Assembly (NCBI GenBank): GCA_963707025.1
Contig: CAVPOM010000018.1
Location: 608,001-672,000 of the forward strand
From: an uncultured Verrucomicrobiae bacterium
GTDB taxonomy: Bacteria > Verrucomicrobiota > Verrucomicrobiia > Limisphaerales > Palsa-1400
Direction of reading: 5' to 3'
Length of the DNA: 64,000 nucleotides
Position numbers and translations under genes: made by a program. The notes under the pieces are model-generated. The model made no database searches. It was not told the origin of the DNA and saw only the letters and a program-made list of their open reading frames with translations. Below are positions 1 through 64,000 of this stretch, piece by piece. Within the stretch, counting starts at the first letter, position 1. Each line of letters begins with the position of its first letter.

Positions 1-201
1 GTCCAGCACTTCGCCCAGCGTGCGCACCAGCAAGGTTTTGCCCAGGCCCGGCACCCCTTCCAGTAAAACGTGGCCTCCCCCGAAAACCGCAATCAAAGTC
101 CCCTCGACGATGGCATGGTGGCCGACGATGACTTTGCCAATCTCCGCGCGCAGCGCTTCGTAGGCGTTGCGGAACGATTCAATCTGTTCTTCAGTATTCA
201 T
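1..201 (-). CDS. MoxR family AAA+ ATPase, 5' part (runs off window start)
   Basis: Manual translation: MNTEEQIESFRNAYEALRAEIGKVIVGHHAIVEGTLIAVFGGGHVLLEGVPGLGKTLLVRTL, with the MoxR-type Walker A (GHVLLEGVPGLGKT). Not in the ORF track. Confidence 0.92.
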   Translation of the reverse strand, partial: MNTEEQIESFRNAYEALRAEIGKVIVGHHAIVEGTLIAVFGGGHVLLEGVPGLGKTLLVRTLGEVLD

Positions 202-319
202 GGCAATCCTGTGTTCGCTGACGGAAAAGTTGTAGCAGGAGCCGCCGATAAAAACCAGCCCCAATCGCGCCTGCCAAGTGAAAGCGCGCGTCTTGACACA
301 ACCACCGTGCGCTTCTTCT

Positions 320-365
320 CCCTCTCCTCCACGGACTTGTGGAGGAGAGGGTCGGGGTGAGGAGG
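320..365 (+). repeat. REP-like palindromic element (CCCTCTCC...GGAGAGGG family)
   Basis: Perfect 13-bp stem ccctctcctccac/gtggaggagaggg with a 6-nt loop, followed by the tail tcggggtgaggagg. A related copy lies inverted at 5153-5204. Confidence 0.75.
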
Positions 366-406
366 TTTCCCTCTTTTTAGATGCGCCCCAAGTGAACCCA
401 AAAACT

Positions 407-607
407 ATGTTGACCCTGCACCCTGATATTCTGGTCAAGAACGGCAAAAAGCAATTCGCCGTCCTCCCCTACGAAGAATTCCTGGCCTTGCAAGAGCGGC
501 TGGCGGACGCGGAAGACCTTTTGGAGTTGCGCAAGGCCAAACGCGCGGAAGGCCGAACCCGCTCGCTTTCCCTGGCTGAAGCAAAGCGTCAGTTGAGCGC
601 TGCCTAG
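407..607 (+). CDS. Small type II antitoxin-like protein (Phd/YefM-like), no adjacent toxin
   Basis: 66 aa MLTLHPDILVKNGKKQFAVLPYEEFLALQERLADAEDLLELRKAK; the 'GK..AVLPYEEF..L.E.L.D.ED' pattern is typical of these antitoxins. Confidence 0.7.
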   Translation: MLTLHPDILVKNGKKQFAVLPYEEFLALQERLADAEDLLELRKAKRAEGRTRSLSLAEAKRQLSAA

Positions 608-795
608 CCCTCCCGCCCGCCTCCGTCCTCCTCCCGCCGGCGGAATAAACACTCCAAAACTCTCCCCTCTCTCCACGTAGCGTTGCGCCTAAGGCGCAAG
701 GGCGGATCATTCTTGAGAAAGAGACCGACGCCGGGAAACTCGTGGCGGCAGCGCCGCTACGGCGGGCAGACAGGGCGGGTATTGGGCGATCTGAT

Positions 796-2169
796 TTATT
801 GCCTTCCCAGAATGTGTTTAGTTAGCGCAGTGATAGATCCTGCAACGGCAGCTTCAATGTCTTTCTGTAGGACAGAAGCATCGGGCCTCGTGTGACCCTG
901 GTACCGTAAAACAACTGCTGGCTTGCTGCGCGGAGTATCCATTCCCAAACTAGTCACCCCTGCATCAACTGTTTGACGATAAACGACGCATTCTAATCCA
1001 TGAGCCGCAATCGAATAAATAAGCACCACGTTATGACCATAATTGCTAACACGCACTCTGAGCCTGCTTTCGCAGACCAGGTCCCCCTCCAAAAACTTTC
1101 CATTCCCTCGGACAATGGGAACGGCCTGTTCGAGTGAGAATCCCCCAGACTTCGCAAGCATTTGGTTTATCTTTCCCAGATAAGGAGTCAGAAACCCCGA
1201 CATGAAAACAACTTGAAAAAAATCAGAGAGTTGGGTTAGCCTGTCATTCTTCTTCAGCGCAGCAGTCTCTCGCGCCGCGACGGCTTCCAAGTCTTCGGAA
1301 GGTTGGCCTGATGGTGGCGAGATTACTTCCTCGAGACGTTTGACCAATTCTTCAACAGTCTGAAAGCGGAGATCAAGTTCATAACTCAACCCCCTGTCCA
1401 AGAGGGCGTTAAGAAAGGCGAGTTGAATTGGATCTTGAACCCTTTTGTCAATCGAATAGTTGGGTGAGCGATGGGGAGGCCGGCCTTGGGAATCTCGCAG
1501 GTTTCTGGGACAGCATTGAGTGAGGCAGTACAACAAAATGCCGCAAAGCCCCGTCAGATCGGAGCGAAAATCTCGCTTGTTCTCACCAGGGCCGCGGCGT
1601 TCTGGCAGACTCAAGAATTTATTGTCCAATGTTTCATCCGTATCGGTGCGGTTGACATTATCATCTTGGTTGAAGGATAGCCCGAAATCCACCATCACCG
1701 CGTCCACGGGTACGAGCCCCCGAATGATAATGTTTTCAGGCTTAATGTCCCGATGCGCGATTCCTGCATTAACGGCCAAACGAACCGTGCAGCACAAATC
1801 GAGCACAACGTGGACGGCTGTCCCGACCAACATGGGTCCAGCTTTGATAACGTCAGCCAAAGTTTTGCCCTCAATCAACTCCATCACAAAATAAAGCGGA
1901 CAACTCGGATCCTCGAATTTCTCGGTGTTGTCTTCCAGGACCTTCGGCACTTTGCCGCCAGCATTATGAAGAACTTTGAGGTTGATTACTTCTTGCGCCA
2001 TTCTTCCGCGTGCTTTGCCATCTCTTGCCTTATGAGCTTTGAGCAGTTTGAGGACTGCTCGGGCAGGTTCGCCTGATACTGATTTCACGAGGAAAGTGTC
2101 CCCCTGACCGCCCCCATCGAGCGGCGCGATTTCGTTCCACTTTTCATTCCAAGGGCCATTTCCGATCAT
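796..2169 (-). CDS. Serine/threonine protein kinase with uncharacterised C-terminal domain
   Basis: Gly-rich loop GGGQG, VLK lysine, catalytic HRDIKPEN and DFG motifs. Start uncertain (2169 ATG, 2187 GTG or 2244). Confidence 0.9.
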   Translation of the reverse strand: MIGNGPWNEKWNEIAPLDGGGQGDTFLVKSVSGEPARAVLKLLKAHKARDGKARGRMAQEVINLKVLHNAGGKVPKVLEDNTEKFEDPSCPLYFVMELIEGKTLADVIKAGPMLVGTAVHVVLDLCCTVRLAVNAGIAHRDIKPENIIIRGLVPVDAVMVDFGLSFNQDDNVNRTDTDETLDNKFLSLPERRGPGENKRDFRSDLTGLCGILLYCLTQCCPRNLRDSQGRPPHRSPNYSIDKRVQDPIQLAFLNALLDRGLSYELDLRFQTVEELVKRLEEVISPPSGQPSEDLEAVAARETAALKKNDRLTQLSDFFQVVFMSGFLTPYLGKINQMLAKSGGFSLEQAVPIVRGNGKFLEGDLVCESRLRVRVSNYGHNVVLIYSIAAHGLECVVYRQTVDAGVTSLGMDTPRSKPAVVLRYQGHTRPDASVLQKDIEAAVAGSITALTKHILGRQ

Positions 2170-2324
2170 CGGGTAATTGTATGGCACCGACTCCCAATTG
2201 CCAGTTGATTTCTGTGAAGCGTTCGGAGCGGAAAGACCAGGCAAAAAGAAAAGTGGAAACGCGGTCAGGACTCACACGGCCACGGCACGGGTGCATGTTT
2301 GAAAACATTTTGATTTACGTGGAG

Positions 2325-2789
2325 TCAAGTTCTTAGACGTTCAATCCACCCAGCGATTTCGTCACGCCGCTCTTGCGTCCGGAGTTCCGAGGAACCAGCC
2401 GGGAATCTGTCCAAGATTCCTTGGAGAATCCGAGCCTGAACATCCGGTGGACTCTCGGTAAGAATCTTGATGAAGCGCACGCGTGTTGTTCCGTCGTAGT
2501 TAAATGGATCGATATCCAGATCGAGGTCAACGTAAAAGTCATGGTGTGTTCGATAGCTGAAGTCGCCGAGATAGCCACTGCTCACTCCGATGTAGCGGTT
2601 CACAAGTTTATTGACTTCCAACCGCGTCAACGGTCCACTCGGACTCGAGCACTCGTTCGTGTTCGGCGCGCTGAATGAGTTGGCGGTCGTTTCAGTGCGT
2701 GGGGACGCACTTCGCACGTTGGCGACTTCCACCATCAGCACGCGCTTCAGAATGTGTAATGCGCCGATTCCTGGCGAATAGAGCTCCTT
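2325..2789 (-). pseudogene. 3' part of the IS-interrupted TIR fusion gene; C-terminal segment resembles the N-terminal region of abortive-infection (Abi_C-containing) proteins
   Basis: KELYSPGIG... joins in frame to ...TETNLKEL of the TIR ORF once the IS and one TSD copy are removed. Contains LVNRYIGVSSGYLGDFSYRTHHDFY...GTTRVRFIKIL. Confidence 0.75.
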
Positions 2790-4240
2790 CACAGCCATCC
2801 CACAGGAAATTGGAAAAAAGTGTTGGCTTGACCATTTGAACCTGCCACAAGGCAGGCATGAAAAACAAAAAAATCAAACCGACACGGTCCCGGTTTAACG
2901 TTTTGCGCCAGATTTGCAATCTCATTCCTGCGCATGAAGTCTCCAAAATAGCGCGGGAGACCGGGGCTCTGGATAAGTCGCGCACCTTCAGTCCGTGGAG
3001 TCACACGGTCAGTTTGCTGGACGCGCAACTCACCCATTGCATCGGACTCAACGATCTGTGCGACTCGCTGCAATTGCATTCCGGGCCGCTGTCCACTTTG
3101 CGCGGCGCCAGCGCCCCCAGCCGCAACGGCCTCTCCCACGCCAACCGGGAGCGTCCGGCCCAGATGGCCGAACAACTCTTCTGGCGGGTCCTGGAGCATT
3201 TGAAAGCACAGACGCCCGGCTTTGCCGCGGGCCAGCGCCGTGGCCCCGCCTTCCGTTTCAAGATGCCCATCCATGTGATTGATAGCACGACCATGGAACT
3301 GGTGGCCAACTGCCTGGACTGGGCCAAGCACCGCCGGCGCAAGGCCGCCGCCAAAACCCATATGCGGTTGAATCTGCAGAATCTTTTGCCCGGTTTTGTC
3401 ATTGTGGACACTGCCGCCGAGCACGACAACCGACGGGCGCGGGAACTGTGCGCCGACTTGAAGAGCGGCGAAATCGCCTTGTTCGACAAGGGTTATGTGG
3501 ACTTCGGCCACTTGCGGGATTTGGACGGGCGCGGGGTCTTTTGGGTGACGCGGGCCAAGGAGAACATGGGCTATGAGGTGGTGCGGAAAATGCCCGCCTC
3601 CAGAGACCCGAAGATTTTGCGCGACGAAGTGATCGTCCTGAGCAACGAGAACAAACCCGCGCCGGAGTTGATGCGCCGGGTGGTGGCGCTGGTCGAGATT
3701 GATGGAGAGGAACGGGAAATGACCTTCCTGACCAACAACCTGGAGTGGAGTCCGCGCAGCGTGGCCGACCTTTACCGCTGCCGCTGGCAGATCGAAGTCT
3801 TCTTCAAACAAATCAAGCAGACCTTGCAGTTGGCGGATTTTCTGGGCCACAACGCCAACGCCGTGCGCTGGCAGGTGTGGACGGCGCTGTTGACCTACGT
3901 GCTGTTGCGCTACCTCAGTCACCTCTCCAACTGGGCGCACAGCTTCACCCGGCTGTTCACGATTTTGCGGGCGGCGCTCTGGGAGAAATATGATCTGCTC
4001 AATTTGCTGGCGTGCTATGGGACAGCAGGCGGCAGCTTTCGCCACTTGGCGCGGCCCGAGCAGGCGTATTTCCCCGGCTTCCAATAAAGCTATGGGACAG
4101 CACACGCGCCCAAACAGGCGCATACCAAACCCAAAAGCCAAACTCGGAAAAATCAAAATCTCATTTTACCCCGAAGACCAATTAAACCCTTGCAAATGAA
4201 CAGGTCAGCACCAGACTTTTCCCCTTATGAGACGGGTGTG
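2790..4240 (+). mobile_element. IS4-family insertion sequence, 1451 bp, 9-bp target duplication
   Basis: GAGCTCCTT at 2781-2789 and 4241-4249. Imperfect terminal IRs (cacagccatcccaca vs reverse complement cacacccgtctcata). Encloses a transposase. Confidence 0.9.
2858..4087 (+). CDS. IS4-family DDE transposase (DUF4372 + DDE_Tnp_1 type)
   Basis: Motifs IDST, FDKGY and the Y-x2-R-x3-E-x6-K signature YRCRWQIEVFFKQIK. Confidence 0.95.
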   Translation: MKNKKIKPTRSRFNVLRQICNLIPAHEVSKIARETGALDKSRTFSPWSHTVSLLDAQLTHCIGLNDLCDSLQLHSGPLSTLRGASAPSRNGLSHANRERPAQMAEQLFWRVLEHLKAQTPGFAAGQRRGPAFRFKMPIHVIDSTTMELVANCLDWAKHRRRKAAAKTHMRLNLQNLLPGFVIVDTAAEHDNRRARELCADLKSGEIALFDKGYVDFGHLRDLDGRGVFWVTRAKENMGYEVVRKMPASRDPKILRDEVIVLSNENKPAPELMRRVVALVEIDGEEREMTFLTNNLEWSPRSVADLYRCRWQIEVFFKQIKQTLQLADFLGHNANAVRWQVWTALLTYVLLRYLSHLSNWAHSFTRLFTILRAALWEKYDLLNLLACYGTAGGSFRHLARPEQAYFPGFQ

Positions 4241-5023
4241 GAGCTCCTTCAAATTGGTTTCGGTGACTTTCAACTTTGAGCCATCTTGCCAGAAGGCGTA
4301 GGCCGAATTCGCCAATCGCTTGTACGCTTCGAAGTCGATCTTTCGCGCAGTCGCAGCGAGGCAAAGGATTTCGTGGGCATGGTTGAAGCCTCGCAACCAC
4401 TCGCCGTCAATTTGCCAAGCCTGTTCAGCGGCACTCTTTGGCGACATGAGGAACACGGTGTCGAATCCCGCAAGGCAGTGGATGATCTGGTTACAATAAG
4501 CCAGAAGTTCTTCCGCGCTTGCCCTCGCATATCCTGAGATCAGGTTTTCGTCTCCTTGGTTAGCGGAGGCGCAGATACCACGGTAATGGTCGTTGTCTGA
4601 TAGTGGCCACGTTTCTGGTTGACGGCAGGCTTCGAGGAGTTTCGGATAATCCTGCTCGCGGTCTGCCGCGAGCCAGTTGATGTAAAGGAATTGCGCCAGG
4701 GAGCCTTTGATGGGGGCTTTGTCGAGCCGAAGAGGGATGAAACGGCGCTCCTTGTTCAGCGGGTCGCGAAACCGGAAGGTGCCGGCCTCCAACTGCGCCC
4801 AGTCGGAGCCGAACGCATTCGCCGACATGCAGAGCACGAGCACGCGCGAGTGCTCCAGTCCTTCCTCGATCTTCGCCGGGATGCTGTCGCCTGGTTTTAG
4901 CACCCAGTCATCAAGCCAAACCTTCAGCCCGTCGTTCCTCAACCGCTCCGCGACATCACGAACAACCGCTTTTTCCTTCGTGCTGTGGCTCAGGAAAACA
5001 TCATATTGGAAATCCAAGGACAC
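4241..5023 (-). pseudogene. TIR (TIR_2) domain protein, 5' part, interrupted by IS4
   Basis: YDVFLSHS...VWLDDW...PGDSIP..IEEGLEHSRVLVLCMS...SDWAQLE (catalytic Glu position retained). The ORF runs into the IS end at 4240. Confidence 0.9.
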
Positions 5024-5029
5024 GATTTG

Positions 5030-5057
5030 ATATTATGGCTGTGCATGTAGTTGGCAA
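5030..5057 (-). promoter_or_regulatory. Putative sigma70 promoter, leaderless, for the TIR gene
   Basis: Minus strand TTGCCA-16-TAATAT-6-GTG. Confidence 0.5.
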
Positions 5058-5152
5058 GGAATTCAGTATGCGCCGTTTTTTAAGATTGGTCATTGATGTG
5101 AGCGAAATAAACCGGTCTCGCCTCACGGCATTTTTGTGGTTATTTCCATAAA

Positions 5153-5204
5153 CCCTCACCTCACCCTGACCCTCTCCCCTCCCATCGGATGGGAGCGGAG
5201 AGGG
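5153..5204 (-). repeat. REP-like palindromic element (same family as 320-365, opposite orientation)
   Basis: ccctcacctcaccctga followed by the hairpin ccctctcc-cc-tcccatc-g-gatggga-gc-ggagaggg. Confidence 0.7.
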
Positions 5205-5509
5205 AACAGGCGACGGACACGAATTCTTCCACGGAGGTCTGTCGAGCGACGGCAGATTGGTGGACACCTGCCAGAAATATAATATGCCCCCTCCGTTGAC
5301 TCGGTTGCCTCCGGTTGCATCCCCTGTTCTTCCTTCTGCCTTGATACTTTCTCCCCTTTCCCCCTTGACACCACCTGGGTTAAATGCTAATTTGGCATAG
5401 TGAGAAGAGGGAAGGTGCCAGTGGAATCAGACGGGGACGGAAGCAAGACAGGCTTCCGCCAGCTAAGAATTCAACAGAAGCAATCGAAGTTTTCCCTTCC
5501 CTCTCCCCG

Positions 5510-5760
5510 GTCCTCCGTCCAGTCCTCCGAACTGTCCGCCACAGCCTTGGCGAAGGTGGAAGCTTTAGCGGTGGTGGAAGGCCCGGCGAAGGTGCAAGGC
5601 CCGGCGCAGGAGGATGCATTTGTCCCGCGCCGGTCAAACCGGTCAAACCCATCGCTGTCCAGCAACGTGAGCGATAAAAATGTGGAAGACCCTCACCTGC
5701 AAGGTGTTGCTGAGTCATTGGGATGTGATCGAAGCAGTCGCGGTCAAACCCAGTCAAACC
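5510..5760. repeat. Composite intergenic repeat region
   Basis: gtcctcc/gtccgcc units followed by several ggcgaaggtgga-like units, plus GTCAAACC repeated four times (5631-5650, 5741-5760). Confidence 0.55.
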
Positions 5761-5930
5761 ATGTTTTCAACCTTGACCATGTCCTCCCTGTTGTCCGCCA
5801 TGATTTTAGCCACGGCGGAAGATTTGGGGTCGGAGGAGTCAAGTCGCGACTTCGCTCTGCTCTTTTTGACTTGTCTGCCGATCTCCGATGCAACATGGTT
5901 TTTGCCAGCGTGACTTAATCCGACTTTGCG

Positions 5931-6692
5931 ATGTCCTCCCCGCAACCCAACCTCCGGTTAGACCAGGCCCTCGTCCAGCGCGCCCTTTGTCCCAGTCGCG
6001 AAAAGGCCCGGCGCGCCATCCTGGCCGGGCAGGTCCTGCTCCGCGGGCAGACCGCCAAAAAACCCAGCGACCTGGTCAAGCCGGCAGACGATCTGGCCCT
6101 GACCGTCCCGGAACGCTACGTCAGCCGGGGCGGCTTCAAGCTCGAACACGGCCTGCGCCATTTCCAACTGGATGCGCGCGGCCTGACCGCGATTGACCTC
6201 GGCGCTTCCACCGGCGGATTCACCGATTGTCTCCTGCAAAACGGCGCGGCCAGAGTCTTCGCGGTGGACGTGGGCCGCGGCCAGCTTGCCTGGAAACTGC
6301 GCCAGGATCCGCGCGTGGTCGTCATGGAACGGACCAATGCGCGCCACCTCACCCGGCAAAGTTTCCCCCCGCCCTTCACCGGGGCGGACCTGGTGGTGGC
6401 CGATTGCGCCTTCATCTCGTTGCGCAAGATCTTTCCCGCCGCCGTTGCATTGTTGCGCCGTTCGGGTAAAATCCTCGCCTTGGTGAAACCCCAATTCGAA
6501 GCTGGCAAAGCCGAAGCGGACCGGGGCGCGGGCGTGATTACCGACCCGGCCATTCACGCCCGGGTGCTGCGCGAATTGCGCGAGTTTCTCGCCGCCGACT
6601 CCGGCGTGCTCTGGCAGGGCGAGACGGAATCACCCCTGCTTGGCCCGGCCGGCAACAAGGAATTTCTGGTGCTGCTTGAAAAGACATCCTGA
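5931..6692 (+). CDS. tlyA: TlyA family rRNA 2'-O-methyltransferase
   Basis: S4 domain (RLDQALV...SREKA), YVSRGGFKL, DLGASTGGFTDCLLQ, LVKPQFE, GNKEFL. Confidence 0.96.
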   Translation: MSSPQPNLRLDQALVQRALCPSREKARRAILAGQVLLRGQTAKKPSDLVKPADDLALTVPERYVSRGGFKLEHGLRHFQLDARGLTAIDLGASTGGFTDCLLQNGAARVFAVDVGRGQLAWKLRQDPRVVVMERTNARHLTRQSFPPPFTGADLVVADCAFISLRKIFPAAVALLRRSGKILALVKPQFEAGKAEADRGAGVITDPAIHARVLRELREFLAADSGVLWQGETESPLLGPAGNKEFLVLLEKTS

Positions 6693-7560
6693 AAAAATCC
6701 ATCGCATCGGGTTGGTGGCCAATGTCGCCAAACCGGCCGGCCGCGCCGCCCTGCGGGGCGCCGCCGCCCTCATCGCCCGCCACGGGCGCATCGCCGCCGC
6801 CGAGGAAAGCACCGCCCGCCAGGCGGGCCTCAAATGCCCGACCTTTGCCAGCGCGACCGAACTGGCCCGCCACTCCGATCTGCTCCTGGTCTTCGGCGGC
6901 GACGGCACCATTTTGCGCGCGGTGCGCGAAAGCGACGGCTGCCAGACCGCCATTCTGGGCATCAACGTGGGCCGCCTTGGTTTTCTCAACGCCGTGGCCG
7001 CCGGCGACCTGCCCGCGGCCTTGCAAAAGATTTGGGACAACGACTTCGTCATCGAGCGGCGTCCGCTCCTGGCGGCGACCGGGCGGTGCCAGGGCAAAAC
7101 GATCCAGTCCTGCGCACTCAACGACATCGTCATCAGCCACGGGGCCGTCTCCCGAGTGATTGAACTGGATGTGAGCGTGAACGGGGAAGCGCTGACCCAA
7201 TATCGCGGCGACGGCCTGATCGTCAGTTCGCCGACCGGTTCGACCGCCTATTCTCTTTCCGCCGGCGGGCCGATTGTCAGTCCGACGGCGCAGGTCTTTG
7301 CCATCACTCCGATTTGCCCGCATGCCCTCTCCAATCGTTCCGTCATCGTCAATGCCAACGCCACCGTGGAAGTCAAGGTCTTGAGCGAACAATTGGAAAT
7401 CATCGTGGCGGCGGACGGCCAGATGCAAGCCACCATGGGCTGCGGCGACGTTGTCACCATCCGCCGCGCCCGCCGCCCCGTCCGCCTGCTCCACCTGGGC
7501 GGCTGGTCCTTTTTTGACACCGTCCGCCGCAAATTGCACTGGAGCGGCTCATCCGTCTAA
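6676..7560 (+). CDS. nadK: NAD(+) kinase
   Basis: GGDGT, GINVGRLGFL, LNDIV, GDGLIVSSPTGSTAYSLSAGGPI. Start probably TTG 6676. Confidence 0.96.
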   Translation: MKRHPEKIHRIGLVANVAKPAGRAALRGAAALIARHGRIAAAEESTARQAGLKCPTFASATELARHSDLLLVFGGDGTILRAVRESDGCQTAILGINVGRLGFLNAVAAGDLPAALQKIWDNDFVIERRPLLAATGRCQGKTIQSCALNDIVISHGAVSRVIELDVSVNGEALTQYRGDGLIVSSPTGSTAYSLSAGGPIVSPTAQVFAITPICPHALSNRSVIVNANATVEVKVLSEQLEIIVAADGQMQATMGCGDVVTIRRARRPVRLLHLGGWSFFDTVRRKLHWSGSSV

Positions 7561-7592
7561 AACCGGATGCGTCAACAAGAATTATCGGAGCT

Positions 7593-8444
7593 GTGAGCGC
7601 AGAAGCCGAAAAGCCAGCCATCCCGCCGCCGGAGCGGGAGCCGCCGGCGGCGGCGCCGGTGGCCCGGCAGCCGTTGAGCTTTGGCGGAGTGGCCGCGTTT
7701 TCGCAGGCGCCGTGGCGGCGGTTGTTCCTGGCGCAGGCGCTGGCCGCCCTGCTCTGCGCCGCCAGCGCCGTCTGGTTTCTGGGACACTGCTATGCCCCCG
7801 TCATCACGCAGGAGATCCAAAAGATGCCGGAAGGGGCCGGCCTGGCCGGCGGACAACTGGCCGGCCTGCCCGGCATGGCGATTTCTGAAAACAAGTTTCT
7901 CTCCCTCGCCATCACCGCCGATGACGCCGCCGACCTGGATCAAAGCGCCGACGTGCAAATCGCGCTGCGCCGGGACCACCTGGAGATTTCTTCCCTGCTG
8001 AGTTCGGCGCTGGGCTCGCTGGAGTTTGATTACGGCAACCAGTCCGCCCTGGATTTGAGCCGGTCGCGCCTGGAGCCTTGGTGGGGCGCCTGGCGGCCGG
8101 TGGTTTTAGTCGGGGCGGGCCTGGCGGTGGCCGTTTGGCTTTTGCTGCTCTGGGCCACGCTGGCGTGGATTTACTCTCCAGCCGCAAAACTGGTCGCTTG
8201 GTTTTGTGATCGGCGGTTGTCCTGGCCCGGCGCATGGCGGCTGGCCTGCGCTGCGTTGCTGCCGGGAGCGGTCTTGCTGGCCCTGGGCCTGCTGTTCTAC
8301 GGCTGGCAGATGGTGGATATCTTTGGACTTGGTTATTTTTGGACTGTCCATTTATTGGTCGGTTGGGTTTACGTGCTGGCGGCGCCCGCCTTCGCGCCGC
8401 GCTTATTTTCCCCCAAAGAGATTCGCAACCCGTTTCGCCCCTGA
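7593..8444 (+). CDS. Hypothetical membrane protein
   Basis: 283 aa with several hydrophobic segments; co-oriented downstream of nadK. Confidence 0.75.
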   Translation: MSAEAEKPAIPPPEREPPAAAPVARQPLSFGGVAAFSQAPWRRLFLAQALAALLCAASAVWFLGHCYAPVITQEIQKMPEGAGLAGGQLAGLPGMAISENKFLSLAITADDAADLDQSADVQIALRRDHLEISSLLSSALGSLEFDYGNQSALDLSRSRLEPWWGAWRPVVLVGAGLAVAVWLLLLWATLAWIYSPAAKLVAWFCDRRLSWPGAWRLACAALLPGAVLLALGLLFYGWQMVDIFGLGYFWTVHLLVGWVYVLAAPAFAPRLFSPKEIRNPFRP

Positions 8445-8598
8445 TATTTGCGCAAACAGGCTGTTTTCGGGCCGTCCCAGAAAAGTGAGATAATCCCCGC
8501 TGGCACGACGGTTGCTGATTCACGTTGGTTTGCACAGTTAACCGGACGCTGAAAACAGCCGATAAGGAGACACGGCCTCGAGCAAACGAGACGAATTT

Positions 8599-8928
8599 AT
8601 GGAACGCAACTTAGAACAACGCAAACAGTACGACGAACCTTTCAAACAAGCCGCCGCCCATTTCTTCCACCACAGCGGCCGGAGCCTGGAAGAAGTCTCC
8701 ACCGAATTGGGCCTGGCTGCGGCTGACCTGCGGACTTGGAAGCGGAAATACCCGCCGCCCCCGGCGCAAAAAACAGCCGCCAAGCCGCTCAACCCCGTCA
8801 GCCAACTCCGGGCCGAGAACCAGGCCTTGCGGGACGAAATCGTGCATTTGAAGGTGCAGTGGGAGGTTCTCAAAACCACCCTCGGCATCCTGTCGGCCAG
8901 CGCCAGCCCGAAGGAGAAATCTGCTTGA
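8599..8928 (+). CDS. Stand-alone IS3 OrfA-like HTH/leucine-zipper protein
   Basis: RKQYDEPFKQAA...SGRSLEEVSTELGL....LRTWKRKY, then coiled coil LRAENQALRDEI...EVLKTTLGIL. No OrfB follows. Confidence 0.7.
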   Translation: MERNLEQRKQYDEPFKQAAAHFFHHSGRSLEEVSTELGLAAADLRTWKRKYPPPPAQKTAAKPLNPVSQLRAENQALRDEIVHLKVQWEVLKTTLGILSASASPKEKSA

Positions 8929-8935
8929 CAATGTT

Positions 8936-9202
8936 ATGAGAAAAGCACCGCGAAATTTGAGCGTGGAGGACCAGGTGCCATTTCGGCCCGTTGGCTTCTC
9001 TCCGCCAAAACCGGCCCATTTCACCCTCTTGCTCAGCCTGCACCGGGACCAAACGGAGGAACCCCGCAAAATACCCGTGGAGCATCTTCCCAGCCCGCGC
9101 AGCCCCATCCTTTTCAAGGTGGCGGCCATGGAGACCTATTCCAGCAACACCCCGCGCCTGAACCGCCGCCGCCAATTCTACGGCCGCTTCCGCTCCGCCT
9201 GA
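8936..9202 (+). CDS. Hypothetical protein
   Basis: 88-aa ORF starting 7 nt after the previous stop; no recognisable motif. Confidence 0.35.
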   Translation: MRKAPRNLSVEDQVPFRPVGFSPPKPAHFTLLLSLHRDQTEEPRKIPVEHLPSPRSPILFKVAAMETYSSNTPRLNRRRQFYGRFRSA

Positions 9203-9388
9203 TACCCCGTGCCGACTGGCGCCGCCCGTCGCTCCCTCTTCGCCGCCTCTCCGCCTTGGTTGCTGATCCGCGCCGTCTTTCCTTGCTTGGTCACCTTTTG
9301 CCCAGGCAGGACATTACGCTAATAAAGGGCTTGCTCTGACGGATGATCCCGCACTTTTGCAAGGCTGCGGCGATGGGTCCTTTTACCA

Positions 9389-12094
9389 TTAAGAGGCTTG
9401 GCCATCGCCGCTTGCCGGCGGCGGGTTTCCGTCCGCGCCGCCGCCGTCCAAGTCAATGAGAATGTCGCGCGGCTCGGCGCCTTTGTTGGGGCCGACGATG
9501 CCGCGCAGTTCCAGTTCGTCCATGATGCGGGCGGCCCGGGTGTAGCCCAGGCGCAGACGCCGTTGCATGAGGGAGACGCTCGCCTTCTGCTCGCTGCGGA
9601 TGATCTCGATGCACTGCTGGATCAGTTCTTCATCCTCGCCGCTGCCGCCGTTGTCGGCGTCCAGGTCGTCGGTGGATTTCTGGAGTTGTTGATGAATCTC
9701 CACTTCGTAGGTCGGCTTGCCCTGCTTGGCGATAAAGGCCACGATTTTTTCCAGTTCCCCGTCCGTGATCAACGCGCCTTGCACGCGGATTAATTTGGCC
9801 GAGCCGGGCGGCAGGTAGAGCATGTCGCCCTTGCCCAGCAGTTTGTCGGCGCCCATGCCGTCCAAAATGGTGCGGGAATCCACCTTGGCCGCGACCTGGA
9901 AAGCGATGCGGGCCGGGATGTTGGCCTTGATCACGCCGGTGATGACGTCCACGCTGGGCCGCTGGGTGGCGACGATGCAGTGAATGCCGGCGGCGCGCGC
10001 CATTTGGGTGATGCGGGCGATGGCCATTTCCACATCCGCCGGCGCGACCAGCATCAAGTCCGCCAATTCGTCAATCACCACGACAATGTAGCTGAGATAA
10101 TCCGGGATGACGATTTCCTCATCGCGCGGCACCACGATCTCTTCGTCCAATTCCACGGCGAAGCCGTCTGAGCTGACCTCGACCTTTTCCTTTTTGGCCA
10201 GGAGGGGCAGCACCGGTTGAGTCTGGGGCAGGGGTTTATGCTTGGGCCGTTCGTTGAAGGAACGGATGTTGCGCACGCCGACTTTGGCAAAGATCTGGTA
10301 GCGTTTTTCCATTTCATTCACCACCCAGCGCAGGGCGAGGATGACCTTTTTTGGGTCCGTCACCACCGGCACGACCAGATGAGGCAGGGCGTTGTATTGC
10401 TGGAGTTCCACCACCTTGGGATCAATCATGACGAAGCGGAGTTTGTCGGGCGGGAAGCGGTAGAGGAGCGAAGTGATGATGGCGTTGATGCAAACCGATT
10501 TGCCCGAGCCGGTGCTGCCGGCGATGAGCAAGTGGGGCATTTCCGACAGGTCGGCGATGATGGGCAGCCCATAGACGTCCTTGCCCAAGGCCACGGGAAT
10601 GCGGGCTTTGGTGGCGCGCCATTCCTCCGATTCGAACAGGTCCCGCACGATGACCTTGGTCTTGACGGCATTGGGCACCTCCACCCCAACGGAGCTTTTG
10701 CCCGGCACCGGCGCGAGAATGTTGATGCGCTCGGCCTTGAGGGCGGCGGCGATGTTGTTGCTCAAGGCCACGATTTTTTCCAGCTTCACCCCCGGGGCGG
10801 GATGCAGTTCGTAGCGGGTGATGGTCGGACCCTTGGTGATGTCGCCCGGGGAAACCTCGATGTCGAACTGGGCCAGGGTCTGCTGCATGAGACGGGCATT
10901 GGCCATCAATTCCTCTTTCGTCTCCGTCGGCTTGAGTGTGGTGTCGGCGCTTTGCAGGAAGTCCAGGGGCGGCAACTGGTAGTTCCCGATTTTCGGCGCG
11001 GCGGCCACGGTGATCGGTTTGGGCTTGCGCGGGGCGGATTTGGTTTTGGCCGCCGACGGCGGGACGGAGGCCGCGCCCGCGCCTTCGGGAACAGAGGCGG
11101 CCACGGCTGGCGCGCCGGCCTCCGGGACAGCCGCCTCCACTTCGGGCCGGGGTTTGACGCTTTCCTTGCCGGGCGGTTCGACTGTCCCCGCTTTGCCAAG
11201 AATGTCCACGGTGGTGGCCGCGGCAACCTCCTTGGCCGGAATCACCACGCCCTCCTCCGCTGGCGCCGGCTCTTTGGGCGGTTCCTTTTCCTTGGCTTTC
11301 TTCGGCACCGCGGCCGGATTGGATTGGGGGACACTCAAATCGCGCACGGTGGGGACCGGCACCGGCTTCATGTCGGCGCCCAATCCGCTCGGACCGGCCA
11401 CCGTGGCGGCTTTGCCGGATTTGTCCAACTGTTCCTGGAGCAGACGCGCCTGCTTTTCCAGCAAGCGCGCGCGGCGTTCGAGTTCATTCTCGCCGGCCAG
11501 GGCGGCAGCGGCGGCCGCGCTCCCGAAGCGGATGGCCCACCATTGGCGGCACCATTGCCCCAGCCTGAAATTGGTCAGATAGAGAAGGCTGATGAGATAC
11601 AATCCCGCCAAAACGATGCTGCCTCCCACCTTGCCGATGTAGCGCAGACCGTGACGATAGAAAAACTGGCCGACCAGACCGCCGCTGCTGGGAATTTCGA
11701 GGCGGGCTTGAGCCCATTTGTCGAGGCCGGGACCGGTCTCGAACATGCTGAGCAGCCCCATGCAGCAGACGATCAGAACCGCCCCCCAAACCCAGCGCTG
11801 TTGCAAATAAGAGAGAAACCCAACCAAATAACCCAGGCCGAACATCATGAGCAAGGCCGGGACCATGTAGGCGGTCAACCCAAAAGCCCAGAACAGCCAG
11901 AGGCCCAGGCGCGCCCCGACCGGTCCAATCAAGTTATTGAGCGGATTGTTGGTGGCGGTGTGATTGGCCGGAAGGTCTCTGGGATCGTAGGAAAGCAAGG
12001 CGCACAACAACAAAAGGCCTGTCAAACACAAGACGATGCCGATGACATCATTGACTCCATGCTGGTGCGAACGCGCTGCGTCTTTCCGAGGCAT
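9389..12094 (-). CDS. ftsK: DNA translocase FtsK/SpoIIIE
   Basis: N-terminal 4TM region, PHLLIAGSTGSGKS, MIDPKVVEL, IDELADLM, ATQRPSVDVITG, gamma domain SLMQRRLRLGYTRAARIMD. Confidence 0.98.
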   Translation of the reverse strand: MPRKDAARSHQHGVNDVIGIVLCLTGLLLLCALLSYDPRDLPANHTATNNPLNNLIGPVGARLGLWLFWAFGLTAYMVPALLMMFGLGYLVGFLSYLQQRWVWGAVLIVCCMGLLSMFETGPGLDKWAQARLEIPSSGGLVGQFFYRHGLRYIGKVGGSIVLAGLYLISLLYLTNFRLGQWCRQWWAIRFGSAAAAAALAGENELERRARLLEKQARLLQEQLDKSGKAATVAGPSGLGADMKPVPVPTVRDLSVPQSNPAAVPKKAKEKEPPKEPAPAEEGVVIPAKEVAAATTVDILGKAGTVEPPGKESVKPRPEVEAAVPEAGAPAVAASVPEGAGAASVPPSAAKTKSAPRKPKPITVAAAPKIGNYQLPPLDFLQSADTTLKPTETKEELMANARLMQQTLAQFDIEVSPGDITKGPTITRYELHPAPGVKLEKIVALSNNIAAALKAERINILAPVPGKSSVGVEVPNAVKTKVIVRDLFESEEWRATKARIPVALGKDVYGLPIIADLSEMPHLLIAGSTGSGKSVCINAIITSLLYRFPPDKLRFVMIDPKVVELQQYNALPHLVVPVVTDPKKVILALRWVVNEMEKRYQIFAKVGVRNIRSFNERPKHKPLPQTQPVLPLLAKKEKVEVSSDGFAVELDEEIVVPRDEEIVIPDYLSYIVVVIDELADLMLVAPADVEMAIARITQMARAAGIHCIVATQRPSVDVITGVIKANIPARIAFQVAAKVDSRTILDGMGADKLLGKGDMLYLPPGSAKLIRVQGALITDGELEKIVAFIAKQGKPTYEVEIHQQLQKSTDDLDADNGGSGEDEELIQQCIEIIRSEQKASVSLMQRRLRLGYTRAARIMDELELRGIVGPNKGAEPRDILIDLDGGGADGNPPPASGDGQAS

Positions 12095-12205
12095 GAGCGC
12101 AGTCTAAAGTTGAATGCGCCGGGTGCAAAGAGCAAAGTTGCCGCGCCGCTTTGGCCGGCACGGCAACCTGTTCCACGCCAGAATCTTCATCCCGCCCAAT
12201 CGCCG

Positions 12206-13570
12206 TCAACGGTCGCTCTTGCCACCGGGCGCTTCCTTGGAGTCTTTGGCATCTTTCGCGTCCCTGCCTCCAGGCACGCCACGCGTCCCGGCTTCCGGCC
12301 CGCCGCGCATGCCGGGTCCGCCGCGTTCCGGCCCGCCGGGAGGGACTGGCCCGCCTCTCCGCAGCTCTTCCGGCCGGCGGGGCGCATCGCGAGATTCCAG
12401 GCTCCGGCGCAGGGGATCGCCGGCGGGGCGCGACTGGATTTCCTTGACCCGTTCAATGGTGCGGGTTCTTTCCAGTTCCCGTCCCCGCTCAATTCGCGAG
12501 TCGCGGATGGCGATTCTATCCACCACCACGGCATGGTGCGAGAAGAGGGCGACGCGGTCGCGGCCCAGGCCATCAAAGACCAGCCGGCCGTCCACAAACC
12601 GGTGCTCATTCATCACCAGGCTGCCGCGAAACACCATCCCCATCCGCTCCCGCGGGAGGAGGAAGGGCCGGTAATCATGGTCCCAGAAATGGTCGTAGCC
12701 GATAAAGATATAGTCATCCGGCAGCAGGCCAAAATCCACATCCACCGCCAGGCCTCCGCGATACATCAAACCGACGCCCACTTCAAAGCGAGCGGCGGGC
12801 GGCAAGGGCGCCCAGCCGGCAAAGCCTTCGGCATGGCGCCAGGAAACCCAGGCCGGAGCCCAATCATAGCCGGGAACCCAGACCCAGCCGTAGCGAAAAT
12901 CCCGCACCCACCGGCCATAATGAAACACGATGTCCCCGTAAGGAGCGTCGGAATGCCAAAACCATCCTGCATCGGTGTATTGCCACCAGCCCTGATTGAA
13001 GTAGGGCCGCCATCCTGGCATTTGGACCGCGTCGTTCGGTCTCCAGACCGGGCCGTAAGGGGGCACATCGTACCAATTGCCGAAAGGCCCGAGTTGATCC
13101 TGAAAATAATTCAGATTGATTTCCGATCCCGGCGGCGCGACGGGCCGCACGTAGGCGTCCGGCGGCGCCGGCATGGCCGGAGCCTGCGCCGGCATTCCGT
13201 ACGGCGGCGGGGCTGGAGTGGAGGGCGGGGGCACGGGCACAGGCCCGCCGTAGGGCTGGGGCGCAGCCGGCTTCATCTGTTGCAACAAAGCGATGACATT
13301 GGCCGAGACGCCCTGGCTGTTGAGATAGAGAATGTCGTCGGCGCTCAAGGAGTAAGCCGCTCCGGAGTTTTTGATTTGCGCCATGATGATATCGTCCGGC
13401 AGGTGGGCCTGGGCCAATTTCACCACATCCAGCAAGGCCGGCGAAAGGTTGGCCGGGGCCGTTTGGGCGCGCCCCACGCTCTGCCCGCTCCAGCAAAGCC
13501 AGCCGAGGGCGAGGCAGACCGCGGCGGCGGCCATGGTTCTCTGCCACTTCGAGGTACCGTTTGTTTTCAT
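12206..13570 (-). CDS. Exported Trp/Tyr-rich repeat protein (DUF6600-like)
   Basis: Signal peptide, Pro-rich linker, then YGPVWRP, WRPY, FHYGRW, WVWVPG, WAPAWVSWR, GWAPLPP. Confidence 0.8.
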   Translation of the reverse strand: MKTNGTSKWQRTMAAAAVCLALGWLCWSGQSVGRAQTAPANLSPALLDVVKLAQAHLPDDIIMAQIKNSGAAYSLSADDILYLNSQGVSANVIALLQQMKPAAPQPYGGPVPVPPPSTPAPPPYGMPAQAPAMPAPPDAYVRPVAPPGSEINLNYFQDQLGPFGNWYDVPPYGPVWRPNDAVQMPGWRPYFNQGWWQYTDAGWFWHSDAPYGDIVFHYGRWVRDFRYGWVWVPGYDWAPAWVSWRHAEGFAGWAPLPPAARFEVGVGLMYRGGLAVDVDFGLLPDDYIFIGYDHFWDHDYRPFLLPRERMGMVFRGSLVMNEHRFVDGRLVFDGLGRDRVALFSHHAVVVDRIAIRDSRIERGRELERTRTIERVKEIQSRPAGDPLRRSLESRDAPRRPEELRRGGPVPPGGPERGGPGMRGGPEAGTRGVPGGRDAKDAKDSKEAPGGKSDR

Positions 13571-13718
13571 AAAAATGCTTCCGTTTGGGAGCCTTCCCGG
13601 CTCCTCGCTTAAAACCGGTCAACTTGGCAACCGGACCAAGTCGTCCCACCAGCCAATACGCCACTGGCGGGAGAATCTTGCAACACAAAAAGTTTGAACG
13701 GGAGCGCCGGCGGCTCGT

Positions 13719-14978
13719 TCAATCGAGCAGGAGGGGTTTGAGGTGGCGTTGGTAGAGGTTTCGGGTGACGTTGCGGGCGACGGTCTGGGCGCAGGCGTCG
13801 AGCATGTTCAGGTAGCGCGGGCCGTGTTGGGCGGCGATTTTGTAGCCGACATGCAACAACTGGCGGACGTGCGGATTGAATTCCGGACAGCGCGGGTCGT
13901 GACGGAGCGCGGCGGCGAATTGCGCGGCGGTCCAGCGGGCGACTTGTTCCCTGGCCGGCAATTTGGCGGGGTCAATGTCAATGACCGAGGCGTAGGGGGC
14001 GCATAAATCGGCGCGGTGGCCGAGGGCCTGCGCGTAGATTTCCTGGGCGAGCGCGAGGCCGTCGCCGCCGGCTTCGGCCAGGCCGATCAATTCCTCCAGC
14101 CAGGTGGTGCCGGCGGTTTTGAGGTGGAGGCCGGCGTTGAATTTGGCCAGGGCGCGGCGGATGGGCTGGTAGAGGGAGAATTTGTCGCTGCCGGAATGGA
14201 CGCTGAGCTTGAGGTTTTGCGGCAGGCCGTAATGTTTGACGGCAAAGGCGATGACGGCGAGGTCTTCGCTGAATTCCCGCTCGAACTGGCCGACATCGCC
14301 CACGTAATCCACGCCCTTGTTGAAGCGCCCGGTGAATTTTGGGGCGATGGTTTGCAGCGCGATTTTTTCATCGGCCATGGCCGCCAGGATGATGAGCAGT
14401 TCCGGCGGGGTCTGGGCGGTGCCGGTTTCGTCCATGGAAACTTCGGCGATGAAGTTGCCCGCGCCTTTGGCCTGGGCGATGTGCCGGAAAATCTTCCCCG
14501 CCTCCTGCACGGCGCAAAGATATTGGCCGGCCACGCGGGAGACTTCGGCGCGATTCAGCTCAAAGGACCGCTGGATGCCGGGGATTTCCAGGCGGCCGGC
14601 CAGTGCGGCATGACGGTCCACAAAGGCCCGCAAGGCGCTCTCCGGCGCGGGCCTGCCAATGGAGTCGGCGACGTCAATGGTGAAAAAGTCGGAAGAGTCG
14701 AGAAAGGCGTCCACCGTGTCCAGCCGGATGTGGTCGGCGTCCACATGCCACGGTTTTTTCCAGCCGAGTTGGGCGACGGCTTTGGCCGCCGCCTCCCGGA
14801 CGCTGGCGGGCTTGGAGCCGATGATGAGATGTTCGCGATTGGATTTGTTCCAAACGGGGGTGACCTCGACGCCCTGGCCGGCGGCCAGGATGACGGCCTG
14901 CAATTGGGCCCCGGCCTGATGGGCAAACCGGTCGCCCATGCCAAAGGAAAATTTTCCGAGGGATGCGGAGTTGTTCAT
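13719..14978 (-). CDS. uxaE: Tagaturonate/fructuronate epimerase
   Basis: SFGMGDRF, DADHI, EVSMDET, APKFTGRFNKGVDY, KLSVHSGSDKFS, HLKTAGTTWLEE. Confidence 0.9.
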   Translation of the reverse strand: MNNSASLGKFSFGMGDRFAHQAGAQLQAVILAAGQGVEVTPVWNKSNREHLIIGSKPASVREAAAKAVAQLGWKKPWHVDADHIRLDTVDAFLDSSDFFTIDVADSIGRPAPESALRAFVDRHAALAGRLEIPGIQRSFELNRAEVSRVAGQYLCAVQEAGKIFRHIAQAKGAGNFIAEVSMDETGTAQTPPELLIILAAMADEKIALQTIAPKFTGRFNKGVDYVGDVGQFEREFSEDLAVIAFAVKHYGLPQNLKLSVHSGSDKFSLYQPIRRALAKFNAGLHLKTAGTTWLEELIGLAEAGGDGLALAQEIYAQALGHRADLCAPYASVIDIDPAKLPAREQVARWTAAQFAAALRHDPRCPEFNPHVRQLLHVGYKIAAQHGPRYLNMLDACAQTVARNVTRNLYQRHLKPLLLD

Positions 14979-15095
14979 GGGCACGAGTTTAAAGATGGCC
15001 GGGAGGGTGACAACGCAAAACGCATCGCCAAAACTGGTGAAGGCAGGAAAGAACCTTGCCGGGCGGCGCGGGTTTTGGTTACGTTTTCCAAACTT

Positions 15096-16904
15096 GTGAA
15101 TTCCAGCACGGCAAACCGGCCCGCCGCCAGCCATTACCGCTGGGTGATTTGCGCCCTGCTGTTTTTCGCCACAACGTTCAATTACCTTGACCGGCAGGTC
15201 ATCAGCTACTTGAAGGATCCGATCTTCTGCGCGCCGGTGGCAGAGGGCGGCTTCGGCTGGTCGAACACGGACTTTGCGAATTTGACTTCCTTCTTCACCG
15301 CGTTTTACGCCGGCATGACCATCATCGCCGGCTGGGTCATTGACAAAATCGGCACAAAAATCGGACTGGCGCTCTCGCTCATCTTCTGGTCGGTGTTCGG
15401 CATGGCCAATGCCTTCGTGGGACGGCTGGTGACGATGCACATTCTGGTGCGCAGCGCCTTTGCCGTGGGCGAAGGCGGGAACTTCCCCGCTTCCATCAAA
15501 ACGGTCGCGGAATGGTTTCCCAAACGCGAACGCGCCCTGGCCACCGGCATTTTCAACAGCGGCTCAAACTTCGGCGCGATGGTGGCCGCCCTCTTCGTTC
15601 CGTGGTGCCTGCTTTATTTCGGCGATGAAAGCGGATGGAAAATGGCCTTCATCATCACCGGCGCGGCGGGTTTTCTCTGGCTGATTTTTTGGTTCTGGCT
15701 TTATGAAATTCCCGCCGGACAAAAGCGGCTTTCCCAGGCGGAATTTGATTATATTCACAGCGACAAGGAGGATGCCACCACCGAGGAAAAGCCGGGCAAG
15801 GGCGTCTTCGGAAAACTTTTCTCCGTCAGGGGCCGGATTCCGCGCGGCGCTTTTTGGGGAACGATGATTCTGATCGGCATTTTGACTCTGTTTGTCTGTT
15901 TGATGACCAGCCTGATCGTGACTCACGGCGCGCATCTTTATGTTCCCGGTTTGGGTGTCAAGGGTATTATTGACAACATCTTTGTCATCCCCGATGCCAG
16001 TTTTTCCATGATTGTTCATGGCAGGATTAATGCTTATGACAATCTCAACATTTTTGCCCTGGCCTTTCGCCTGGCCTGGCTGTTGGTCGTGGCCTGGATC
16101 GCCATTGCTCTGCAAATAAAGCGATGGCATGACCTGGAAAAAACCGGCTGGCTTGTCCTGATCAACCTCGTGCCGGGCGTTGGAAGCGTGGTATCGCTCC
16201 TGGTTTTGGGATTCTGCAAAGGCAGTTCCGGCTCGAATAAATTCGGCAACGAAGGCAGCCCCGGGTTGCTGGGTTACCGGCAAACCTGGTCGTTTTTCTG
16301 GGGGAAATTTCTCACCGACGGCGTGTGGTGGTTCTACCTTTTCTGGCTGCCGGATTATTTGAACAAGCAATTTGGCATGACCAAGGAGCAGGTCATGATG
16401 CCGACGTTCATCGTTTACGGAGTCTCCATTGTCGGCAGCGTTTATGGCGGCAGCATTCCCATGACGCTCATTAAGAAGGGCATGGCGGTTTACAAGGCCC
16501 GCATGCTGGCGATGTTCCTCATCGCCCTGGCTCCGCTGACCGTTTTGGCGACACAGTATTTTGGCAACGTCGGCGAGTTTGGGAAATGGGCCGCCGTGCT
16601 GGCCGTCGCGACGATTTGCATCGGCGCCGCCGCGCATCAGGCCTGGTCCGCGAACCTGTTCACCACCGTTTCCGACATGTTCCCGAAAAAGACGGTCGGT
16701 TCGGTCACGGGCATTGGCGCCATGGCCGGCGGCCTGGGCGGCGTGGTGGTTCAGCAACTCGCCGGCGGCCTGACCGATGCCTTGAAGGAGAATCCGCAGA
16801 CCGCCTACCTCGTCATGTTCCTTGTCTGCGCCTTGAGTTACCTCGTCGCCTGGGGAATCATGAAAGCGCTCGTGCCACGCCACCAACCCATCACAGATTT
16901 ATAA
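15096..16904 (+). CDS. exuT: Hexuronate MFS transporter (ExuT-like) with a DUF805-like domain in the central loop
   Basis: YRWVICALLFFATTFNYLDRQ, GEGGNFPASIKTVAEWFPKRERA, KFLTDGVWWFYLFWLPDY, AAHQAWSANL. Insert at about 15810-16255. Confidence 0.88.
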   Translation: MNSSTANRPAASHYRWVICALLFFATTFNYLDRQVISYLKDPIFCAPVAEGGFGWSNTDFANLTSFFTAFYAGMTIIAGWVIDKIGTKIGLALSLIFWSVFGMANAFVGRLVTMHILVRSAFAVGEGGNFPASIKTVAEWFPKRERALATGIFNSGSNFGAMVAALFVPWCLLYFGDESGWKMAFIITGAAGFLWLIFWFWLYEIPAGQKRLSQAEFDYIHSDKEDATTEEKPGKGVFGKLFSVRGRIPRGAFWGTMILIGILTLFVCLMTSLIVTHGAHLYVPGLGVKGIIDNIFVIPDASFSMIVHGRINAYDNLNIFALAFRLAWLLVVAWIAIALQIKRWHDLEKTGWLVLINLVPGVGSVVSLLVLGFCKGSSGSNKFGNEGSPGLLGYRQTWSFFWGKFLTDGVWWFYLFWLPDYLNKQFGMTKEQVMMPTFIVYGVSIVGSVYGGSIPMTLIKKGMAVYKARMLAMFLIALAPLTVLATQYFGNVGEFGKWAAVLAVATICIGAAAHQAWSANLFTTVSDMFPKKTVGSVTGIGAMAGGLGGVVVQQLAGGLTDALKENPQTAYLVMFLVCALSYLVAWGIMKALVPRHQPITDL

Positions 16905-16974
16905 AATCTTCCGCTGAAAAACAACAGCCCGCTGCGGCAGGCCGCTGCCACGGGCTGAATTTTTCGCAGCGCGA

Positions 16975-18382
16975 TCAGGCGGGAAATGCGAAATAATTTT
17001 TGGCGTTGCGGTGACAAACGTCCCTGACAAGGTTCTTCAGCCAGTCGCGGCGGTCGGGGAGGCGGCCGGTGGCGACCTCGGAGCCGAGGATGTCGCAGAG
17101 GATGCGGCGGAAGTATTCGTGGCGGGGATAGGAGAGGAAAGAGCGCGAGTCGGTCAGCATGCCCGGCGAAGCGGCTGAGCAATCCCAGGTTTGACAGCGC
17201 GTTGAGTTGGGCGCGGATGCCGTCCTCCTGATCCAGAAACCACCAGGACGAACCATACTGCAGCTTGCCCGGAATGGAGCCGTCCTGAAAACTGCCGGGC
17301 ATGGCGGCGAACAAATGGGTGTCGGCCGGATTGAGATTGTAGAGGATGGTTTTGGGGAGCTGGTTGCGGCTGTTCAAACGGTCCAGGTAGCGGACCAGCC
17401 CTGCGGCCTGCGGAAAATCGCCGATGGTGTCGCAGCCGGTGTCGGCGCCCAGGAGCGCGGCCATGCGGGTGTTCGGGTCGCGGCAGGCGCCGAGGTGAAG
17501 CTGTTTGGTCCAGCCTTTTTCCGCGTCGAGCGCGCCAAAGAATTCCATCATGAAGGAGGCAAACCGCTCGGCGTCCGCCGGCCTCGCCGCCCGGCCCTTG
17601 AGGGCGGCGGAAAAAATGGCGGCGGCTTGTTTTTCCGTGCAATCCAGCGCGGGCATCTGGTTGAGGCCATGATCGGACAAGCGTTCGCCCCGGGCATGGA
17701 AAAAGGCGTGCCGGCGGTCCAGGGCCTGGAGAAAACCCTTGAAGGTGTCCGCGCCCGCGCCCGCCGCCTGGCTGAGGCGCTTGGTCCAGGGCTGGAAGCG
17801 TTCGGGCTGGCCGACGCGCAGGGCGTTGTCCGGGCGGAAGGCGGGCAGCACTTTGACCCGCCAGGCGGACCGGGCGATGGCCTGGTGGTGTTCGAGGGAA
17901 TCGGCGGGATCATCTGTCGTGCATATTATTTCGACGTTCATGCGTTCGACCAGGCCGCGCGCCGACCAGCCCGGCCGGGCCAGGAGGCGGTTGGCCTCGT
18001 CCCACACGGCCGGGGCGGTGGTTTCGTCGAGCAGGGCCTTGATGCCGAAATAGCGGCGCAATTCCAGGTGGGTCCAAAGAAAGAGGGGGTTGCGCAGGGT
18101 GTGGGGCACGGTGGCGGCCCAGGCCTGGAATTTTTCGCGCGGGGTGGCGTCCCGGCCGGTGATGAGGCGTTCGGGCACGCCGTCGGCCCGCATGGCGCGC
18201 CATTTGTAATGGTCGCCTTCCAGCCACGGTTCGTGGAGATTTTTGAAGCGGCGGTCCTCCGCCAAGTCGCGCGGCGACAGATGGCAATGATAATCAATGA
18301 TGGGCTGGGCCGCGGCCGTGCCATGGTAGAGCTGGCGCGCCAGCGGGTTGGAGAGCAGAAAATTGCGGTCGCAAAATTTCAT
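16975..18382 (-). CDS. uxaC: Uronate isomerase (one frameshift near 17163, probably an assembly indel)
   Basis: [36 protein letters not shown] in one frame; [23 protein letters not shown] in the next frame. Confidence 0.93.
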
Positions 18383-18394
18383 GTTTTCAACGGG

Positions 18395-19168
18395 TCAAAT
18401 GGACACGGCATCAAAGCCTCCATCTACAATAAGTTCAGCGCCGGTCATAAAGCTGCCGGCCTCCGAGGCCAGGAGCAGGGCCGCCCCGGCCAGCTCGGGC
18501 GGCTGGCCGAACCGGGCCATGGGCGTTCTGGCCAGGATGGCCGCCACGCGCTCCGGGCTGAGCACCTGGCGGTTTTGTTCGGCGGGAAAGAAGCCCGGCA
18601 CCAGGAGGTTGACCCGCACGCCCCGGGCCGCCCATTCGCGCGCCAGATTTTTGGACAGATTATGCACCGCCGCCTTGGAGGCGGAGTAGGTGAAGACGCG
18701 GGAAAGCGGGGTGAGCGCCGAGGCCGAGCCGACGTTGATAATGCTGCCGGAGCCGCGTTCCACCATGTATTTGCCAAAGACCTGGCAGGCGAGAAAAAGG
18801 CCCTTGAAGTTGACGGACAGGATGCGGTCCAGCTCCGCCTCCGCGATGTCGAGAAAGGGGGTGGCGGAATTGACGCCGGCGCCGTTGACCAGAATGTCCA
18901 CGCCGCCGGTTTTGGCCAGGGTGTCGCCCAGCAGTTTGTCCAGGCTGGCCTTGGAAGTGGTGTCGCAAGCCAGAAAGTCCGCTTGGCCGCCATCGGCGGC
19001 AATTTGGGCCAGGCGCGTTTTTGCTTTCTGGGCGTCGCGGCCGGCGAGCACGACGGAGGCGCCGGCTTGGGCGAAGGCGGCGGCGATGGAGCCGCACAAT
19101 TCCCCGGTGCCGCCGATGACCACGGCGACTTTGCCGCGCAGTGAAAATAGTTCGGCCGGAGTTTTCAT
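18395..19168 (-). CDS. SDR oxidoreductase, likely D-mannonate/fructuronate reductase-like
   Basis: [32 protein letters not shown]; operonic with uxaC. Confidence 0.88.
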
Positions 19169-19245
19169 TGTCAAAGAGTCTGTGCCATTTCCCGGCGGAA
19201 TGCAATCCGCGGGTCAGAAGGCGCCGGAGAGACGGATGGATTCAT

Positions 19246-19499
19246 CGTTGGAGTGGTGGAATGGTGGAAGAAATGCAGAATGCAAAATGCAGAATGCAAA
19301 ATGGATTCGGAGAGCGGCAATTTTATCCGTGCCATCCTGGATAACCTGAGCGCCGCGGCTGAAGCGTTGGAGTGGTGGAGTGGTGGAAGAAATGCAGAAT
19401 GCAAAATGCAGAATGCAAAATGGATTCAGAGAGCGGCAATTTTATCCGTGCCATCCTGGATAACCTGAGCGCCGCGGCTGAAGTGTTGGAGTGGTGGAG
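19246..19499. repeat. 119-bp tandem repeat (2 full copies plus a partial third)
   Basis: Copies start at 19246, 19365 and 19484; near-identical, with internal AATGCAG/AATGCAA heptamers and GAGTGGTG octamers. Confidence 0.95.
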
Positions 19500-19502
19500 C
19501 GG

Positions 19503-19647
19503 CGGGGCCACGCCGGCTTCGTCCACCGTGGCAATGTGTTCGTCGTCGGCCCCCACGCCGAAGGCGGCATAGAAATCCTGCGCCATCGGGCCGAGGTGCG
19601 GCGTGGCGGCGCGGTTGGGGTAGTGCCAGTGGCGGCAGGCTATGGCC
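19503..19647 (-). pseudogene. Fragment of a peptidase S74 (intramolecular chaperone) domain
   Basis: Translates to WHYPNRAATPHLGPMAQDFYAAFGVGADDEHIATVDEAGVA, then breaks at the tandem repeat. Confidence 0.7.
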
Positions 19648-20021
19648 GTCGCCTGCCTTTATTTCCTCTGGTTTGCGGCGGGCATAGACCGCCGTTAGAA
19701 TCGTGGACCCGAACCATTAGCGATGCGCTTGGGGACGCAACCCGGAGGCGGGCGGGACGCGCGCGCTCCCAGAGAAGGCGCCCATCAGGGGAAGCAGCGT
19801 GCGCCTTTCCCTTTTTTTGGCGCTTCTTTGCCTTGGGCAGGATTTCCGCGATTCAAACGGTTGCAAATTGGTCATGGAGCGTGGGTCATTTGACCAGTTC
19901 ATGGAGCGGATTTATCACCTTGATTCCGGTGATAGAGGAGGAGGAGGAGACGCCCCGCCCATCGCAGGATTGGACATTGCGCAGGATTGACCGGGCTGGA
20001 CAAAGGCGGTACACCCATGGC

Positions 20022-20405
20022 ATGAAAAAAATAATCGTCAAACCCGCGGGCGGCGCGGCGGCCGTCGGGCCTTACAGCCAGGGCGTGCGCGCGGGGGATT
20101 TCCTTTTTTGCGCGGGGCAGATCCCGCTGGTTCCGGAGACGGGCCAGATGGTCGGCCACGACGTGCAGGCGCAGACGGAACGGGTTTTGGAGAATGTCAA
20201 AATCATCCTGCGCGACCAGAAGCTGGATTTCGGGCAGGTGGTCAAAACAACGGTTTTCCTGACGGACCTGGCGGATTTCACCGCGATGAACGAGGTTTAT
20301 GCCCGCTATTTCAAGGCGGATTTCCCGGCGCGTTCCACGGTGCAGGTGGCGGCGCTGCCGCGCGGGGCGAAGGTCGAGATCGAGGTGGTGGCGCATTATG
20401 ATTGA
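20022..20405 (+). CDS. ridA: RidA/YjgF family reactive-intermediate deaminase
   Basis: AVGPYSQG, CAGQIP, VVKTTVFL, MNEVY, PARSTVQVAALPRGAKVEIE. Confidence 0.95.
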   Translation: MKKIIVKPAGGAAAVGPYSQGVRAGDFLFCAGQIPLVPETGQMVGHDVQAQTERVLENVKIILRDQKLDFGQVVKTTVFLTDLADFTAMNEVYARYFKADFPARSTVQVAALPRGAKVEIEVVAHYD

Positions 20406-20414
20406 AGCAAGTGA

Positions 20415-21782
20415 ATGAACCCTGCCGTTTATTTTTTGACCGGGCTGGCGGCCGGCGCGGTGGTCTTCTGGTGCCTGGGGTTTTTTTTCGGGCGGCGGTC
20501 CGGCTGGCCGGCGGACCACCGCCTGGAGGAGGAACTGCGGCAGCAGGCGCAGCAGCGGGAAAAGGAACTGGGGGAGGCCCGGCAGCAACTCAACCAAGCC
20601 GGCGCGGCGGCGGCGGCCTTGGAGGCCAGGCGCGAGGCGGCGGAGCGGTTGCTGACCGAAAGCCGGGAGCTCTACGGGCAAAACCTGCGCTCGGCCAAGG
20701 AGGGGCAGGACAAGGCCTTGGCGGATTTGCGCGAGGCCTTCCAAGCCCTGAGCGCGGAGGCGCTCAAGCAAACGGCGCCGCAGTTTTTGCAACTGGCCAA
20801 TGAAACGCTGGCCAAGTTCCAGGAGTCGGCCAAAGGGGACCTGGCCCAGCGCCAGCAAGCCATCGCCACACTGGTGCAGCCGTTGAAGGAGCAGTTGGAA
20901 ACCTACCAGAAGCGCCTGCAACAAAGTGAAACCGCCCAGGCGGCGACTCTGGGGGAAGTCAAGAAACAGATCGAAGGACTGGCCCAAAACAGCCAGGCCC
21001 TTTCCAGCGAGACCCTGCAGTTGCGCCTGGTGCTCAGTTCCAACCAGGCCCGGGGCCGCTGGGGCGAGGAAACGCTGCGGCGGGTGGTGGAGGCGGCCGG
21101 GATGAGCGCGCATTGCGATTTCCGCGAGCAAACCCAGTCTGGGGAGAGCAAGCCGGACCTGACGGTGCATCTGCCGGGCAACCGGATCATCATTGTTGAC
21201 TCAAAGGTGCCGGATTTGGATTTTCTCAAGGCCATTGACACGGCCGACCCGCGCCAGCGCGGCGAGGCCCTGGCCGCCCATGCGGCCAAGTTGAAGAGCA
21301 CGATCCGGGACCTGGCCGGGCGCGATTACCCGCGCCAGTTTCCCAACGCCCTGGATTACGTGGTGCTGTTTTTGCCGGCCGAATCGCTCTTCAGCGCCGC
21401 CCTGGAGGGGGACCGCGATTTGATTGTCTGGGCGGCGCAACGGCGGATCATGCTGGCCACGCCGGCCTCGCTCATCGGCCTGTTGCGGGCCGTGAGCGTG
21501 AGCTGGCAGCAGCAGGCCCAGAGCGAAAATGCGCGCGAGATTGCGGCGGCGGCGCAGGAGCTGTTCAGCCGCGTGGTCAAGCTCATGGAACATTTCGAGC
21601 GCATCCGGGGCGGGCTGGAAAAGGCCAACGCGGCCTACAATGACGCGGTGGGAAGCTATGAGCGGATGGTGCGGCCCACCGGCGAGCGGCTGTTGAAACT
21701 GGGCGGCAACGCCGCCGCCAAGGGGCTGGCGGATATTCAGCCGTTGGAGGCCACCCTGCGGTTGCCCCCGGCGCCGCCATGA
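20415..21782 (+). CDS. rmuC: DNA recombination protein RmuC
   Basis: N-terminal TM and coiled coil, RGRWGEETL, KPDLTVHLPG, IVDSKVP, VVLFLPAES, ATPASLIGLL. Confidence 0.95.
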   Translation: MNPAVYFLTGLAAGAVVFWCLGFFFGRRSGWPADHRLEEELRQQAQQREKELGEARQQLNQAGAAAAALEARREAAERLLTESRELYGQNLRSAKEGQDKALADLREAFQALSAEALKQTAPQFLQLANETLAKFQESAKGDLAQRQQAIATLVQPLKEQLETYQKRLQQSETAQAATLGEVKKQIEGLAQNSQALSSETLQLRLVLSSNQARGRWGEETLRRVVEAAGMSAHCDFREQTQSGESKPDLTVHLPGNRIIIVDSKVPDLDFLKAIDTADPRQRGEALAAHAAKLKSTIRDLAGRDYPRQFPNALDYVVLFLPAESLFSAALEGDRDLIVWAAQRRIMLATPASLIGLLRAVSVSWQQQAQSENAREIAAAAQELFSRVVKLMEHFERIRGGLEKANAAYNDAVGSYERMVRPTGERLLKLGGNAAAKGLADIQPLEATLRLPPAPP

Positions 21783-21793
21783 AACCGGCGGGG

Positions 21794-22058
21794 CGCCGCG
21801 ACCCTGCCAAAAACCGGGATGCGCCCGCGATGCAAACGATTGCAAACTGTTCATTGAGAATTGGTCATTTGTCATCGGCATCCGGCCAAGGTCTTCCGAT
21901 AACCAATAACAAATCTTCCATGACCAATTCTCAATCGAGTGATGCAAAGGCGCAACTCACTTTTTGGACGTTTCCCAGGCAGGGACGCCGTGCCGATTCG
22001 GAATCGGGATCAAGGCCGGCGCAACGCCGCGACCCTGCCAAAAACCGGGATGCGCCCG
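21794..22058. repeat. 34-bp direct repeat pair
   Basis: cgccgcgaccctgccaaaaaccgggatgcgcccg at 21794-21827 and 22025-22058. Confidence 0.9.
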
Positions 22059-22217
22059 GCGAGCCAGGCCTTGCATTTTAAGTCTTGAACTGGCCGGGCG
22101 GGGTCACTACCCTCTGCCTGTAAATACTGGTGACAGGCCCCGAATTTACATTTCGGGGATTTTTATTGCCGCGGCGGCAAAGAGGGCGGACGGTTGCTTG
22201 GAGCATTTAAGGAAATT

Positions 22218-23485
22218 ATGGCCAATACCATTTTAGTCGGCGCCCAATGGGGCGATGAGGGCAAAGGCAAGATCATTGATGTGCTGACCGAGAAGGCGGA
22301 CATCGTGGTGCGCACCCAGGGCGGCAACAACGCCGGCCACACCGTGTTCCTGGGCAAAAAGAAATATGTGCTGCACCTCATTCCCTCCGGCATCCTGCGC
22401 CCGGGAAAAATTTGCGTGATCGGCAACGGGGTGGTGGTGGACCCGGTGAGTCTGGTGGCGGAAATAGACGAATTGCAACGGCTGGGGGTGCGGGTCAAAC
22501 ATTTGTGCGTGAGCGAGTCGGCCCATCTGGTGCTGCCCTATCACCGCGAACTGGATTCGCAGCGGGAAATGCTCAAGGGCAAAAATAAAATCGGCACGAC
22601 CAAACGCGGCATCGGCCCGGCCTACGGCGACAAGGCGGCGCGCACCGGCCTGCGCATGATTGATCTGATCAACCCGGAGCGTTTCCGGGCGCTGCTCCGC
22701 CTCAAGATCAAGGAGAACAACGAGATCTTGCGCGCCTTCGGGGCCAGGCCGCTTTCCTTCGCCAGGGTCCACGCCGAGTACCGCGCGGCCGGGGACCGCT
22801 TGAAAGCGTTTGTCGCCAACACGGTGGTGCTGCTGCACGAGGCCACCCGGCGCAACGCCGAGATTCTTTTTGAGGGCGCGCAAGGGACCTTCCTGGATAT
22901 TGATCACGGGACCTATCCGTTTGTCACTTCCTCCAACACCACCGCGGGCGGGGCCTGCACCGGCTCGGGCGTGGCCCCGCACCGCATGGAACGGGTGGTC
23001 GGCGTGATGAAGGCTTACACCACGCGCGTGGGCGAAGGTCCGCTCCCGACCGAGAGTCGCCGAAATCGCCGATATGTTGCACGGCATGGGCCGCGAATTC
23101 GGGGCGACGACGGGACGGGCCCGGCGTTGCGGCTGGTTCGACGCGGTGGCCACGCCACTATGCCACGATTATCAACGGGATTGACGAACTGGCCGTGACC
23201 AACCTGGACGGATTGGACACGGTGGAAACGATCAAGGTGTGCATCGCCTATCGCGCCGGCTCGGCCCGGCTGGATTATATGCCGGCGGACAGCGGGTTGA
23301 TGGCCAGGTGCCAGCCGGTTTATGCCGAATTGCCCGGCTGGGGCGCGCCGACCTCGCACTGCCGCACCTGGAAGGATCTGCCCCGGCGCGCGCGCGGATA
23401 TTTGAAGGCCCTGGCGGACTTGACGGGCGCGCGGCTGCGCCTGGTTTCGGTTGGCCCGGCGCGGGCCCAGACCATAGTTGTGTGA
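22218..23485 (+). CDS. purA: Adenylosuccinate synthetase (two +1 frameshifts near 23058 and 23155)
   Basis: [44 protein letters not shown] in the +1 frame; TNLDGLD...VSVGP in the +2 frame. Confidence 0.95.
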
Positions 23486-23494
23486 GGTTTGCTT

Positions 23495-24232
23495 ATGGCG
23501 GGCGGGCCCCTTCATCTCAGCGCGCAGGCCAAGGCCACCATCCCCGGTCATGTCGCCATTATCATGGACGGCAACGGGCGCTGGGCCAAGCAACGCCATC
23601 TTCCGCGCGTGGAAGGCCATCGCCACGGGGTGGAGTCGGTGCGCGCGGTGGTGCGCGCCGCCGGCGAAGCCGGCGTCAAGCAACTGACCCTCTACGCCTT
23701 CTCGGTGGAGAACTGGAACCGGCCCAAGGACGAAGTGGACACCCTCATGCAATACCTGGCGCGGTTTCTCAAGACGGAGATCGGGGAACTGACCAAAAAC
23801 AACGTGCGGCTGGACGTGATTGGGCAGATCTACCGCCTGCCCGAATTTGTGCAGGAGCAGTTGAAGAAAACCCAGGCCGCCCTGGCGCGCAACAACGGCC
23901 TGACCTTGATCCTGGCCTTGAGTTACGGGGGGCGCACCGAGATCGTCGAGGCGGTGCGCGGCATCGCCCAGAAAATCAAGGAGGGCCAGTTGGATCCGGC
24001 CGAAATCAACGAGTCCTTGTTTTCCCAGCACCTTTACACCCGCCATTATCCGGACCCCGACCTGCTCATCCGCACCAGCGGGGAGATGCGCATCAGCAAT
24101 TTTTTGTTGTGGCAGATTTCCTACGCCGAACTGGTGGTGACGCCGACCCTCTGGCCGGATTTTCGCAAAGCCCAGTTTTTTGAGGCGCTGGAAGAATACA
24201 CCCGCCGCCACCGCCGCTTCGGCCAGGTCTGA
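23495..24232 (+). CDS. uppS: Undecaprenyl diphosphate synthase
   Basis: HVAIIMDGNGRWA, YAFSVENWNRP, YGGR, DLLIRTSGEMRISNFLLWQ. Confidence 0.97.
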   Translation: MAGGPLHLSAQAKATIPGHVAIIMDGNGRWAKQRHLPRVEGHRHGVESVRAVVRAAGEAGVKQLTLYAFSVENWNRPKDEVDTLMQYLARFLKTEIGELTKNNVRLDVIGQIYRLPEFVQEQLKKTQAALARNNGLTLILALSYGGRTEIVEAVRGIAQKIKEGQLDPAEINESLFSQHLYTRHYPDPDLLIRTSGEMRISNFLLWQISYAELVVTPTLWPDFRKAQFFEALEEYTRRHRRFGQV

Positions 24233-24287
24233 ACTCCGGCAAATCCAAGCTAGACACCTGGCGCCGGTTCGTTAATTTTCCCTGCTG

Positions 24288-25202
24288 ATGCCAGAACCTG
24301 CGCCAGCGCCGCCCTCCCCGCCGTCCAAGGCGGCCATCTTCCTGCGGCGTCTGACCAGTTTTGTCATCCTCTGGACCATTGTGCTGGTGGCGCTCTTTTC
24401 GCCCTACAAGATGGTGTCGGATTATTTTTTCCTGCTCATCCTGATGTTTCTGGCGGCGGCGGGTCTGATGGAGTTTTACGGGATGGTGGGCAAATTGGGG
24501 CATCAATGTTACGCCGGATGCGGCGTGTTTGCCGGCCTGCTCCTGCTGGCGGCCACGTTCGTGGATTGTTCGGGAGAATTGGGCCATGCCGCCGGACCGT
24601 CGCGGGTCAACGATTTTGAAAGCAGTTTTTTCATCCTTTTCGTCCTGGGATTGTGCATCCGCCAATTTGTTTCCCGGCACACCACCACCGGAATCGTGGC
24701 CATCGCCACCACGCTGTTGGGGCTGATGTACGTGCCCTGGCTGCTGAACTTCATCCAAAAAATCAATTTCTTCACTCCCAACGTGGAGGGCCATTATTAC
24801 CTGCTCTATTTTGTGGTGGTGACCAAGTTCAGCGATTGCGGGGCTTACCTGGTGGGATCGCTCATTGGCAGGCATAAAATGATTCCCCGCATCAGCCCCG
24901 GCAAAACCTGGGAGGGCTTCGCCGGCGCGGTCCTTGTTGCCACCGCCGCCAGCGTGCTTTTTGCCTCTGTGGCGGGCGGGCATCTGGCCGGGATGACCCT
25001 GGGCCATGCCGTCATTCTGGGGGTGATGTTGGGCCTGTCGGCCGTGGTGGGCGATTTGATCGAATCCCTTTTTAAGCGGGAGGCCGGCTTAAAGGATTCG
25101 GGCCGTCTGTTTCCCGGCATCGGCGGAATTCTGGACTTGCTGGACAGTTTGCTCTTCAATGCCCCGTTGATGTATTTGTATTTGCGCCACATTCTGACCT
25201 GA
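24288..25202 (+). CDS. cdsA: Phosphatidate cytidylyltransferase
   Basis: SDCGAY..G..IGRHK, ISPGKTWEG, GDLIESLFKREAGLKDSG...PGIGGILD. Confidence 0.96.
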   Translation: MPEPAPAPPSPPSKAAIFLRRLTSFVILWTIVLVALFSPYKMVSDYFFLLILMFLAAAGLMEFYGMVGKLGHQCYAGCGVFAGLLLLAATFVDCSGELGHAAGPSRVNDFESSFFILFVLGLCIRQFVSRHTTTGIVAIATTLLGLMYVPWLLNFIQKINFFTPNVEGHYYLLYFVVVTKFSDCGAYLVGSLIGRHKMIPRISPGKTWEGFAGAVLVATAASVLFASVAGGHLAGMTLGHAVILGVMLGLSAVVGDLIESLFKREAGLKDSGRLFPGIGGILDLLDSLLFNAPLMYLYLRHILT

Positions 25203-26339
25203 TGAAGAACGTAGTATTGCTCGGCTCGACCGGCTCCATCGGCACCAGCACCATCAAGGTGGCGCAGGATTTGCCCGACCGCATCCGCCTGGCCGGCCTG
25301 GCGGCGGGCCACAATGCCGAACTGCTCCTCCAGCAAACCCTGCAACATCGTCCGCGGGCCATATCCATCGGCGATCCGGTCCAGGCCGCGGGCTTGGAGA
25401 GCAGGCTCGGCGCTTCGGTCCAGGTTTTTTCGGGCGACGATGGCTTGCTCAAACTAGCCACCCTGCCGGGGGCGGACATTGTCTCTGATCGCGATTTCGG
25501 GCACGGCGGGTTTGCAGCCGGCGCTGGCGGCCATCCGCGCGGGCAAGGACATCGCGGTGGCTTCCAAGGAAATCCTGGTCATGGCGGGGGAGACGATCAT
25601 GCGCGAGGCGCGCGAACATGGCGTGCGCGTCCTGGCGGTGGACAGCGAACATTCGGCCATTTTCCAATGCCTGGACGGCAAGCCCGCCGATTCGGTGCGC
25701 GCCCTTTGGCTGACGGCTTCGGGCGGTCCCTTCCGCGCCACGGCCAGGGAGGAATTTCCCGGCATCACGGTGGAGCGGGCCTTGCAGCATCCCTCCTGGG
25801 TGATGGGCCGGAAGATCACGATTGATTCGGCAACACTTTTCAACAAGGGCCTGGAAATGATCGAAGCCCGCTGGCTCTTCGACATCGAAATCGGCCGGGT
25901 GCAGGTGGTGGTCCATCCCCAGAGCGTGGTGCATTCCCTGGTCGAGTTTGTGGACGGTTCCATCATCGCCCAGTTGTCCACGCCGGACATGTGCCTGCCC
26001 ATTCAATATGCCCTGACCTATCCGGACCGGGTATTGAGCAACCGGGTGCAAACGGACCTGGCCGCGCTGGGGCAACTGACCTTTGAGCCGCCTGACCCCG
26101 AACGGTTTCCCGCGCTCAAGCTGGCCCGCCAGGCGGGCGAGATGGGCGGGACCCTGCCGGCCGTCTTGAACGCCGCCAATGAAGTCGCCGTGGACGCCTT
26201 CATCAACCGGCGCATTAACTTTCCGCAGATCAGCGAGTTGGTGGCCCGCGTCATGTCCCGCCATGACGTGGTGAAACACCCGGACCTGACCCGCATCCTG
26301 GCGGCCGATCTCTGGGCGCGCGAAGAAGCGGGCCGTTGA
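25202..26339 (+). CDS. dxr: 1-deoxy-D-xylulose 5-phosphate reductoisomerase (frameshift near 25483)
   Basis: LGSTGSIG in one frame; VDSEHSAIFQ, LTASGGPF, MGRKITIDSAT, NAANE in the shifted frame. Confidence 0.95.
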
Positions 26340-26405
26340 CGCGTGCCAGGCCAAGGGGTCGCCCATCAGGGCGGTTTAAGAAATTGTGCAGCCCTAGATG
26401 AGGAT

Positions 26406-26460
26406 GGCAGGGCGCGCACTCCGTGCGCGCCGCGGCGGGCAACGGAGTGCCCGCCCTACC
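26406..26460. repeat. REP-like palindromic element (GGYAGGG...CCCTACC family)
   Basis: ggcagggcgcgcactccgtgcgcgccgcggcgggcaacggagtgcccgccctacc, lying between convergent genes. Confidence 0.7.
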
Positions 26461-26530
26461 GCGTAATGCGGCGACAGTATTTGTGAAACCGCTCTTGGGC
26501 TTGGTGTCAACAGGCGAAACGATTTTGTCC

Positions 26531-27319
26531 TCAATTTTCTTTATTGAGTTCTTCCCGGGCCCCCATCCCTTTATCATTTATCATTTCCGCATCCCGCGCC
26601 ACCAGCACCACAAACTCCCCCTTGGCCGGCCGCTGCTCCATCTCCAGCAACAATGCGGCCGGGCGGCCTGTCTTGAATTCCTCAAATTTCTTGGTCAGCT
26701 CCCGCGCCAGCACCACCTTTCTTTCCGGATACACTCCAGCCAGTTCCGCCAGCAGCTTCACGATCCGATGCGGTGATTCGTACAAAACCAGCGTGCCCGG
26801 AACCTCTTTCACCGCCTCAAGCTGGCGCCGCCGCCGACCCGGTTTATGCGGCAAAAATCCCAGGAAATGGAACTCGTCCGCCGGCAAACCGCTCGCGCTC
26901 AAGGCCGCCACCAGCGCGCACGGCCCCGGCACCGGCTCCACCCGGCACCCGCCCGCCAGCGCCCATTTCACCACCCGCTCCCCCGGATCGCTGATGCCGG
27001 GCGTTCCGGCGTCCGTCACCAGCGCGATCTTCTCCCCCCGCCGCAACCGCTCCACGATTTCCCGGCTGCGCGCCGCCTCGTTAAATTGAAAACAACTCAA
27101 CATCGGCTTGGAAATGCCAAAGTGTTTCAGGAGCCGTCCGGTGTGGCGGGTGTCTTCCGCCGCCACCAGGTCGCACTCCTTGAGCACCCGCAAGGCCCGC
27201 AGCGTCACATCCTCCAAATTCCCGATGGGCGTCGCCACCAGGTAAAGCGTGCCCGGCCGCAGCGGCGGCAATCCGGACGAAACATCCTGCTCAATCCTGT
27301 CCTGGCTTTCTTCCATCAT
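26531..27319 (-). CDS. rsmI: 16S rRNA C1402 2'-O-methyltransferase
   Basis: LYLVATPIGNLEDVTLRA, AEDTRHT, DAGTPGISDPG, YESPHR, ARELTKKFEE. Confidence 0.96.
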   Translation of the reverse strand: MMEESQDRIEQDVSSGLPPLRPGTLYLVATPIGNLEDVTLRALRVLKECDLVAAEDTRHTGRLLKHFGISKPMLSCFQFNEAARSREIVERLRRGEKIALVTDAGTPGISDPGERVVKWALAGGCRVEPVPGPCALVAALSASGLPADEFHFLGFLPHKPGRRRRQLEAVKEVPGTLVLYESPHRIVKLLAELAGVYPERKVVLARELTKKFEEFKTGRPAALLLEMEQRPAKGEFVVLVARDAEMINDKGMGAREELNKEN

Positions 27320-27373
27320 GGCTTCTTCATTTTGCCTTTTGCCTTTTGCCTGTGATCCTAGCACAATCCTGCT

Positions 27374-27979
27374 GTGAAACAATGCGTTGTCGTGCTGGAT
27401 CTGGAAGGCGTGCTCGTGCCGGAAATCTGGATTTCCGTCGCCGAGAAAACCCGGATCCCCGAACTCCGCCGCACCACCCGCGACGAGCCGGACTACGACA
27501 AGCTCATGCTCGGCCGGCTCAAAATCCTCGATGAGCACGGCCTCAAATTGGCCGACATCCAGGACACCATCGCCACCTTGAAACCTCTGGACGGCGCGCT
27601 GGATTTTTTGCGCCAGCTCCGCGCCCTCACCCAGGTCATCGTCCTCTCCGACACCTTTGAAGAATTCGCCAAGCCGCTCATGCGCCAATTGGAGTGGCCC
27701 GCCATTTTCTGCAACCACCTGGTCATCGAGGACGGCAGAATCGCCGGCTACAAGATGCGCCAGCCCCAGCCCAAGCGCAGTTCGGTGACCGCCTTGAAAA
27801 GCCTGAACTATTTCGTCATCGCCGCCGGCGATTCCTTCAACGACACCGCCATGCTCCTGGAAGCCCACGCCGGTTTTTTCTTCCGCGCCCCCGCAGCGAT
27901 CCGGGCGCAATTCCCCCAATTCCCGCCCTTGGAGAGTTACCCCGATTTGATGCAGGCCATCCAGCGGGCCATGGCCTAG
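27374..27979 (+). CDS. thrH: Bifunctional phosphoserine phosphatase/homoserine phosphotransferase
   Basis: LDLEGVLVPEIW, TTRDEPDYDKLM, LSDTFEEFA, AAGDSFNDTAML. Confidence 0.95.
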   Translation: MKQCVVVLDLEGVLVPEIWISVAEKTRIPELRRTTRDEPDYDKLMLGRLKILDEHGLKLADIQDTIATLKPLDGALDFLRQLRALTQVIVLSDTFEEFAKPLMRQLEWPAIFCNHLVIEDGRIAGYKMRQPQPKRSSVTALKSLNYFVIAAGDSFNDTAMLLEAHAGFFFRAPAAIRAQFPQFPPLESYPDLMQAIQRAMA

Positions 27980-27985
27980 AATTCT

Positions 27986-28966
27986 TCAATCCTCCTGCTT
28001 CATATCCCGGCTCATGAGGGACTGCACGGCCTGGCGGACATTCTTGTGTTCATAAAGCATGGCAAAGACTTCCCGCACGATGGGCGTCTCGATTTCCAGC
28101 CGGCCCGCCAAATGATGGGCCGCGCGCGCCGTCGGATAGCCTTCCGCCACCGCCACCGCGCCGGCCACAATGTCCTCCACCTTTTCCCCGCGGCCGACCC
28201 GTTCGCCAAAACGGCGGTTCCGGCTCAAGCGCGAAAAGCAGGTCACGGTCAAATCCCCCAACCCGCTCAAGCCGGAAAAGGTTTCCGCGCTGGCGCCGCA
28301 AGCCACCCCCAGCCGCCGGATTTCCGCCATGGCCCGGGTGATCAGCGCCGCCTTGGTGTTGTCGCCGAAGCCCAGCCCGTCCCCCACCCCGGCCGCGATC
28401 GCCACCACATTTTTCAACGCCCCGCCCAACTCCACCCCCAGCACATCGCGGCTGGTATAAACCCGGAAAGTCGGGCGATGGAAAAGAAGCTGGATTTTTT
28501 TGGCGAGGGCCGGGTCCGGATGCGCGGCCACAATGGCGCCGGGAATTCCCTGCGCCACCTCCAGCGCGAAACTCGGCCCCGACAACACCCCCGCCGCCGC
28601 CTCCGGCATGGTGGCGCGCAAAATGCCCGACATGGTCAGCCCCGTTTCATCTTCAATTCCCTTGGTCACGCTCACGGCAATTCCCCGGAACCAGGGAAGG
28701 CGCGCCGAGACTTCGCGCAGGAATTTCGAGGGCACAGCCACCACCAGGCACTCCCTGGCCGCCGCGGCCGCCAGCAGGTCCGGCTCGTAGCGCAATTGGG
28801 CCGAGAGTTGAATGCCGGGCAAAAAAACCTCGTTGCGCCCCGTGCGCTGCACCTCCCGCAGCAGGGCCGGTTCATTGCCCCACAGCGTGACCTCGTTGCC
28901 GTTTTGGCACAGCAAGTCGGCCAAAGCGGTCCCCCAAGCCCCGGCGCCGATGACCGTGACTTTCAT
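27986..28966 (-). CDS. gpsA: NAD(P)H-dependent glycerol-3-phosphate dehydrogenase
   Basis: GAGAWGTALA, TKGIE, LSGPSFA, GGALKNVVAIAAG, GLGDL..TC.S..SRN. Confidence 0.97.
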   Translation of the reverse strand: MKVTVIGAGAWGTALADLLCQNGNEVTLWGNEPALLREVQRTGRNEVFLPGIQLSAQLRYEPDLLAAAAARECLVVAVPSKFLREVSARLPWFRGIAVSVTKGIEDETGLTMSGILRATMPEAAAGVLSGPSFALEVAQGIPGAIVAAHPDPALAKKIQLLFHRPTFRVYTSRDVLGVELGGALKNVVAIAAGVGDGLGFGDNTKAALITRAMAEIRRLGVACGASAETFSGLSGLGDLTVTCFSRLSRNRRFGERVGRGEKVEDIVAGAVAVAEGYPTARAAHHLAGRLEIETPIVREVFAMLYEHKNVRQAVQSLMSRDMKQED

Positions 28967-29595
28967 GGCGAGGCCTGGTGTTTTTTGGCCACGGCGCGAT
29001 TTTCCGTTCCGTCGAGCAGGCGTCGCATATTGGCCTTGTGCTTGTAAATGGCCAGCACGGCCAGGGCGGTCATCACCAAAGTCATTTTGCTCCCGTAGTG
29101 AAAACACCAGACGGCCACCGGCAACACGACCGCCGCCGCGATTGAAGCCACCGAGACATAGCGGGTGGAGACAAAAACAATCCCCCAAATCGCCAGGGTG
29201 GCCGCGCAAGCCACCGGCGCCCAGGCCAACCCCACGCCCGCCAACGTCGCGATCCCCTTGCCCCCTTTGAATTTGAGCCAGCAAGTATAGACATGGCCCA
29301 ACACCGCCGCCACCCCCGCCGCCAGCGCCAGATTGTCCGGCGAGGCTCCGGGAGAACATTTCTCCGCCAGCAACGGAACCCACCTGGCCGCCGCGAAACC
29401 TTTGACCCCATCCAAGGCCAGCACCGAGATGCCGGCGGCGGTTCCCAGCACGCGAAAGACATTGGTCGCCCCGATATTGCCGCTGCCCGCCGTGCGGATG
29501 TCTATCCCGCGCGCCATCCCCGCCACATACCCGGTGGGCAGCGAGCCGATCAAGTACGAGATCACCACGGTCAGACTGTAAGCGCCGATTTGCAA
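28963..29595 (-). CDS. plsY: Glycerol-3-phosphate acyltransferase
   Basis: SYLIGS, GSGNIGATN, LGH...FKGGKGIAT, HKANMRRL. Start uncertain (TTG 29595). Confidence 0.95.
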   Translation of the reverse strand: MQIGAYSLTVVISYLIGSLPTGYVAGMARGIDIRTAGSGNIGATNVFRVLGTAAGISVLALDGVKGFAAARWVPLLAEKCSPGASPDNLALAAGVAAVLGHVYTCWLKFKGGKGIATLAGVGLAWAPVACAATLAIWGIVFVSTRYVSVASIAAAVVLPVAVWCFHYGSKMTLVMTALAVLAIYKHKANMRRLLDGTENRAVAKKHQASP

Positions 29596-29801
29596 GCAAC
29601 TCCAAAAAACAAGGTTCTCCACTTCCAAACGCAATCCCGCCAGAAGAATGCCGTCCCTCTTCAAAGTATAAAGTTAAAAATCATCGCCTTCCATCGCCCG
29701 CAAAACGGCCTGGACAAACCCGCGCATTTCCCCTACCCTCTTTCTTGCGCTTATGGAACCGGAGCGAGATTTTCAACCTGCTGGAAAAGGGACCGGGTAA
29801 C

Positions 29802-30590
29802 ATGCACGGCCCCTCCCACAACCCCACCCCCGCGGGCGCGCCAAATGGGGAGCATGGCGCGCGGGGCGGCGGCTTTACTTTGATTGAATTGCTCGTCGTC
29901 GTGGCCATTATCGCCATTCTCGCCTCGCTGTTGTTGCCGGTCTTGGGCAAGGCCAAGAACCACGCGGGCAAAGTCACCGACATGGATAATCTCCACCAAA
30001 TCATGGTGGCGGTCCACCTCTACTGCTCCGACAACAGCGATGTCCTGCCGCCGCCCAATTGGGACGGCGGCGGTTCTGCTTCCGACCCGCACAGCACCAA
30101 CACCGGCTGGCTCTACGCCGTCAATTTGAACGTCCCGGACAACACCGCCAGATTTGTCGTCCAAACCGGATTGTTGTGGAACACCCTGCGCATCGCCAAA
30201 GTCTATTTTTGTCCGATGGATAATCCATCTCTTCCCGTCCTTTCCGTCAGGGACCAGCGGGTGGAGACCCGCCCGCAACAGATTTCCAGTTATGCCATGA
30301 ACGGCGGCATCGTGGATTATTTTAACGAGATTTATCCGCCCGTGAAACTGTCGGCGATGGACTCGGAAGCCTGCGCCTTCTGGGAAACCGACGAGAATGA
30401 ACCGCAGTTTTTCAACGATGGCGCCAACTTTCCGTCCGAAGGTGTCAGTGGCCGCCACTTGGCCGGCGGCGTTCAAGCCTTGTTCGACACTTCGGTCAGT
30501 TACGTCAAAACCAACTTGTGGTATCAGGACGTTTACTCCACCAATAAAAACCGCCTCTGGTGCTATCCCAACACCGTCAATGGCCGGTGA
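29802..30590 (+). CDS. Prepilin-type N-terminal cleavage/methylation domain protein (PVC DUF1559-like)
   Basis: GFTLIELLVVVAIIAILASLLLPVLGKAK, CPMD, SSYAMN, RH..G....FD. Confidence 0.88.
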   Translation: MHGPSHNPTPAGAPNGEHGARGGGFTLIELLVVVAIIAILASLLLPVLGKAKNHAGKVTDMDNLHQIMVAVHLYCSDNSDVLPPPNWDGGGSASDPHSTNTGWLYAVNLNVPDNTARFVVQTGLLWNTLRIAKVYFCPMDNPSLPVLSVRDQRVETRPQQISSYAMNGGIVDYFNEIYPPVKLSAMDSEACAFWETDENEPQFFNDGANFPSEGVSGRHLAGGVQALFDTSVSYVKTNLWYQDVYSTNKNRLWCYPNTVNGR

Positions 30591-30665
30591 AGACCCGCCT
30601 CCGCCAGCGCCGCCGGCCCGCAGTCCTGAATTGCCATCCCGCCCGTTTCATTCCAGTCTCTCCCC

Positions 30666-31694
30666 ATGTCAACCCAGCTTAAAGTGGCCGTTTTGGGCGT
30701 CGGTTCCCTGGGCAAGGAACATGCCCGCATCTACGCCCATCTGGCCGCCGCCGGGCTGATCGAGTTTGCCGGCGTGCATGATGCCGCCCCGCAGACCGCC
30801 GCCAAAATCGCCGAAAAATATGGCGTGCCGGCTTTTGCCACCCTGAGTCAGGCCATGGCCGGCGCGTCCGCATTCAGCGTCGTCACCCCCACCAGCACGC
30901 ATTTTCAACTGGCCGACACCCTCCTGGCCGCCGGCAAACATGTGCTGGTGGAAAAACCGATGACCGAAAATGCCGCCCAGGCCGCCCGCCTGGTGCAGCG
31001 GGCCGCGCAAAAAAATGTCGTCCTGCAGGTCGGCCACGTCGAGCGCTTCAATCCCGTGCTCCATTACCTGGAAACCGTGGCCACCGATCCGCGCTTTATT
31101 GAATCCCACCGCCTTTCGCCCTACCCGGCGCGCAGCACGGACATCGGCGTGGTGCTCGACTTGATGATTCACGATCTGGACGTAATTCTGGCTCTTGTGC
31201 GGTCGCCCGTCGCGAGCGTGGATGCGGTGGGCATCCCCGTGTTGAGCAAGACGGAGGACTTTGCCAACGCCCGGCTGCGCTTTGCCAACGGCTGCGTAGC
31301 CAACCTCAACGCCAGCCGCGTCAGCTTCGAGCGCATGCGCAAGATCCGCGTTTTCAGCGGCGGGGCCGTCACCTGCTATGTTTCGCTGGATTACCGGGCG
31401 CAGGAAGGTTTCATTTACCGCGTCGCCCGCGAAGGCGAAGAGGAGTCGTCCCTTTTGAAAAAACTTCTCCATGCCAAAGACTCCGTCATCGTCAGCCAGT
31501 TCGCCGGCAAAAAAATCGTGCGCGAACCGGTGCCCATTGAAAAAGACGAGCCTCTCAAGCTCGAACTGCAGGATTTCATCCGCTGCATTCAATCGCATCT
31601 GACCCCGAAAGTCAGCGGCGCCACCGCCAAGCGCGCCCTGGATCTGGCCCTGGAAATCACCCGCCAGATCCAGTCCGGCCACGCCACGACATGA
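30666..31694 (+). CDS. Gfo/Idh/MocA oxidoreductase (GnnA-like)
   Basis: GVGSLG, HVLVEKP, VGHVERFNP, DLMIHDLD, NASRVS; lies upstream of lpxB. Confidence 0.88.
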   Translation: MSTQLKVAVLGVGSLGKEHARIYAHLAAAGLIEFAGVHDAAPQTAAKIAEKYGVPAFATLSQAMAGASAFSVVTPTSTHFQLADTLLAAGKHVLVEKPMTENAAQAARLVQRAAQKNVVLQVGHVERFNPVLHYLETVATDPRFIESHRLSPYPARSTDIGVVLDLMIHDLDVILALVRSPVASVDAVGIPVLSKTEDFANARLRFANGCVANLNASRVSFERMRKIRVFSGGAVTCYVSLDYRAQEGFIYRVAREGEEESSLLKKLLHAKDSVIVSQFAGKKIVREPVPIEKDEPLKLELQDFIRCIQSHLTPKVSGATAKRALDLALEITRQIQSGHATT

Positions 31695-31768
31695 AAGAAA
31701 ACCGCCCGCGCGCCTCTTTACTAAATGCCAGCGAAGTGTCACCTTGCGGAGTGATCCCATAATTCACC

Positions 31769-32146
31769 ATGGGCCGCCTGATTATTATCCTTCCGGTGCT
31801 GGCGTTCGATGTCTGGCTGTTGGCCACAACGGGGAAAAAACAATGCAAAATCTGGGCGCAAGCCCGCGCCTGGCCGCGGTTGGCCGGGGCCGCCGCTCTG
31901 GGCGTGGCGCTGGGCGTTTGGCTGGCGCTTTTCGTCGAATATCATTGGGGAGCCGGGACCCGCGTCATCGGTTTTCCGGTCCCCGTTTGTTTTTTCCATC
32001 TGGAAGATGGCAACTGGGTTGATTTTATCCCGCCCGCGGCGATGCAATACTTGGGATGGACCGCCAATTTCCTGAGCGGGCTGGCCGCGCCGATCCTGCC
32101 TTTCAAAGCCGCGGAGTTTCTGCGCAGTGTGAAGGCCGAGCTATAA
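31769..32146 (+). CDS. Small hypothetical membrane protein
   Basis: 125 aa with about three hydrophobic segments; co-oriented between the oxidoreductase and lpxB. Confidence 0.65.
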   Translation: MGRLIIILPVLAFDVWLLATTGKKQCKIWAQARAWPRLAGAAALGVALGVWLALFVEYHWGAGTRVIGFPVPVCFFHLEDGNWVDFIPPAAMQYLGWTANFLSGLAAPILPFKAAEFLRSVKAEL

Positions 32147-32270
32147 TGGCGACCATGAAATTTCGACGCCGATTTGGCCTTTTGTTGGGGAGCGCGGGCG
32201 CCGCCGCCTGCCGTGCCCGGCGTCCCGGCGGGGGCACGTTTGAGAATCTCCGTGTCGCGCTGCTCCCGGC

Positions 32271-33491
32271 ATGAACCGCACCGGCATCATGCTCGTGGCG
32301 GGCGACCCCAGCGGGGACGCCAATGCCGCCGACCTGGTGCGGGAGCTGGCCGTGGCGGTGCCGGCTGCCCAATTTCAAATCACCCACGACTCCCAGCCGC
32401 TGACCACGCCGCTGGCCCCCGCTTTCTTTGGGGCGGGCGGCCCTAAAATGGCGGCGGCGGGCGTGGAGCTGTCCGGCGATTTGACGGCGCATGCCGTCAT
32501 CGGCCTGGGCGGCTTGATCAAAAAGCTGCCCATGCTCCGGCGCCGGATGAAGGAATTGGCCGGCCTGGCCGTCGCCCGGCAGCCTGAATTGATTATTCTC
32601 GTTGACTATGGCGGTTTCAATTTGCGCCTCGCCCGCGCCATCAAGGATTACGTCCGCGCCCGGACGGCCTGCTTTTTCAACTGGCAGCCGAGGATTGTGC
32701 AGTTTATTTCACCCCAGGTCTGGGCGTCGCGACCCGGCCGCGCCCAGCAGATGGCCCGGAATTGCGACTTGGTTCTTTCCCTGTTTCCATTCGAGAAGCA
32801 ATGGTTCGCCCGCGCGACGCCCGGGTTGCCGGTGGAATTTGTCGGCCACCCCATTTTCGACCGCTACCCGGTCCGCCGCCGGGCGGAGGTTCCCCCCGGC
32901 CAGGATTCCCAACGGCCGGTCGTCCTCCTGCTGCCGGGCAGCCGCCGGGGAGAACTGCAACGGCATGTGCCGGTGATGCGGGCGGCGGCGGGCTTGATCG
33001 CGGCCAGGCAACCGGCCCAGTTCAAGATGGTTGTGCCGGACCCAACGCTGGCGGCCATGGCCGGGACTCTTTTACCCGCTGGCCAGCCCGGGATTGACCT
33101 GCAATCCGGCGGCCTGGCCGAAGCGCTCTCCTCCGCCACCCTGGCCATCACCAAGACCGGGACCATCACCCTGGAATGCGCATATTTCGGCGTGCCGGCG
33201 GTGGCCATCTACAAGACCGACTGGCTCACCTGTCTCGGCGCGCGCCGCCTGGTCAAGGTGAAATACCTGTCCATGCCCAATCTGCTGGCCGGCCAGGCCA
33301 TCTACCCCGAATTCATTCAAGGCCAGGCCACCGCCGCGAACATCGCCGCCGCCGCCTTGCCATTGCTGGCCAGCCCGGCGCGGCGCCATGAAATCCGCGC
33401 AAAACTGGACCTGGTCATTCAGTCCCTGGGCGGTCCGGGCGCCGCCCGCCGCGCCGCGGCCGCCATTGTCAAACTGATGGCACGGCGCTGA
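32271..33491 (+). CDS. lpxB: Lipid-A-disaccharide synthase
   Basis: AGDPSGD, DYGGFNLRLA, SPQVWASRPGR, FPFE, FVGHP, LLPGSR, GTITLE, PNLLAG..IYPEFIQ. Confidence 0.96.
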   Translation: MNRTGIMLVAGDPSGDANAADLVRELAVAVPAAQFQITHDSQPLTTPLAPAFFGAGGPKMAAAGVELSGDLTAHAVIGLGGLIKKLPMLRRRMKELAGLAVARQPELIILVDYGGFNLRLARAIKDYVRARTACFFNWQPRIVQFISPQVWASRPGRAQQMARNCDLVLSLFPFEKQWFARATPGLPVEFVGHPIFDRYPVRRRAEVPPGQDSQRPVVLLLPGSRRGELQRHVPVMRAAAGLIAARQPAQFKMVVPDPTLAAMAGTLLPAGQPGIDLQSGGLAEALSSATLAITKTGTITLECAYFGVPAVAIYKTDWLTCLGARRLVKVKYLSMPNLLAGQAIYPEFIQGQATAANIAAAALPLLASPARRHEIRAKLDLVIQSLGGPGAARRAAAAIVKLMARR

Positions 33492-33521
33492 GGTTGGATT
33501 GCCTCGTAATGCGTCAGTGAA

Positions 33522-33623
33522 GGAGTGCGCACGTCCTCGGGCGCAGCATCAGTCAAGGACCCGGTGGTTTCGGGATTTGTCTGGCGCGGCGGAAGTCCGG
33601 CCGTTGCTGCGCCCGAGGACGGG
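33522..33623. repeat. REP-like inverted repeat that is the IS target (right arm completed at 35527-35546)
   Basis: Left arm ggagtgcgcacgtcctcgggcgcagca; reconstructed right arm tgctgcgcccgaggacgggcgcactcc (1 mismatch). Confidence 0.85.
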
Positions 33624-33632
33624 GAATGGCGC

Positions 33633-35120
33633 TTAAATAAGGGAAGCCTTTCTTTTGGCCCGGGCCAGACGGCGGCGTTTATTGCGGCTCCAGGGCTGGC
33701 GGTATTGATGCCGCGATTTGTTCAAATGGGGGTATTTGGATCGTTTCTTGACAGCGCGCGGCTCCGCTCTTCCCGGACGCCTGGGCACCAGATCGGTCGC
33801 CAGCCTTCGGAGCAGCCGCTGCCATAATTGGCGGCGCCGTCCCCCTTTGTTCCGGGCGTGTCCGAGTTGTGCCAGTGCCTGCGTCCATTGCCGGAAGGCG
33901 TCCAGGCTGCCTTTGAAACTGATCCGATCCAAGTCCACGTTCTGGCTTTGCGCGGCTTCGGCCATGATCCAGCGCAGGAAATTATGGGCGGTGAGGAAGA
34001 GCAGGAGTTCTTTCTCCACCATGCGGGGACAGAGGCAATGCAGGCTCTGCATGCCCAGGGTGGTTTTGAGATCGTCCAGGCACAGTTCCATGCGCCAGCG
34101 CCGGGCATAAGCGGCCGCCAGTTCCTCCGCTGGAAAAAGCGCCGCATCCAACAGGGTCGTGACCAGGGTCAGGTGGCGGGTGCGGAAGCCGGCCCGGCTC
34201 AGGCGCGCGCGCAGCACCCGCACCGTGATCTGCGGCGGCAGTCCGAGCCATTCCAGGAACGAAAGCAGGGGCGAAGGCCGGCCGGGTTTGGACCAGGTAA
34301 AGAGCGCGTCCCAGTGACCCAGGCGTTGGCGGGCCTGGCGGAAATCCACCTTGCGGTTGCGCACGGAGACCCGCGCGAGCAAATCCACGCCCAGGAGTTG
34401 GAGGACGGCGGCGATAATATAAACCCCATAGGCGCGGTCGCCCAAGAGGATGTCGCCGGGGTGCAAAGCCGAGCGCAAGCCGTGGAGAAACAGAGCCAGT
34501 TCGGAGGAGCGCAGGCTGCCGGTGGCTTTGGCCAAAAGGGCGCCGCTGGCGGCGGAGAACAGAGCCACCACGCGCAGGTGGGGAAAGCCGCCGCCGGGCT
34601 GCAGGCTTTGGCTGGGGGGAAAGGCCGCCCGATTGGCCGGGGTGTCGGGCAGGTGGGTGCCGCTGCCATCGACCGCTTTCAACGGGCGGCCCTGTAGCAG
34701 CGTACTGGCCGGGGCGCGCTTTTCGGCGCTGTCGGCGCTGGCCGCGAAGGCTTGCTCCAGCAAGGCCAGGGGGAGTTTGGCGCGGGCCTGGCAATAGGCG
34801 CTGCTGTCCGGCTCCGGTTCCGGGCCTTGGACCAAGGCCAGCAGGGCCTGCACCTGAAGGACGACGTGGCGGCAGGAAGTGTTGGCTTGGAAGACTGGCC
34901 AGACCCAGCACCACCAGGTGCGAACCAGAGTGTAAACCTGCTCGCGGGAGTAGTCGCCGGCGGCCGGTTTTCGCAGGAGGTCGGTGGGCAAGGCGGGAGC
35001 CAGGCGGTCCTCGATCTGACTCAAGGTGGCGTGACGGAGGCGCGCCAGGCTGTGGGCACAGCGGCGGCCCGCCGCCGCCAGACGGGGCCGCCAGGCCGGG
35101 AAGAAGGGGGTGTCGGGCAT
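33633..35120 (-). CDS. IS4-family DDE transposase
   Basis: SAYCQARAKL, AVDGS, LGDRAY, YARRWRMELCLDDLKT, RPGRAEPRAVK. The stop codon lies inside the terminal IR. Confidence 0.95.
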   Translation of the reverse strand: MPDTPFFPAWRPRLAAAGRRCAHSLARLRHATLSQIEDRLAPALPTDLLRKPAAGDYSREQVYTLVRTWWCWVWPVFQANTSCRHVVLQVQALLALVQGPEPEPDSSAYCQARAKLPLALLEQAFAASADSAEKRAPASTLLQGRPLKAVDGSGTHLPDTPANRAAFPPSQSLQPGGGFPHLRVVALFSAASGALLAKATGSLRSSELALFLHGLRSALHPGDILLGDRAYGVYIIAAVLQLLGVDLLARVSVRNRKVDFRQARQRLGHWDALFTWSKPGRPSPLLSFLEWLGLPPQITVRVLRARLSRAGFRTRHLTLVTTLLDAALFPAEELAAAYARRWRMELCLDDLKTTLGMQSLHCLCPRMVEKELLLFLTAHNFLRWIMAEAAQSQNVDLDRISFKGSLDAFRQWTQALAQLGHARNKGGRRRQLWQRLLRRLATDLVPRRPGRAEPRAVKKRSKYPHLNKSRHQYRQPWSRNKRRRLARAKRKASLI

Positions 35121-35144
35121 AAGGCGGTATATATACCGCCTTAT
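35119..35144. promoter_or_regulatory. Perfect 26-bp palindrome between the divergent IS ORFs
   Basis: ATAAGGCGGTATA|TATACCGCCTTAT, abutting the transposase ATG. Confidence 0.7.
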
Positions 35145-35169
35145 TGACACGTCTGCTACTCTTTTCTTT

Positions 35170-35517
35170 ATGCCGACTCACAAAACAACCCGGCCAGCCC
35201 AATGGCAGGCCCAATACGCCCAATTACGCGACCGGCTGGCCAGAACCGGCTGGATCAGCGAGGGCTACGTGCAAGACCGCGGCCCCGGAGCAGGCGGCCC
35301 TTGTTATCAGTGGACCCGCAAGGTCAAAGGCAAAACGGTCAGTGTCGCTCTCTCCAAAGAACAATATGAGTGGCTCCATGACGCCATTGCCGAGTGGCGG
35401 GAGGTGCAAGCCACCATCAAAGCCATGCAACGCTTGAGCCGTCAGGTCTTGTTTGAAACCATCCCGCATCCCCCGCGTCGTAAGAGGCTGGGTAAGAAAG
35501 TTTTAGGTCTTATTTAA
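35170..35517 (+). CDS. DUF6788-like small basic protein inside the IS
   Basis: GPCYQWTRKVKGKTVSVALSKEQYEWL..AIAEWR. The stop codon lies inside the right terminal IR. Confidence 0.8.
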   Translation: MPTHKTTRPAQWQAQYAQLRDRLARTGWISEGYVQDRGPGAGGPCYQWTRKVKGKTVSVALSKEQYEWLHDAIAEWREVQATIKAMQRLSRQVLFETIPHPPRRKRLGKKVLGLI

Positions 35518-35816
35518 GCGCCATTCCCCGAGGACGGGCGCACTCCGACACTGTCCTTGCCGTCACCGGCCCATTGCTGGCTGCCACAATCCCCTTGATT
35601 TTTTCGGGCTCCAGATGAATAGTGGTGAGTGTCGTAGCGTCAAATAAAAACAGCCGGTCGCTTTGAGGTGATGGGCGAACGAAAGTCGCAGCGTCCATTC
35701 CTGGTTCAACTCAAGCAGGCGCGTTTGTTGATGGCAGCGTCCGGCCGGGGTTCCCAGGCGCAATCAGGCGGGTGTCCTGTTGGCGCAGACATTCAAAAAC
35801 TGAGAGTTGACAAACT

Positions 35817-36059
35817 ATGAGAACAACCTCTTTGCTGATCGGCACGTTTCTAACCATCCTGACCGGCGGATGCATGACTGACACTTACGGCCCCGCATCG
35901 CCCGACTTTTATCCCGGCTGCTCGCCGCCCTTCGCTTGGAATTCCAGGCCGGGCCTGCCCGCGCATGGCATCGTCACCGCCGCGCGCTCCTTGCCGGCCG
36001 CCCCCTCCCGGCCCCCGCCGCCAAGGTGGCCTCCAAACCGGAGGCGGTGCCGGAGTTGA
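35817..36059 (+). CDS. Possible small lipoprotein
   Basis: MRTTSLLIGTFLTILTGGC lipobox-like N-terminus and a Pro-rich tail. Confidence 0.35.
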   Translation: MRTTSLLIGTFLTILTGGCMTDTYGPASPDFYPGCSPPFAWNSRPGLPAHGIVTAARSLPAAPSRPPPPRWPPNRRRCRS

Positions 36060-36074
36060 CACGGAGTTGACAGG

Positions 36075-36959
36075 TCAAGTTTGACGGAATTGCTCGACGA
36101 GGGCGGAGACGTCCTTGTCCCCGTTGCCGGCGGCGAGGGACTTCTCATAGAGGCTCAAAGCGGCGGCGGCGGTGGCCAAATCCATTTTGACGCGGGCGGC
36201 CTCCTGCCGGGCGTAGCCAAGGTCCTTGGCCATGAGGCGCAGTTTGAACAACGGGGTGTAGTCGCGCGCGGTCATCCGGGCGGAAAAGATCTTGAGCAGC
36301 GGGCTGCCGGGAGCGCCGGCGGTGAGAACTTCCAGGGCTTGGCCGCGATCCAGGCCGCTCCGCTCCATCAGGCCCAGCGCCTCGGCCAGCGAGGCCGCCT
36401 GGACGCCGCAGAGGAAGTTGTTGATGAGTTTGAGGAGCGCGCCGCTGCCGGCAGGGCCAACATGAACCAAGGCGCGGCTCATGACCGCAAGCGCCGGGCG
36501 GGCTTTTTCAACCGTGGAGGCGGCGCCGCCCACCAGGAATACCAGTTCTCCGGAGGCGGCCTGGGGTTTGCTGCCCGTCACGGGGGCGTCCAGCATTTCG
36601 CAGCCGCGCGCCGCGGCCCCGGCGGCCAGTTCCCGAATCCAGGCGACGGTCAGAGTGCTGCATTCCACGAGAACCGCGCCGGGGCTGGCGGCGGCCAGCG
36701 CGCCATTTTCCCCCAGCCAAAGGGCGCGCGAAGCGGCGTCGTCGGCCACCATGCTGAAGATGAAAGCGGCGTCGGCCGCGGCTTGGCGCGGGGTGGCAGC
36801 CACGCGCGCGCCCCCGGCGGCGAAGGGCGCCGTTTTGGCCTGGTCGCGGTTAAATACGGTGAGCGGAAAGCCGGCGCCGAGCAGCCGCCGGGCCATGCCC
36901 GCGCCCATCAGCCCAAGGCCGAGAAAGGCGATGCGGGGTTTGGGATCGTTGGAGTTCAT
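36075..36959 (-). CDS. Beta-hydroxyacid dehydrogenase family (3-hydroxyisobutyrate dehydrogenase/tartronate semialdehyde reductase-like)
   Basis: AFLGLGLMG, DAPVTGS, LVGG, KLINN, F.L.LMAKDL. Confidence 0.92.
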   Translation of the reverse strand: MNSNDPKPRIAFLGLGLMGAGMARRLLGAGFPLTVFNRDQAKTAPFAAGGARVAATPRQAAADAAFIFSMVADDAASRALWLGENGALAAASPGAVLVECSTLTVAWIRELAAGAAARGCEMLDAPVTGSKPQAASGELVFLVGGAASTVEKARPALAVMSRALVHVGPAGSGALLKLINNFLCGVQAASLAEALGLMERSGLDRGQALEVLTAGAPGSPLLKIFSARMTARDYTPLFKLRLMAKDLGYARQEAARVKMDLATAAAALSLYEKSLAAGNGDKDVSALVEQFRQT

Positions 36960-36978
36960 GCGATTGATGCAACAGTTA

Positions 36979-38581
36979 TTATAAGATGCGCTCCGGTTTT
37001 TGCCCGGAAAGTTCCTTGATTTCATCGGCCAGGCGGCTGGCCTGCATTTCCAATTCGGCGCATTCCTTTTCCAGCATCTTTTCCCTCTCCGCCGCAAGAT
37101 CATCCAACACGCCCGGCTTTTGCTCGCTGATTCGGCACAACTCGTAGTCGGGACTCTCGCGCAATTGGTTGAGCGATTCCAGGACGGCGATGATTTCCAG
37201 TTGCAAGGTCTCATGCAGGCGGCGCAACTGGGCCAGTTCGACTTCGTCGCTGAAATCCAGGCTCTCCCAGCCCTGGCGCAGGATGAAGCCGTGCGGGTCT
37301 TGGGCGATCTCGCGCAGGGTTTTGATGTCGCCGGCTTCCTTGGCCCGATTGATGGCGCTGGTCAGCTTGTGGTAAGTTTCCAGCTTGTCCGGCTCGTGGG
37401 CGAAACGGTCGGGGTGGTAGAGTTTGACCAGTTTCTTCCAGAGTTTTTTCAATTCCGCCTCCTCCCCGGCCGTCAACTGCACTTTCCCGGCCACGGCCGC
37501 CGCCGTTTCCTCGTAATCCTTGTCGGCCTGGGCCCTGGCTTGCTGGTAATTCTGCTCCGCCTCTTTTGCCTCCTCATCGCCGCCGCGCACCAGTGATTCC
37601 AGAAACTTCTGCCGATACTCCACGACCAGCCGCAGCCGGTCGCGTTTCTGGTATTGCGCGCGCAAGCGACGGAAGAGAATCGCCTGGATGGCGTCCACGC
37701 GCGATTTTTCCCTGGTGTAATCGGTTTCCAATTCCGCCAGGCGCGCCCGTTCGCTGGCGACCAACTCCCGGAGTTGGGCCAACTCTGGATTGACGTAGAT
37801 CACCAGCGCGGCGAACAGGGCGCCGTCCGGCGGCGGCGCTGTTTTGATTTCCAACTGGCGCAAATACCACCGGCCCATTTTCGCGCTGCGCGCATTGGAA
37901 GAACTGGCCAGCCATTCCAGCCAGGCCCGCAATTCGGCGTCCTTGCGGGCTTCTTGAAACAAGCGCCCCTTGTGTTTGCCAAAGGCGAGGCGCGACGGAT
38001 ACCATTCCTCCGCCGCGCAGGCGGCCAGCTTTTCCCAACTGTCCAGGCCGCGATGCCCGGCAATGGGGCGAAGCACTTGCGCGAACAAATCCGCCACCGT
38101 GGCCACCTGGCCCAGCGCGGTGGGCGCGCCGCGTTCCGGCAGGCGATAATACTGGCGCAAAGTTTGCAGCTTGCAATTGCCGGCGGGCACGGGGTCCAGC
38201 AGACGTTGCGCCAGGCGCAACGCGCAGAAGCCGCGCGGCGCCGATGGGCGCCAGGCCCAGCCGCCGCCACTCCGGTTTCAACACCTCATCCAGATCGTAT
38301 TCCAGATTGAAGGAGACCAGCGGCAGATGGCCCGCGTATTCCGCAAATTCCCGATAGACTTGCACCGGCGGTTCGCCGTCCCGCTCCAGAATTTCGCGGG
38401 TGTAACCGTGGAGGCAGGATGCTTCCATTGGAATGTCCGCGTTTTGATTGAGCAGTTTGCGAAACGGTTCGCCGTCGGCCGTCCAACCGCGCATGCGTTG
38501 CGCGGCCAGCTCGACCACAAAAATCGGCGCGGCCAGGCCGGTCGTTTCCGTGTCGAGAAGAATCCAATCCTTGTTGTTCAT
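36979..38581 (-). CDS. DEDDh (DnaQ-like) exonuclease domain fused to a coiled coil and a J domain; frameshift near 38236
   Basis: LLDTETTG, LHGYT, SFNLEYD in frame 1; FGKHKG, coiled coil and KLWKKLVKLYHPD...AINRA in frame 2. Confidence 0.82.
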
Positions 38582-38653
38582 TCTGGTCCTGACCTCAGCC
38601 GCGGCGTTTGCGCCCGCGGTCGGGGCGCTCCCCTTCCTGTAACTGGTTTCCGG

Positions 38654-38752
38654 TCATGGCAGGCCGGCCGGAACGCGCCCCGCCCCCGGCTCCGCTTTTT
38701 CCAGCGCCAGCGGCGGTGCGGGCGCCCATGCCAATTTGTCCGTCTCGTTCAT
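38654..38752 (-). pseudogene. Degenerate copy of the LRR protein N-terminal leader module (32 codons)
   Basis: MNETDKLAWAPAPPLALEKAEPGAGRV vs MNEADKFALVPRPPGGLEKAEAGAKRV. Confidence 0.65.
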
Positions 38753-38757
38753 GCTGC

Positions 38758-39645
38758 TCAAAAATGCTGGTCGGGCCGTTGGATCAAACGAGTTTTCCCC
38801 TTGTCGAACTTCAATTTCTTCAAATGATGCAACGGGGTGATGTCCAAAACCTCGATGCGGTCCCAGCCGTAAACGCCCGCGGTGTTTTCGCCGCAATCCA
38901 GCACTTCCAGAGCCGGCACGCCGGATAAATCCAGGTGCCGCAACTCGTTTTGACCGCATTCGAGCACTTGCAGGGCCGGGAGATTTGACAGATCCAGCTC
39001 GGCCAGTTGATTGTTGCGCGCCAGGATTTCCTCAAGGTCTTTGCAGCCCTGCAAATTAAGGCGGGTCAAAACATTCGATTCGCAATACAGCTTCTTTATT
39101 TTCGGCGTGCCGCTGAGGTCCAATTCCCTCAGGTTTTGCTGCGAAACGGCCAGCACCTCCAATTCCGACAAACCTTGCAGATGGATCTCCGAGACTTCGC
39201 AGTCCATGGGCGTGACGCCAGGCGGGGAATTCTTAAACGTGCTGACGATGCCAATGGTCCGGCCGCCGCCGCAGAGGTGGAACACTCTGATTCCCAGTCC
39301 TGTGACGAAGCGCATTCTCCGAATCAGCATCGAACCTTCGTCCCATTTGACCTCGAGGAGGCGTCCGTCGGCAAAGGAAGATTTCATTTCGACCAGCCGC
39401 TGGATGATCGCTTCCGGCCGCTTGCCGGTTTGTTCCGCCCACATCAAAATCTGCCGGTAATCCGGCTCGCGCCATGCGTATGCGCCGAGGCGAAATCCAA
39501 CCGAAGGAGCCCCGGCTTTTGCCTGCGGGGCCAGCGCGAGTGTGTCCGCGACCATGCCGGCCAGAACGCGCTTCGCGCCCGCCTCCGCTTTTTCCAGCCC
39601 GCCCGGCGGTCTCGGCACTAATGCAAATTTGTCGGCCTCGTTCAT
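38758..39645 (-). CDS. Leucine-rich repeat protein
   Basis: Repeats of LxxLxxxxNxLxxLDLS (LEVLAVSQQNLRELDLS, LYCESNVLTRLNL, ILARNNQLAELDLS, LECGQNELRHLDLS). Confidence 0.88.
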   Translation of the reverse strand: MNEADKFALVPRPPGGLEKAEAGAKRVLAGMVADTLALAPQAKAGAPSVGFRLGAYAWREPDYRQILMWAEQTGKRPEAIIQRLVEMKSSFADGRLLEVKWDEGSMLIRRMRFVTGLGIRVFHLCGGGRTIGIVSTFKNSPPGVTPMDCEVSEIHLQGLSELEVLAVSQQNLRELDLSGTPKIKKLYCESNVLTRLNLQGCKDLEEILARNNQLAELDLSNLPALQVLECGQNELRHLDLSGVPALEVLDCGENTAGVYGWDRIEVLDITPLHHLKKLKFDKGKTRLIQRPDQHF

Positions 39646-39961
39646 GGCAAGTGTCAGCTCTGCCGCCGGTCCTGACGCCGGCTCGCGAAGTGCCTGCTCG
39701 TGTCGTCCGATCATGGGGCCGGCGGAATGAAGTCCAGTGGAGACCGAAACATCCTGGGACTTGCCTCGGAAAGCGGCGCCCGAAACGCCGGACACAAATT
39801 GACCCGCGGGGCCTCTCCAGCAGAAGCGCCATGATGCCGCGCCTTCACGCCATGCGGCCAAAGTTCATGGCGCTCCGCGCCGGTTAACTTTCTGTGCAAG
39901 GACGGGAAGATAAAGCAAGGATCGTCTGCCGTTTTAAAGCGGGTCACATGAGCAGGGTTCA

Positions 39962-39980
39962 TAATTAAACTGTTTAATTA
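39962..39980. promoter_or_regulatory. AT-rich perfect inverted repeat, operator-like
   Basis: TAATTAAAC-T-GTTTAATTA in a GC-rich background, upstream of the LRR cassette. Confidence 0.55.
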
Positions 39981-40169
39981 ATATAATGCCTGATCCATCA
40001 CTTTGGCAACCCGGCAATTTGGCCTGTCCGGCGGCTGGGCGACGATGCCGGCGTCAATCCTCACTTTGCAAACTCTCCCGACCCTGGCGCGCTGGAGAGG
40101 CGAGGTGAAAGCCGCCGCCCGTCCGTCAAGGGCCGGGAAAGGCGACGCGGGGTTTGGCGTCGTGGCGGT

Positions 40170-41174
40170 TCAGGCCAGGGGTTGAACGGTGATTGGGGCA
40201 GTCTCGGCGGGCGCGACGCGCAAGGGGTTGCGCAGGGCGCGGCCAAAGCCGGTCCATTCCACGACCATCACGTCGCCGTCCGCCAATGCCACGCCGTCGC
40301 CGAAGCTCAGGCAAACCGCGCCGAAATAATGGACATGCACATCGCCGGGCCGGCGGTGCCCTTCAAATTTGAAGTGGTGATGTTCCAGGTTGGCCAGGCT
40401 GTGGCACATCTCGGCCTCGCCGGTGGCGATTTCCCGGGTCCACAAGACCTGGCCGGCGCGCTCGATGGAGACGGCGCCGGGCACGGATTGGAAAGGCGCG
40501 TCAATCGTAATTTCAGGGCCGATGGAGCAGGTGCGCAGTTTGGAGCCGGCCAGGTTGAGGTAGTTGGTCTTCTCAAATTTGTGGTCGGAGAATTCGTTGC
40601 CCGGCGCCAGGCCGACGCGGCGCGGATGGCCGTCGTCCCCGATGAGGTAGAGGCCGGCCATCTCGGCTTCTTCGCCCCCGTCCCCGGCATAAGAGGGGAC
40701 GAGCAACGGCTCGTTGGGGCCGCGCAGCAGGTGGCCCGTGCCCTTGTAAAACCATTCCGGCGCGGCCCCGATTTGTCCGGGCGCAGGCCGCCCGCCCTCG
40801 ACGCCCCAGCGAAACATTTTCATGCTGTCGGTTTCTTCGGCCTGGCTGGAGCCGTGCATGGCCTGGCGGTTTTTGGCGCTGCCCAGATGAGTCAGGCCGG
40901 TGCCGGAAACCAGGCAGCGGGCCGCTTCGCCGGGATGATCCATCGGCGCGAGGAGCCGCCAGTCCGAACGCCCCGCGTAGATGGCGTCGTAGTTGAGCAG
41001 TTCGCCGATGGCGTGGCGGCGGACCAGCGCGGTCAAGGGGGTGCCGGTGCTGGCGGCCAGTTTGGCCAGGGCATAGACCGACAGGATATCCGGCAGCACG
41101 CGCAGATGCGGTTCTTCCACCAGCGCGACGCAGCGCAGCGGGCCGTTTTGCAATTGAACCAGGCGCGTGCTCAT
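40170..41174 (-). CDS. AraD1/GguC family protein (FAH-like fold; putative keto-deoxy sugar acid dehydratase/hydrolase)
   Basis: VSGTGLTHLGSA, PEWFYKG, GGEEAE.AG.Y.IG.DG, GNEFSDH, SKLR, NLEHHHFK, PGDVHVHYFG. Confidence 0.88.
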   Translation of the reverse strand: MSTRLVQLQNGPLRCVALVEEPHLRVLPDILSVYALAKLAASTGTPLTALVRRHAIGELLNYDAIYAGRSDWRLLAPMDHPGEAARCLVSGTGLTHLGSAKNRQAMHGSSQAEETDSMKMFRWGVEGGRPAPGQIGAAPEWFYKGTGHLLRGPNEPLLVPSYAGDGGEEAEMAGLYLIGDDGHPRRVGLAPGNEFSDHKFEKTNYLNLAGSKLRTCSIGPEITIDAPFQSVPGAVSIERAGQVLWTREIATGEAEMCHSLANLEHHHFKFEGHRRPGDVHVHYFGAVCLSFGDGVALADGDVMVVEWTGFGRALRNPLRVAPAETAPITVQPLA

Positions 41175-42349
41175 GCCATGACGTTGAATTGTTTAAGCTT
41201 TTCCTCGTCCACGCTCAGGCCCAGGCCGGGGAGGTTTTCGTCCAGATCAATGAAGCCGTCCCGCGCGACCGGCTCGCCTTTGAAAATGTACCAGAAAAGT
41301 TCGTTGCCCACCTCCACGTCCACGCAGGGAAAATACTCGGCCATGGGCGAGTTGAGGCTGGCCATGACCAGGTGGTAGTTGTGCATCTGGCCGGCATGAG
41401 GAATGACCGGGATGGAATGCGCTTCGGCCAGCGCCGCAATCTTGCGCGCCTGGGTCAGGCCGCCGACGCGACTGGTGTCGAACTGGATGTAGTCCACCGC
41501 GCGCGCTTCGATCAGCTCGCGAAAACCGTAAAGGGTGAATTCATGTTCGCCGCCGGCGATGGGCACGCGGCCATAGGCCTTGAGTTCCGCGTAGCCGTGG
41601 ATGTCGTCCGGAATGACCGGTTCCTCCAGCCAGCGCAGGTGGAAGGGTTCCAGGAGGGGCAGCATCCGTTTGGCGTAGTCCAGCGTCCAGCCCATGTAAG
41701 CGTCGGCCATGAGGTCCAGCCCGTCGCCCACGGCCTCGCGCACGGTGCGGATCAGGGCCAGGTTGCGCTGCATTCCTTCCGCGCCGTCCACCGGTCCCCA
41801 GCCGAAGCGCAGTTTGAGGGCCTTGTAACCTTCGTTTTTGTATTTCCTGGATTCGGCGGCCAGTTCGGCCAGCGGCGTGCTGTAGAGGCGGCTGGAATAA
41901 ACCGGGATGCGCGGTTTGGTGCGGCCTCCCAGGAGGCGATAGACCGGCTGTTTGGCCGACTGGCCCAGAATGTCCCACAGGGCGATGTCCACCGCGCTGA
42001 TGGCCACCATGCCAATGCCTTTGCGCCCAAAGGCCATCGTTTTGCGATACATGTGTTGCCAGAGAAACTCGATGTCCCAGGGGTCCGCGCCCAGGAGCAG
42101 CGGCTTGAGATAAAGGTCAATGACTTGCTTGGTCAGGCGCGGCGCCAGGGCGGCGTTGCCCAGGCCGGCCAGACCGTTGTCGGTGAAGATTTCCACGACC
42201 AGCCAGCCGTGGAAGGTGAAGGTGCCCATGGTCGCCGGGGAGAGCATGGGGGCGATGACATCCATGGGATTGGTGCAAAAATGGGGCGGCAAGGCCACGG
42301 TCTGGCCCCGCCATTCCACCACGCGGCAGCGGATTTCGGTTATTTTCAT
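41171..42349 (-). CDS. Enolase-superfamily sugar-acid dehydratase (L-rhamnonate dehydratase-like)
   Basis: AISAVDIALWD, KxR motif ALKLRF, DAYMGW, WLEEP, GEHE, QFD, IPHAGQMHNYH. Confidence 0.88.
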   Translation of the reverse strand: MKITEIRCRVVEWRGQTVALPPHFCTNPMDVIAPMLSPATMGTFTFHGWLVVEIFTDNGLAGLGNAALAPRLTKQVIDLYLKPLLLGADPWDIEFLWQHMYRKTMAFGRKGIGMVAISAVDIALWDILGQSAKQPVYRLLGGRTKPRIPVYSSRLYSTPLAELAAESRKYKNEGYKALKLRFGWGPVDGAEGMQRNLALIRTVREAVGDGLDLMADAYMGWTLDYAKRMLPLLEPFHLRWLEEPVIPDDIHGYAELKAYGRVPIAGGEHEFTLYGFRELIEARAVDYIQFDTSRVGGLTQARKIAALAEAHSIPVIPHAGQMHNYHLVMASLNSPMAEYFPCVDVEVGNELFWYIFKGEPVARDGFIDLDENLPGLGLSVDEEKLKQFNVMA

Positions 42350-42354
42350 CCCGG

Positions 42355-43638
42355 CTATTTAGCGGCAAAGCGGAGCGGTTGTAAAACGGGAATGACCAGA
42401 CAAATCAAAATAAAAGCCGCCAGGTGCAGGGAGGCGGCGATGAAGAGGATGGGGGTGTAGGTGAAACCGTGGTCGAGCAGGTAGCCGGCAAGCTGGCCGA
42501 GCACCACCCCGCCCATCGCCCCGCCAAAGCCGACCAGCCCAGCCACTTTGCCCACCGCTTCCTTGGGCACAAGGTCAGTCGGCAGCACCATGATGAGGGT
42601 GGACCAAGACTGCTGGCCAAAGAAGGCAAGACTGAAAATCGCCATGACCCAGCCGACATCCGGCAGGGATGGGATGAACATCACCCAGGGCATGAGGGCC
42701 GCGCTGGCGCCCAAGGCCCATTTGCGCGAAAAGTTGACCGAGCCGCCGCGCCGCAGCAGCCTGCTGGACAGGCCGCCGCCGCAGAGGCATCCCACCCCGG
42801 AGGCCGCGTAGGGTATCCAGCCGACGGCACCGGCCTGTTTGATGTCGAAGTGCCGGGCGGTGAGAAGATATTTCGGCAGCCAGAACAGATAGAAATACCA
42901 GGTGGCGTCGCTGAGGAATTTCGCGCCGGCCACGGCCCAAATCTCGCGGAACCGCAGCAACTCGCGCAACTGGATGACCGGTTTCTTCCAGGCCTCCGAC
43001 CCAGCGCCGCCGGCGGCTTCCCCGGGCGGGGCATAAACGGCCCACCACCAGAAAGCCCAAGCCAGGCCGAAGCTTCCAGTCAAGAAGAAGACCCAGCGCC
43101 AAGGGGCCAGGCCCAGCCAATGGACTTCCGTCAGGACCAGGGCGATCAGCGGCGGGGCGGCCAGCGCCCCCACGGCCGTGCCCCCGTTGATGATGCCCAT
43201 GGCGGTGGCCCGTTCGCGCACGGGAAACCATTCCGCCACGGCGCGGGTGGCGGCGGGAAAGCCGCCGCCTTCACCCATGCCGAGCAGCAGCCGGCAGGCC
43301 CCCAGCGCCAGCAACCCTCCCGCCAGCCCGTGGGCGGCGCAAGCCAGCGACCAGATAATCATGACCAGCAGAAATCCGCGCCGCGTGCCCAGGCGATCCA
43401 GCAGCCAGCCCCCGCCCAGATACATGCAGCCATAAGTGGCGAGGAAGGCCGAATCGAGCGTGGCCTTGGCTTGGTTGGAGATGGGGATGTCCGCGTTGAT
43501 GGCCTCAATGGCCCAGGGCAGCGTCTGCCGGTCCAGGTAGCTGATGGCGATGGCGGCGCTAATCAGGAACGCCATGCCCCAGCGCAACCCGGACCACGGC
43601 GTCTCCGCGGCGGGATGGGAAGTGCGGATGGGGATCAT
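42355..43638 (-). CDS. MFS sugar-acid transporter (ExuT/ACS-like)
   Basis: ISYLDRQTL, GEGGGFPAATRAVAEWFP, WYFYLFWLPKYL. Confidence 0.92.
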   Translation of the reverse strand: MIPIRTSHPAAETPWSGLRWGMAFLISAAIAISYLDRQTLPWAIEAINADIPISNQAKATLDSAFLATYGCMYLGGGWLLDRLGTRRGFLLVMIIWSLACAAHGLAGGLLALGACRLLLGMGEGGGFPAATRAVAEWFPVRERATAMGIINGGTAVGALAAPPLIALVLTEVHWLGLAPWRWVFFLTGSFGLAWAFWWWAVYAPPGEAAGGAGSEAWKKPVIQLRELLRFREIWAVAGAKFLSDATWYFYLFWLPKYLLTARHFDIKQAGAVGWIPYAASGVGCLCGGGLSSRLLRRGGSVNFSRKWALGASAALMPWVMFIPSLPDVGWVMAIFSLAFFGQQSWSTLIMVLPTDLVPKEAVGKVAGLVGFGGAMGGVVLGQLAGYLLDHGFTYTPILFIAASLHLAAFILICLVIPVLQPLRFAAK

Positions 43639-43738
43639 GGCCGGGCCCAAGCAAACTATAGGCGGGCGCGCCGTGTCAATCCTCCTTCGGCTCGCCACCC
43701 GCTTCGGGTTCATTCCACTTCCTTGTCCAGCCCTTCTG

Positions 43739-43822
43739 AATCTTAATCCTAATCTTAATCTCCTTCCTTCGGATGCAGATAAGGGGAAAGATTAAGATTA
43801 GGATTAGGATTAGGATTAAGAG
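43739..43822. repeat. Inverted arrays of AATCYT/ARGATT hexamers forming a long hairpin
   Basis: (aatcyt)n ... (attarg)n; a related (aagatt)4 run lies at 46867-46894. Confidence 0.8.
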
Positions 43823-43876
43823 AGGACTTGGAAACCGCCGCCCAAAAAAGCACGCCGCCCCCGGCGCGAAAGGGGC

Positions 43877-43905
43877 TTGCCAAATGAGACGGTCAAACGT
43901 AGTAT
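43877..43905 (+). promoter_or_regulatory. Sigma70 promoter, leaderless, for the AbrB-Doc TA locus
   Basis: TTGCCA-17-TAGTAT-6-ATG (43912). Confidence 0.65.
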
Positions 43906-43911
43906 TACACC

Positions 43912-44140
43912 ATGATCAAGACGATTACCAAACTCGGCAACTCGCAGGGAATCATTTTTGACTCGACCCTGATGGACATGGCCCATCTGAAGGTTGGCGA
44001 CCAGGTGAACCTTGCGATTCATGATGGCGGCACCATCTCCATCACACCATTGAATTTGGTGATTGCGGCAAAGAAGGCTTCCGCCACCTCGCGCCGGATT
44101 ATCCGCGCCAACTCGGAACTCTTCCGCCGGCTTTTCATGA
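43912..44140 (+). CDS. AbrB/MazE-type antitoxin (reads in frame into doc as assembled)
   Basis: KTITKLGNSQGIIFD..LM....LKVGDQV; ends ...ELFRRL at an ATGA junction. Confidence 0.85.
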
Positions 44141-44544
44141 GCCAGCCGCTGGCTCATCTGACCCTGGAGTCGGTCAAAGCCATTCACGCCGAGGTGCTGG
44201 CCGCGCACGGAGGCGCCGAAGGACTGAGGGACCAGGCCTTGCTGGAATCTGCTATCGGAGCACCGCAGGCGACAATGATGGGTCAGCCGGTGCTCAAGGA
44301 CGGAGTTGAAATGGCCGCGGCCTATCTCTTTTACCTTTGCTGCAATCATCCTTTCGTGGATGGAAACAAGCGGACGGCCCTGGCCGCCTGCCTGGTGTTT
44401 CTCAGCGAAAACGGCCTCTTGCCAAAGGAGAAACTGGACACAGACGCCTGGGAAGAATTAACGCTGGACGTGGCGGCGGGCCGGATGGATCGCGAGCAAA
44501 CCACCCAACGTCTGCGCAAGCTGCTGCGCAAGCCCAGGGGTTGA
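44137..44544 (+). CDS. doc: Death-on-curing (Fic/Doc) toxin
   Basis: HGGAEGLRD..LLESA, Fic motif HPFVDGNKRTA. Confidence 0.92.
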   Translation: MSQPLAHLTLESVKAIHAEVLAAHGGAEGLRDQALLESAIGAPQATMMGQPVLKDGVEMAAAYLFYLCCNHPFVDGNKRTALAACLVFLSENGLLPKEKLDTDAWEELTLDVAAGRMDREQTTQRLRKLLRKPRG

Positions 44545-44592
44545 GCTTTAAAACTTGAACGCCGCCCCACCGGAGCGTACACGTACTCCGCC

Positions 44593-45656
44593 ATGCGATT
44601 CATCGCGACTATCATTGAAAAATTGCAGCGCCACCCCAAACGGATGGTGTTCCCGGAAGGAACCGAACCGCGCGTTTTGCAGGCCGCCCGCCAGTACCAT
44701 TCCCTGCGCCTGGGCGCGCCCATTTTGCTGGGGGACCGCACCAAAATCAAGGAGGCGGCCGCGCAGTGGAATGTCTCGCTCGAAGGGGTCCGCATAATCA
44801 ACCCGGAGCAGAGCGAAGAGCTGGATATGTTCATCAAGCGCTTTGAGTTGCTGCGCCGGGTCAAGGGCGTGCAGGGCAAGGAGGCCCGCGAGGCCATGCT
44901 CAATCCCAATTTTTTCGGCGCGATGATGCTGGCCTTGCACCAGGCCGACGGCTTTGTGTCCGGCGCCAATCAAAGCTCGGGCAGCGTGCTCCGCCCGCTT
45001 TTTCAGATCGTCAAGGTCGCCCCGGAAGCCACCACCGCTTCCAGTTGCATGGTGTTGGAGGTCGAGGACACCCGCTTTGGCCACAACGGCGTGCTCTTCA
45101 TGGCCGATTGCGGCGTCATCCCCGAACCCACGGTGGAGCAGCTTTCCGACATCGCCGTCTCCACCGCGCAGTTGGCCCGGCTGCTCCTGGGGCCCGCCCG
45201 CGGGTCGCCTTGCTCTCTTACTCGACCAAAGGCAGCGCCACTCATCCGTCCATCGGCAAGGTGCAGGCCGCCACCGCCCTGGCCCAACAAAAAGCGCGCG
45301 CGCTGGATTTGGACGCCGATTTCGACGGGGAATTGCAGGTGGACGCGGCGCTGGTGCCGGAAATCGCCGTGCGCAAGCTCCCGGAAAGCCCGGTGGCCGG
45401 GCGGGCCAATGTGTTGATTTTTCCCGACCTGAACGCGGGCAATATCGGCAGCAAGCTCCTGCAACACGTGGCCAAGGCCCATGCCTACGGGCAAATCCTG
45501 CTGGGCTTGGATCGCCCGGCGGCCGATGTCTCCCGCGGTTCCAACGCCCATGACGTTCTCGGCGTCGCCGCCATCGTCGGCGTCCAGTCCATCCGCTACG
45601 ACGATCTCCATCCAGAGACAGTCCATCCCCCCTACAAAAACAAGAGCGCCGAATGA
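44593..45656 (+). CDS. pta: Phosphate acetyltransferase (frameshift near 45192)
   Basis: VFPEGTEPRVLQAA, ADCGVIPEP; then VALLSYSTKGS, DGELQVDAAL, ANVLIFPDLNAGNI in the shifted frame. Confidence 0.92.
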
Positions 45657-45708
45657 ACAGTCCAAATCCGCGGGTTGAACCGCCGCAGCCTGGGGCGGAA
45701 AGGGGCGC

Positions 45709-46818
45709 ATGAACACGGTTACGCCGCGCGTTTTTATTGCCGCCACGCGGCAGAATGACGGCAAAACCACCGTCTCCCTGGGCCTGCTGGCGGCCTTGCA
45801 GAGCGCTTATCCGCGCATCGGCTACATCAAACCGGTCGGGCAGCGCTTTGTCCAAATTGAGGAGCAGAACATTGATGAAGACACGGTGTTGATGGACCAG
45901 GTTTACCAGCTCAATTGTCCGCTGGGGGACATGAGCCCCATCGCCGTGGAGCCGGATTTCACCCGCAAGTATTTGCAATCCTCCAACAACGAGGCCCTGG
46001 TCAAAAAAATCACCAAGGCCTTCGACCGCGTCGCCTGGGAAAAGGACTTTGTGGTCTGCGAAGGGTCCGGCCACGGCGGGGTCGGCTCGGTCTTTGATTT
46101 GTCCAACGCCCAGGTTGCAAAAATCCTGGGGGCCAAAGTGATTATCATCAGCCAGGGCGGCATCGGCAAGCCCATTGATGAAGTCTATCTCAATCAGGCC
46201 GTCTTCGAGCGCGAGGGCGTGGAAATCATCGGCGTGATCTTGAACAAGGTGCTCCCGGAAAAAATGGATTTTATTTCCGAGTTCGCCCGGCGCGGCTTGA
46301 AACGCAAGGGCCTGGAACTGCTCGGCGTCGTCCCCTACCAGGGCATCTTGTCCCGCCCCACCATGGAGTTGATCCGCGAGGATTTGAAGGCGGATTGCTT
46401 GAATGCCGGCACGCCGGGTCAAAAAGTGGTGGACAGCGTGATGGTGGGAGCCATGGGCGTGCAGAATGCCATCCGCCTCTTTAAACGCGGCGTCCTGGTC
46501 ATCACCCCCGGCGACCGGGTGGATATTCTCCTGGCGGCGGCCACTTCGGCGGCGGAACCGGACCAGCCCCTGGCCGGCGTGGTGCTGACCGGCGAGTTCC
46601 ATCCCCAGGCCGCCCTGACCAGGATCATCGAAAAGCTGCCCTTCCCGGTCCTGCGTGCCTCGGAAGAAATATACGAAGTGGCTTCCGCCGTGCATAATCT
46701 CATTGTCAAGACGCGGGCGGCCGACACGGAAAAAATCTCGGTCATCCGCGACATCATCGCGACCCATGTGGATGTCAATAAAATTTTACGCGCCCTGGCC
46801 TGCTCCCTCCCGGATTGA
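45709..46818 (+). CDS. BioD-like AAA_26 + DRTGG domain protein (stand-alone Pta N-terminal module)
   Basis: ATRQNDGKTT, YIKPVGQ, EGSGH, ITPGDRVD, VVLTG. Confidence 0.88.
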   Translation: MNTVTPRVFIAATRQNDGKTTVSLGLLAALQSAYPRIGYIKPVGQRFVQIEEQNIDEDTVLMDQVYQLNCPLGDMSPIAVEPDFTRKYLQSSNNEALVKKITKAFDRVAWEKDFVVCEGSGHGGVGSVFDLSNAQVAKILGAKVIIISQGGIGKPIDEVYLNQAVFEREGVEIIGVILNKVLPEKMDFISEFARRGLKRKGLELLGVVPYQGILSRPTMELIREDLKADCLNAGTPGQKVVDSVMVGAMGVQNAIRLFKRGVLVITPGDRVDILLAAATSAAEPDQPLAGVVLTGEFHPQAALTRIIEKLPFPVLRASEEIYEVASAVHNLIVKTRAADTEKISVIRDIIATHVDVNKILRALACSLPD

Positions 46819-46899
46819 ACCGGGCGAAGCCAGGGCTGGGCGCGTTATCCAACCGGAAGTGGTCTGAAGATTAAGATTAAGATTAAGATTAAGAATAAT

Positions 46900-48007
46900 A
46901 TGAGCCTCCCTTTTTCCTTAAACCCGGCGCTGGAGAATCTGCCCGTCTATCAGCCCGGCCGCCCCATTGAGGAGGTGGCGCGCGAACTGGGCCTGCCGGC
47001 CCGCCGCATCATCAAGATGGCCTCCAACGAAAATCCGCTCGGCCCTGCCCCGGCGGCGCTGGCCGCCCTCAAAGGCGCCGCCCGACAGTTGCACCTTTAC
47101 CCCGACGGCAACGCCTTTTATTTCAAACAAAAACTGGCGGCCAAACTGGGCGTGGACACCGCCAACCTGATCCTGGGCAACGGGTCCAACGACATCCTGG
47201 AATTTATCGCCCACGCCTTGATGGGGCCGGGGGTGGAGGTGGTGATGTCGCAGGTCCTGCTTTTTGGTCTATCCGCTGGTCACGCGCCTGCTCGGGGCCA
47301 ATCCCATCGTCGTCCCCGCCCGCGATTACGGGCACGACCTGCCTGGCTTTGGCCGGGCGATTACTCCCCGGACCAAGGTGGTTTTCGTGGCCAACCCCAA
47401 CAATCCCACCGGCACCCTGGCCCAGCCGGAGGCTCTCCTCCATCTGCTCGAGCAAACTCCGCCCCAGGTGGTCATCGTGCTGGACGAGGCCTACCTCGAG
47501 TATTTGCCGCAGCCGCAGGACTTGGTCCCGCTCATTCGGCGGGCGGAAAAACCAAACCTGATTTTGCTCCGCACCTTTTCCAAAATTTACGGCCTGGCCG
47601 GCTTGCGTCTCGGTTACGGCATCGGCCATCCCGATTTCATTGCCGCCCTGGAAAAGATCCGCCAGCCCTTCAACGTCAATTCCATGGCCCAAGCCGCCGG
47701 CCTGGCCGCGCTGGACGACGAGACCCACATGCAAAAGACCCGCCAAAACAATTTTGAGGGCCTGAAATTCTTTGAAAATGCCCTGCGCCAAATGGGCGTG
47801 GAATACGTGCCCTCCTCCGCCAATTTCATTCTCCTGCGTGTGGGCGATGGGCGGCGCGTTTTTACCGAACTGCAGGCCCGGGGCATCATCGTCCGACCGA
47901 TGGAGATTTACGGATTGCCGGAGTGGCTGCGCATCTCCATCGGCCTCCCCCGCCAGAACCAGCGCTGCCTCAAGGCCCTGCAAAAAATCCTTCGCAAGAA
48001 GAAATGA
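46900..48007 (+). CDS. hisC: Histidinol-phosphate aminotransferase (frameshift near 47254)
   Basis: YQPG, KMASNENP, GNGSND; then NPNNPTG, DEAY, RTFSKIYGLAGLRLGY. Confidence 0.94.
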
Positions 48008-48153
48008 AGTGGAAGATCCGTGGCGCTGCCCCTGGCCGTCCTTGTGAACAACTCCGGAATAACATCTTAACAACAAATAATACATTTCGCTCGTGAAGGC
48101 TCCCGGACGAAACCACTATCGGCAATCACAACACAGAAAGGCGAATAGACAAA

Positions 48154-48786
48154 ATGGCGGCCGAAGAAAGAGTGCTTTGTTTTGAGCGGAAACTTCTCGA
48201 AGAGCTGGGCGTGTTTCAGGGCCTCAGCCTGGAAGCCGGCAAATACCTGCCCGTCCTCACCGCCTCTTCTCATTTGCTCTACCTGAACCGGAGCGACGCC
48301 GAACAGGACAAGCGTTACAAGCAGCTTATCCCTTACGTCCTGTTGATCTGCCATGACAAGATATTGCGATACCGGCGCGGCAAGGGCGGGCAGGAAACCC
48401 GCCTGCACGGCTTGTATTCCGTCGGCATTGGCGGACACATCTCCGAGGAAGATCATGGCCTATTCTCCAGCGACCGCGGCTACCAGGTGGGCATGCGGCG
48501 CGAACTGATGGAGGAAGCGGGCATTGATGCGGGGCAAGAGCCGGCCGTGGCCGCGATCAACGATGACAGCACCGAGGTGGGCTGCGTCCATTTTGGGGTC
48601 GTCCACGTCGTGCGCCTGCCCAACCAGAACGTGGCCGGCCGCCGCAGCGGCATCGTCGGTCCTGAATTCATCCCGATGGCCGACGCGCTGAAAGATCCGC
48701 CGGGTTACGAATCCTGGTCCCGCTTCTGCCTCGAACATCTCCCTTCCCTGCTCTCCCAATCCGCCGCTGGACAGGCCGCCGTGTAA
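48154..48786 (+). CDS. NUDIX-like phosphoesterase
   Basis: AEQDKRYKQLIPY, ETRLHG..SVGIGGHI, RELMEE, INDD..EVG.VHFG, ESWS. Confidence 0.85.
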   Translation: MAAEERVLCFERKLLEELGVFQGLSLEAGKYLPVLTASSHLLYLNRSDAEQDKRYKQLIPYVLLICHDKILRYRRGKGGQETRLHGLYSVGIGGHISEEDHGLFSSDRGYQVGMRRELMEEAGIDAGQEPAVAAINDDSTEVGCVHFGVVHVVRLPNQNVAGRRSGIVGPEFIPMADALKDPPGYESWSRFCLEHLPSLLSQSAAGQAAV

Positions 48787-48881
48787 TCCGTGGCCAGAAA
48801 TCGTAAATTCCACTTGACAACTTGGGGCGGTTTAAGAAATTGTCAGCCTTTACCCTTGACCACTTGCCTGGCCAGGCGTGG

Positions 48882-50501
48882 TTACGGTGTCTTTGGCGCT
48901 GGCGTGGAAAGGCCGCTGGTTTTGCCGGCAAAGGCCAGCGCGCCGGTTGGGCAATGACGCACGCATTCCTCCGCCACCGCCCCCAGGCCCTCCTCGATGG
49001 AACGGTCGAATGGCCCGGCCACTCGCACGTCAAAGCCGCGTCCGATAAAAGCCAGGCCCAGCGGTTCGGCCGCCATTTCGGCCAGCTTCACGCAAATCCC
49101 GCAGAGAATGCATTTGCCCGGCTCGAAGATGATGCCGCCGGGCTGGAGTTGCTGGTTAAAGGGCCGGCGCTCCGACCGGAACCGGCTGGCGTCGGCGCCA
49201 TAAACTTGCGCGTAGTGCTGCAGCAGGCAGTTGCCCGACGACCGGCAGTCGCAATGCAGGCAGCGCGCCGCCTCCGTCATGGCCTCGCCGGGGTTGATGG
49301 CAGAGCACCGGGCGCAGGGCGCCACGCTGTGTTGCTGGCTGGCGGTGCGCAGGAATTCCCGCAGTTCGCCCGGCTCCAACCGGCCCATGATGCTGGAGAA
49401 CGGTTTCTCCGGGCGGCGCGGCGGCTGGCCGCGCAAAAACCGGTGGACGCACTCGGCCGCCGCCCGGCCCTCGGCCATGGCCCGCACCAGTTGTTTGACA
49501 GGCTTGACGCAGGCGCCGGCGGCAAAGACATGGGGCGGACTGAGGCGGCAGGTGGACGGGTCGGCCTTGAGCACGGCGCCGGCCAGCGGCAGCCCGAGTT
49601 TCCCGCCGTCATCTCCGGCCAGTTCGCCGACGGTGATCAGGATGGCGTCGAATCCGCGCCGCAAACCATCCAGAGTCACATGATTGCCCAACTCGATGCC
49701 CGTTTTGAAAGCAATTCCCATCCCCGCCAGCAAGGCCACTTCCGCTTCCAGGATGGCGGCGGACAATTCGGCTTCCGGCACGTCCCGCAGCCTCCCGCCC
49801 GGTTGGGCATTGCGGTCAATGACCGTGACGGCGTGGCCGCGCCGGGCGAGGTCATGCGCCGCCGTCAGGCCGGCCGGCCCGGCTCCAACGACCACCACGG
49901 AGCGCCTGGTGGCGGCGGCGGGTTGGCACAGGCAGGCCCTGGCCTGTTTGCCATCCTGCTTGAAATCATGCTCAGTCAGGAATCGTTCCATCTCGCGCAC
50001 CGCCGCCGGTTCATCGAAATCCCCGCGGCGGCAGCCTTGTTCGCAAGGATGGTGGCAAAGGCGGCCCAGCACACCCGCCAGGGGCAGCGCCTGGCGCATG
50101 GTGGCCACCGCCTCGTCCAGGCGGCCGGCTTGGATCTGCCGGATCATCGCGGGGATATTCAGTTGCAGCGGGCAGAGGCGATGGCAGGGCGACAGACAGT
50201 CCCCCACATGGTCGCTGAAAAGCAATTCCAGCGCGGTGCGGCGCGCCTCATGCACTTCCTCCGATTCGCTCTCGATGACCATGCCGGGCACGGCCAGGGT
50301 GGCGCAGGAAGGCACCAGGCGGCCCTGGCCGTTGGCCGCCACCTTGACCAGGCAAACCTGGCAGGAAGTGAGGGGCCCGCACTTTTCCAGGTGGCAGAGG
50401 GTGGGAATGTCCAGCCCGATCTGCCGCGCCGCCTGCAAAACGGTCCGGCCCGGCGCAACCTCCACCGGCTTTCCGTCAATACTAATTGTAAACGCGCTCA
50501 T
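48882..50501 (-). CDS. Multi-Fe-S flavoprotein: NuoG/HydA-type [2Fe-2S] N-terminus + partial GltD-like domain + C-terminal ferredoxin
   Basis: IPTLCH...SCQVCLV...PSCAT, DCLSPCHRLCP, GRLCHHPCEQGCRR, VVGAGPAGL, RCLHCDC, KCILCGIC, CPTGAL. Confidence 0.88.
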   Translation of the reverse strand: MSAFTISIDGKPVEVAPGRTVLQAARQIGLDIPTLCHLEKCGPLTSCQVCLVKVAANGQGRLVPSCATLAVPGMVIESESEEVHEARRTALELLFSDHVGDCLSPCHRLCPLQLNIPAMIRQIQAGRLDEAVATMRQALPLAGVLGRLCHHPCEQGCRRGDFDEPAAVREMERFLTEHDFKQDGKQARACLCQPAAATRRSVVVVGAGPAGLTAAHDLARRGHAVTVIDRNAQPGGRLRDVPEAELSAAILEAEVALLAGMGIAFKTGIELGNHVTLDGLRRGFDAILITVGELAGDDGGKLGLPLAGAVLKADPSTCRLSPPHVFAAGACVKPVKQLVRAMAEGRAAAECVHRFLRGQPPRRPEKPFSSIMGRLEPGELREFLRTASQQHSVAPCARCSAINPGEAMTEAARCLHCDCRSSGNCLLQHYAQVYGADASRFRSERRPFNQQLQPGGIIFEPGKCILCGICVKLAEMAAEPLGLAFIGRGFDVRVAGPFDRSIEEGLGAVAEECVRHCPTGALAFAGKTSGLSTPAPKTP

Positions 50502-52972
50502 CTCACCGCAATGGCCTCCTCCGGGCAGACCTGGCGGCAGGTGTCGCAGCGGGTGCAAATCTCCAGGTTGATTTTATGTTGGGCGTAGGGCGTCATCGGG
50601 ATGGCCTGGACCGGGCAATGCTGGGCGCACAGGGTGCAGCCGGTGCAGGCGGCGGTGACCTCGTACTTGATCAGGGCGGCGCACTGGCCGGCCGGGCAGC
50701 GCCCTTGCAGGTGCGCCTCGTATTCGCCGCGGAAGTAACGCAAGGTCGAGAGCACCGGATTGGGGGCCGTTTTCCCAAGCCCGCACAGGCTGCCGGCGCT
50801 GACCTGGCGGGCCAGCCGTTCCAGCTCCTCCAGATGGGCCCGTTGCGCCTTGCCGGCGCAAAGCTTGTCCAGAATATCCAGCATCCTTTTGGTGCCCACG
50901 CGGCAGAAGGTGCATTTGCCGCACGACTGGTCCTGCGTGAACTGAAGAAAATAGCGCGCGATATCCACCATGCACGACGAGTCGTCCAGCACCACCAGCC
51001 CGCCCGAACCCATGATGGCGCCGGCCTCGCGCAACGATTCATAATCCACCGGCGTGTCCAGCAGGCTGGCCGGCACGCAGCCCCCGGACGGTCCGCCAAT
51101 TTGCACGGCCTTGATGCGGCGGCCTTGCGCCGCGCCGCCGCCGATCTTTTCCACAATCTCGCGCAGGGTGGTCCCCATCGGCACTTCGATCAACCCGCCG
51201 CGGCGGATCTTTCCCGCCAGGGCGAACACCTTGGTGCCTTTGCTTTTGGCCGTGCCGAGGGCCGCGAACTCTTCCGCCCCATGCCGGACAATCCAGGGCG
51301 CCAGGGCCAGCGTTTCCACGTTGTTAATCAGCGTCGGTTTGCCCCACAGGCCCGACTCGGCGGGGAAGGGTGGCCGCAGCCGCGGCATGCCGCGCCGGCC
51401 TTCCACCGAGGCGATCAAGGCCGTCTCCTCGCCGCAGACAAAGGCGCCGGCGCCCTCCACCACGCTCAGGCGCAATGGAAAATGGGCCCCCAGCAAGCCC
51501 GCCCCCAGCCAGCCGCGCCGTTCCATTTCCGCAATGGCCGCCCGCACCCGCTGGACCGCCAGCGGATATTCGTGGCGGACATAGAAAATGCCCTCGTGCG
51601 CGCCCACCGCCACCGCGGCCAGCGCCAACCCCTCCAGGACACGATACGGAAAGGATTCCAGAATCATCCGGTCCATGAACGCGCCCGGGTCGCCTTCGTC
51701 GCCGTTGCAGATCACATACTTGACATCGCCCGGCTGCCGGCGGACCACGCGCCATTTTTGTCCGCTGGGAAAGCCCGCGCCGCCTCGCCCGCGCAGGCCG
51801 GAGTTTTCGATGATGGAGATGAGGTCTTCGGGAGAAAGGCGTCCATCTCCGGTGGCAGGGACGCCGCGCTGCAGCGTCCGGTCGGCGCAGCACGCCAACC
51901 CTGCCAATTCACTCGCAGAACTTGCGGGTTGCGCGGGCTGCTGCATTCCCAGGCAGCGCCGCAACGCCGCAAACCCTTCGTGCGCGAGATATTCATCCAG
52001 ATCCAGCGGATCGAGTTTGCCGAAATGTTCGGTGGCAATATGCACCTGGTCTTCCAGGAAGGCGCGGACGGAGGGATCGGCTTTGCTCATGGAAAAGCGC
52101 GCCACCTGTTGTTGCGGCGCGGCCTCATCCAGCAGCAGACCGCCCAGCAGGCCGGTCCAGAGTAGGCGGGCGCGGCGCAGCAAACCACGCGGACGAAAAT
52201 AGCGTTGCATCAGGGCGCCGGCCTGGCCGGGTGTCAGGTTGGAATAGTAGCGGGCCGCCTGGCCCGGCAGGGCGACTTCAATCAGCGGCGTGCGATGGCA
52301 CATGCCCATGCAACCGACCCGCTTGATGTGGACCTGGCCGCCGCATTGGCCCGCGCTCTGGCGCAAGGCGTGAAACAACTGATCGCTCCCCTTGGCCATG
52401 CAGCAGGAACCCAGGCCGACGTGGATTTGGGCCAGGCCCTGGCAGGCCCGGTCTCCCGGTTCCTCGGTGGACTTGACCCCGGCTGCCGCGGTCTGCCGGG
52501 CGAGATAGTCGCGGATTAGCCCCGGAGATTTCTCCGCGGAGGCGTAACCCATCGTCGCGCCGCCCATCTTCAAGACGGGCGCCAGGGTGCAACAACCCAG
52601 GCAGGCGACCGGTTCGATGGTGAACTCCTGGGCCGCATCGGTATCGGCGCCCGGAGGAATGCGCAGGTGCCTGCGCAACGCGTCCTCCACCCGCTCCGCT
52701 CCCGCGACATGACAGGCCGTGCCGCGGCAGACCCGGACAATATGTTTGCCGGCCGGCTTGAGGCGGAACATGTCGTAGAAGCTCGCCACACCGGAGATGG
52801 CCGAGGGTTGAATCCCGGTCAGTTGGGGGAGATGCTCCAGGGCCTCCTGGGGCAGGTAGCCATGATGTTCCTGCAGGGCCTGCAAAATCGGGATGAGCGC
52901 CTCGGGATTGCGCCCGATCCGCTCCACCGTTTGCTCGACAAAGTTGAGGTCAACACCTGGCATGGCCACCAT
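50498..52972 (-). CDS. Fused NuoE/HydC - NuoF/HydB NADH-oxidising flavoprotein
   Basis: CRGTAC...CLGCC, second [2Fe-2S] (GSCC...GCMGMC), GLRGRGGAGFP, CNGDEGDPGAFMDR, GGPSG, SCGKCTFCR, C-terminal 2x CxxCxxCxxxCP. Confidence 0.93.
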   Translation of the reverse strand: MVAMPGVDLNFVEQTVERIGRNPEALIPILQALQEHHGYLPQEALEHLPQLTGIQPSAISGVASFYDMFRLKPAGKHIVRVCRGTACHVAGAERVEDALRRHLRIPPGADTDAAQEFTIEPVACLGCCTLAPVLKMGGATMGYASAEKSPGLIRDYLARQTAAAGVKSTEEPGDRACQGLAQIHVGLGSCCMAKGSDQLFHALRQSAGQCGGQVHIKRVGCMGMCHRTPLIEVALPGQAARYYSNLTPGQAGALMQRYFRPRGLLRRARLLWTGLLGGLLLDEAAPQQQVARFSMSKADPSVRAFLEDQVHIATEHFGKLDPLDLDEYLAHEGFAALRRCLGMQQPAQPASSASELAGLACCADRTLQRGVPATGDGRLSPEDLISIIENSGLRGRGGAGFPSGQKWRVVRRQPGDVKYVICNGDEGDPGAFMDRMILESFPYRVLEGLALAAVAVGAHEGIFYVRHEYPLAVQRVRAAIAEMERRGWLGAGLLGAHFPLRLSVVEGAGAFVCGEETALIASVEGRRGMPRLRPPFPAESGLWGKPTLINNVETLALAPWIVRHGAEEFAALGTAKSKGTKVFALAGKIRRGGLIEVPMGTTLREIVEKIGGGAAQGRRIKAVQIGGPSGGCVPASLLDTPVDYESLREAGAIMGSGGLVVLDDSSCMVDIARYFLQFTQDQSCGKCTFCRVGTKRMLDILDKLCAGKAQRAHLEELERLARQVSAGSLCGLGKTAPNPVLSTLRYFRGEYEAHLQGRCPAGQCAALIKYEVTAACTGCTLCAQHCPVQAIPMTPYAQHKINLEICTRCDTCRQVCPEEAIAVR

Positions 52973-53050
52973 AAAACTGGGGCACGAAGGTCAGGCACAC
53001 TCCCCATATTTTGGCAAGACCGCAACAGATTTTGCCGAGGCTGAAGGTAA

Positions 53051-53113
53051 TCAATCTGCTGGCAAGCCGCTCAAGCTTTCCAGCACGTCGTTCTGGTAAT
53101 CCTTGAGTCGCTT
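53051..53113 (-). pseudogene. Possible 5' remnant of a type III restriction (Res) gene
   Basis: KRLKDYQNDVLESLSG resembles the L-K-x-Y-Q-x-x-V-L N-terminus of Res helicases; no start codon. Confidence 0.45.
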
Positions 53114-53122
53114 CGCGCAGGA

Positions 53123-53449
53123 TCAGGGCTTGGGCGGCGGTTGGTCTTTCAGGATAAGCGGCGCGGTTTGGCGCTCGCGGTAAAGTTGCTCCCGGATGCG
53201 ATGCACCTCGGCAATGACCGGATCATAGACGCGGTAGGGTTCAGCAGGGGGCGGCGGCGGCTCGGTCGCTTCACGGCGGCGCAATCGCGCCTGCAGTTCT
53301 TCAGGCGAATTCACCACCGGCCCGGAGTGCGGATGTTCCGCCAGCCATGCGTCCATTTGATCAAGAAAGCGTTGTAGGTCGCTGCCAGCCTGTTCGGCCA
53401 GCCGGTCTTTGACGGCTTCAACCTCTTGAAGAATCGGGTCAGCCTTCAT
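53123..53449 (-). CDS. Putative antitoxin partner of the PIN toxin
   Basis: DPILQEV..VKDRLA motif occurs again as DPVIAEVHRIREQL; overlaps the PIN gene stop. Confidence 0.7.
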   Translation of the reverse strand: MKADPILQEVEAVKDRLAEQAGSDLQRFLDQMDAWLAEHPHSGPVVNSPEELQARLRRREATEPPPPPAEPYRVYDPVIAEVHRIREQLYRERQTAPLILKDQPPPKP

Positions 53450-53924
53450 ACTCAATTGTTCCCATCAGTTGCAGCGGCGTGCAAACAATCGGCAAACGAT
53501 AGCCGCGCCTTTCCGCCACCGGTTGCAGCCGCGACTGTATCACGGCGTTGGCCAGATGCTTGCAATTCCAAGTCAGAAGATAGTTGATTTTGTAAACGGA
53601 TGCGAATGCTAAATGCACCGCGTCCGCTTTGGCTTTTGGCGGCAGCGGTCCGGCTGACAAGAACACTTCCGCCAACGCATCCACCGCCGGCGTGCGACGC
53701 AACACCGTCAACGTGCTCAAGGCTTGCAATCGCTGCCGGCTCATTTCCGGATCGCCCTCGGCCGCTTCGAGCAACACTTCCCCTGAAATCGAGCACTCGA
53801 AATAAGGCAGGCGCCTCCGCCACCAGTCCTCCGTCCAGACATGCCATTGATGGGCCATCGTGCCTGCCGGCGGGCGTGCGACGAGAAAACTGACCACCGC
53901 CGTATCAATGTAAACGCTTTCCAT
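53439..53924 (-). CDS. PIN-domain (VapC-like) toxin
   Basis: VYIDTAVVS, EAAEGD, DAVHLAFA...YLLTWNCKHLAN, PIVCTP. Confidence 0.9.
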   Translation of the reverse strand: MESVYIDTAVVSFLVARPPAGTMAHQWHVWTEDWWRRRLPYFECSISGEVLLEAAEGDPEMSRQRLQALSTLTVLRRTPAVDALAEVFLSAGPLPPKAKADAVHLAFASVYKINYLLTWNCKHLANAVIQSRLQPVAERRGYRLPIVCTPLQLMGTIEYEG

Positions 53925-53927
53925 CCG

Positions 53928-54068
53928 TCAATCCCCCATGATGCGGTGCATCGCGTACGGCAACTGGCAGAATTCCACGCCTGGCCGCGTCAGTTCCTTC
54001 TGGCTCATGAATTTTGCCGCCGCGAAAACCAGCAGCCGTTTCTTACCTTTGAAATCCAGTGTTGGCAT
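53928..54068 (-). pseudogene. Internally deleted type III Mod methyltransferase remnant (46 aa)
   Basis: MPTLDFKGK (Mod-like N-terminus) joined to KRLLVFAAAKFMSQKELTRPGVEFCQLPYAMHRIMGD (Mod-like C-terminus). Too short for the ORF track. Confidence 0.6.
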
Positions 54069-54224
54069 GAGCTTTTTTTTCTGGCTCTCAAGAGCCTAGC
54101 GGAACGGGAGGTGTTTGCACAGGCCAGAATTGCGGCCAGCGGGTTGTTCCGGCAGGCGGGCGTTGCTCCCCTCGTCGGCTTCCTGTTCTGGATTCGCATC
54201 GGTAGCTCTTGCGACTGGTTACCG

Positions 54225-55973
54225 TTACGGCTGTTTCACCTGGTTGGCGCCGTCCGGCCCGAGGCAGAAGAGGTTGGTCGCGCCGCGCAGGAAGAGATGG
54301 CCGCCGGCAAAGGCCGGGCTGGCCAGGAATTTGTCCGGCAGTTGGCTTCGCCCCATTTCCTGAAACTCGCGCCCGGCCCGCAGGACGACCAGGACGCCAT
54401 TTTCGCCCAGAATAAAAAGACGGTCGCCCACGATGCCGGGCGAGGCCTGCACGTCCGCATCCAGGTTCTTTTCCCAAATCCTTTTGCCATCGCCGGTCTG
54501 AAGACATTTGACGAGGCCCCCGCTGTTGACGGTGAAAACCAGTTCGCCCTGGCTGACCGGACTGACGATATCCGGGACATTGCCTTCGTCGGTCCAGGCC
54601 ACATGCGTCTTGGTCACGTCCCCTGCGCCGTCGGGGCGCAAGGCGATGAGCCTGGCCCCCGGACTGAGGAGGAGGACAAGTCCGCCGGCGAAGACGGGCG
54701 AAGGCACCACTTCATTTTCGAGCAATTGCGCGCGCCAAAGCTCCTGGCCGCCGGCCAGGGTGTAGGCGATCACCCAGGGGTTGGCCAGGGTGATGATCTG
54801 GGTCTTGCCCGCCGCTTCGGCGACGATCGGGGTGGCCCACGACGCGGGCACCTCGCGGCTGCGCTCCCACAAGACGCGTCCGCTGGCGCCCTGCAACGAA
54901 ATTAGTCTTGACCCCTGCCCGGGCGTCTCGCCCTGATCCAGTTGGATGAGCAGGTTGCTCCCCCACACGGCCAGCGAGGCGGCGTAGCCATAGGCATTCC
55001 TTAACGGGCCGAGGTATTTGGTCCAGGCAACCGAACCGTCGAAATTGAGCGCGGCGAGGTCGCCGTTGGCGAAGATGGCATAAGCCCGCCGCCCATCGGT
55101 GGCCATGGTGGAGGCCGCGTAGGTGGTGTCCTCCGGGACCTCCGCGACCTTGGGCGGACTGCCTGGAACATTTTCGACGGCCCGCCGCCAGAGCAGCGCG
55201 CCGTCGGCAACGTTGTAACAAAAAACTTCGCGTTTCGCCGCCGTGCCTCCCGAAATAAACACCCTGTCCCCCCACACCACCGGCGAACTGTGGCCCGGGG
55301 CGGGGATGGCGGAGCGCCAAACCAGAGTGGTCCCGTAGTTGGTCTGCGCGGCCACCCCGCTGCCGTCCCAGCCGCGGAAGCGCGGCCAATTGGCCTGGAA
55401 TTCGGCCAGCGCGGGCGCCTCCTCGGCCGGCGCCGCCTCCGCGCCGCTTTGGCCGGCGAGTTTTTGCCACGCGGCCTCGTTGGCGGGCAAAACGGAAGCA
55501 TTGTCAAGTCGAATTATCAGCAACGATCCCGCCACCACCAGGGCCACGGCGGCCAGCGCGACACGGGCGCGCGCGGCCAGCTTCAGGGACTGTTCGCCGG
55601 CCTCGGTTTTAGGTTGCGGCAGCGGCAGGGTTTTCGTCAGGGCCGCCGCTTTGCCGGCCGCCAGCACCAAGGCCAGCGTCCCGCCCAGCAGCAGCCAGGC
55701 GCCGGTTTTGTCCAACGCCAGGCGATGGCGGAACTTCTGGCGAAATTTCAGGTCGAGCTGGCGAATCTCCCTTTGCAGCGGCTCATTTTTCGGCGCGTCG
55801 GCCAGCTTCTCCTTGAGGGCGAGCAGTTGCGGGGATTTCCAAGGATCACCGGTGGCCGCCGCGAAATGCTCATAGACCATGACCGCGCAAAGGAGCAGAC
55901 AGAACAGGCCCGCGATGCAGGCGGTGAGCCAAAGCGCGCGAGGGAAAGGAAAAGGTTTCATGACCTGAATCAT
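54225..55973 (-). CDS. Membrane-anchored PQQ-binding-like (BamB-like) beta-propeller protein
   Basis: About three N-terminal TM segments, NWPRFRG, GHSSPVVWGDRVF, G..LW repeats, ASPAFAGG.LFLR. Alternative start 55961. Confidence 0.88.
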   Translation of the reverse strand: MIQVMKPFPFPRALWLTACIAGLFCLLLCAVMVYEHFAAATGDPWKSPQLLALKEKLADAPKNEPLQREIRQLDLKFRQKFRHRLALDKTGAWLLLGGTLALVLAAGKAAALTKTLPLPQPKTEAGEQSLKLAARARVALAAVALVVAGSLLIIRLDNASVLPANEAAWQKLAGQSGAEAAPAEEAPALAEFQANWPRFRGWDGSGVAAQTNYGTTLVWRSAIPAPGHSSPVVWGDRVFISGGTAAKREVFCYNVADGALLWRRAVENVPGSPPKVAEVPEDTTYAASTMATDGRRAYAIFANGDLAALNFDGSVAWTKYLGPLRNAYGYAASLAVWGSNLLIQLDQGETPGQGSRLISLQGASGRVLWERSREVPASWATPIVAEAAGKTQIITLANPWVIAYTLAGGQELWRAQLLENEVVPSPVFAGGLVLLLSPGARLIALRPDGAGDVTKTHVAWTDEGNVPDIVSPVSQGELVFTVNSGGLVKCLQTGDGKRIWEKNLDADVQASPGIVGDRLFILGENGVLVVLRAGREFQEMGRSQLPDKFLASPAFAGGHLFLRGATNLFCLGPDGANQVKQP

Positions 55974-56029
55974 TGGCGATGTGCTCAAGGACTCACCCAA
56001 AAGGTGGGCCCGTTTCGGAAAGAGGATTC

Positions 56030-56078
56030 CGTCGGCGGGACGCCGACGGATGCGGGCGGGACGCCCGCGCTCCCGGAA
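56030..56078. repeat. REP-like double-hairpin element
   Basis: ccgtcggcgggacgccgacgg followed by gcgggcgggacgcccgc and gctccc; a similar tail occurs near 19745-19770. Confidence 0.6.
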
Positions 56079-56099
56079 AAGTCGCTAATGATCGGGGTT

Positions 56100-57416
56100 T
56101 CATGAGGGCGCGGGTTTGTCCGGCGCCGGCATCCAGCCGAGGCGAACGCGTTCGTTGGGGCAGGCAGTGAAGCACCGGGCACAGGCGACACAGGCGCCGC
56201 GGTCCGGCTCAAAATCAGTCCGGCCCGGACGCACGGACAGCGCCACCAGTTTGAGGCCGATGACCAGTCCGGTCCAGCCGCCGAACAACAGGCAGGCCAG
56301 AGCAAAGCGGTGGCGCAAATCGGCCGCCGCCGTCAAGATGGCTTCCGGATTTTCGGCGGCGCGCTGGAGGGAAAGCGCCTCCGGGGTCATCAAGCCGTAC
56401 TCCACCGGCGCGCTTTGCTGGCGCAGGTAGCGTTCCGCCAAAGCCACCGCGGGATGAAGCTGCGCCGCCGCCGGGCTGAGTTTGGAACCGGCCCATGCGC
56501 CGGCGGCGACAAGCACCGGCAGGAGCACGAGGAGCCAGCCGAGGCGTTTTCGCTCCGCGCCCAGCCCATTGGGGTGGGTGGCGGCGGGGGCGGGTTGGCG
56601 CATCGCGCCGAACGGGCAGGACTGTTCACAGAGGCGGCATTGCGTGCAGACATCGGGCGTGACGCGGACGCGCCATTTGGAAGCCAGCGACGCCAGCCTG
56701 AGCAACCCGCCATAAGGGCAAAGGAACCGGCAATAGGGCCGGCCCACAAACATCCCGGCCAGGAGCAGGGCCGCTCCGAGAGTCAAGATGAAACTTCCGC
56801 CCGAGCGCCGGAAGAACGGAACGAACGGATCATAACGGCAGATCACAAATCCGGTCCCGGTGCCGGCGTAGATCAGGCCCGCGCCCAGAAAAAGATAAGG
56901 GATGACGCTGAGGGCCTGTTCCAGCCAGAGCGGCACGGTGACAGGCTTGAGCAGCATGAGATCCTGCAGCGCCCCCTGCGGGCAAACCGCCGCGCAAAAA
57001 GCCCGCCCCGCGAACAGGGCCAGCACGATGGGCGCGAAGCAGAAAATCAGCACCGTCACCGGCACGGCGTAGTCCGGGTTGAACAGTCCATAGACGACAT
57101 TCTGGGGCGAGCCGATCGGGCAGATGCAGCCCTGGCGGTAGAACCCAAAATAGGCCAGGGAAAAGAGGGAGAGCCAGAAAAGCCCGCGCCGGGAGCGCTT
57201 TTTGTAGATCAGCCAGGCCGCCATTCCCAGAGCGGCCAGGAACACGCCCGTATCGGCGTATTGCCGCCAAAGCTGGCGCGCGGCGGGGGTGGAGGGGGAG
57301 GGGATGCGGTAGCCGCTTTCAAAATCCGGCGGCGGGAAACGCTGTTCCGCGCAAACCACCAAGGCCAGCAGCAACATGGCTCCCAGGGCGCCGAGGAATT
57401 TGAGACGGCGAAGCAT
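56100..57416 (-). CDS. Membrane polyferredoxin (NapH/MauN/NosR-like 4Fe-4S binding protein)
   Basis: Multiple TMs, CICPIG, GRAFCAAVCPQG, RPYCRFLCPYG, CTQCRLCEQSCP, CVACARCFTACP. Confidence 0.9.
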   Translation of the reverse strand: MLRRLKFLGALGAMLLLALVVCAEQRFPPPDFESGYRIPSPSTPAARQLWRQYADTGVFLAALGMAAWLIYKKRSRRGLFWLSLFSLAYFGFYRQGCICPIGSPQNVVYGLFNPDYAVPVTVLIFCFAPIVLALFAGRAFCAAVCPQGALQDLMLLKPVTVPLWLEQALSVIPYLFLGAGLIYAGTGTGFVICRYDPFVPFFRRSGGSFILTLGAALLLAGMFVGRPYCRFLCPYGGLLRLASLASKWRVRVTPDVCTQCRLCEQSCPFGAMRQPAPAATHPNGLGAERKRLGWLLVLLPVLVAAGAWAGSKLSPAAAQLHPAVALAERYLRQQSAPVEYGLMTPEALSLQRAAENPEAILTAAADLRHRFALACLLFGGWTGLVIGLKLVALSVRPGRTDFEPDRGACVACARCFTACPNERVRLGWMPAPDKPAPS

Positions 57417-57420
57417 GACC

Positions 57421-57992
57421 TTAGCGGCTGGTGGTTTTGAGCAGGTAGGGATGGGCCGCGGGCACGCGGCGGAAGGCCTGGCCGGGGCAGGAGCGGGCGA
57501 TGGCGCACTCGTTGCAGTTGAGGCAGCGATCGTGGCGGATCTGGAGGAAGAGCGAGCCGTTGCCGAAGCGGTTGCAGCCCTCGACGCATTTGGCGCAGCC
57601 GATGCACAACTCTTCGTCAATACTATATTGATAATAGGGGTCTTCCACGTAGGCGCGCTGGATGGCGGCGGTCGGGCAGAGCTGGTTCTCCGCCGCCGTG
57701 GTCAGCTCGTTGGGCTCGGCGCGAAAAACCCGGTGCAAAGCTGGCAGTAGCCGCACACCGCATAGGCGTGGACGCATTTGACGGCGGACTGCTCCAGCAC
57801 GCACTGGGTGGCGCAGTTGCCGCAGTGCAGGCATTTGGCCGGGTCAATTTGCCACACCCAGGCCGCGCCGGTGCTGCGGGTGGCCAGCGCGCCCGCCGCC
57901 GCGCCCAGCCCGGTCATGGTCAGCAGCCGCGCGCCGTTGCGGAGAAATTGCCGCCGCGTCACCGGTGCGTCCGTTGGAGGTTTGGGGTCCAT
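57421..57992 (-). CDS. Tat-exported multi-[4Fe-4S] ferredoxin (frameshift near 57719)
   Basis: TRRQFL signal; CLHCGNCATQC, CGYCQLC; then LCPTAAI, CIGCAKCVEGC, CLNCNECAIARSCP. Confidence 0.88.
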
Positions 57993-58014
57993 CTGTTGGC
58001 TGGCTTGGGTGGGT

Positions 58015-59031
58015 TTACCCTTTCCGCTGCATCACCCGCACGTTGCTGGTCACGATGTCCAGGATGTAAATGCGTCCGGCGGAATCCACCGCCGCATCAA
58101 TGCCGCCGTGGATGCAATCGTTCAGGTCGTTGCAGGCGTGGGCGTTTTCCGGGAAGGATTCCGCCCCCGCCACCACGGACTCAAACTCGCCGCCGGCGCT
58201 GTAAATTTTCACGCGCGGAATGCCCTTCTCACAGGTCACGATCCGCCCGTCGGCCAGGGCGGCCAGGCCGATGGGATTGCAACAGCCGCAGAACCCCTCG
58301 GTGGCGGCGCTGGGTTTGCCCCAGGCGCCCTCCAGATCGCCGTCAAAAGTGTAGGCTTCGATCTGATGCCGGCCCGGATTGTTGACACGCAACAAGCCGT
58401 CCCGATGGATGATCACGTCCAGAAACGGACTGGGCACGATGAGTCCCGGCACGTTGCGCTGCGCATTCTTCCGGCCGATCCGCCCGACGATCTTTCCGCT
58501 CCGGTCGTAGCGCAGCACGACCAGTTTGACGGCATCGGCCGCAAAGACATCCTGCCCGCCCGCCGCCAGCCCGGTAAACCAGGTCTTCGGGTCCGGCGAT
58601 TCCCAACGGGCCGTGCGCCCGCCCTTGGCGTCAAACACCTCGATGTGGTCGCGCAAGCCGGCGAAAATGGTTCCCTCCCCGGCCACGGCGACACAGCCGG
58701 CCGGGCCCGCCAGGGCCAATTCCAATCCGGGCTGGCCGGAGCGGCTCAGCAAATTGATATAGTTGCCCGCGCACACATAAAGCTGGTCATCGGGCCCGAT
58801 GGCCAGCCGGCGGGCGTCCTTGTGCGGAACCGGCCAGCGCGTGACTTCCTCGTAGGCGATGAGTTTGGGATCGGTCTTCTGGAAACGGGAAACGTCGTAG
58901 GCAAAAGGGTTGGCCGTTCCCTGTCCGGCCGCGCCGGCCCGCGCACCGCCCGCCAGGCCCAGGAGGGCGGCGGTTTTGGCGACGACACCGAAAAACTCCC
59001 TTCGGTCGAGCAGCTCAAGTTCTGGTTTCAT
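58015..59031 (-). CDS. Tat-exported NHL-type beta-propeller protein with an FCGCCNP motif
   Basis: DRREFF signal, NHL-like repeats, EGFCGCCNP, VTCEKGIPRVKIY, AVDSAGRIYILD. Confidence 0.82.
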   Translation of the reverse strand: MKPELELLDRREFFGVVAKTAALLGLAGGARAGAAGQGTANPFAYDVSRFQKTDPKLIAYEEVTRWPVPHKDARRLAIGPDDQLYVCAGNYINLLSRSGQPGLELALAGPAGCVAVAGEGTIFAGLRDHIEVFDAKGGRTARWESPDPKTWFTGLAAGGQDVFAADAVKLVVLRYDRSGKIVGRIGRKNAQRNVPGLIVPSPFLDVIIHRDGLLRVNNPGRHQIEAYTFDGDLEGAWGKPSAATEGFCGCCNPIGLAALADGRIVTCEKGIPRVKIYSAGGEFESVVAGAESFPENAHACNDLNDCIHGGIDAAVDSAGRIYILDIVTSNVRVMQRKG

Positions 59032-59279
59032 AGCGGCCTCGAGGTGGATGGGCCGAGCGCTTGCTTGGCGGACAAAGCGTTGGGCAGCCCGCAGTCTTCA
59101 AAAACCGCGCAACCCCGGCAGAGGCCGGCGCTGATGCAGACCTGGCCGGCGGGCCGGGCGGCCTCGCGCCCGGCCAGCCGGCCGGTCACCGCGGCCAGCC
59201 CGCCCAGGATGGCGAAGCGCAGCCCGTCGCGCAGGAATTGGCGGCGGCCGGCGCTGGAATTGGGAGAGCGTCTGTTCAT
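59028..59279 (-). CDS. Small Tat-signal four-cysteine protein
   Basis: GRRQFLR, a hydrophobic stretch, then C-x5-C-x2-C-x5-C; ATGA-coupled to the next gene. Confidence 0.75.
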   Translation of the reverse strand: MNRRSPNSSAGRRQFLRDGLRFAILGGLAAVTGRLAGREAARPAGQVCISAGLCRGCAVFEDCGLPNALSAKQALGPSTSRPL

Positions 59280-59512
59280 GACTCAGCCATTGGCATCAGC
59301 ATCCGCCATTGGAAAGAAACAGGCTTACCTTCTTTTGTTCAAGCCTTGACATTTCTTGCTTTGTTTTCGGATTGGCCCGTATGGAGAGATCATATCCAAA
59401 ATGGGTTCGTTTCTCTGCATGTTGGATTCAATAAAACATCCATAAGGGGCTTATTTTTAACTACTTATGAGTTTTTACATTTGGGTTCGTTTGGCAAAAA
59501 AGCGTTTTTTGG

Positions 59513-60484
59513 TCAAGGTCTGTCCGACACCTCCATGGTGATGGGCGGCGGGACGGCCTCGCCGTGGCGCATGCGCTGCAAGCGCTCCAACTGGATCATG
59601 GCGCGAAACATCTGCCGCTCCAGCTTGGTTTCGTAGCGCAGGATTTTGTCCAGGACCTCCGGCGCCGGCAGCACGGCCGCCGCCTGGCGCGCCTGCTCTT
59701 CGTTTGCCTCGCGCTTTTGACAAGCAGCTTTCAACCAGCCGAGCATGGCCAATTCTTTGTTCAAATAAGCCAGCGCTTTCTTATTATTCCGCTCCTGCAG
59801 GGCGGCGGCCTGCAAACCTTCCGGATTTTCCCGCAGTTTGAGGCGGAGTTCCTGCAAACCGCGCGTCAGGCGGTTGGGTTTGTGAAAATGCTGGACGAAC
59901 TCCTGGATGGCGGCCTCGGTCAGCCCGCCGGTTTTCTCCACCGCTGATTGAACATCGTCCAGGAATTTTTCGAGCAGGTGAATCCCCCAAACCGACTCTT
60001 CCATGCTGGCGATGGGGTCTGCAAAGGACTCCCAGAGCGTCCAGCGCAATTCCATCTGCGGCCGGCCGCGCGCCCACTGGCCTTGGTCCACGCTCAAGAC
60101 GATTTCGCCCGATTCGGCCCGCAAAGCCCGGCGCAGGCGCCAGTGGGTGGTGACGATCTGGTCCACGAGCATTTCCTCCACCGGCCCGGCCGGCTTTAAC
60201 TCCTGCCAGAACCGCTCGGAGAGGGCGTCCAATTCCCGGCTGTTTTCATGGAGATTCAACCCGCGCACCAGCACCTCCCTGGAGAGGATGCCGTGCTGGA
60301 GGGCGTTCATTTTGGAAACGGCGCGGCCCCGCGGGGTTTTCGGCCCGGTGGATTTGAGGGCGTTGCGCCGGTTGGCGGCGAGTTTTTTCAAGGAAACCGA
60401 TCCGGGCACAGGCTTATGCTTGTTTTCATTGGCCGTGACAGGGGCCGGCCCCGGCCTGTCATTGGGGAGGTTTTGTTCATTCAT
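59513..60484 (-). CDS. Hypothetical protein of the 'ANRRNA.KSTGPKT..G' family
   Basis: KKLAANRRNALKSTGPKTPRGRAVSKMNALQHG, WRLRRA, ILRYETKLERQMFRA..QLERLQ. Confidence 0.8.
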   Translation of the reverse strand: MNEQNLPNDRPGPAPVTANENKHKPVPGSVSLKKLAANRRNALKSTGPKTPRGRAVSKMNALQHGILSREVLVRGLNLHENSRELDALSERFWQELKPAGPVEEMLVDQIVTTHWRLRRALRAESGEIVLSVDQGQWARGRPQMELRWTLWESFADPIASMEESVWGIHLLEKFLDDVQSAVEKTGGLTEAAIQEFVQHFHKPNRLTRGLQELRLKLRENPEGLQAAALQERNNKKALAYLNKELAMLGWLKAACQKREANEEQARQAAAVLPAPEVLDKILRYETKLERQMFRAMIQLERLQRMRHGEAVPPPITMEVSDRP

Positions 60485-60491
60485 GCCTGGC

Positions 60492-60541
60492 AATATATTC
60501 CCAAAGACATAATATGTCAATAGATTAATATTCCCAAAGAC
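60492..60541 (-). promoter_or_regulatory. Sigma70 promoter with overlapping direct and inverted repeats
   Basis: TTGACA-17-TATATT-7-ATG; ATATTCCCAAAGAC at 60495 and 60528; palindrome GACATA-A-TATGTC at 60506-60518. Confidence 0.7.
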
Positions 60542-60992
60542 GTTTTTTCTGCGCGGTATGCGGGAAGCCCTGCACAAGTCAGGCTCGACGCAGGCGCAAC
60601 TGGGCGAAGCCTCGGGTAGTGCCTTAATCAGGGGAATTATATACGACATTACCCCGGGCTGGTTTTTATGGCGTTTGCAAATAACTGATGATCCAGTTTT
60701 TGGTTGGTTAGGAAGGTCGGGAGTTTGGGCGGGGATAATATCTGTTTGGCTTTCCACGACTTGTCTCAGGCAAGGCAGTTTTGTCCCCATTATTTCGTCT
60801 CCCCAATGGGCAACCCATGTTCAGCTTTCCGGGCTTGACCCTTGCACGAATGCTTTCGGAGGGCAAAATCATGGAAGGCAATATCATAAGAGGGGCCGGC
60901 TGAAACCAGACGAATTGGCGACAAAGGAAGGCAGGAGGAAGGGGCGCAAGCAAAGCGAGGATTGCAAAGGGAGCCTGGAAAGGCCGGAAAAC

Positions 60993-61259
60993 TCAGGGGC
61001 ATCTTGTCCGATAGGGCAAATATATGGTTTGACCCCTTTGACCCCTTTGCTTGCCGTCCGCGGAATTGACCTCGACAAGAACCCGGCTTGGATGACCGCG
61101 CCTGGCAAGCTTGCTCGAAATCACGGCGACGATGGTTTGTGCCAAACCGCTGTCGAGATTGTTCCGCTGGATGACCAACGCGGGACGACGCTTGGCCGTG
61201 CGTAGATCGGAATTTGGGAAAAGCACCAGGGCAACCTCACCGCGTCGTGTCTTTGTCAT
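60993..61259 (-). pseudogene. PemK/MazF toxin, C-terminally truncated
   Basis: RGEVALVLFPNSDLRTAKRRPALVIQ...IVAVISS. Similarity ends near 61047, where a GGGGTCAAA tandem begins. Confidence 0.8.
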
Positions 61260-61470
61260 AAATGTCGGCTTCCGGCCGATCCCAATCCTCGGCGAAGGTC
61301 TTCAATCGCGCACGAAGTTCGGCGGCTTGAGCTTCGTCAATTCCCCGCGCCGGCAAGTCAACGCCGCTGGATTCAAGCAACGTCACCAACACGCGTGATT
61401 GGCTCACTTGCGGAGGTGTCTTGGCGAGCTCCACTTTTCCATTCTTATAGGTGCCTTCGATAGTCAGCAT
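61237..61470 (-). CDS. Putative antitoxin upstream of the MazF-like toxin
   Basis: MLTIEGTYKNGKVEL...VLVTLL...FAEDWDRPEADIYD; overlaps the toxin start. Confidence 0.8.
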   Translation of the reverse strand: MLTIEGTYKNGKVELAKTPPQVSQSRVLVTLLESSGVDLPARGIDEAQAAELRARLKTFAEDWDRPEADIYDKDTTR

Positions 61471-61548
61471 AACTATCTGTGAAAATACCACGCGTGGCTG
61501 GCTTTGTGAAGCCAAAGTGAGATTAAAATTAGGAATGGCGGCCGGAGA

Positions 61549-62967
61549 TTATTTTGGGGGCGAGGGCGCCGCAACGTCCAGGCAGACCAGGCGGGTGAAG
61601 TCGCGGGCCAGGAGACGGCCCCCAACCAGGGCCATCGGGCCCCAGGCCTCGCCGCCTTTGAGGACTTGGGCCTGGGCCAGAAGCTGGAAGCGCGTCGAGC
61701 TGTCTTCCATCAAACTGAGTTTGCCGTCCTCGTTCATCACAAAGAAAAGGCCGTCGGCCAGCAGGAAGGGAGACCTTCCGAAGGAATCCACCGCCGGGCT
61801 GGCCCAGACCACTTTGCCGTCCAGGCCCAGGCAGACGAATTGGCCGTTGGGCCGGGTGCCGAAGATATGGCCATCGTGGAAAATGGGGGTCTGCTGGGTC
61901 GCGCCGAAAATTTCCGGAGGGAGCTTCCAGAGCGTTTTTGGCACGAGCCGGCCAGCCTGGTCCTCGAGTTGGAGGAGCAGGCTGCCGGCGTTGTAGCCGC
62001 CGGACAGAAAGATCTTCCCGCCTTCCAGCACGAGCGGCGAGGGCACGGTGGCGATGCTGATTTTCCAGGAGTTGGTTTCCCAGAGCAGCGCGCCGTCTTT
62101 GGCCGAAATGCCGGCCACACCGCCGCTGGCGCAATAGACATAAAACCGCTGGCCGCCGAATTCCATCGGCATGACGGAAGAATGGGTCATCTTCCAGCCG
62201 CGGGGATTGGGCGCGCGCCAGAGGGTTTTTCCGGTCGCAAGGTCCACGGCGGCGAGCAGGGCATCGTGGCCGCCGGGGGCCAGAATGACGGCGTTGCCGT
62301 CCAGGAGCGGGCATTGGCCGGCGTACCACAGCGGAACGGTCGCTCCATATTCGGAGACCAGGTTCATGCCCCAGCGCAATTCCCCCGAGGCCGCGTCCAG
62401 ACAAAGGACATGGCACTTGGGATCCATGGCGACGACGAATTTGTCCGAGACGGCCGGCACGGTGCGGGTCATGCCATGGTTTTGCTTGACTGTCAGGGTG
62501 TAGGCGTAGCGCCAAATCTCGCCGCCGTCGGCCAGGGAGAGACAGCGCAGAGCGTTCCGCTTTTTGGCCTTGTCGTAATCCATGAGGTAAACGCGCCCCT
62601 GCTGCACGGCGACGCCGGCATAACCGTCCCCGCAATCCACGGCCCACAACTGGCGCGGCCCGGCGGGGTCCCAGGCGCGGGCCAGGGGCGTGGATTCCGG
62701 GCTGATGCCATCGCGATGAGGCCCGCGGAACTGGGGCCAGAAGCCGGGGAGATTGGCCGGCTGGGCCTTGCCTGGGATGAGTTTGCCGGCCAGGATGGGA
62801 TTGAGCGCAGCCGCGCCGTCAGCGCCGGGCGGCTGATCGGCTCCGGGAAGGCGCTCGGAAAGAGTCTTTGCATCCGGATGCGCCCACCAGAAAAGCAGCG
62901 CGGCCAGGGCGCAAACCGCGGCCAGCAGCGGCAAGGCCGCAGCGTATCGAGAACGATCAAATTTCAT
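61549..62967 (-). CDS. PQQ-binding-like (BamB-like) beta-propeller protein with N-terminal anchor
   Basis: WPQFRGPHRDG, GYAGVAV..GRVY, G..LW repeats, WGPMALVGGRLLARD. Confidence 0.88.
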   Translation of the reverse strand: MKFDRSRYAAALPLLAAVCALAALLFWWAHPDAKTLSERLPGADQPPGADGAAALNPILAGKLIPGKAQPANLPGFWPQFRGPHRDGISPESTPLARAWDPAGPRQLWAVDCGDGYAGVAVQQGRVYLMDYDKAKKRNALRCLSLADGGEIWRYAYTLTVKQNHGMTRTVPAVSDKFVVAMDPKCHVLCLDAASGELRWGMNLVSEYGATVPLWYAGQCPLLDGNAVILAPGGHDALLAAVDLATGKTLWRAPNPRGWKMTHSSVMPMEFGGQRFYVYCASGGVAGISAKDGALLWETNSWKISIATVPSPLVLEGGKIFLSGGYNAGSLLLQLEDQAGRLVPKTLWKLPPEIFGATQQTPIFHDGHIFGTRPNGQFVCLGLDGKVVWASPAVDSFGRSPFLLADGLFFVMNEDGKLSLMEDSSTRFQLLAQAQVLKGGEAWGPMALVGGRLLARDFTRLVCLDVAAPSPPK

Positions 62968-63131
62968 CGCGGCACCCGGAGAACTTTACTGTCCATGCCG
63001 TGGGGGAAACAATGCCAAAGCGTTTGCCACAGCGAATTATACCGTTTCCAGTTCGTAACGGCACTATTGCCAAGGCGATTGGCGGCGGTCGCAGACCGCC
63101 GCTACAGTGCAAAAGCAAACCGGAAAAGGTA

Positions 63132-64000
63132 TTAAAGGGCCGGGGCGGGCTTCCAGGCGTCGGCCTCCAGTTCAAAGAGCAGATCGTCCCGACAGATGCC
63201 GCACTGCGCGGCCAGGGCCGGCAGGGAACGCAAATCGCGCCGGGCGCACCAGGCGGCGAATTCCGGCAGGCTGGCGCGATTCTTGAAATAGGCGGTGGCG
63301 CGGGTGATGTCGGAAAAGGCAAAGCCGCGCGAGGCCAAAATGATTTCGACCACTTCCATGGTGTGCTGGATTTGCCGGCGCAGGTTCCCCGGCCACAGCG
63401 TCTGCCCGCCGGCCGCGATGCTGGCCGTGCCGGAAATCAAAAGACGGCGGCCGTGGAGGGAGGAAATCTCCATGGCGCGGCTGAAGGAACTGCCATAGGC
63501 CGCGGCGGGACACTGCAAGGGGGAGTGAACTTCGGCAAGGCGCGCGGAGGAGTCCAGGGGTTGCACCGCCCAGGCGCCGGCCACCAGCGCGGTGCCAGCG
63601 GGATTCCGGGCGGAAATACCCGTGCTGGCCGGCGAGGATCCGCTGCGAAAATTGATGCGCGCATAGGCCTGCGTTCTGGCCTGGTTGAAGGGGCGGTACC
63701 AGGAAAGAAGCTCATCGAGATAGAACCAGGTGCGCACGACATCGCCCAGCGCGAAACCGGCTTGGGCCAGGGCGGTTTCCATAAGTCCCAGCGTTTGCCG
63801 GAATTGATCGGGGCGCGCAGCGGAAAACAGGCTCGGCCCCAGGCCGCCCAGCAGACAATGGCGCAGGGCGCCGTCTTCAAAGACAGAACCGACGACCCGG
63901 CCGTGGAGCGCGATGGGCTGGACCCGGCCGGCGCTGAAAGCGAAGGCCTGCATGCCCGGCGATCGGATGGCCATCACACCCGGCGCCTTCCACCCAAGTG
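63132..64000 (-). CDS. Tandem Rid/YjgF-fold protein (chorismatase-like architecture); 5' end probably beyond the window
   Basis: VVRTWFYL..LLSWY..FNQART, PASTGI, YGSSFSRA, LLISGTASI, ICRDDLLFELEADA. Confidence 0.82.
   Translation of the reverse strand, partial: LGWKAPGVMAIRSPGMQAFAFSAGRVQPIALHGRVVGSVFEDGALRHCLLGGLGPSLFSAARPDQFRQTLGLMETALAQAGFALGDVVRTWFYLDELLSWYRPFNQARTQAYARINFRSGSSPASTGISARNPAGTALVAGAWAVQPLDSSARLAEVHSPLQCPAAAYGSSFSRAMEISSLHGRRLLISGTASIAAGGQTLWPGNLRRQIQHTMEVVEIILASRGFAFSDITRATAYFKNRASLPEFAAWCARRDLRSLPALAAQCGICRDDLLFELEADAWKPAPAL

Follow-up and report, generated by a model that had tools for sequence, protein, structure and literature searches.

An operon conserved in Verrucomicrobiota and Planctomycetota that may connect a Bfu-family flavoenzyme to periplasmic propellers

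How a cytoplasmic flavoprotein of the NuoEF type could be connected to exported beta-propellers, and which reaction such a connection would serve, is the question raised by a locus of an uncultured Verrucomicrobiae bacterium lying within a 64,000-nucleotide stretch of DNA that was analysed as a whole (the window). The initial annotation described nine co-oriented genes, and the ORF list of the window places all nine on the minus strand where they had been reported. The gene couplings at 59031/59028, 57421/57416 and 50501/50498 are likewise confirmed, and the earlier domain calls are backed by Pfam and NCBIfam. It had also been stated that no characterised complex has such a composition, in agreement with a literature search that found no description of the operon.

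That the nine genes make up one unit holds for eight of them, namely PQQa, a 4-Cys protein, NHL, a polyferredoxin, a NapH-like protein, PQQb, BfuCB and BfuA, but not for the Rid gene, and the run is not contiguous, being broken by two insertions (all features are on the minus strand). The tandem Rid/FkbO-like protein (63132-64000; Pfam and NCBIfam), the start of which lies beyond the window and whose gene carries a one-base indel just past the window edge, was ruled out as a member of the system: just 5 of the 80 loci have it beside the cluster, and an ortholog (E<1e-79) occurs in 16 of 44 operon-bearing genomes. Rid is a neighbour in close kin only. The first insertion (59373-61548), a strain-level one between PQQa and the 4-Cys gene, comprises an antitoxin-sized ORF (61237-61515), a PemK/MazF fragment (60993-61259, E 9e-9) and a 425-aa ORF (59513-60790) that matched no Pfam family; the contigs of two of four runs (X3 and X5) skip it and join 59372 directly to 61549. 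The second, equally no part of the system, is a two-ORF pair (53123-53924) between PQQb and BfuCB that looks toxin-antitoxin-like by eye and may be of the PIN type, with no Pfam match to a PIN family; a homolog of its first ORF occupies the same place in 1 of 80 loci. The polyferredoxin gene (57421-57992) is broken by a one-base deletion near 57717, which is most likely an assembly error because the extra base is present in all four relatives compared and in the contigs of all four runs. Reading upstream past 64000, as the initial annotation had proposed, showed, over 40 kb, sugar genes and an ORF resembling that of a transposase (both judged by eye); none of the ORFs listed there encodes a known catalytic subunit.

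A relative of the NHL protein is encoded at 406 GTDB loci. The order NHL-polyferredoxin-NapH-PQQb-BfuCB-BfuA is kept in 50 of the 53 loci with enough downstream DNA for all six genes, with PQQb directly after NapH in 50/53 and the Bfu genes after PQQb in 50/53; the neighbourhood comparison called for earlier thus reveals conservation far above chance, and the same order recurs in distant loci. The carriers are mostly Verrucomicrobiota and Planctomycetota, of which about a tenth of the sampled genomes have the operon (26/251 and 34/251, respectively), and a PQQa ortholog is present in 41 of 44 operon genomes. Exceptions are locus L174, with polyferredoxin and NapH only and the rest of the operon missing beside the polyferredoxin, and L178, where no Bfu gene lies within the 20 kb read.

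BfuCB (50498-52972) is a fusion of NuoE- and NuoF-like parts whose best PDB matches, at E about 1e-200, are the NfnB subunits of the Nfn-Bfu/Stn enzymes, that is NfnABC of Thermococcus sibiricus (9n5u), Caldicellulosiruptor saccharolyticus (9bov) and Sporomusa ovata (8oh5). Members of the Bfu family are defined by the BfuB domains IPR011538/019554/019575/017896 together with the [2Fe-2S] domain of BfuC (PMC9304861), and the single BfuCB chain holds the corresponding Complex1_51K, SLBB, NADH_4Fe-4S, Fer4 and 2Fe-2S_thioredx domains (Pfam). It carries ligand sets for C1, B5, the FMN site, B1, B2, B3 and B4, conserved in 52-58 of 58 sequences. The B2 His/Cys set and the C-terminal B3/B4 clusters, which are absent from non-bifurcating homologs, are both present: C667 and C705 of B2 occur in 58/58 and H754, C759 and C764 in 57/58, with a spacing of 38-49-5-5 where the published set of A. 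mobile has 38-49-6-5, and the eight B3/B4 cysteines are kept in 56-57/58. The B5 site in the N-terminal thioredoxin-like domain, aligned to NfnB, is also found (C191 in 58/58, C221 in 57/58, C225 in 52/58) and, like that of Csac NfnB, may hold Zn. By its sequence, the cytoplasmic part is therefore placed in the Bfu family, as a fused BfuCB with an Nfn-type BfuA and conserved bifurcation-core ligands. The earlier description as a HydBC-like flavoprotein was right about the fused NuoE-NuoF-like chain, but the module is an Nfn-type Bfu without the NADP(H) domain. Two other partners were discarded: BfuCB is not the missing N-module (NuoEFG) of complex I, since complex I has a NuoF of its own, encoded 2.4 kb from NuoD on contig C9, and an FeFe-hydrogenase (PF02906) was not found in the host genome (88% complete), nor was Rnf. 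The host does have NiFe-type large subunits besides its own complex I NuoF.

BfuA (48882-50501, 539 aa) likewise finds its best PDB matches in NfnA/StnC of 9bov, 8oh5 and 9n5u and resembles them in the GltD-type position of its insert and in its cluster ligands. The insert contains GAGPAGL and the six A6/A7 cysteines in 51/51 sequences, in keeping with the FAD/A6/A7 part of Nfn-Bfu. Unlike the Nfn-Bfu/Stn enzymes, the operon has its C and B subunits fused and encodes six membrane or periplasmic partners, and its BfuA lacks the A4/A5 ligands, the C-terminal pseudo-Fdh domain and the NADP(H)-binding domain characteristic of Nfn-Bfu (Type 1). Between the motifs that flank this domain the protein is about 155 residues shorter, and the GGGNxA and YRR motifs are absent here and from 39 of 49 loci; an intact NADP(H) domain is confined to 10/49 copies from one Verrucomicrobiota lineage. 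In the host lineage other residues stand in for the FAD-flanking Asp and for the A7 Lys, the fourth A7 ligand aligning with Glu. The His-ligated site at H98, which we take to be A3 after the Bfu structures, is conserved as in Type 3 Bfu enzymes (H98 in 51/51; C417/C419/C425 in 50/51), but of the A4/A5 clusters of that type three A4 cysteines are replaced (alignment to 9bov) and the protein stops before A5. Further reduction is seen elsewhere: the C-terminal half of the FAD domain is gone in L171 and L181, the whole FAD domain in L172 and L185, and the whole Nfn insert in L173, L176 and L190, where about 220 aa remain, fused to BfuCB. With these losses NADP(H) is ruled out as a third substrate common to all members, and, given that distant lineages have lost the entire flavin insert, electrons are likely to leave through the NapH-like membrane protein. 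In a quick tree the short BfuAs of two phyla form one clade (SH-aLRT 100), and in a FastTree tree of BfuB the BfuCB sequences paired with the 10 long forms branch within the short-form Verrucomicrobiota; the long-BfuA loci do not form one clade in a tree of the membrane and periplasmic proteins. A rule linking long BfuA to loss of PQQa was rejected because PQQa lies elsewhere in the genome for 14 of 15 such loci.

NapGH, NosGH and MauMN pair a twin-arginine polyferredoxin with a following CxxxCP membrane Fe-S protein, and in nos and mau clusters a periplasmic propeller enzyme adjoins. The operon has the same pair. Its NapH/MauN-like protein (56100-57416) is polytopic, with two CxxxCP motifs and a 2[4Fe-4S] domain as in that family and cysteines conserved in 73-75/75, but it scores only 43 bits against the curated models TIGR02163 (cut-off 213) and NF007013 (cut-off 234), and a sequence search found no homolog in the PDB. 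Hydropathy and K/R bias suggest a signal peptide and about seven helices, six over threshold and one more inferred, so that the CxxxCP motifs and the split 2[4Fe-4S] domain are predicted to be cytoplasmic and C97/C99/C193 to be on the periplasmic side. The polyferredoxin (190 aa in relatives; weak ferredoxin matches only in a PDB sequence search) has a twin-arginine motif RRx[FLMW] in 74/74 and 17 conserved cysteines (80-81/81) that are predicted to hold four [4Fe-4S] clusters. The small twin-arginine, membrane-anchored 4-Cys protein (59028-59279) matches no Pfam family; its motif C-X5-C-X2-C-X5-C, with four cysteines in 63/63 aligned homologs, is predicted to form a single Fe-S or metal site. 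PQQb (54225-55973), which has three membrane helices ahead of a PQQ-like propeller predicted to lie in the periplasm (Pfam, conservation and locus order), is likely a scaffold. In contrast to NapGH/NosGH/MauMN, the pair would be fed by a cytoplasmic Bfu module, and its propellers are neither NosZ nor MauB.

The other two propellers are PQQa (61549-62967), an N-terminally anchored, 8-bladed BamB/PQQ-like protein of 472 aa identified by Pfam PQQ_2, model, orthologs and fusions, and the six-bladed NHL protein (58015-59031) with its GCCNP loop (C250, C251). The PQQa model (pLDDT 89) is closest to BamB and tetrathionate hydrolase, and H164, C219 and H262 are invariant in its inter-blade loops (38/38), where it is predicted to provide half of a periplasmic site. 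The NHL model (pLDDT 93.8) retrieves NHL folds at Z up to 31 with 14-17% identity, and the fold searches for both proteins returned generic NHL and BamB folds that point to no function. CCNP is kept in 149 of 150 distant NHL representatives and the first Cys of CGCC in 96/150 only; C250/C251 are predicted to be a redox-active dithiol or a metal-ligand pair, and a four-Cys cluster (C248/C250/C251/C267) was rejected because the CC pair alone is near-invariant. The twin-arginine motif of NHL is patchy (53/65 in loci, 42/150 in representatives). PQQa and NHL are fused in two records (L216 and P0241). Complex prediction of NHL against PQQa plus polyferredoxin scored 0.45 (best control, with PQQa replaced, 0.13), with at least 87% of contacts agreeing between runs and a partner pLDDT of at least 86, where the mark was reached by 116 of 157 solved and 2 of 215 mismatched pairs of a calibration set unlike this job, and at 0.60 or below by only 18 solved pairs and both mismatches; it weakly supports the predicted contact. 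The exported beta-propeller unit proposed earlier fits the predicted topology and the conserved order, but is most likely PQQa plus NHL. PQQa and PQQb each reach 20 bits on TIGR03075 (cut-off 480), far below PQQ-dependent dehydrogenases; pqqC was not found in the host genome, as in equally silent control genomes.

Distant genomes have the operon set within a larger cluster of SHC-like cyclase, prenyl synthase, glycosyltransferase and ABC genes, a cluster not visible in the window, and in G575 and G484 a single co-oriented run extends from the cyclase to BfuA. An SHC-like cyclase is found in 22/25 operon-bearing against 2/225 other Verrucomicrobiota and in 26/34 operon-bearing against 38/217 other Planctomycetota, within about 16 kb on the operon's contig in 11/22 and 10/26 of these, respectively; these relatives do not count as independent cases, as 4 of the 11 linked Verrucomicrobiota belong to one genus and one supplied the query. 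Among 80 genomes from outside the host order, a heme-copper oxidase is encoded by 37/38 cyclase-only planctomycetes, which are aerobic, but by 11/33 operon-bearing planctomycetes and 0/9 operon-bearing Verrucomicrobiota. In five of the aerobic cyclase-only planctomycetes the NHL profile, run without a positive control, gave no match, and PQQa-like matches appeared in two at only E 1e-63 to 1e-74. The operon-cyclase link fails in the host genome's own order (4 genomes with both, 19 with the operon only, 13 with the cyclase only and 24 with neither). In the host, which has heme-copper oxidases and whose genome is 88% complete, searches detected neither an SHC-like cyclase nor DUF116 nor a corresponding radical SAM gene; of the cluster only the ABC permease, a glycosyltransferase and extra propellers are present, scattered. 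This FtsX permease was rejected as a specific marker because it is too widespread in the host order (55/60 relatives, with or without the operon). The cyclase module is presumably cytoplasmic, whereas the propellers are predicted to be periplasmic. In their domains, the neighbouring genes at distant loci resemble the 'SHC-like' cyclase clade, to which no function has been assigned (PMC12324236), and the DUF116-polyprenyl synthase fusions (PMC5898192), with the same PVC range; the available parts of these two sources make no mention of a redox wire.

It is likely that these proteins form one transmembrane redox assembly. A wire from NADH/ferredoxin to propellers, as first suggested, fits the conserved order, the Fe-S ligands, the predicted topology and the lack of any known catalytic subunit upstream, but is revised by the loss of the NADP(H) domain, the exclusion of Rid, the PQQa-NHL unit and the cyclase-cluster embedding in distant genomes. 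It is tentatively proposed that BfuCB confurcates electrons of NADH and reduced ferredoxin, which, by analogy with Bfu structures, would pass A1-A2-A3 of BfuA and exit at A3, or in the host lineage possibly via the residual A6/A7/FAD part. As the topology suggests, the NapH-like protein would then take them up at its cytoplasmic 2[4Fe-4S] domain and conduct them through the membrane via its CxxxCP and C97/C99/C193 sites. On the outer side the polyferredoxin, together with the 4-Cys protein, would relay them to the Cys-Cys loop of NHL, which is expected to lie opposite the His/Cys/His loops in PQQa. The PQQa-NHL pair may perform a reductive, oxygen-free step of a cell-envelope isoprenoid-lipid pathway, with the substrate supplied, going by gene context, by the SHC-like cyclase/DUF116-prenyl synthase/glycosyltransferase/FtsX-type ABC cluster. 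The outward direction is slightly favoured, and the envelope-lipid client is nearly but not quite an even prospect.

Bfu enzymes are classed by their third substrate, and 17 clades are without an assigned function (PMC9304861). The BfuBC core with extra subunits predicted to feed at A3 is shared with the Type 3/membrane-bound NiFe-Bfu, Nuo-Bfu and Mbh-Bfu (Schut et al. 2022, PMC9304861), but the partners here are NapH-like protein, Tat polyferredoxin and propellers rather than antiporter or hydrogenase subunits, and the operon would offer a third port outside those types, leading to the periplasm by a NapGH-like route, within a family that displays stepwise loss of the NADPH domain. The main text of that paper contains neither 'propeller' nor 'Verrucomicrob', and operon members could sit in unassigned clades of its 1558 BfuB tree. 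Through the operon a redox machine also becomes linked to the SHC-like cyclases, a clade whose substrate terpenoid-evolution research has still to establish (PMC12324236). A more far-reaching and unlikely version is a new bifurcating class in PVC bacteria that exports low-potential electrons to a cofactor-free or shared-metal NHL-PQQa site carrying out the O2-independent step of an orphan SHC-like terpenoid pathway; if true, this would mean a new Bfu type and, for an unknown membrane lipid that may form biomarkers, its anaerobic branch. The model predicts residues and a mutant for testing.

The operon is enriched in genomes without heme-copper oxidase and is kept without the SHC-like module by 19 of 23 carriers of the host order, which would equally suit a stand-alone anaerobic terminal reductase that balances the cell's redox state by passing NADH/ferredoxin electrons to an external acceptor at the propellers' Cys-Cys site, the lipid genes being no more than old neighbours. 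The tetrathionate hydrolase among the PQQa fold matches and the failure to find Rnf and FeFe-hydrogenase in the host point the same way, but recurrent embedding in the cyclase/GT4/ABC cluster, in differing orders and two phyla, and the host's own complex I NuoF and NiFe-type large subunits speak against it, and this explanation is considered unlikely. Its acceptor could be a disulfide, a sulfur compound or a humic quinone.

Slightly more doubtful is inward flow, in which the two propellers would draw electrons from a low-potential periplasmic substrate for BfuCB to bifurcate to NAD+ and ferredoxin. Bfu enzymes are reversible, several characterised ones work in this direction, and the wire is missing where O2 respiration could act as sink; however, a donor near -400 mV would be required, the genes include none for a W/Mo, NiFe or heme catalytic subunit and PQQa lies far under the quinoprotein model cut-offs. 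The products could feed the cluster's radical SAM and Fe-S enzymes. NapGH is a quinol dehydrogenase, and the NapH/MauN similarity with its two CxxxCP motifs, together with the menaquinone use proposed for Nuo-Bfu, would fit an improbable scheme where the NapH-like protein is a quinone site and the complex a non-pumping Nuo-Bfu analogue reducing menaquinone with NADH and ferredoxin, the propellers being scaffold or a secondary branch; this leaves the invariant surface His/Cys of PQQa and NHL, and their fusion, unexplained and has to accommodate a score of one fifth of the NapH cut-off. Least probable is that one operon houses two units working independently of each other, the first a degenerate, soluble transhydrogenase of Nfn type and the second a quinol-fed periplasmic module, as might be read from the intact NADP(H) domain of one Verrucomicrobiota lineage (10/49) and from paralogous NHL, PhnD-like, polyferredoxin and NapH loci without adjacent Bfu genes (L179 and L188), since a BfuA without the NADP(H) site has no evident soluble third substrate and the Bfu genes, though fused and minimised, stay in place after PQQb in 50 of 53 loci.

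An NHL relative is encoded in 406 GTDB loci, of which the best 80 were compared and 53, those with at least 8.5 kb of downstream DNA, were used to count gene order. The order NHL-polyferredoxin-NapH-PQQb-BfuCB-BfuA is found in 50 of these 53 and the other three end after PQQb or BfuCB, so that the neighbourhood check put forward in the initial annotation comes out in its favour. PQQa adjoins in 38 of the 80 loci and has an ortholog somewhere in 41 of 44 genomes searched. The Rid gene, previously counted as a member of the complex, is not core because it adjoins in 5/80 loci and has an ortholog in only 16 of 44 genomes. Single NHL loci occur in records named Poribacteria and Latescibacterota, and polyferredoxin was detected in 26/251 Verrucomicrobiota and 34/251 Planctomycetota sampled. 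The closest homologs of the window carry the names Verrucomicrobiota/Limisphaerales. All nine minus-strand genes of the initial annotation are present with the overlaps it reported, but their run is not contiguous, as two insertions interrupt it: PQQa is separated from the 4-Cys gene by 2,176 bp (59373-61548) holding a MazF-like fragment, a small ORF and a 425-aa ORF, which the contigs of two of four sequencing runs skip, and a pair of ORFs comes between PQQb and the NuoE-NuoF fusion. The former interval is an insertion hot spot in four relatives (L043, L044, L047, L050), whose inserts carry either toxin-antitoxin genes or a lipoprotein-like gene bearing a glycosidase-associated domain. The polyferredoxin gene is split by a one-base deletion, which is read as an assembly error because the base is present in all four relatives and in the contigs of all four runs; an intact copy from a relative was used for analysis. 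A phosphate acetyltransferase and a gene that looks by eye like an aminotransferase (44593-45656 and 46900-48007) each run across two frames, as does the host's GT4 ortholog (G000:C1:12563-13832), and these split genes suggest an assembly prone to indels.

The likeliest reading, though at rather less than even probability, is that BfuCB would confurcate NADH and reduced ferredoxin, that electrons would pass along BfuA clusters A1-A2-A3 to the NapH-like protein and across the membrane, and that the polyferredoxin would relay them to a site between the NHL Cys-Cys loop and PQQa, where a product of an envelope-lipid cluster would be reduced under anoxia. In distant genomes the operon's neighbours or co-oriented genes encode an SHC-like cyclase, a prenyltransferase-fold protein, a DUF116-polyprenyl synthase fusion (noted in PMC5898192) and a radical SAM enzyme, further neighbours being a Cys-rich ferredoxin-like protein, a CobW-type GTPase, a GT4 glycosyltransferase, a LolD/FtsX-type ABC transporter and more propellers. 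According to PMC12324236, the function of the SHC-like clade is not demonstrated (further literature: PMC11829005, PMC11406978, bioRxiv 2025.11.21.689855). The cyclase occurs in 22/25 operon-bearing versus 2/225 other Verrucomicrobiota and in 26/34 operon-bearing versus 38/217 other Planctomycetota, counts that include related genomes and, since kin are not independent, describe a pattern and are not a test. Cyclase and operon lie within about 16 kb of each other in 11/22 Verrucomicrobiota and 10/26 Planctomycetota, and the ABC permease is found at E<1e-40 in 20 of 25 operon-bearing Verrucomicrobiota, three more having divergent adjacent copies. A heme-copper oxidase is present in 37/38 cyclase-only planctomycetes versus 11/33 operon-bearing ones, and in none of nine hand-picked operon-bearing Verrucomicrobiota. 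However, within the host's own order the cyclase occurs in 4/23 operon carriers versus 13/37 non-carriers, which speaks against an operon-cyclase link. Searches of the host genome found no SHC-like cyclase, DUF116 or radical SAM cluster genes; permease, GT4 and extra propellers are present but dispersed, oxidases are present, and the permease occurs in 55/60 relatives. The best placed of the alternatives, in which the system would be a stand-alone terminal reductase, is unlikely.

Several smaller observations concern the cyclase and the surroundings of the operon. The host encodes a squalene-hopene cyclase with a canonical score (G000:C17:103763-105940; PF13243, E 4.5e-137), separate from the SHC-like clade. 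At loci L219, L221, L222 and L228 the neighbours of the SHC-like cyclase and DUF116-prenyl synthase include a Cys-rich ferredoxin-like gene and, by eye, an ORF of GcvH size, and no radical SAM gene was seen in the 20 kb read at the first three, which are aerobic. The sole cyclase-bearing planctomycete without heme-copper oxidase and without detected polyferredoxin is G366, whose cyclase cluster (L230) extends off a 6-kb contig. Near the operon in genome G097, a cluster (L155:10848-17606) looks by eye as if it held GltD-like, Rieske, cytochrome b and cytochrome c genes.

The 824-aa gene encodes BfuC fused to BfuB, and NfnB chains are its top PDB matches (E about 1e-200). It was earlier described as HydBC-like, but NfnB outranks HydB as PDB match and NuoF is far behind; a complex I input module is ruled out because the host has its own NuoF beside NuoD. 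The BfuCB ligand sets C1, B5, B1, B2, B3 and B4 are kept in 52-58 of 58 homologs, and the B2 spacing agrees with the set described by Schut et al. (PMC9304861), whose His is missing in non-bifurcating homologs according to that paper. The 539-aa BfuA matches NfnA/StnC in the PDB and lacks the NADP(H) domain, the three A4 cysteines and all sequence beyond them; GGGNxA/YRR motifs are absent in 39 and present in 10 of 49 complete copies. Distant BfuAs form a series from 444-447 aa, through 327-342 aa without the FAD motif, to about 220 aa, fused to BfuCB and without the Nfn insert. A quick tree of 48 BfuAs divides 38 short forms, drawn from both phyla, from 10 long forms, and in a FastTree of 46 BfuCBs with a planctomycete root the partners of the long forms group as a single clade nested within short-form Verrucomicrobiota, while long-form loci are not a single clade in a tree built from the membrane and periplasmic proteins. 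On the simplest reading of these sequences, the NADP-less state may be old and an intact BfuA regained once. The operon's flavoenzyme belongs by sequence to the Bfu family, falls outside Nfn-Bfu and is similar to Type 3 Bfu but without A4/A5. The third substrate of the module would not be NADP(H), and electrons may leave BfuA at A3, as PMC9304861 proposes for Type 3 enzymes. Electron flow in the inward direction is a less likely reading still than a stand-alone reductase.

NapGH, NosGH and MauMN are the comparison modules for the membrane and exported carriers. The NapH-like protein reaches 43 bits where the cut-off lies at 213, and a PDB sequence search found no homolog. From averaged hydropathy and K/R bias, both 2[4Fe-4S] halves and both CxxxCP motifs are predicted to be cytoplasmic and C97/C99/C193 to lie on the outer side, one helix being placed below threshold. 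Of 81 polyferredoxin homologs, 80-81 keep each of 17 Cys, and a twin-arginine motif is present in 74/74; the small protein keeps C-X5-C-X2-C-X5-C in 63/63. A menaquinone-linked complex is improbable, and two independent units are the most improbable arrangement of all.

In the proposed transmembrane chain the electrons would end at the propellers. NHL is modelled as a six-bladed propeller (pLDDT 93.8; Z up to 31 against NHL domains at 14-17% identity), and its CCNP, which sits in an inter-blade loop of the model, is kept in 149/150 distant representatives. The other two candidate cysteines were rejected as site members, being kept in only 96/150 and 21/150. PQQa has a BamB-like fold with invariant H164, C219 and H262 in equivalent inter-blade loops, and secondary structure suggests that these loops may share one face. 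A PQQa-NHL fusion occurs in L216 and in the protein record P0241; in the latter a hydrophobic stretch separates the domains and a merged call is possible. The multimer prediction that the initial annotation had suggested, run on three chains, gave 0.45 for NHL against 0.13 for the best control (PQQa replaced), with contact agreement of at least 87% and pLDDT of at least 86, which supports an assembly weakly; the mark was reached by 116/157 solved and 2/215 mismatched pairs in a calibration set unlike this job, and of these pairs just 18 solved ones and the two mismatched ones did so at 0.60 or under. As previously supposed, no characterised complex of such composition emerged, literature searches that covered a minority of subscription papers giving no description of the operon. 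Paralogous four-gene units (L179:6297-9569 in G130; L188:4702-8702 in G372) comprise a CCNP-type NHL, a Cys-bearing PF12974 phosphonate-binding-like protein, a polyferredoxin and a NapH-like protein, none of them next to Bfu genes, and the L188 unit adjoins CODH/ACS-looking genes by eye. In two further loci (L037:7995-12484, L038:8021-12332) a PF12974-PQQ propeller fusion comes after a tandem pair of CCNP-type NHL propellers, an arrangement that looks like a second, ferredoxin-free use of the Cys-Cys propeller.

The Rid gene begins past the window end. The flanking DNA there, which the initial annotation proposed to read, also holds a transposase-like ORF and sugar genes, and no catalytic subunit was seen in the part read. 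By eye, the transposase-like ORF and a small partner ORF lie directly upstream of the Rid gene (L001:2519-4403). Short palindromic intergenic elements at 56017-56075 and about 63080-63120, with high contig depth from many organisms, are probably a dispersed repeat. At 40170-43713 an enolase-superfamily dehydratase, an MFS transporter and a fumarylacetoacetate-hydrolase-like ORF were assigned by eye to sugar-acid catabolism.
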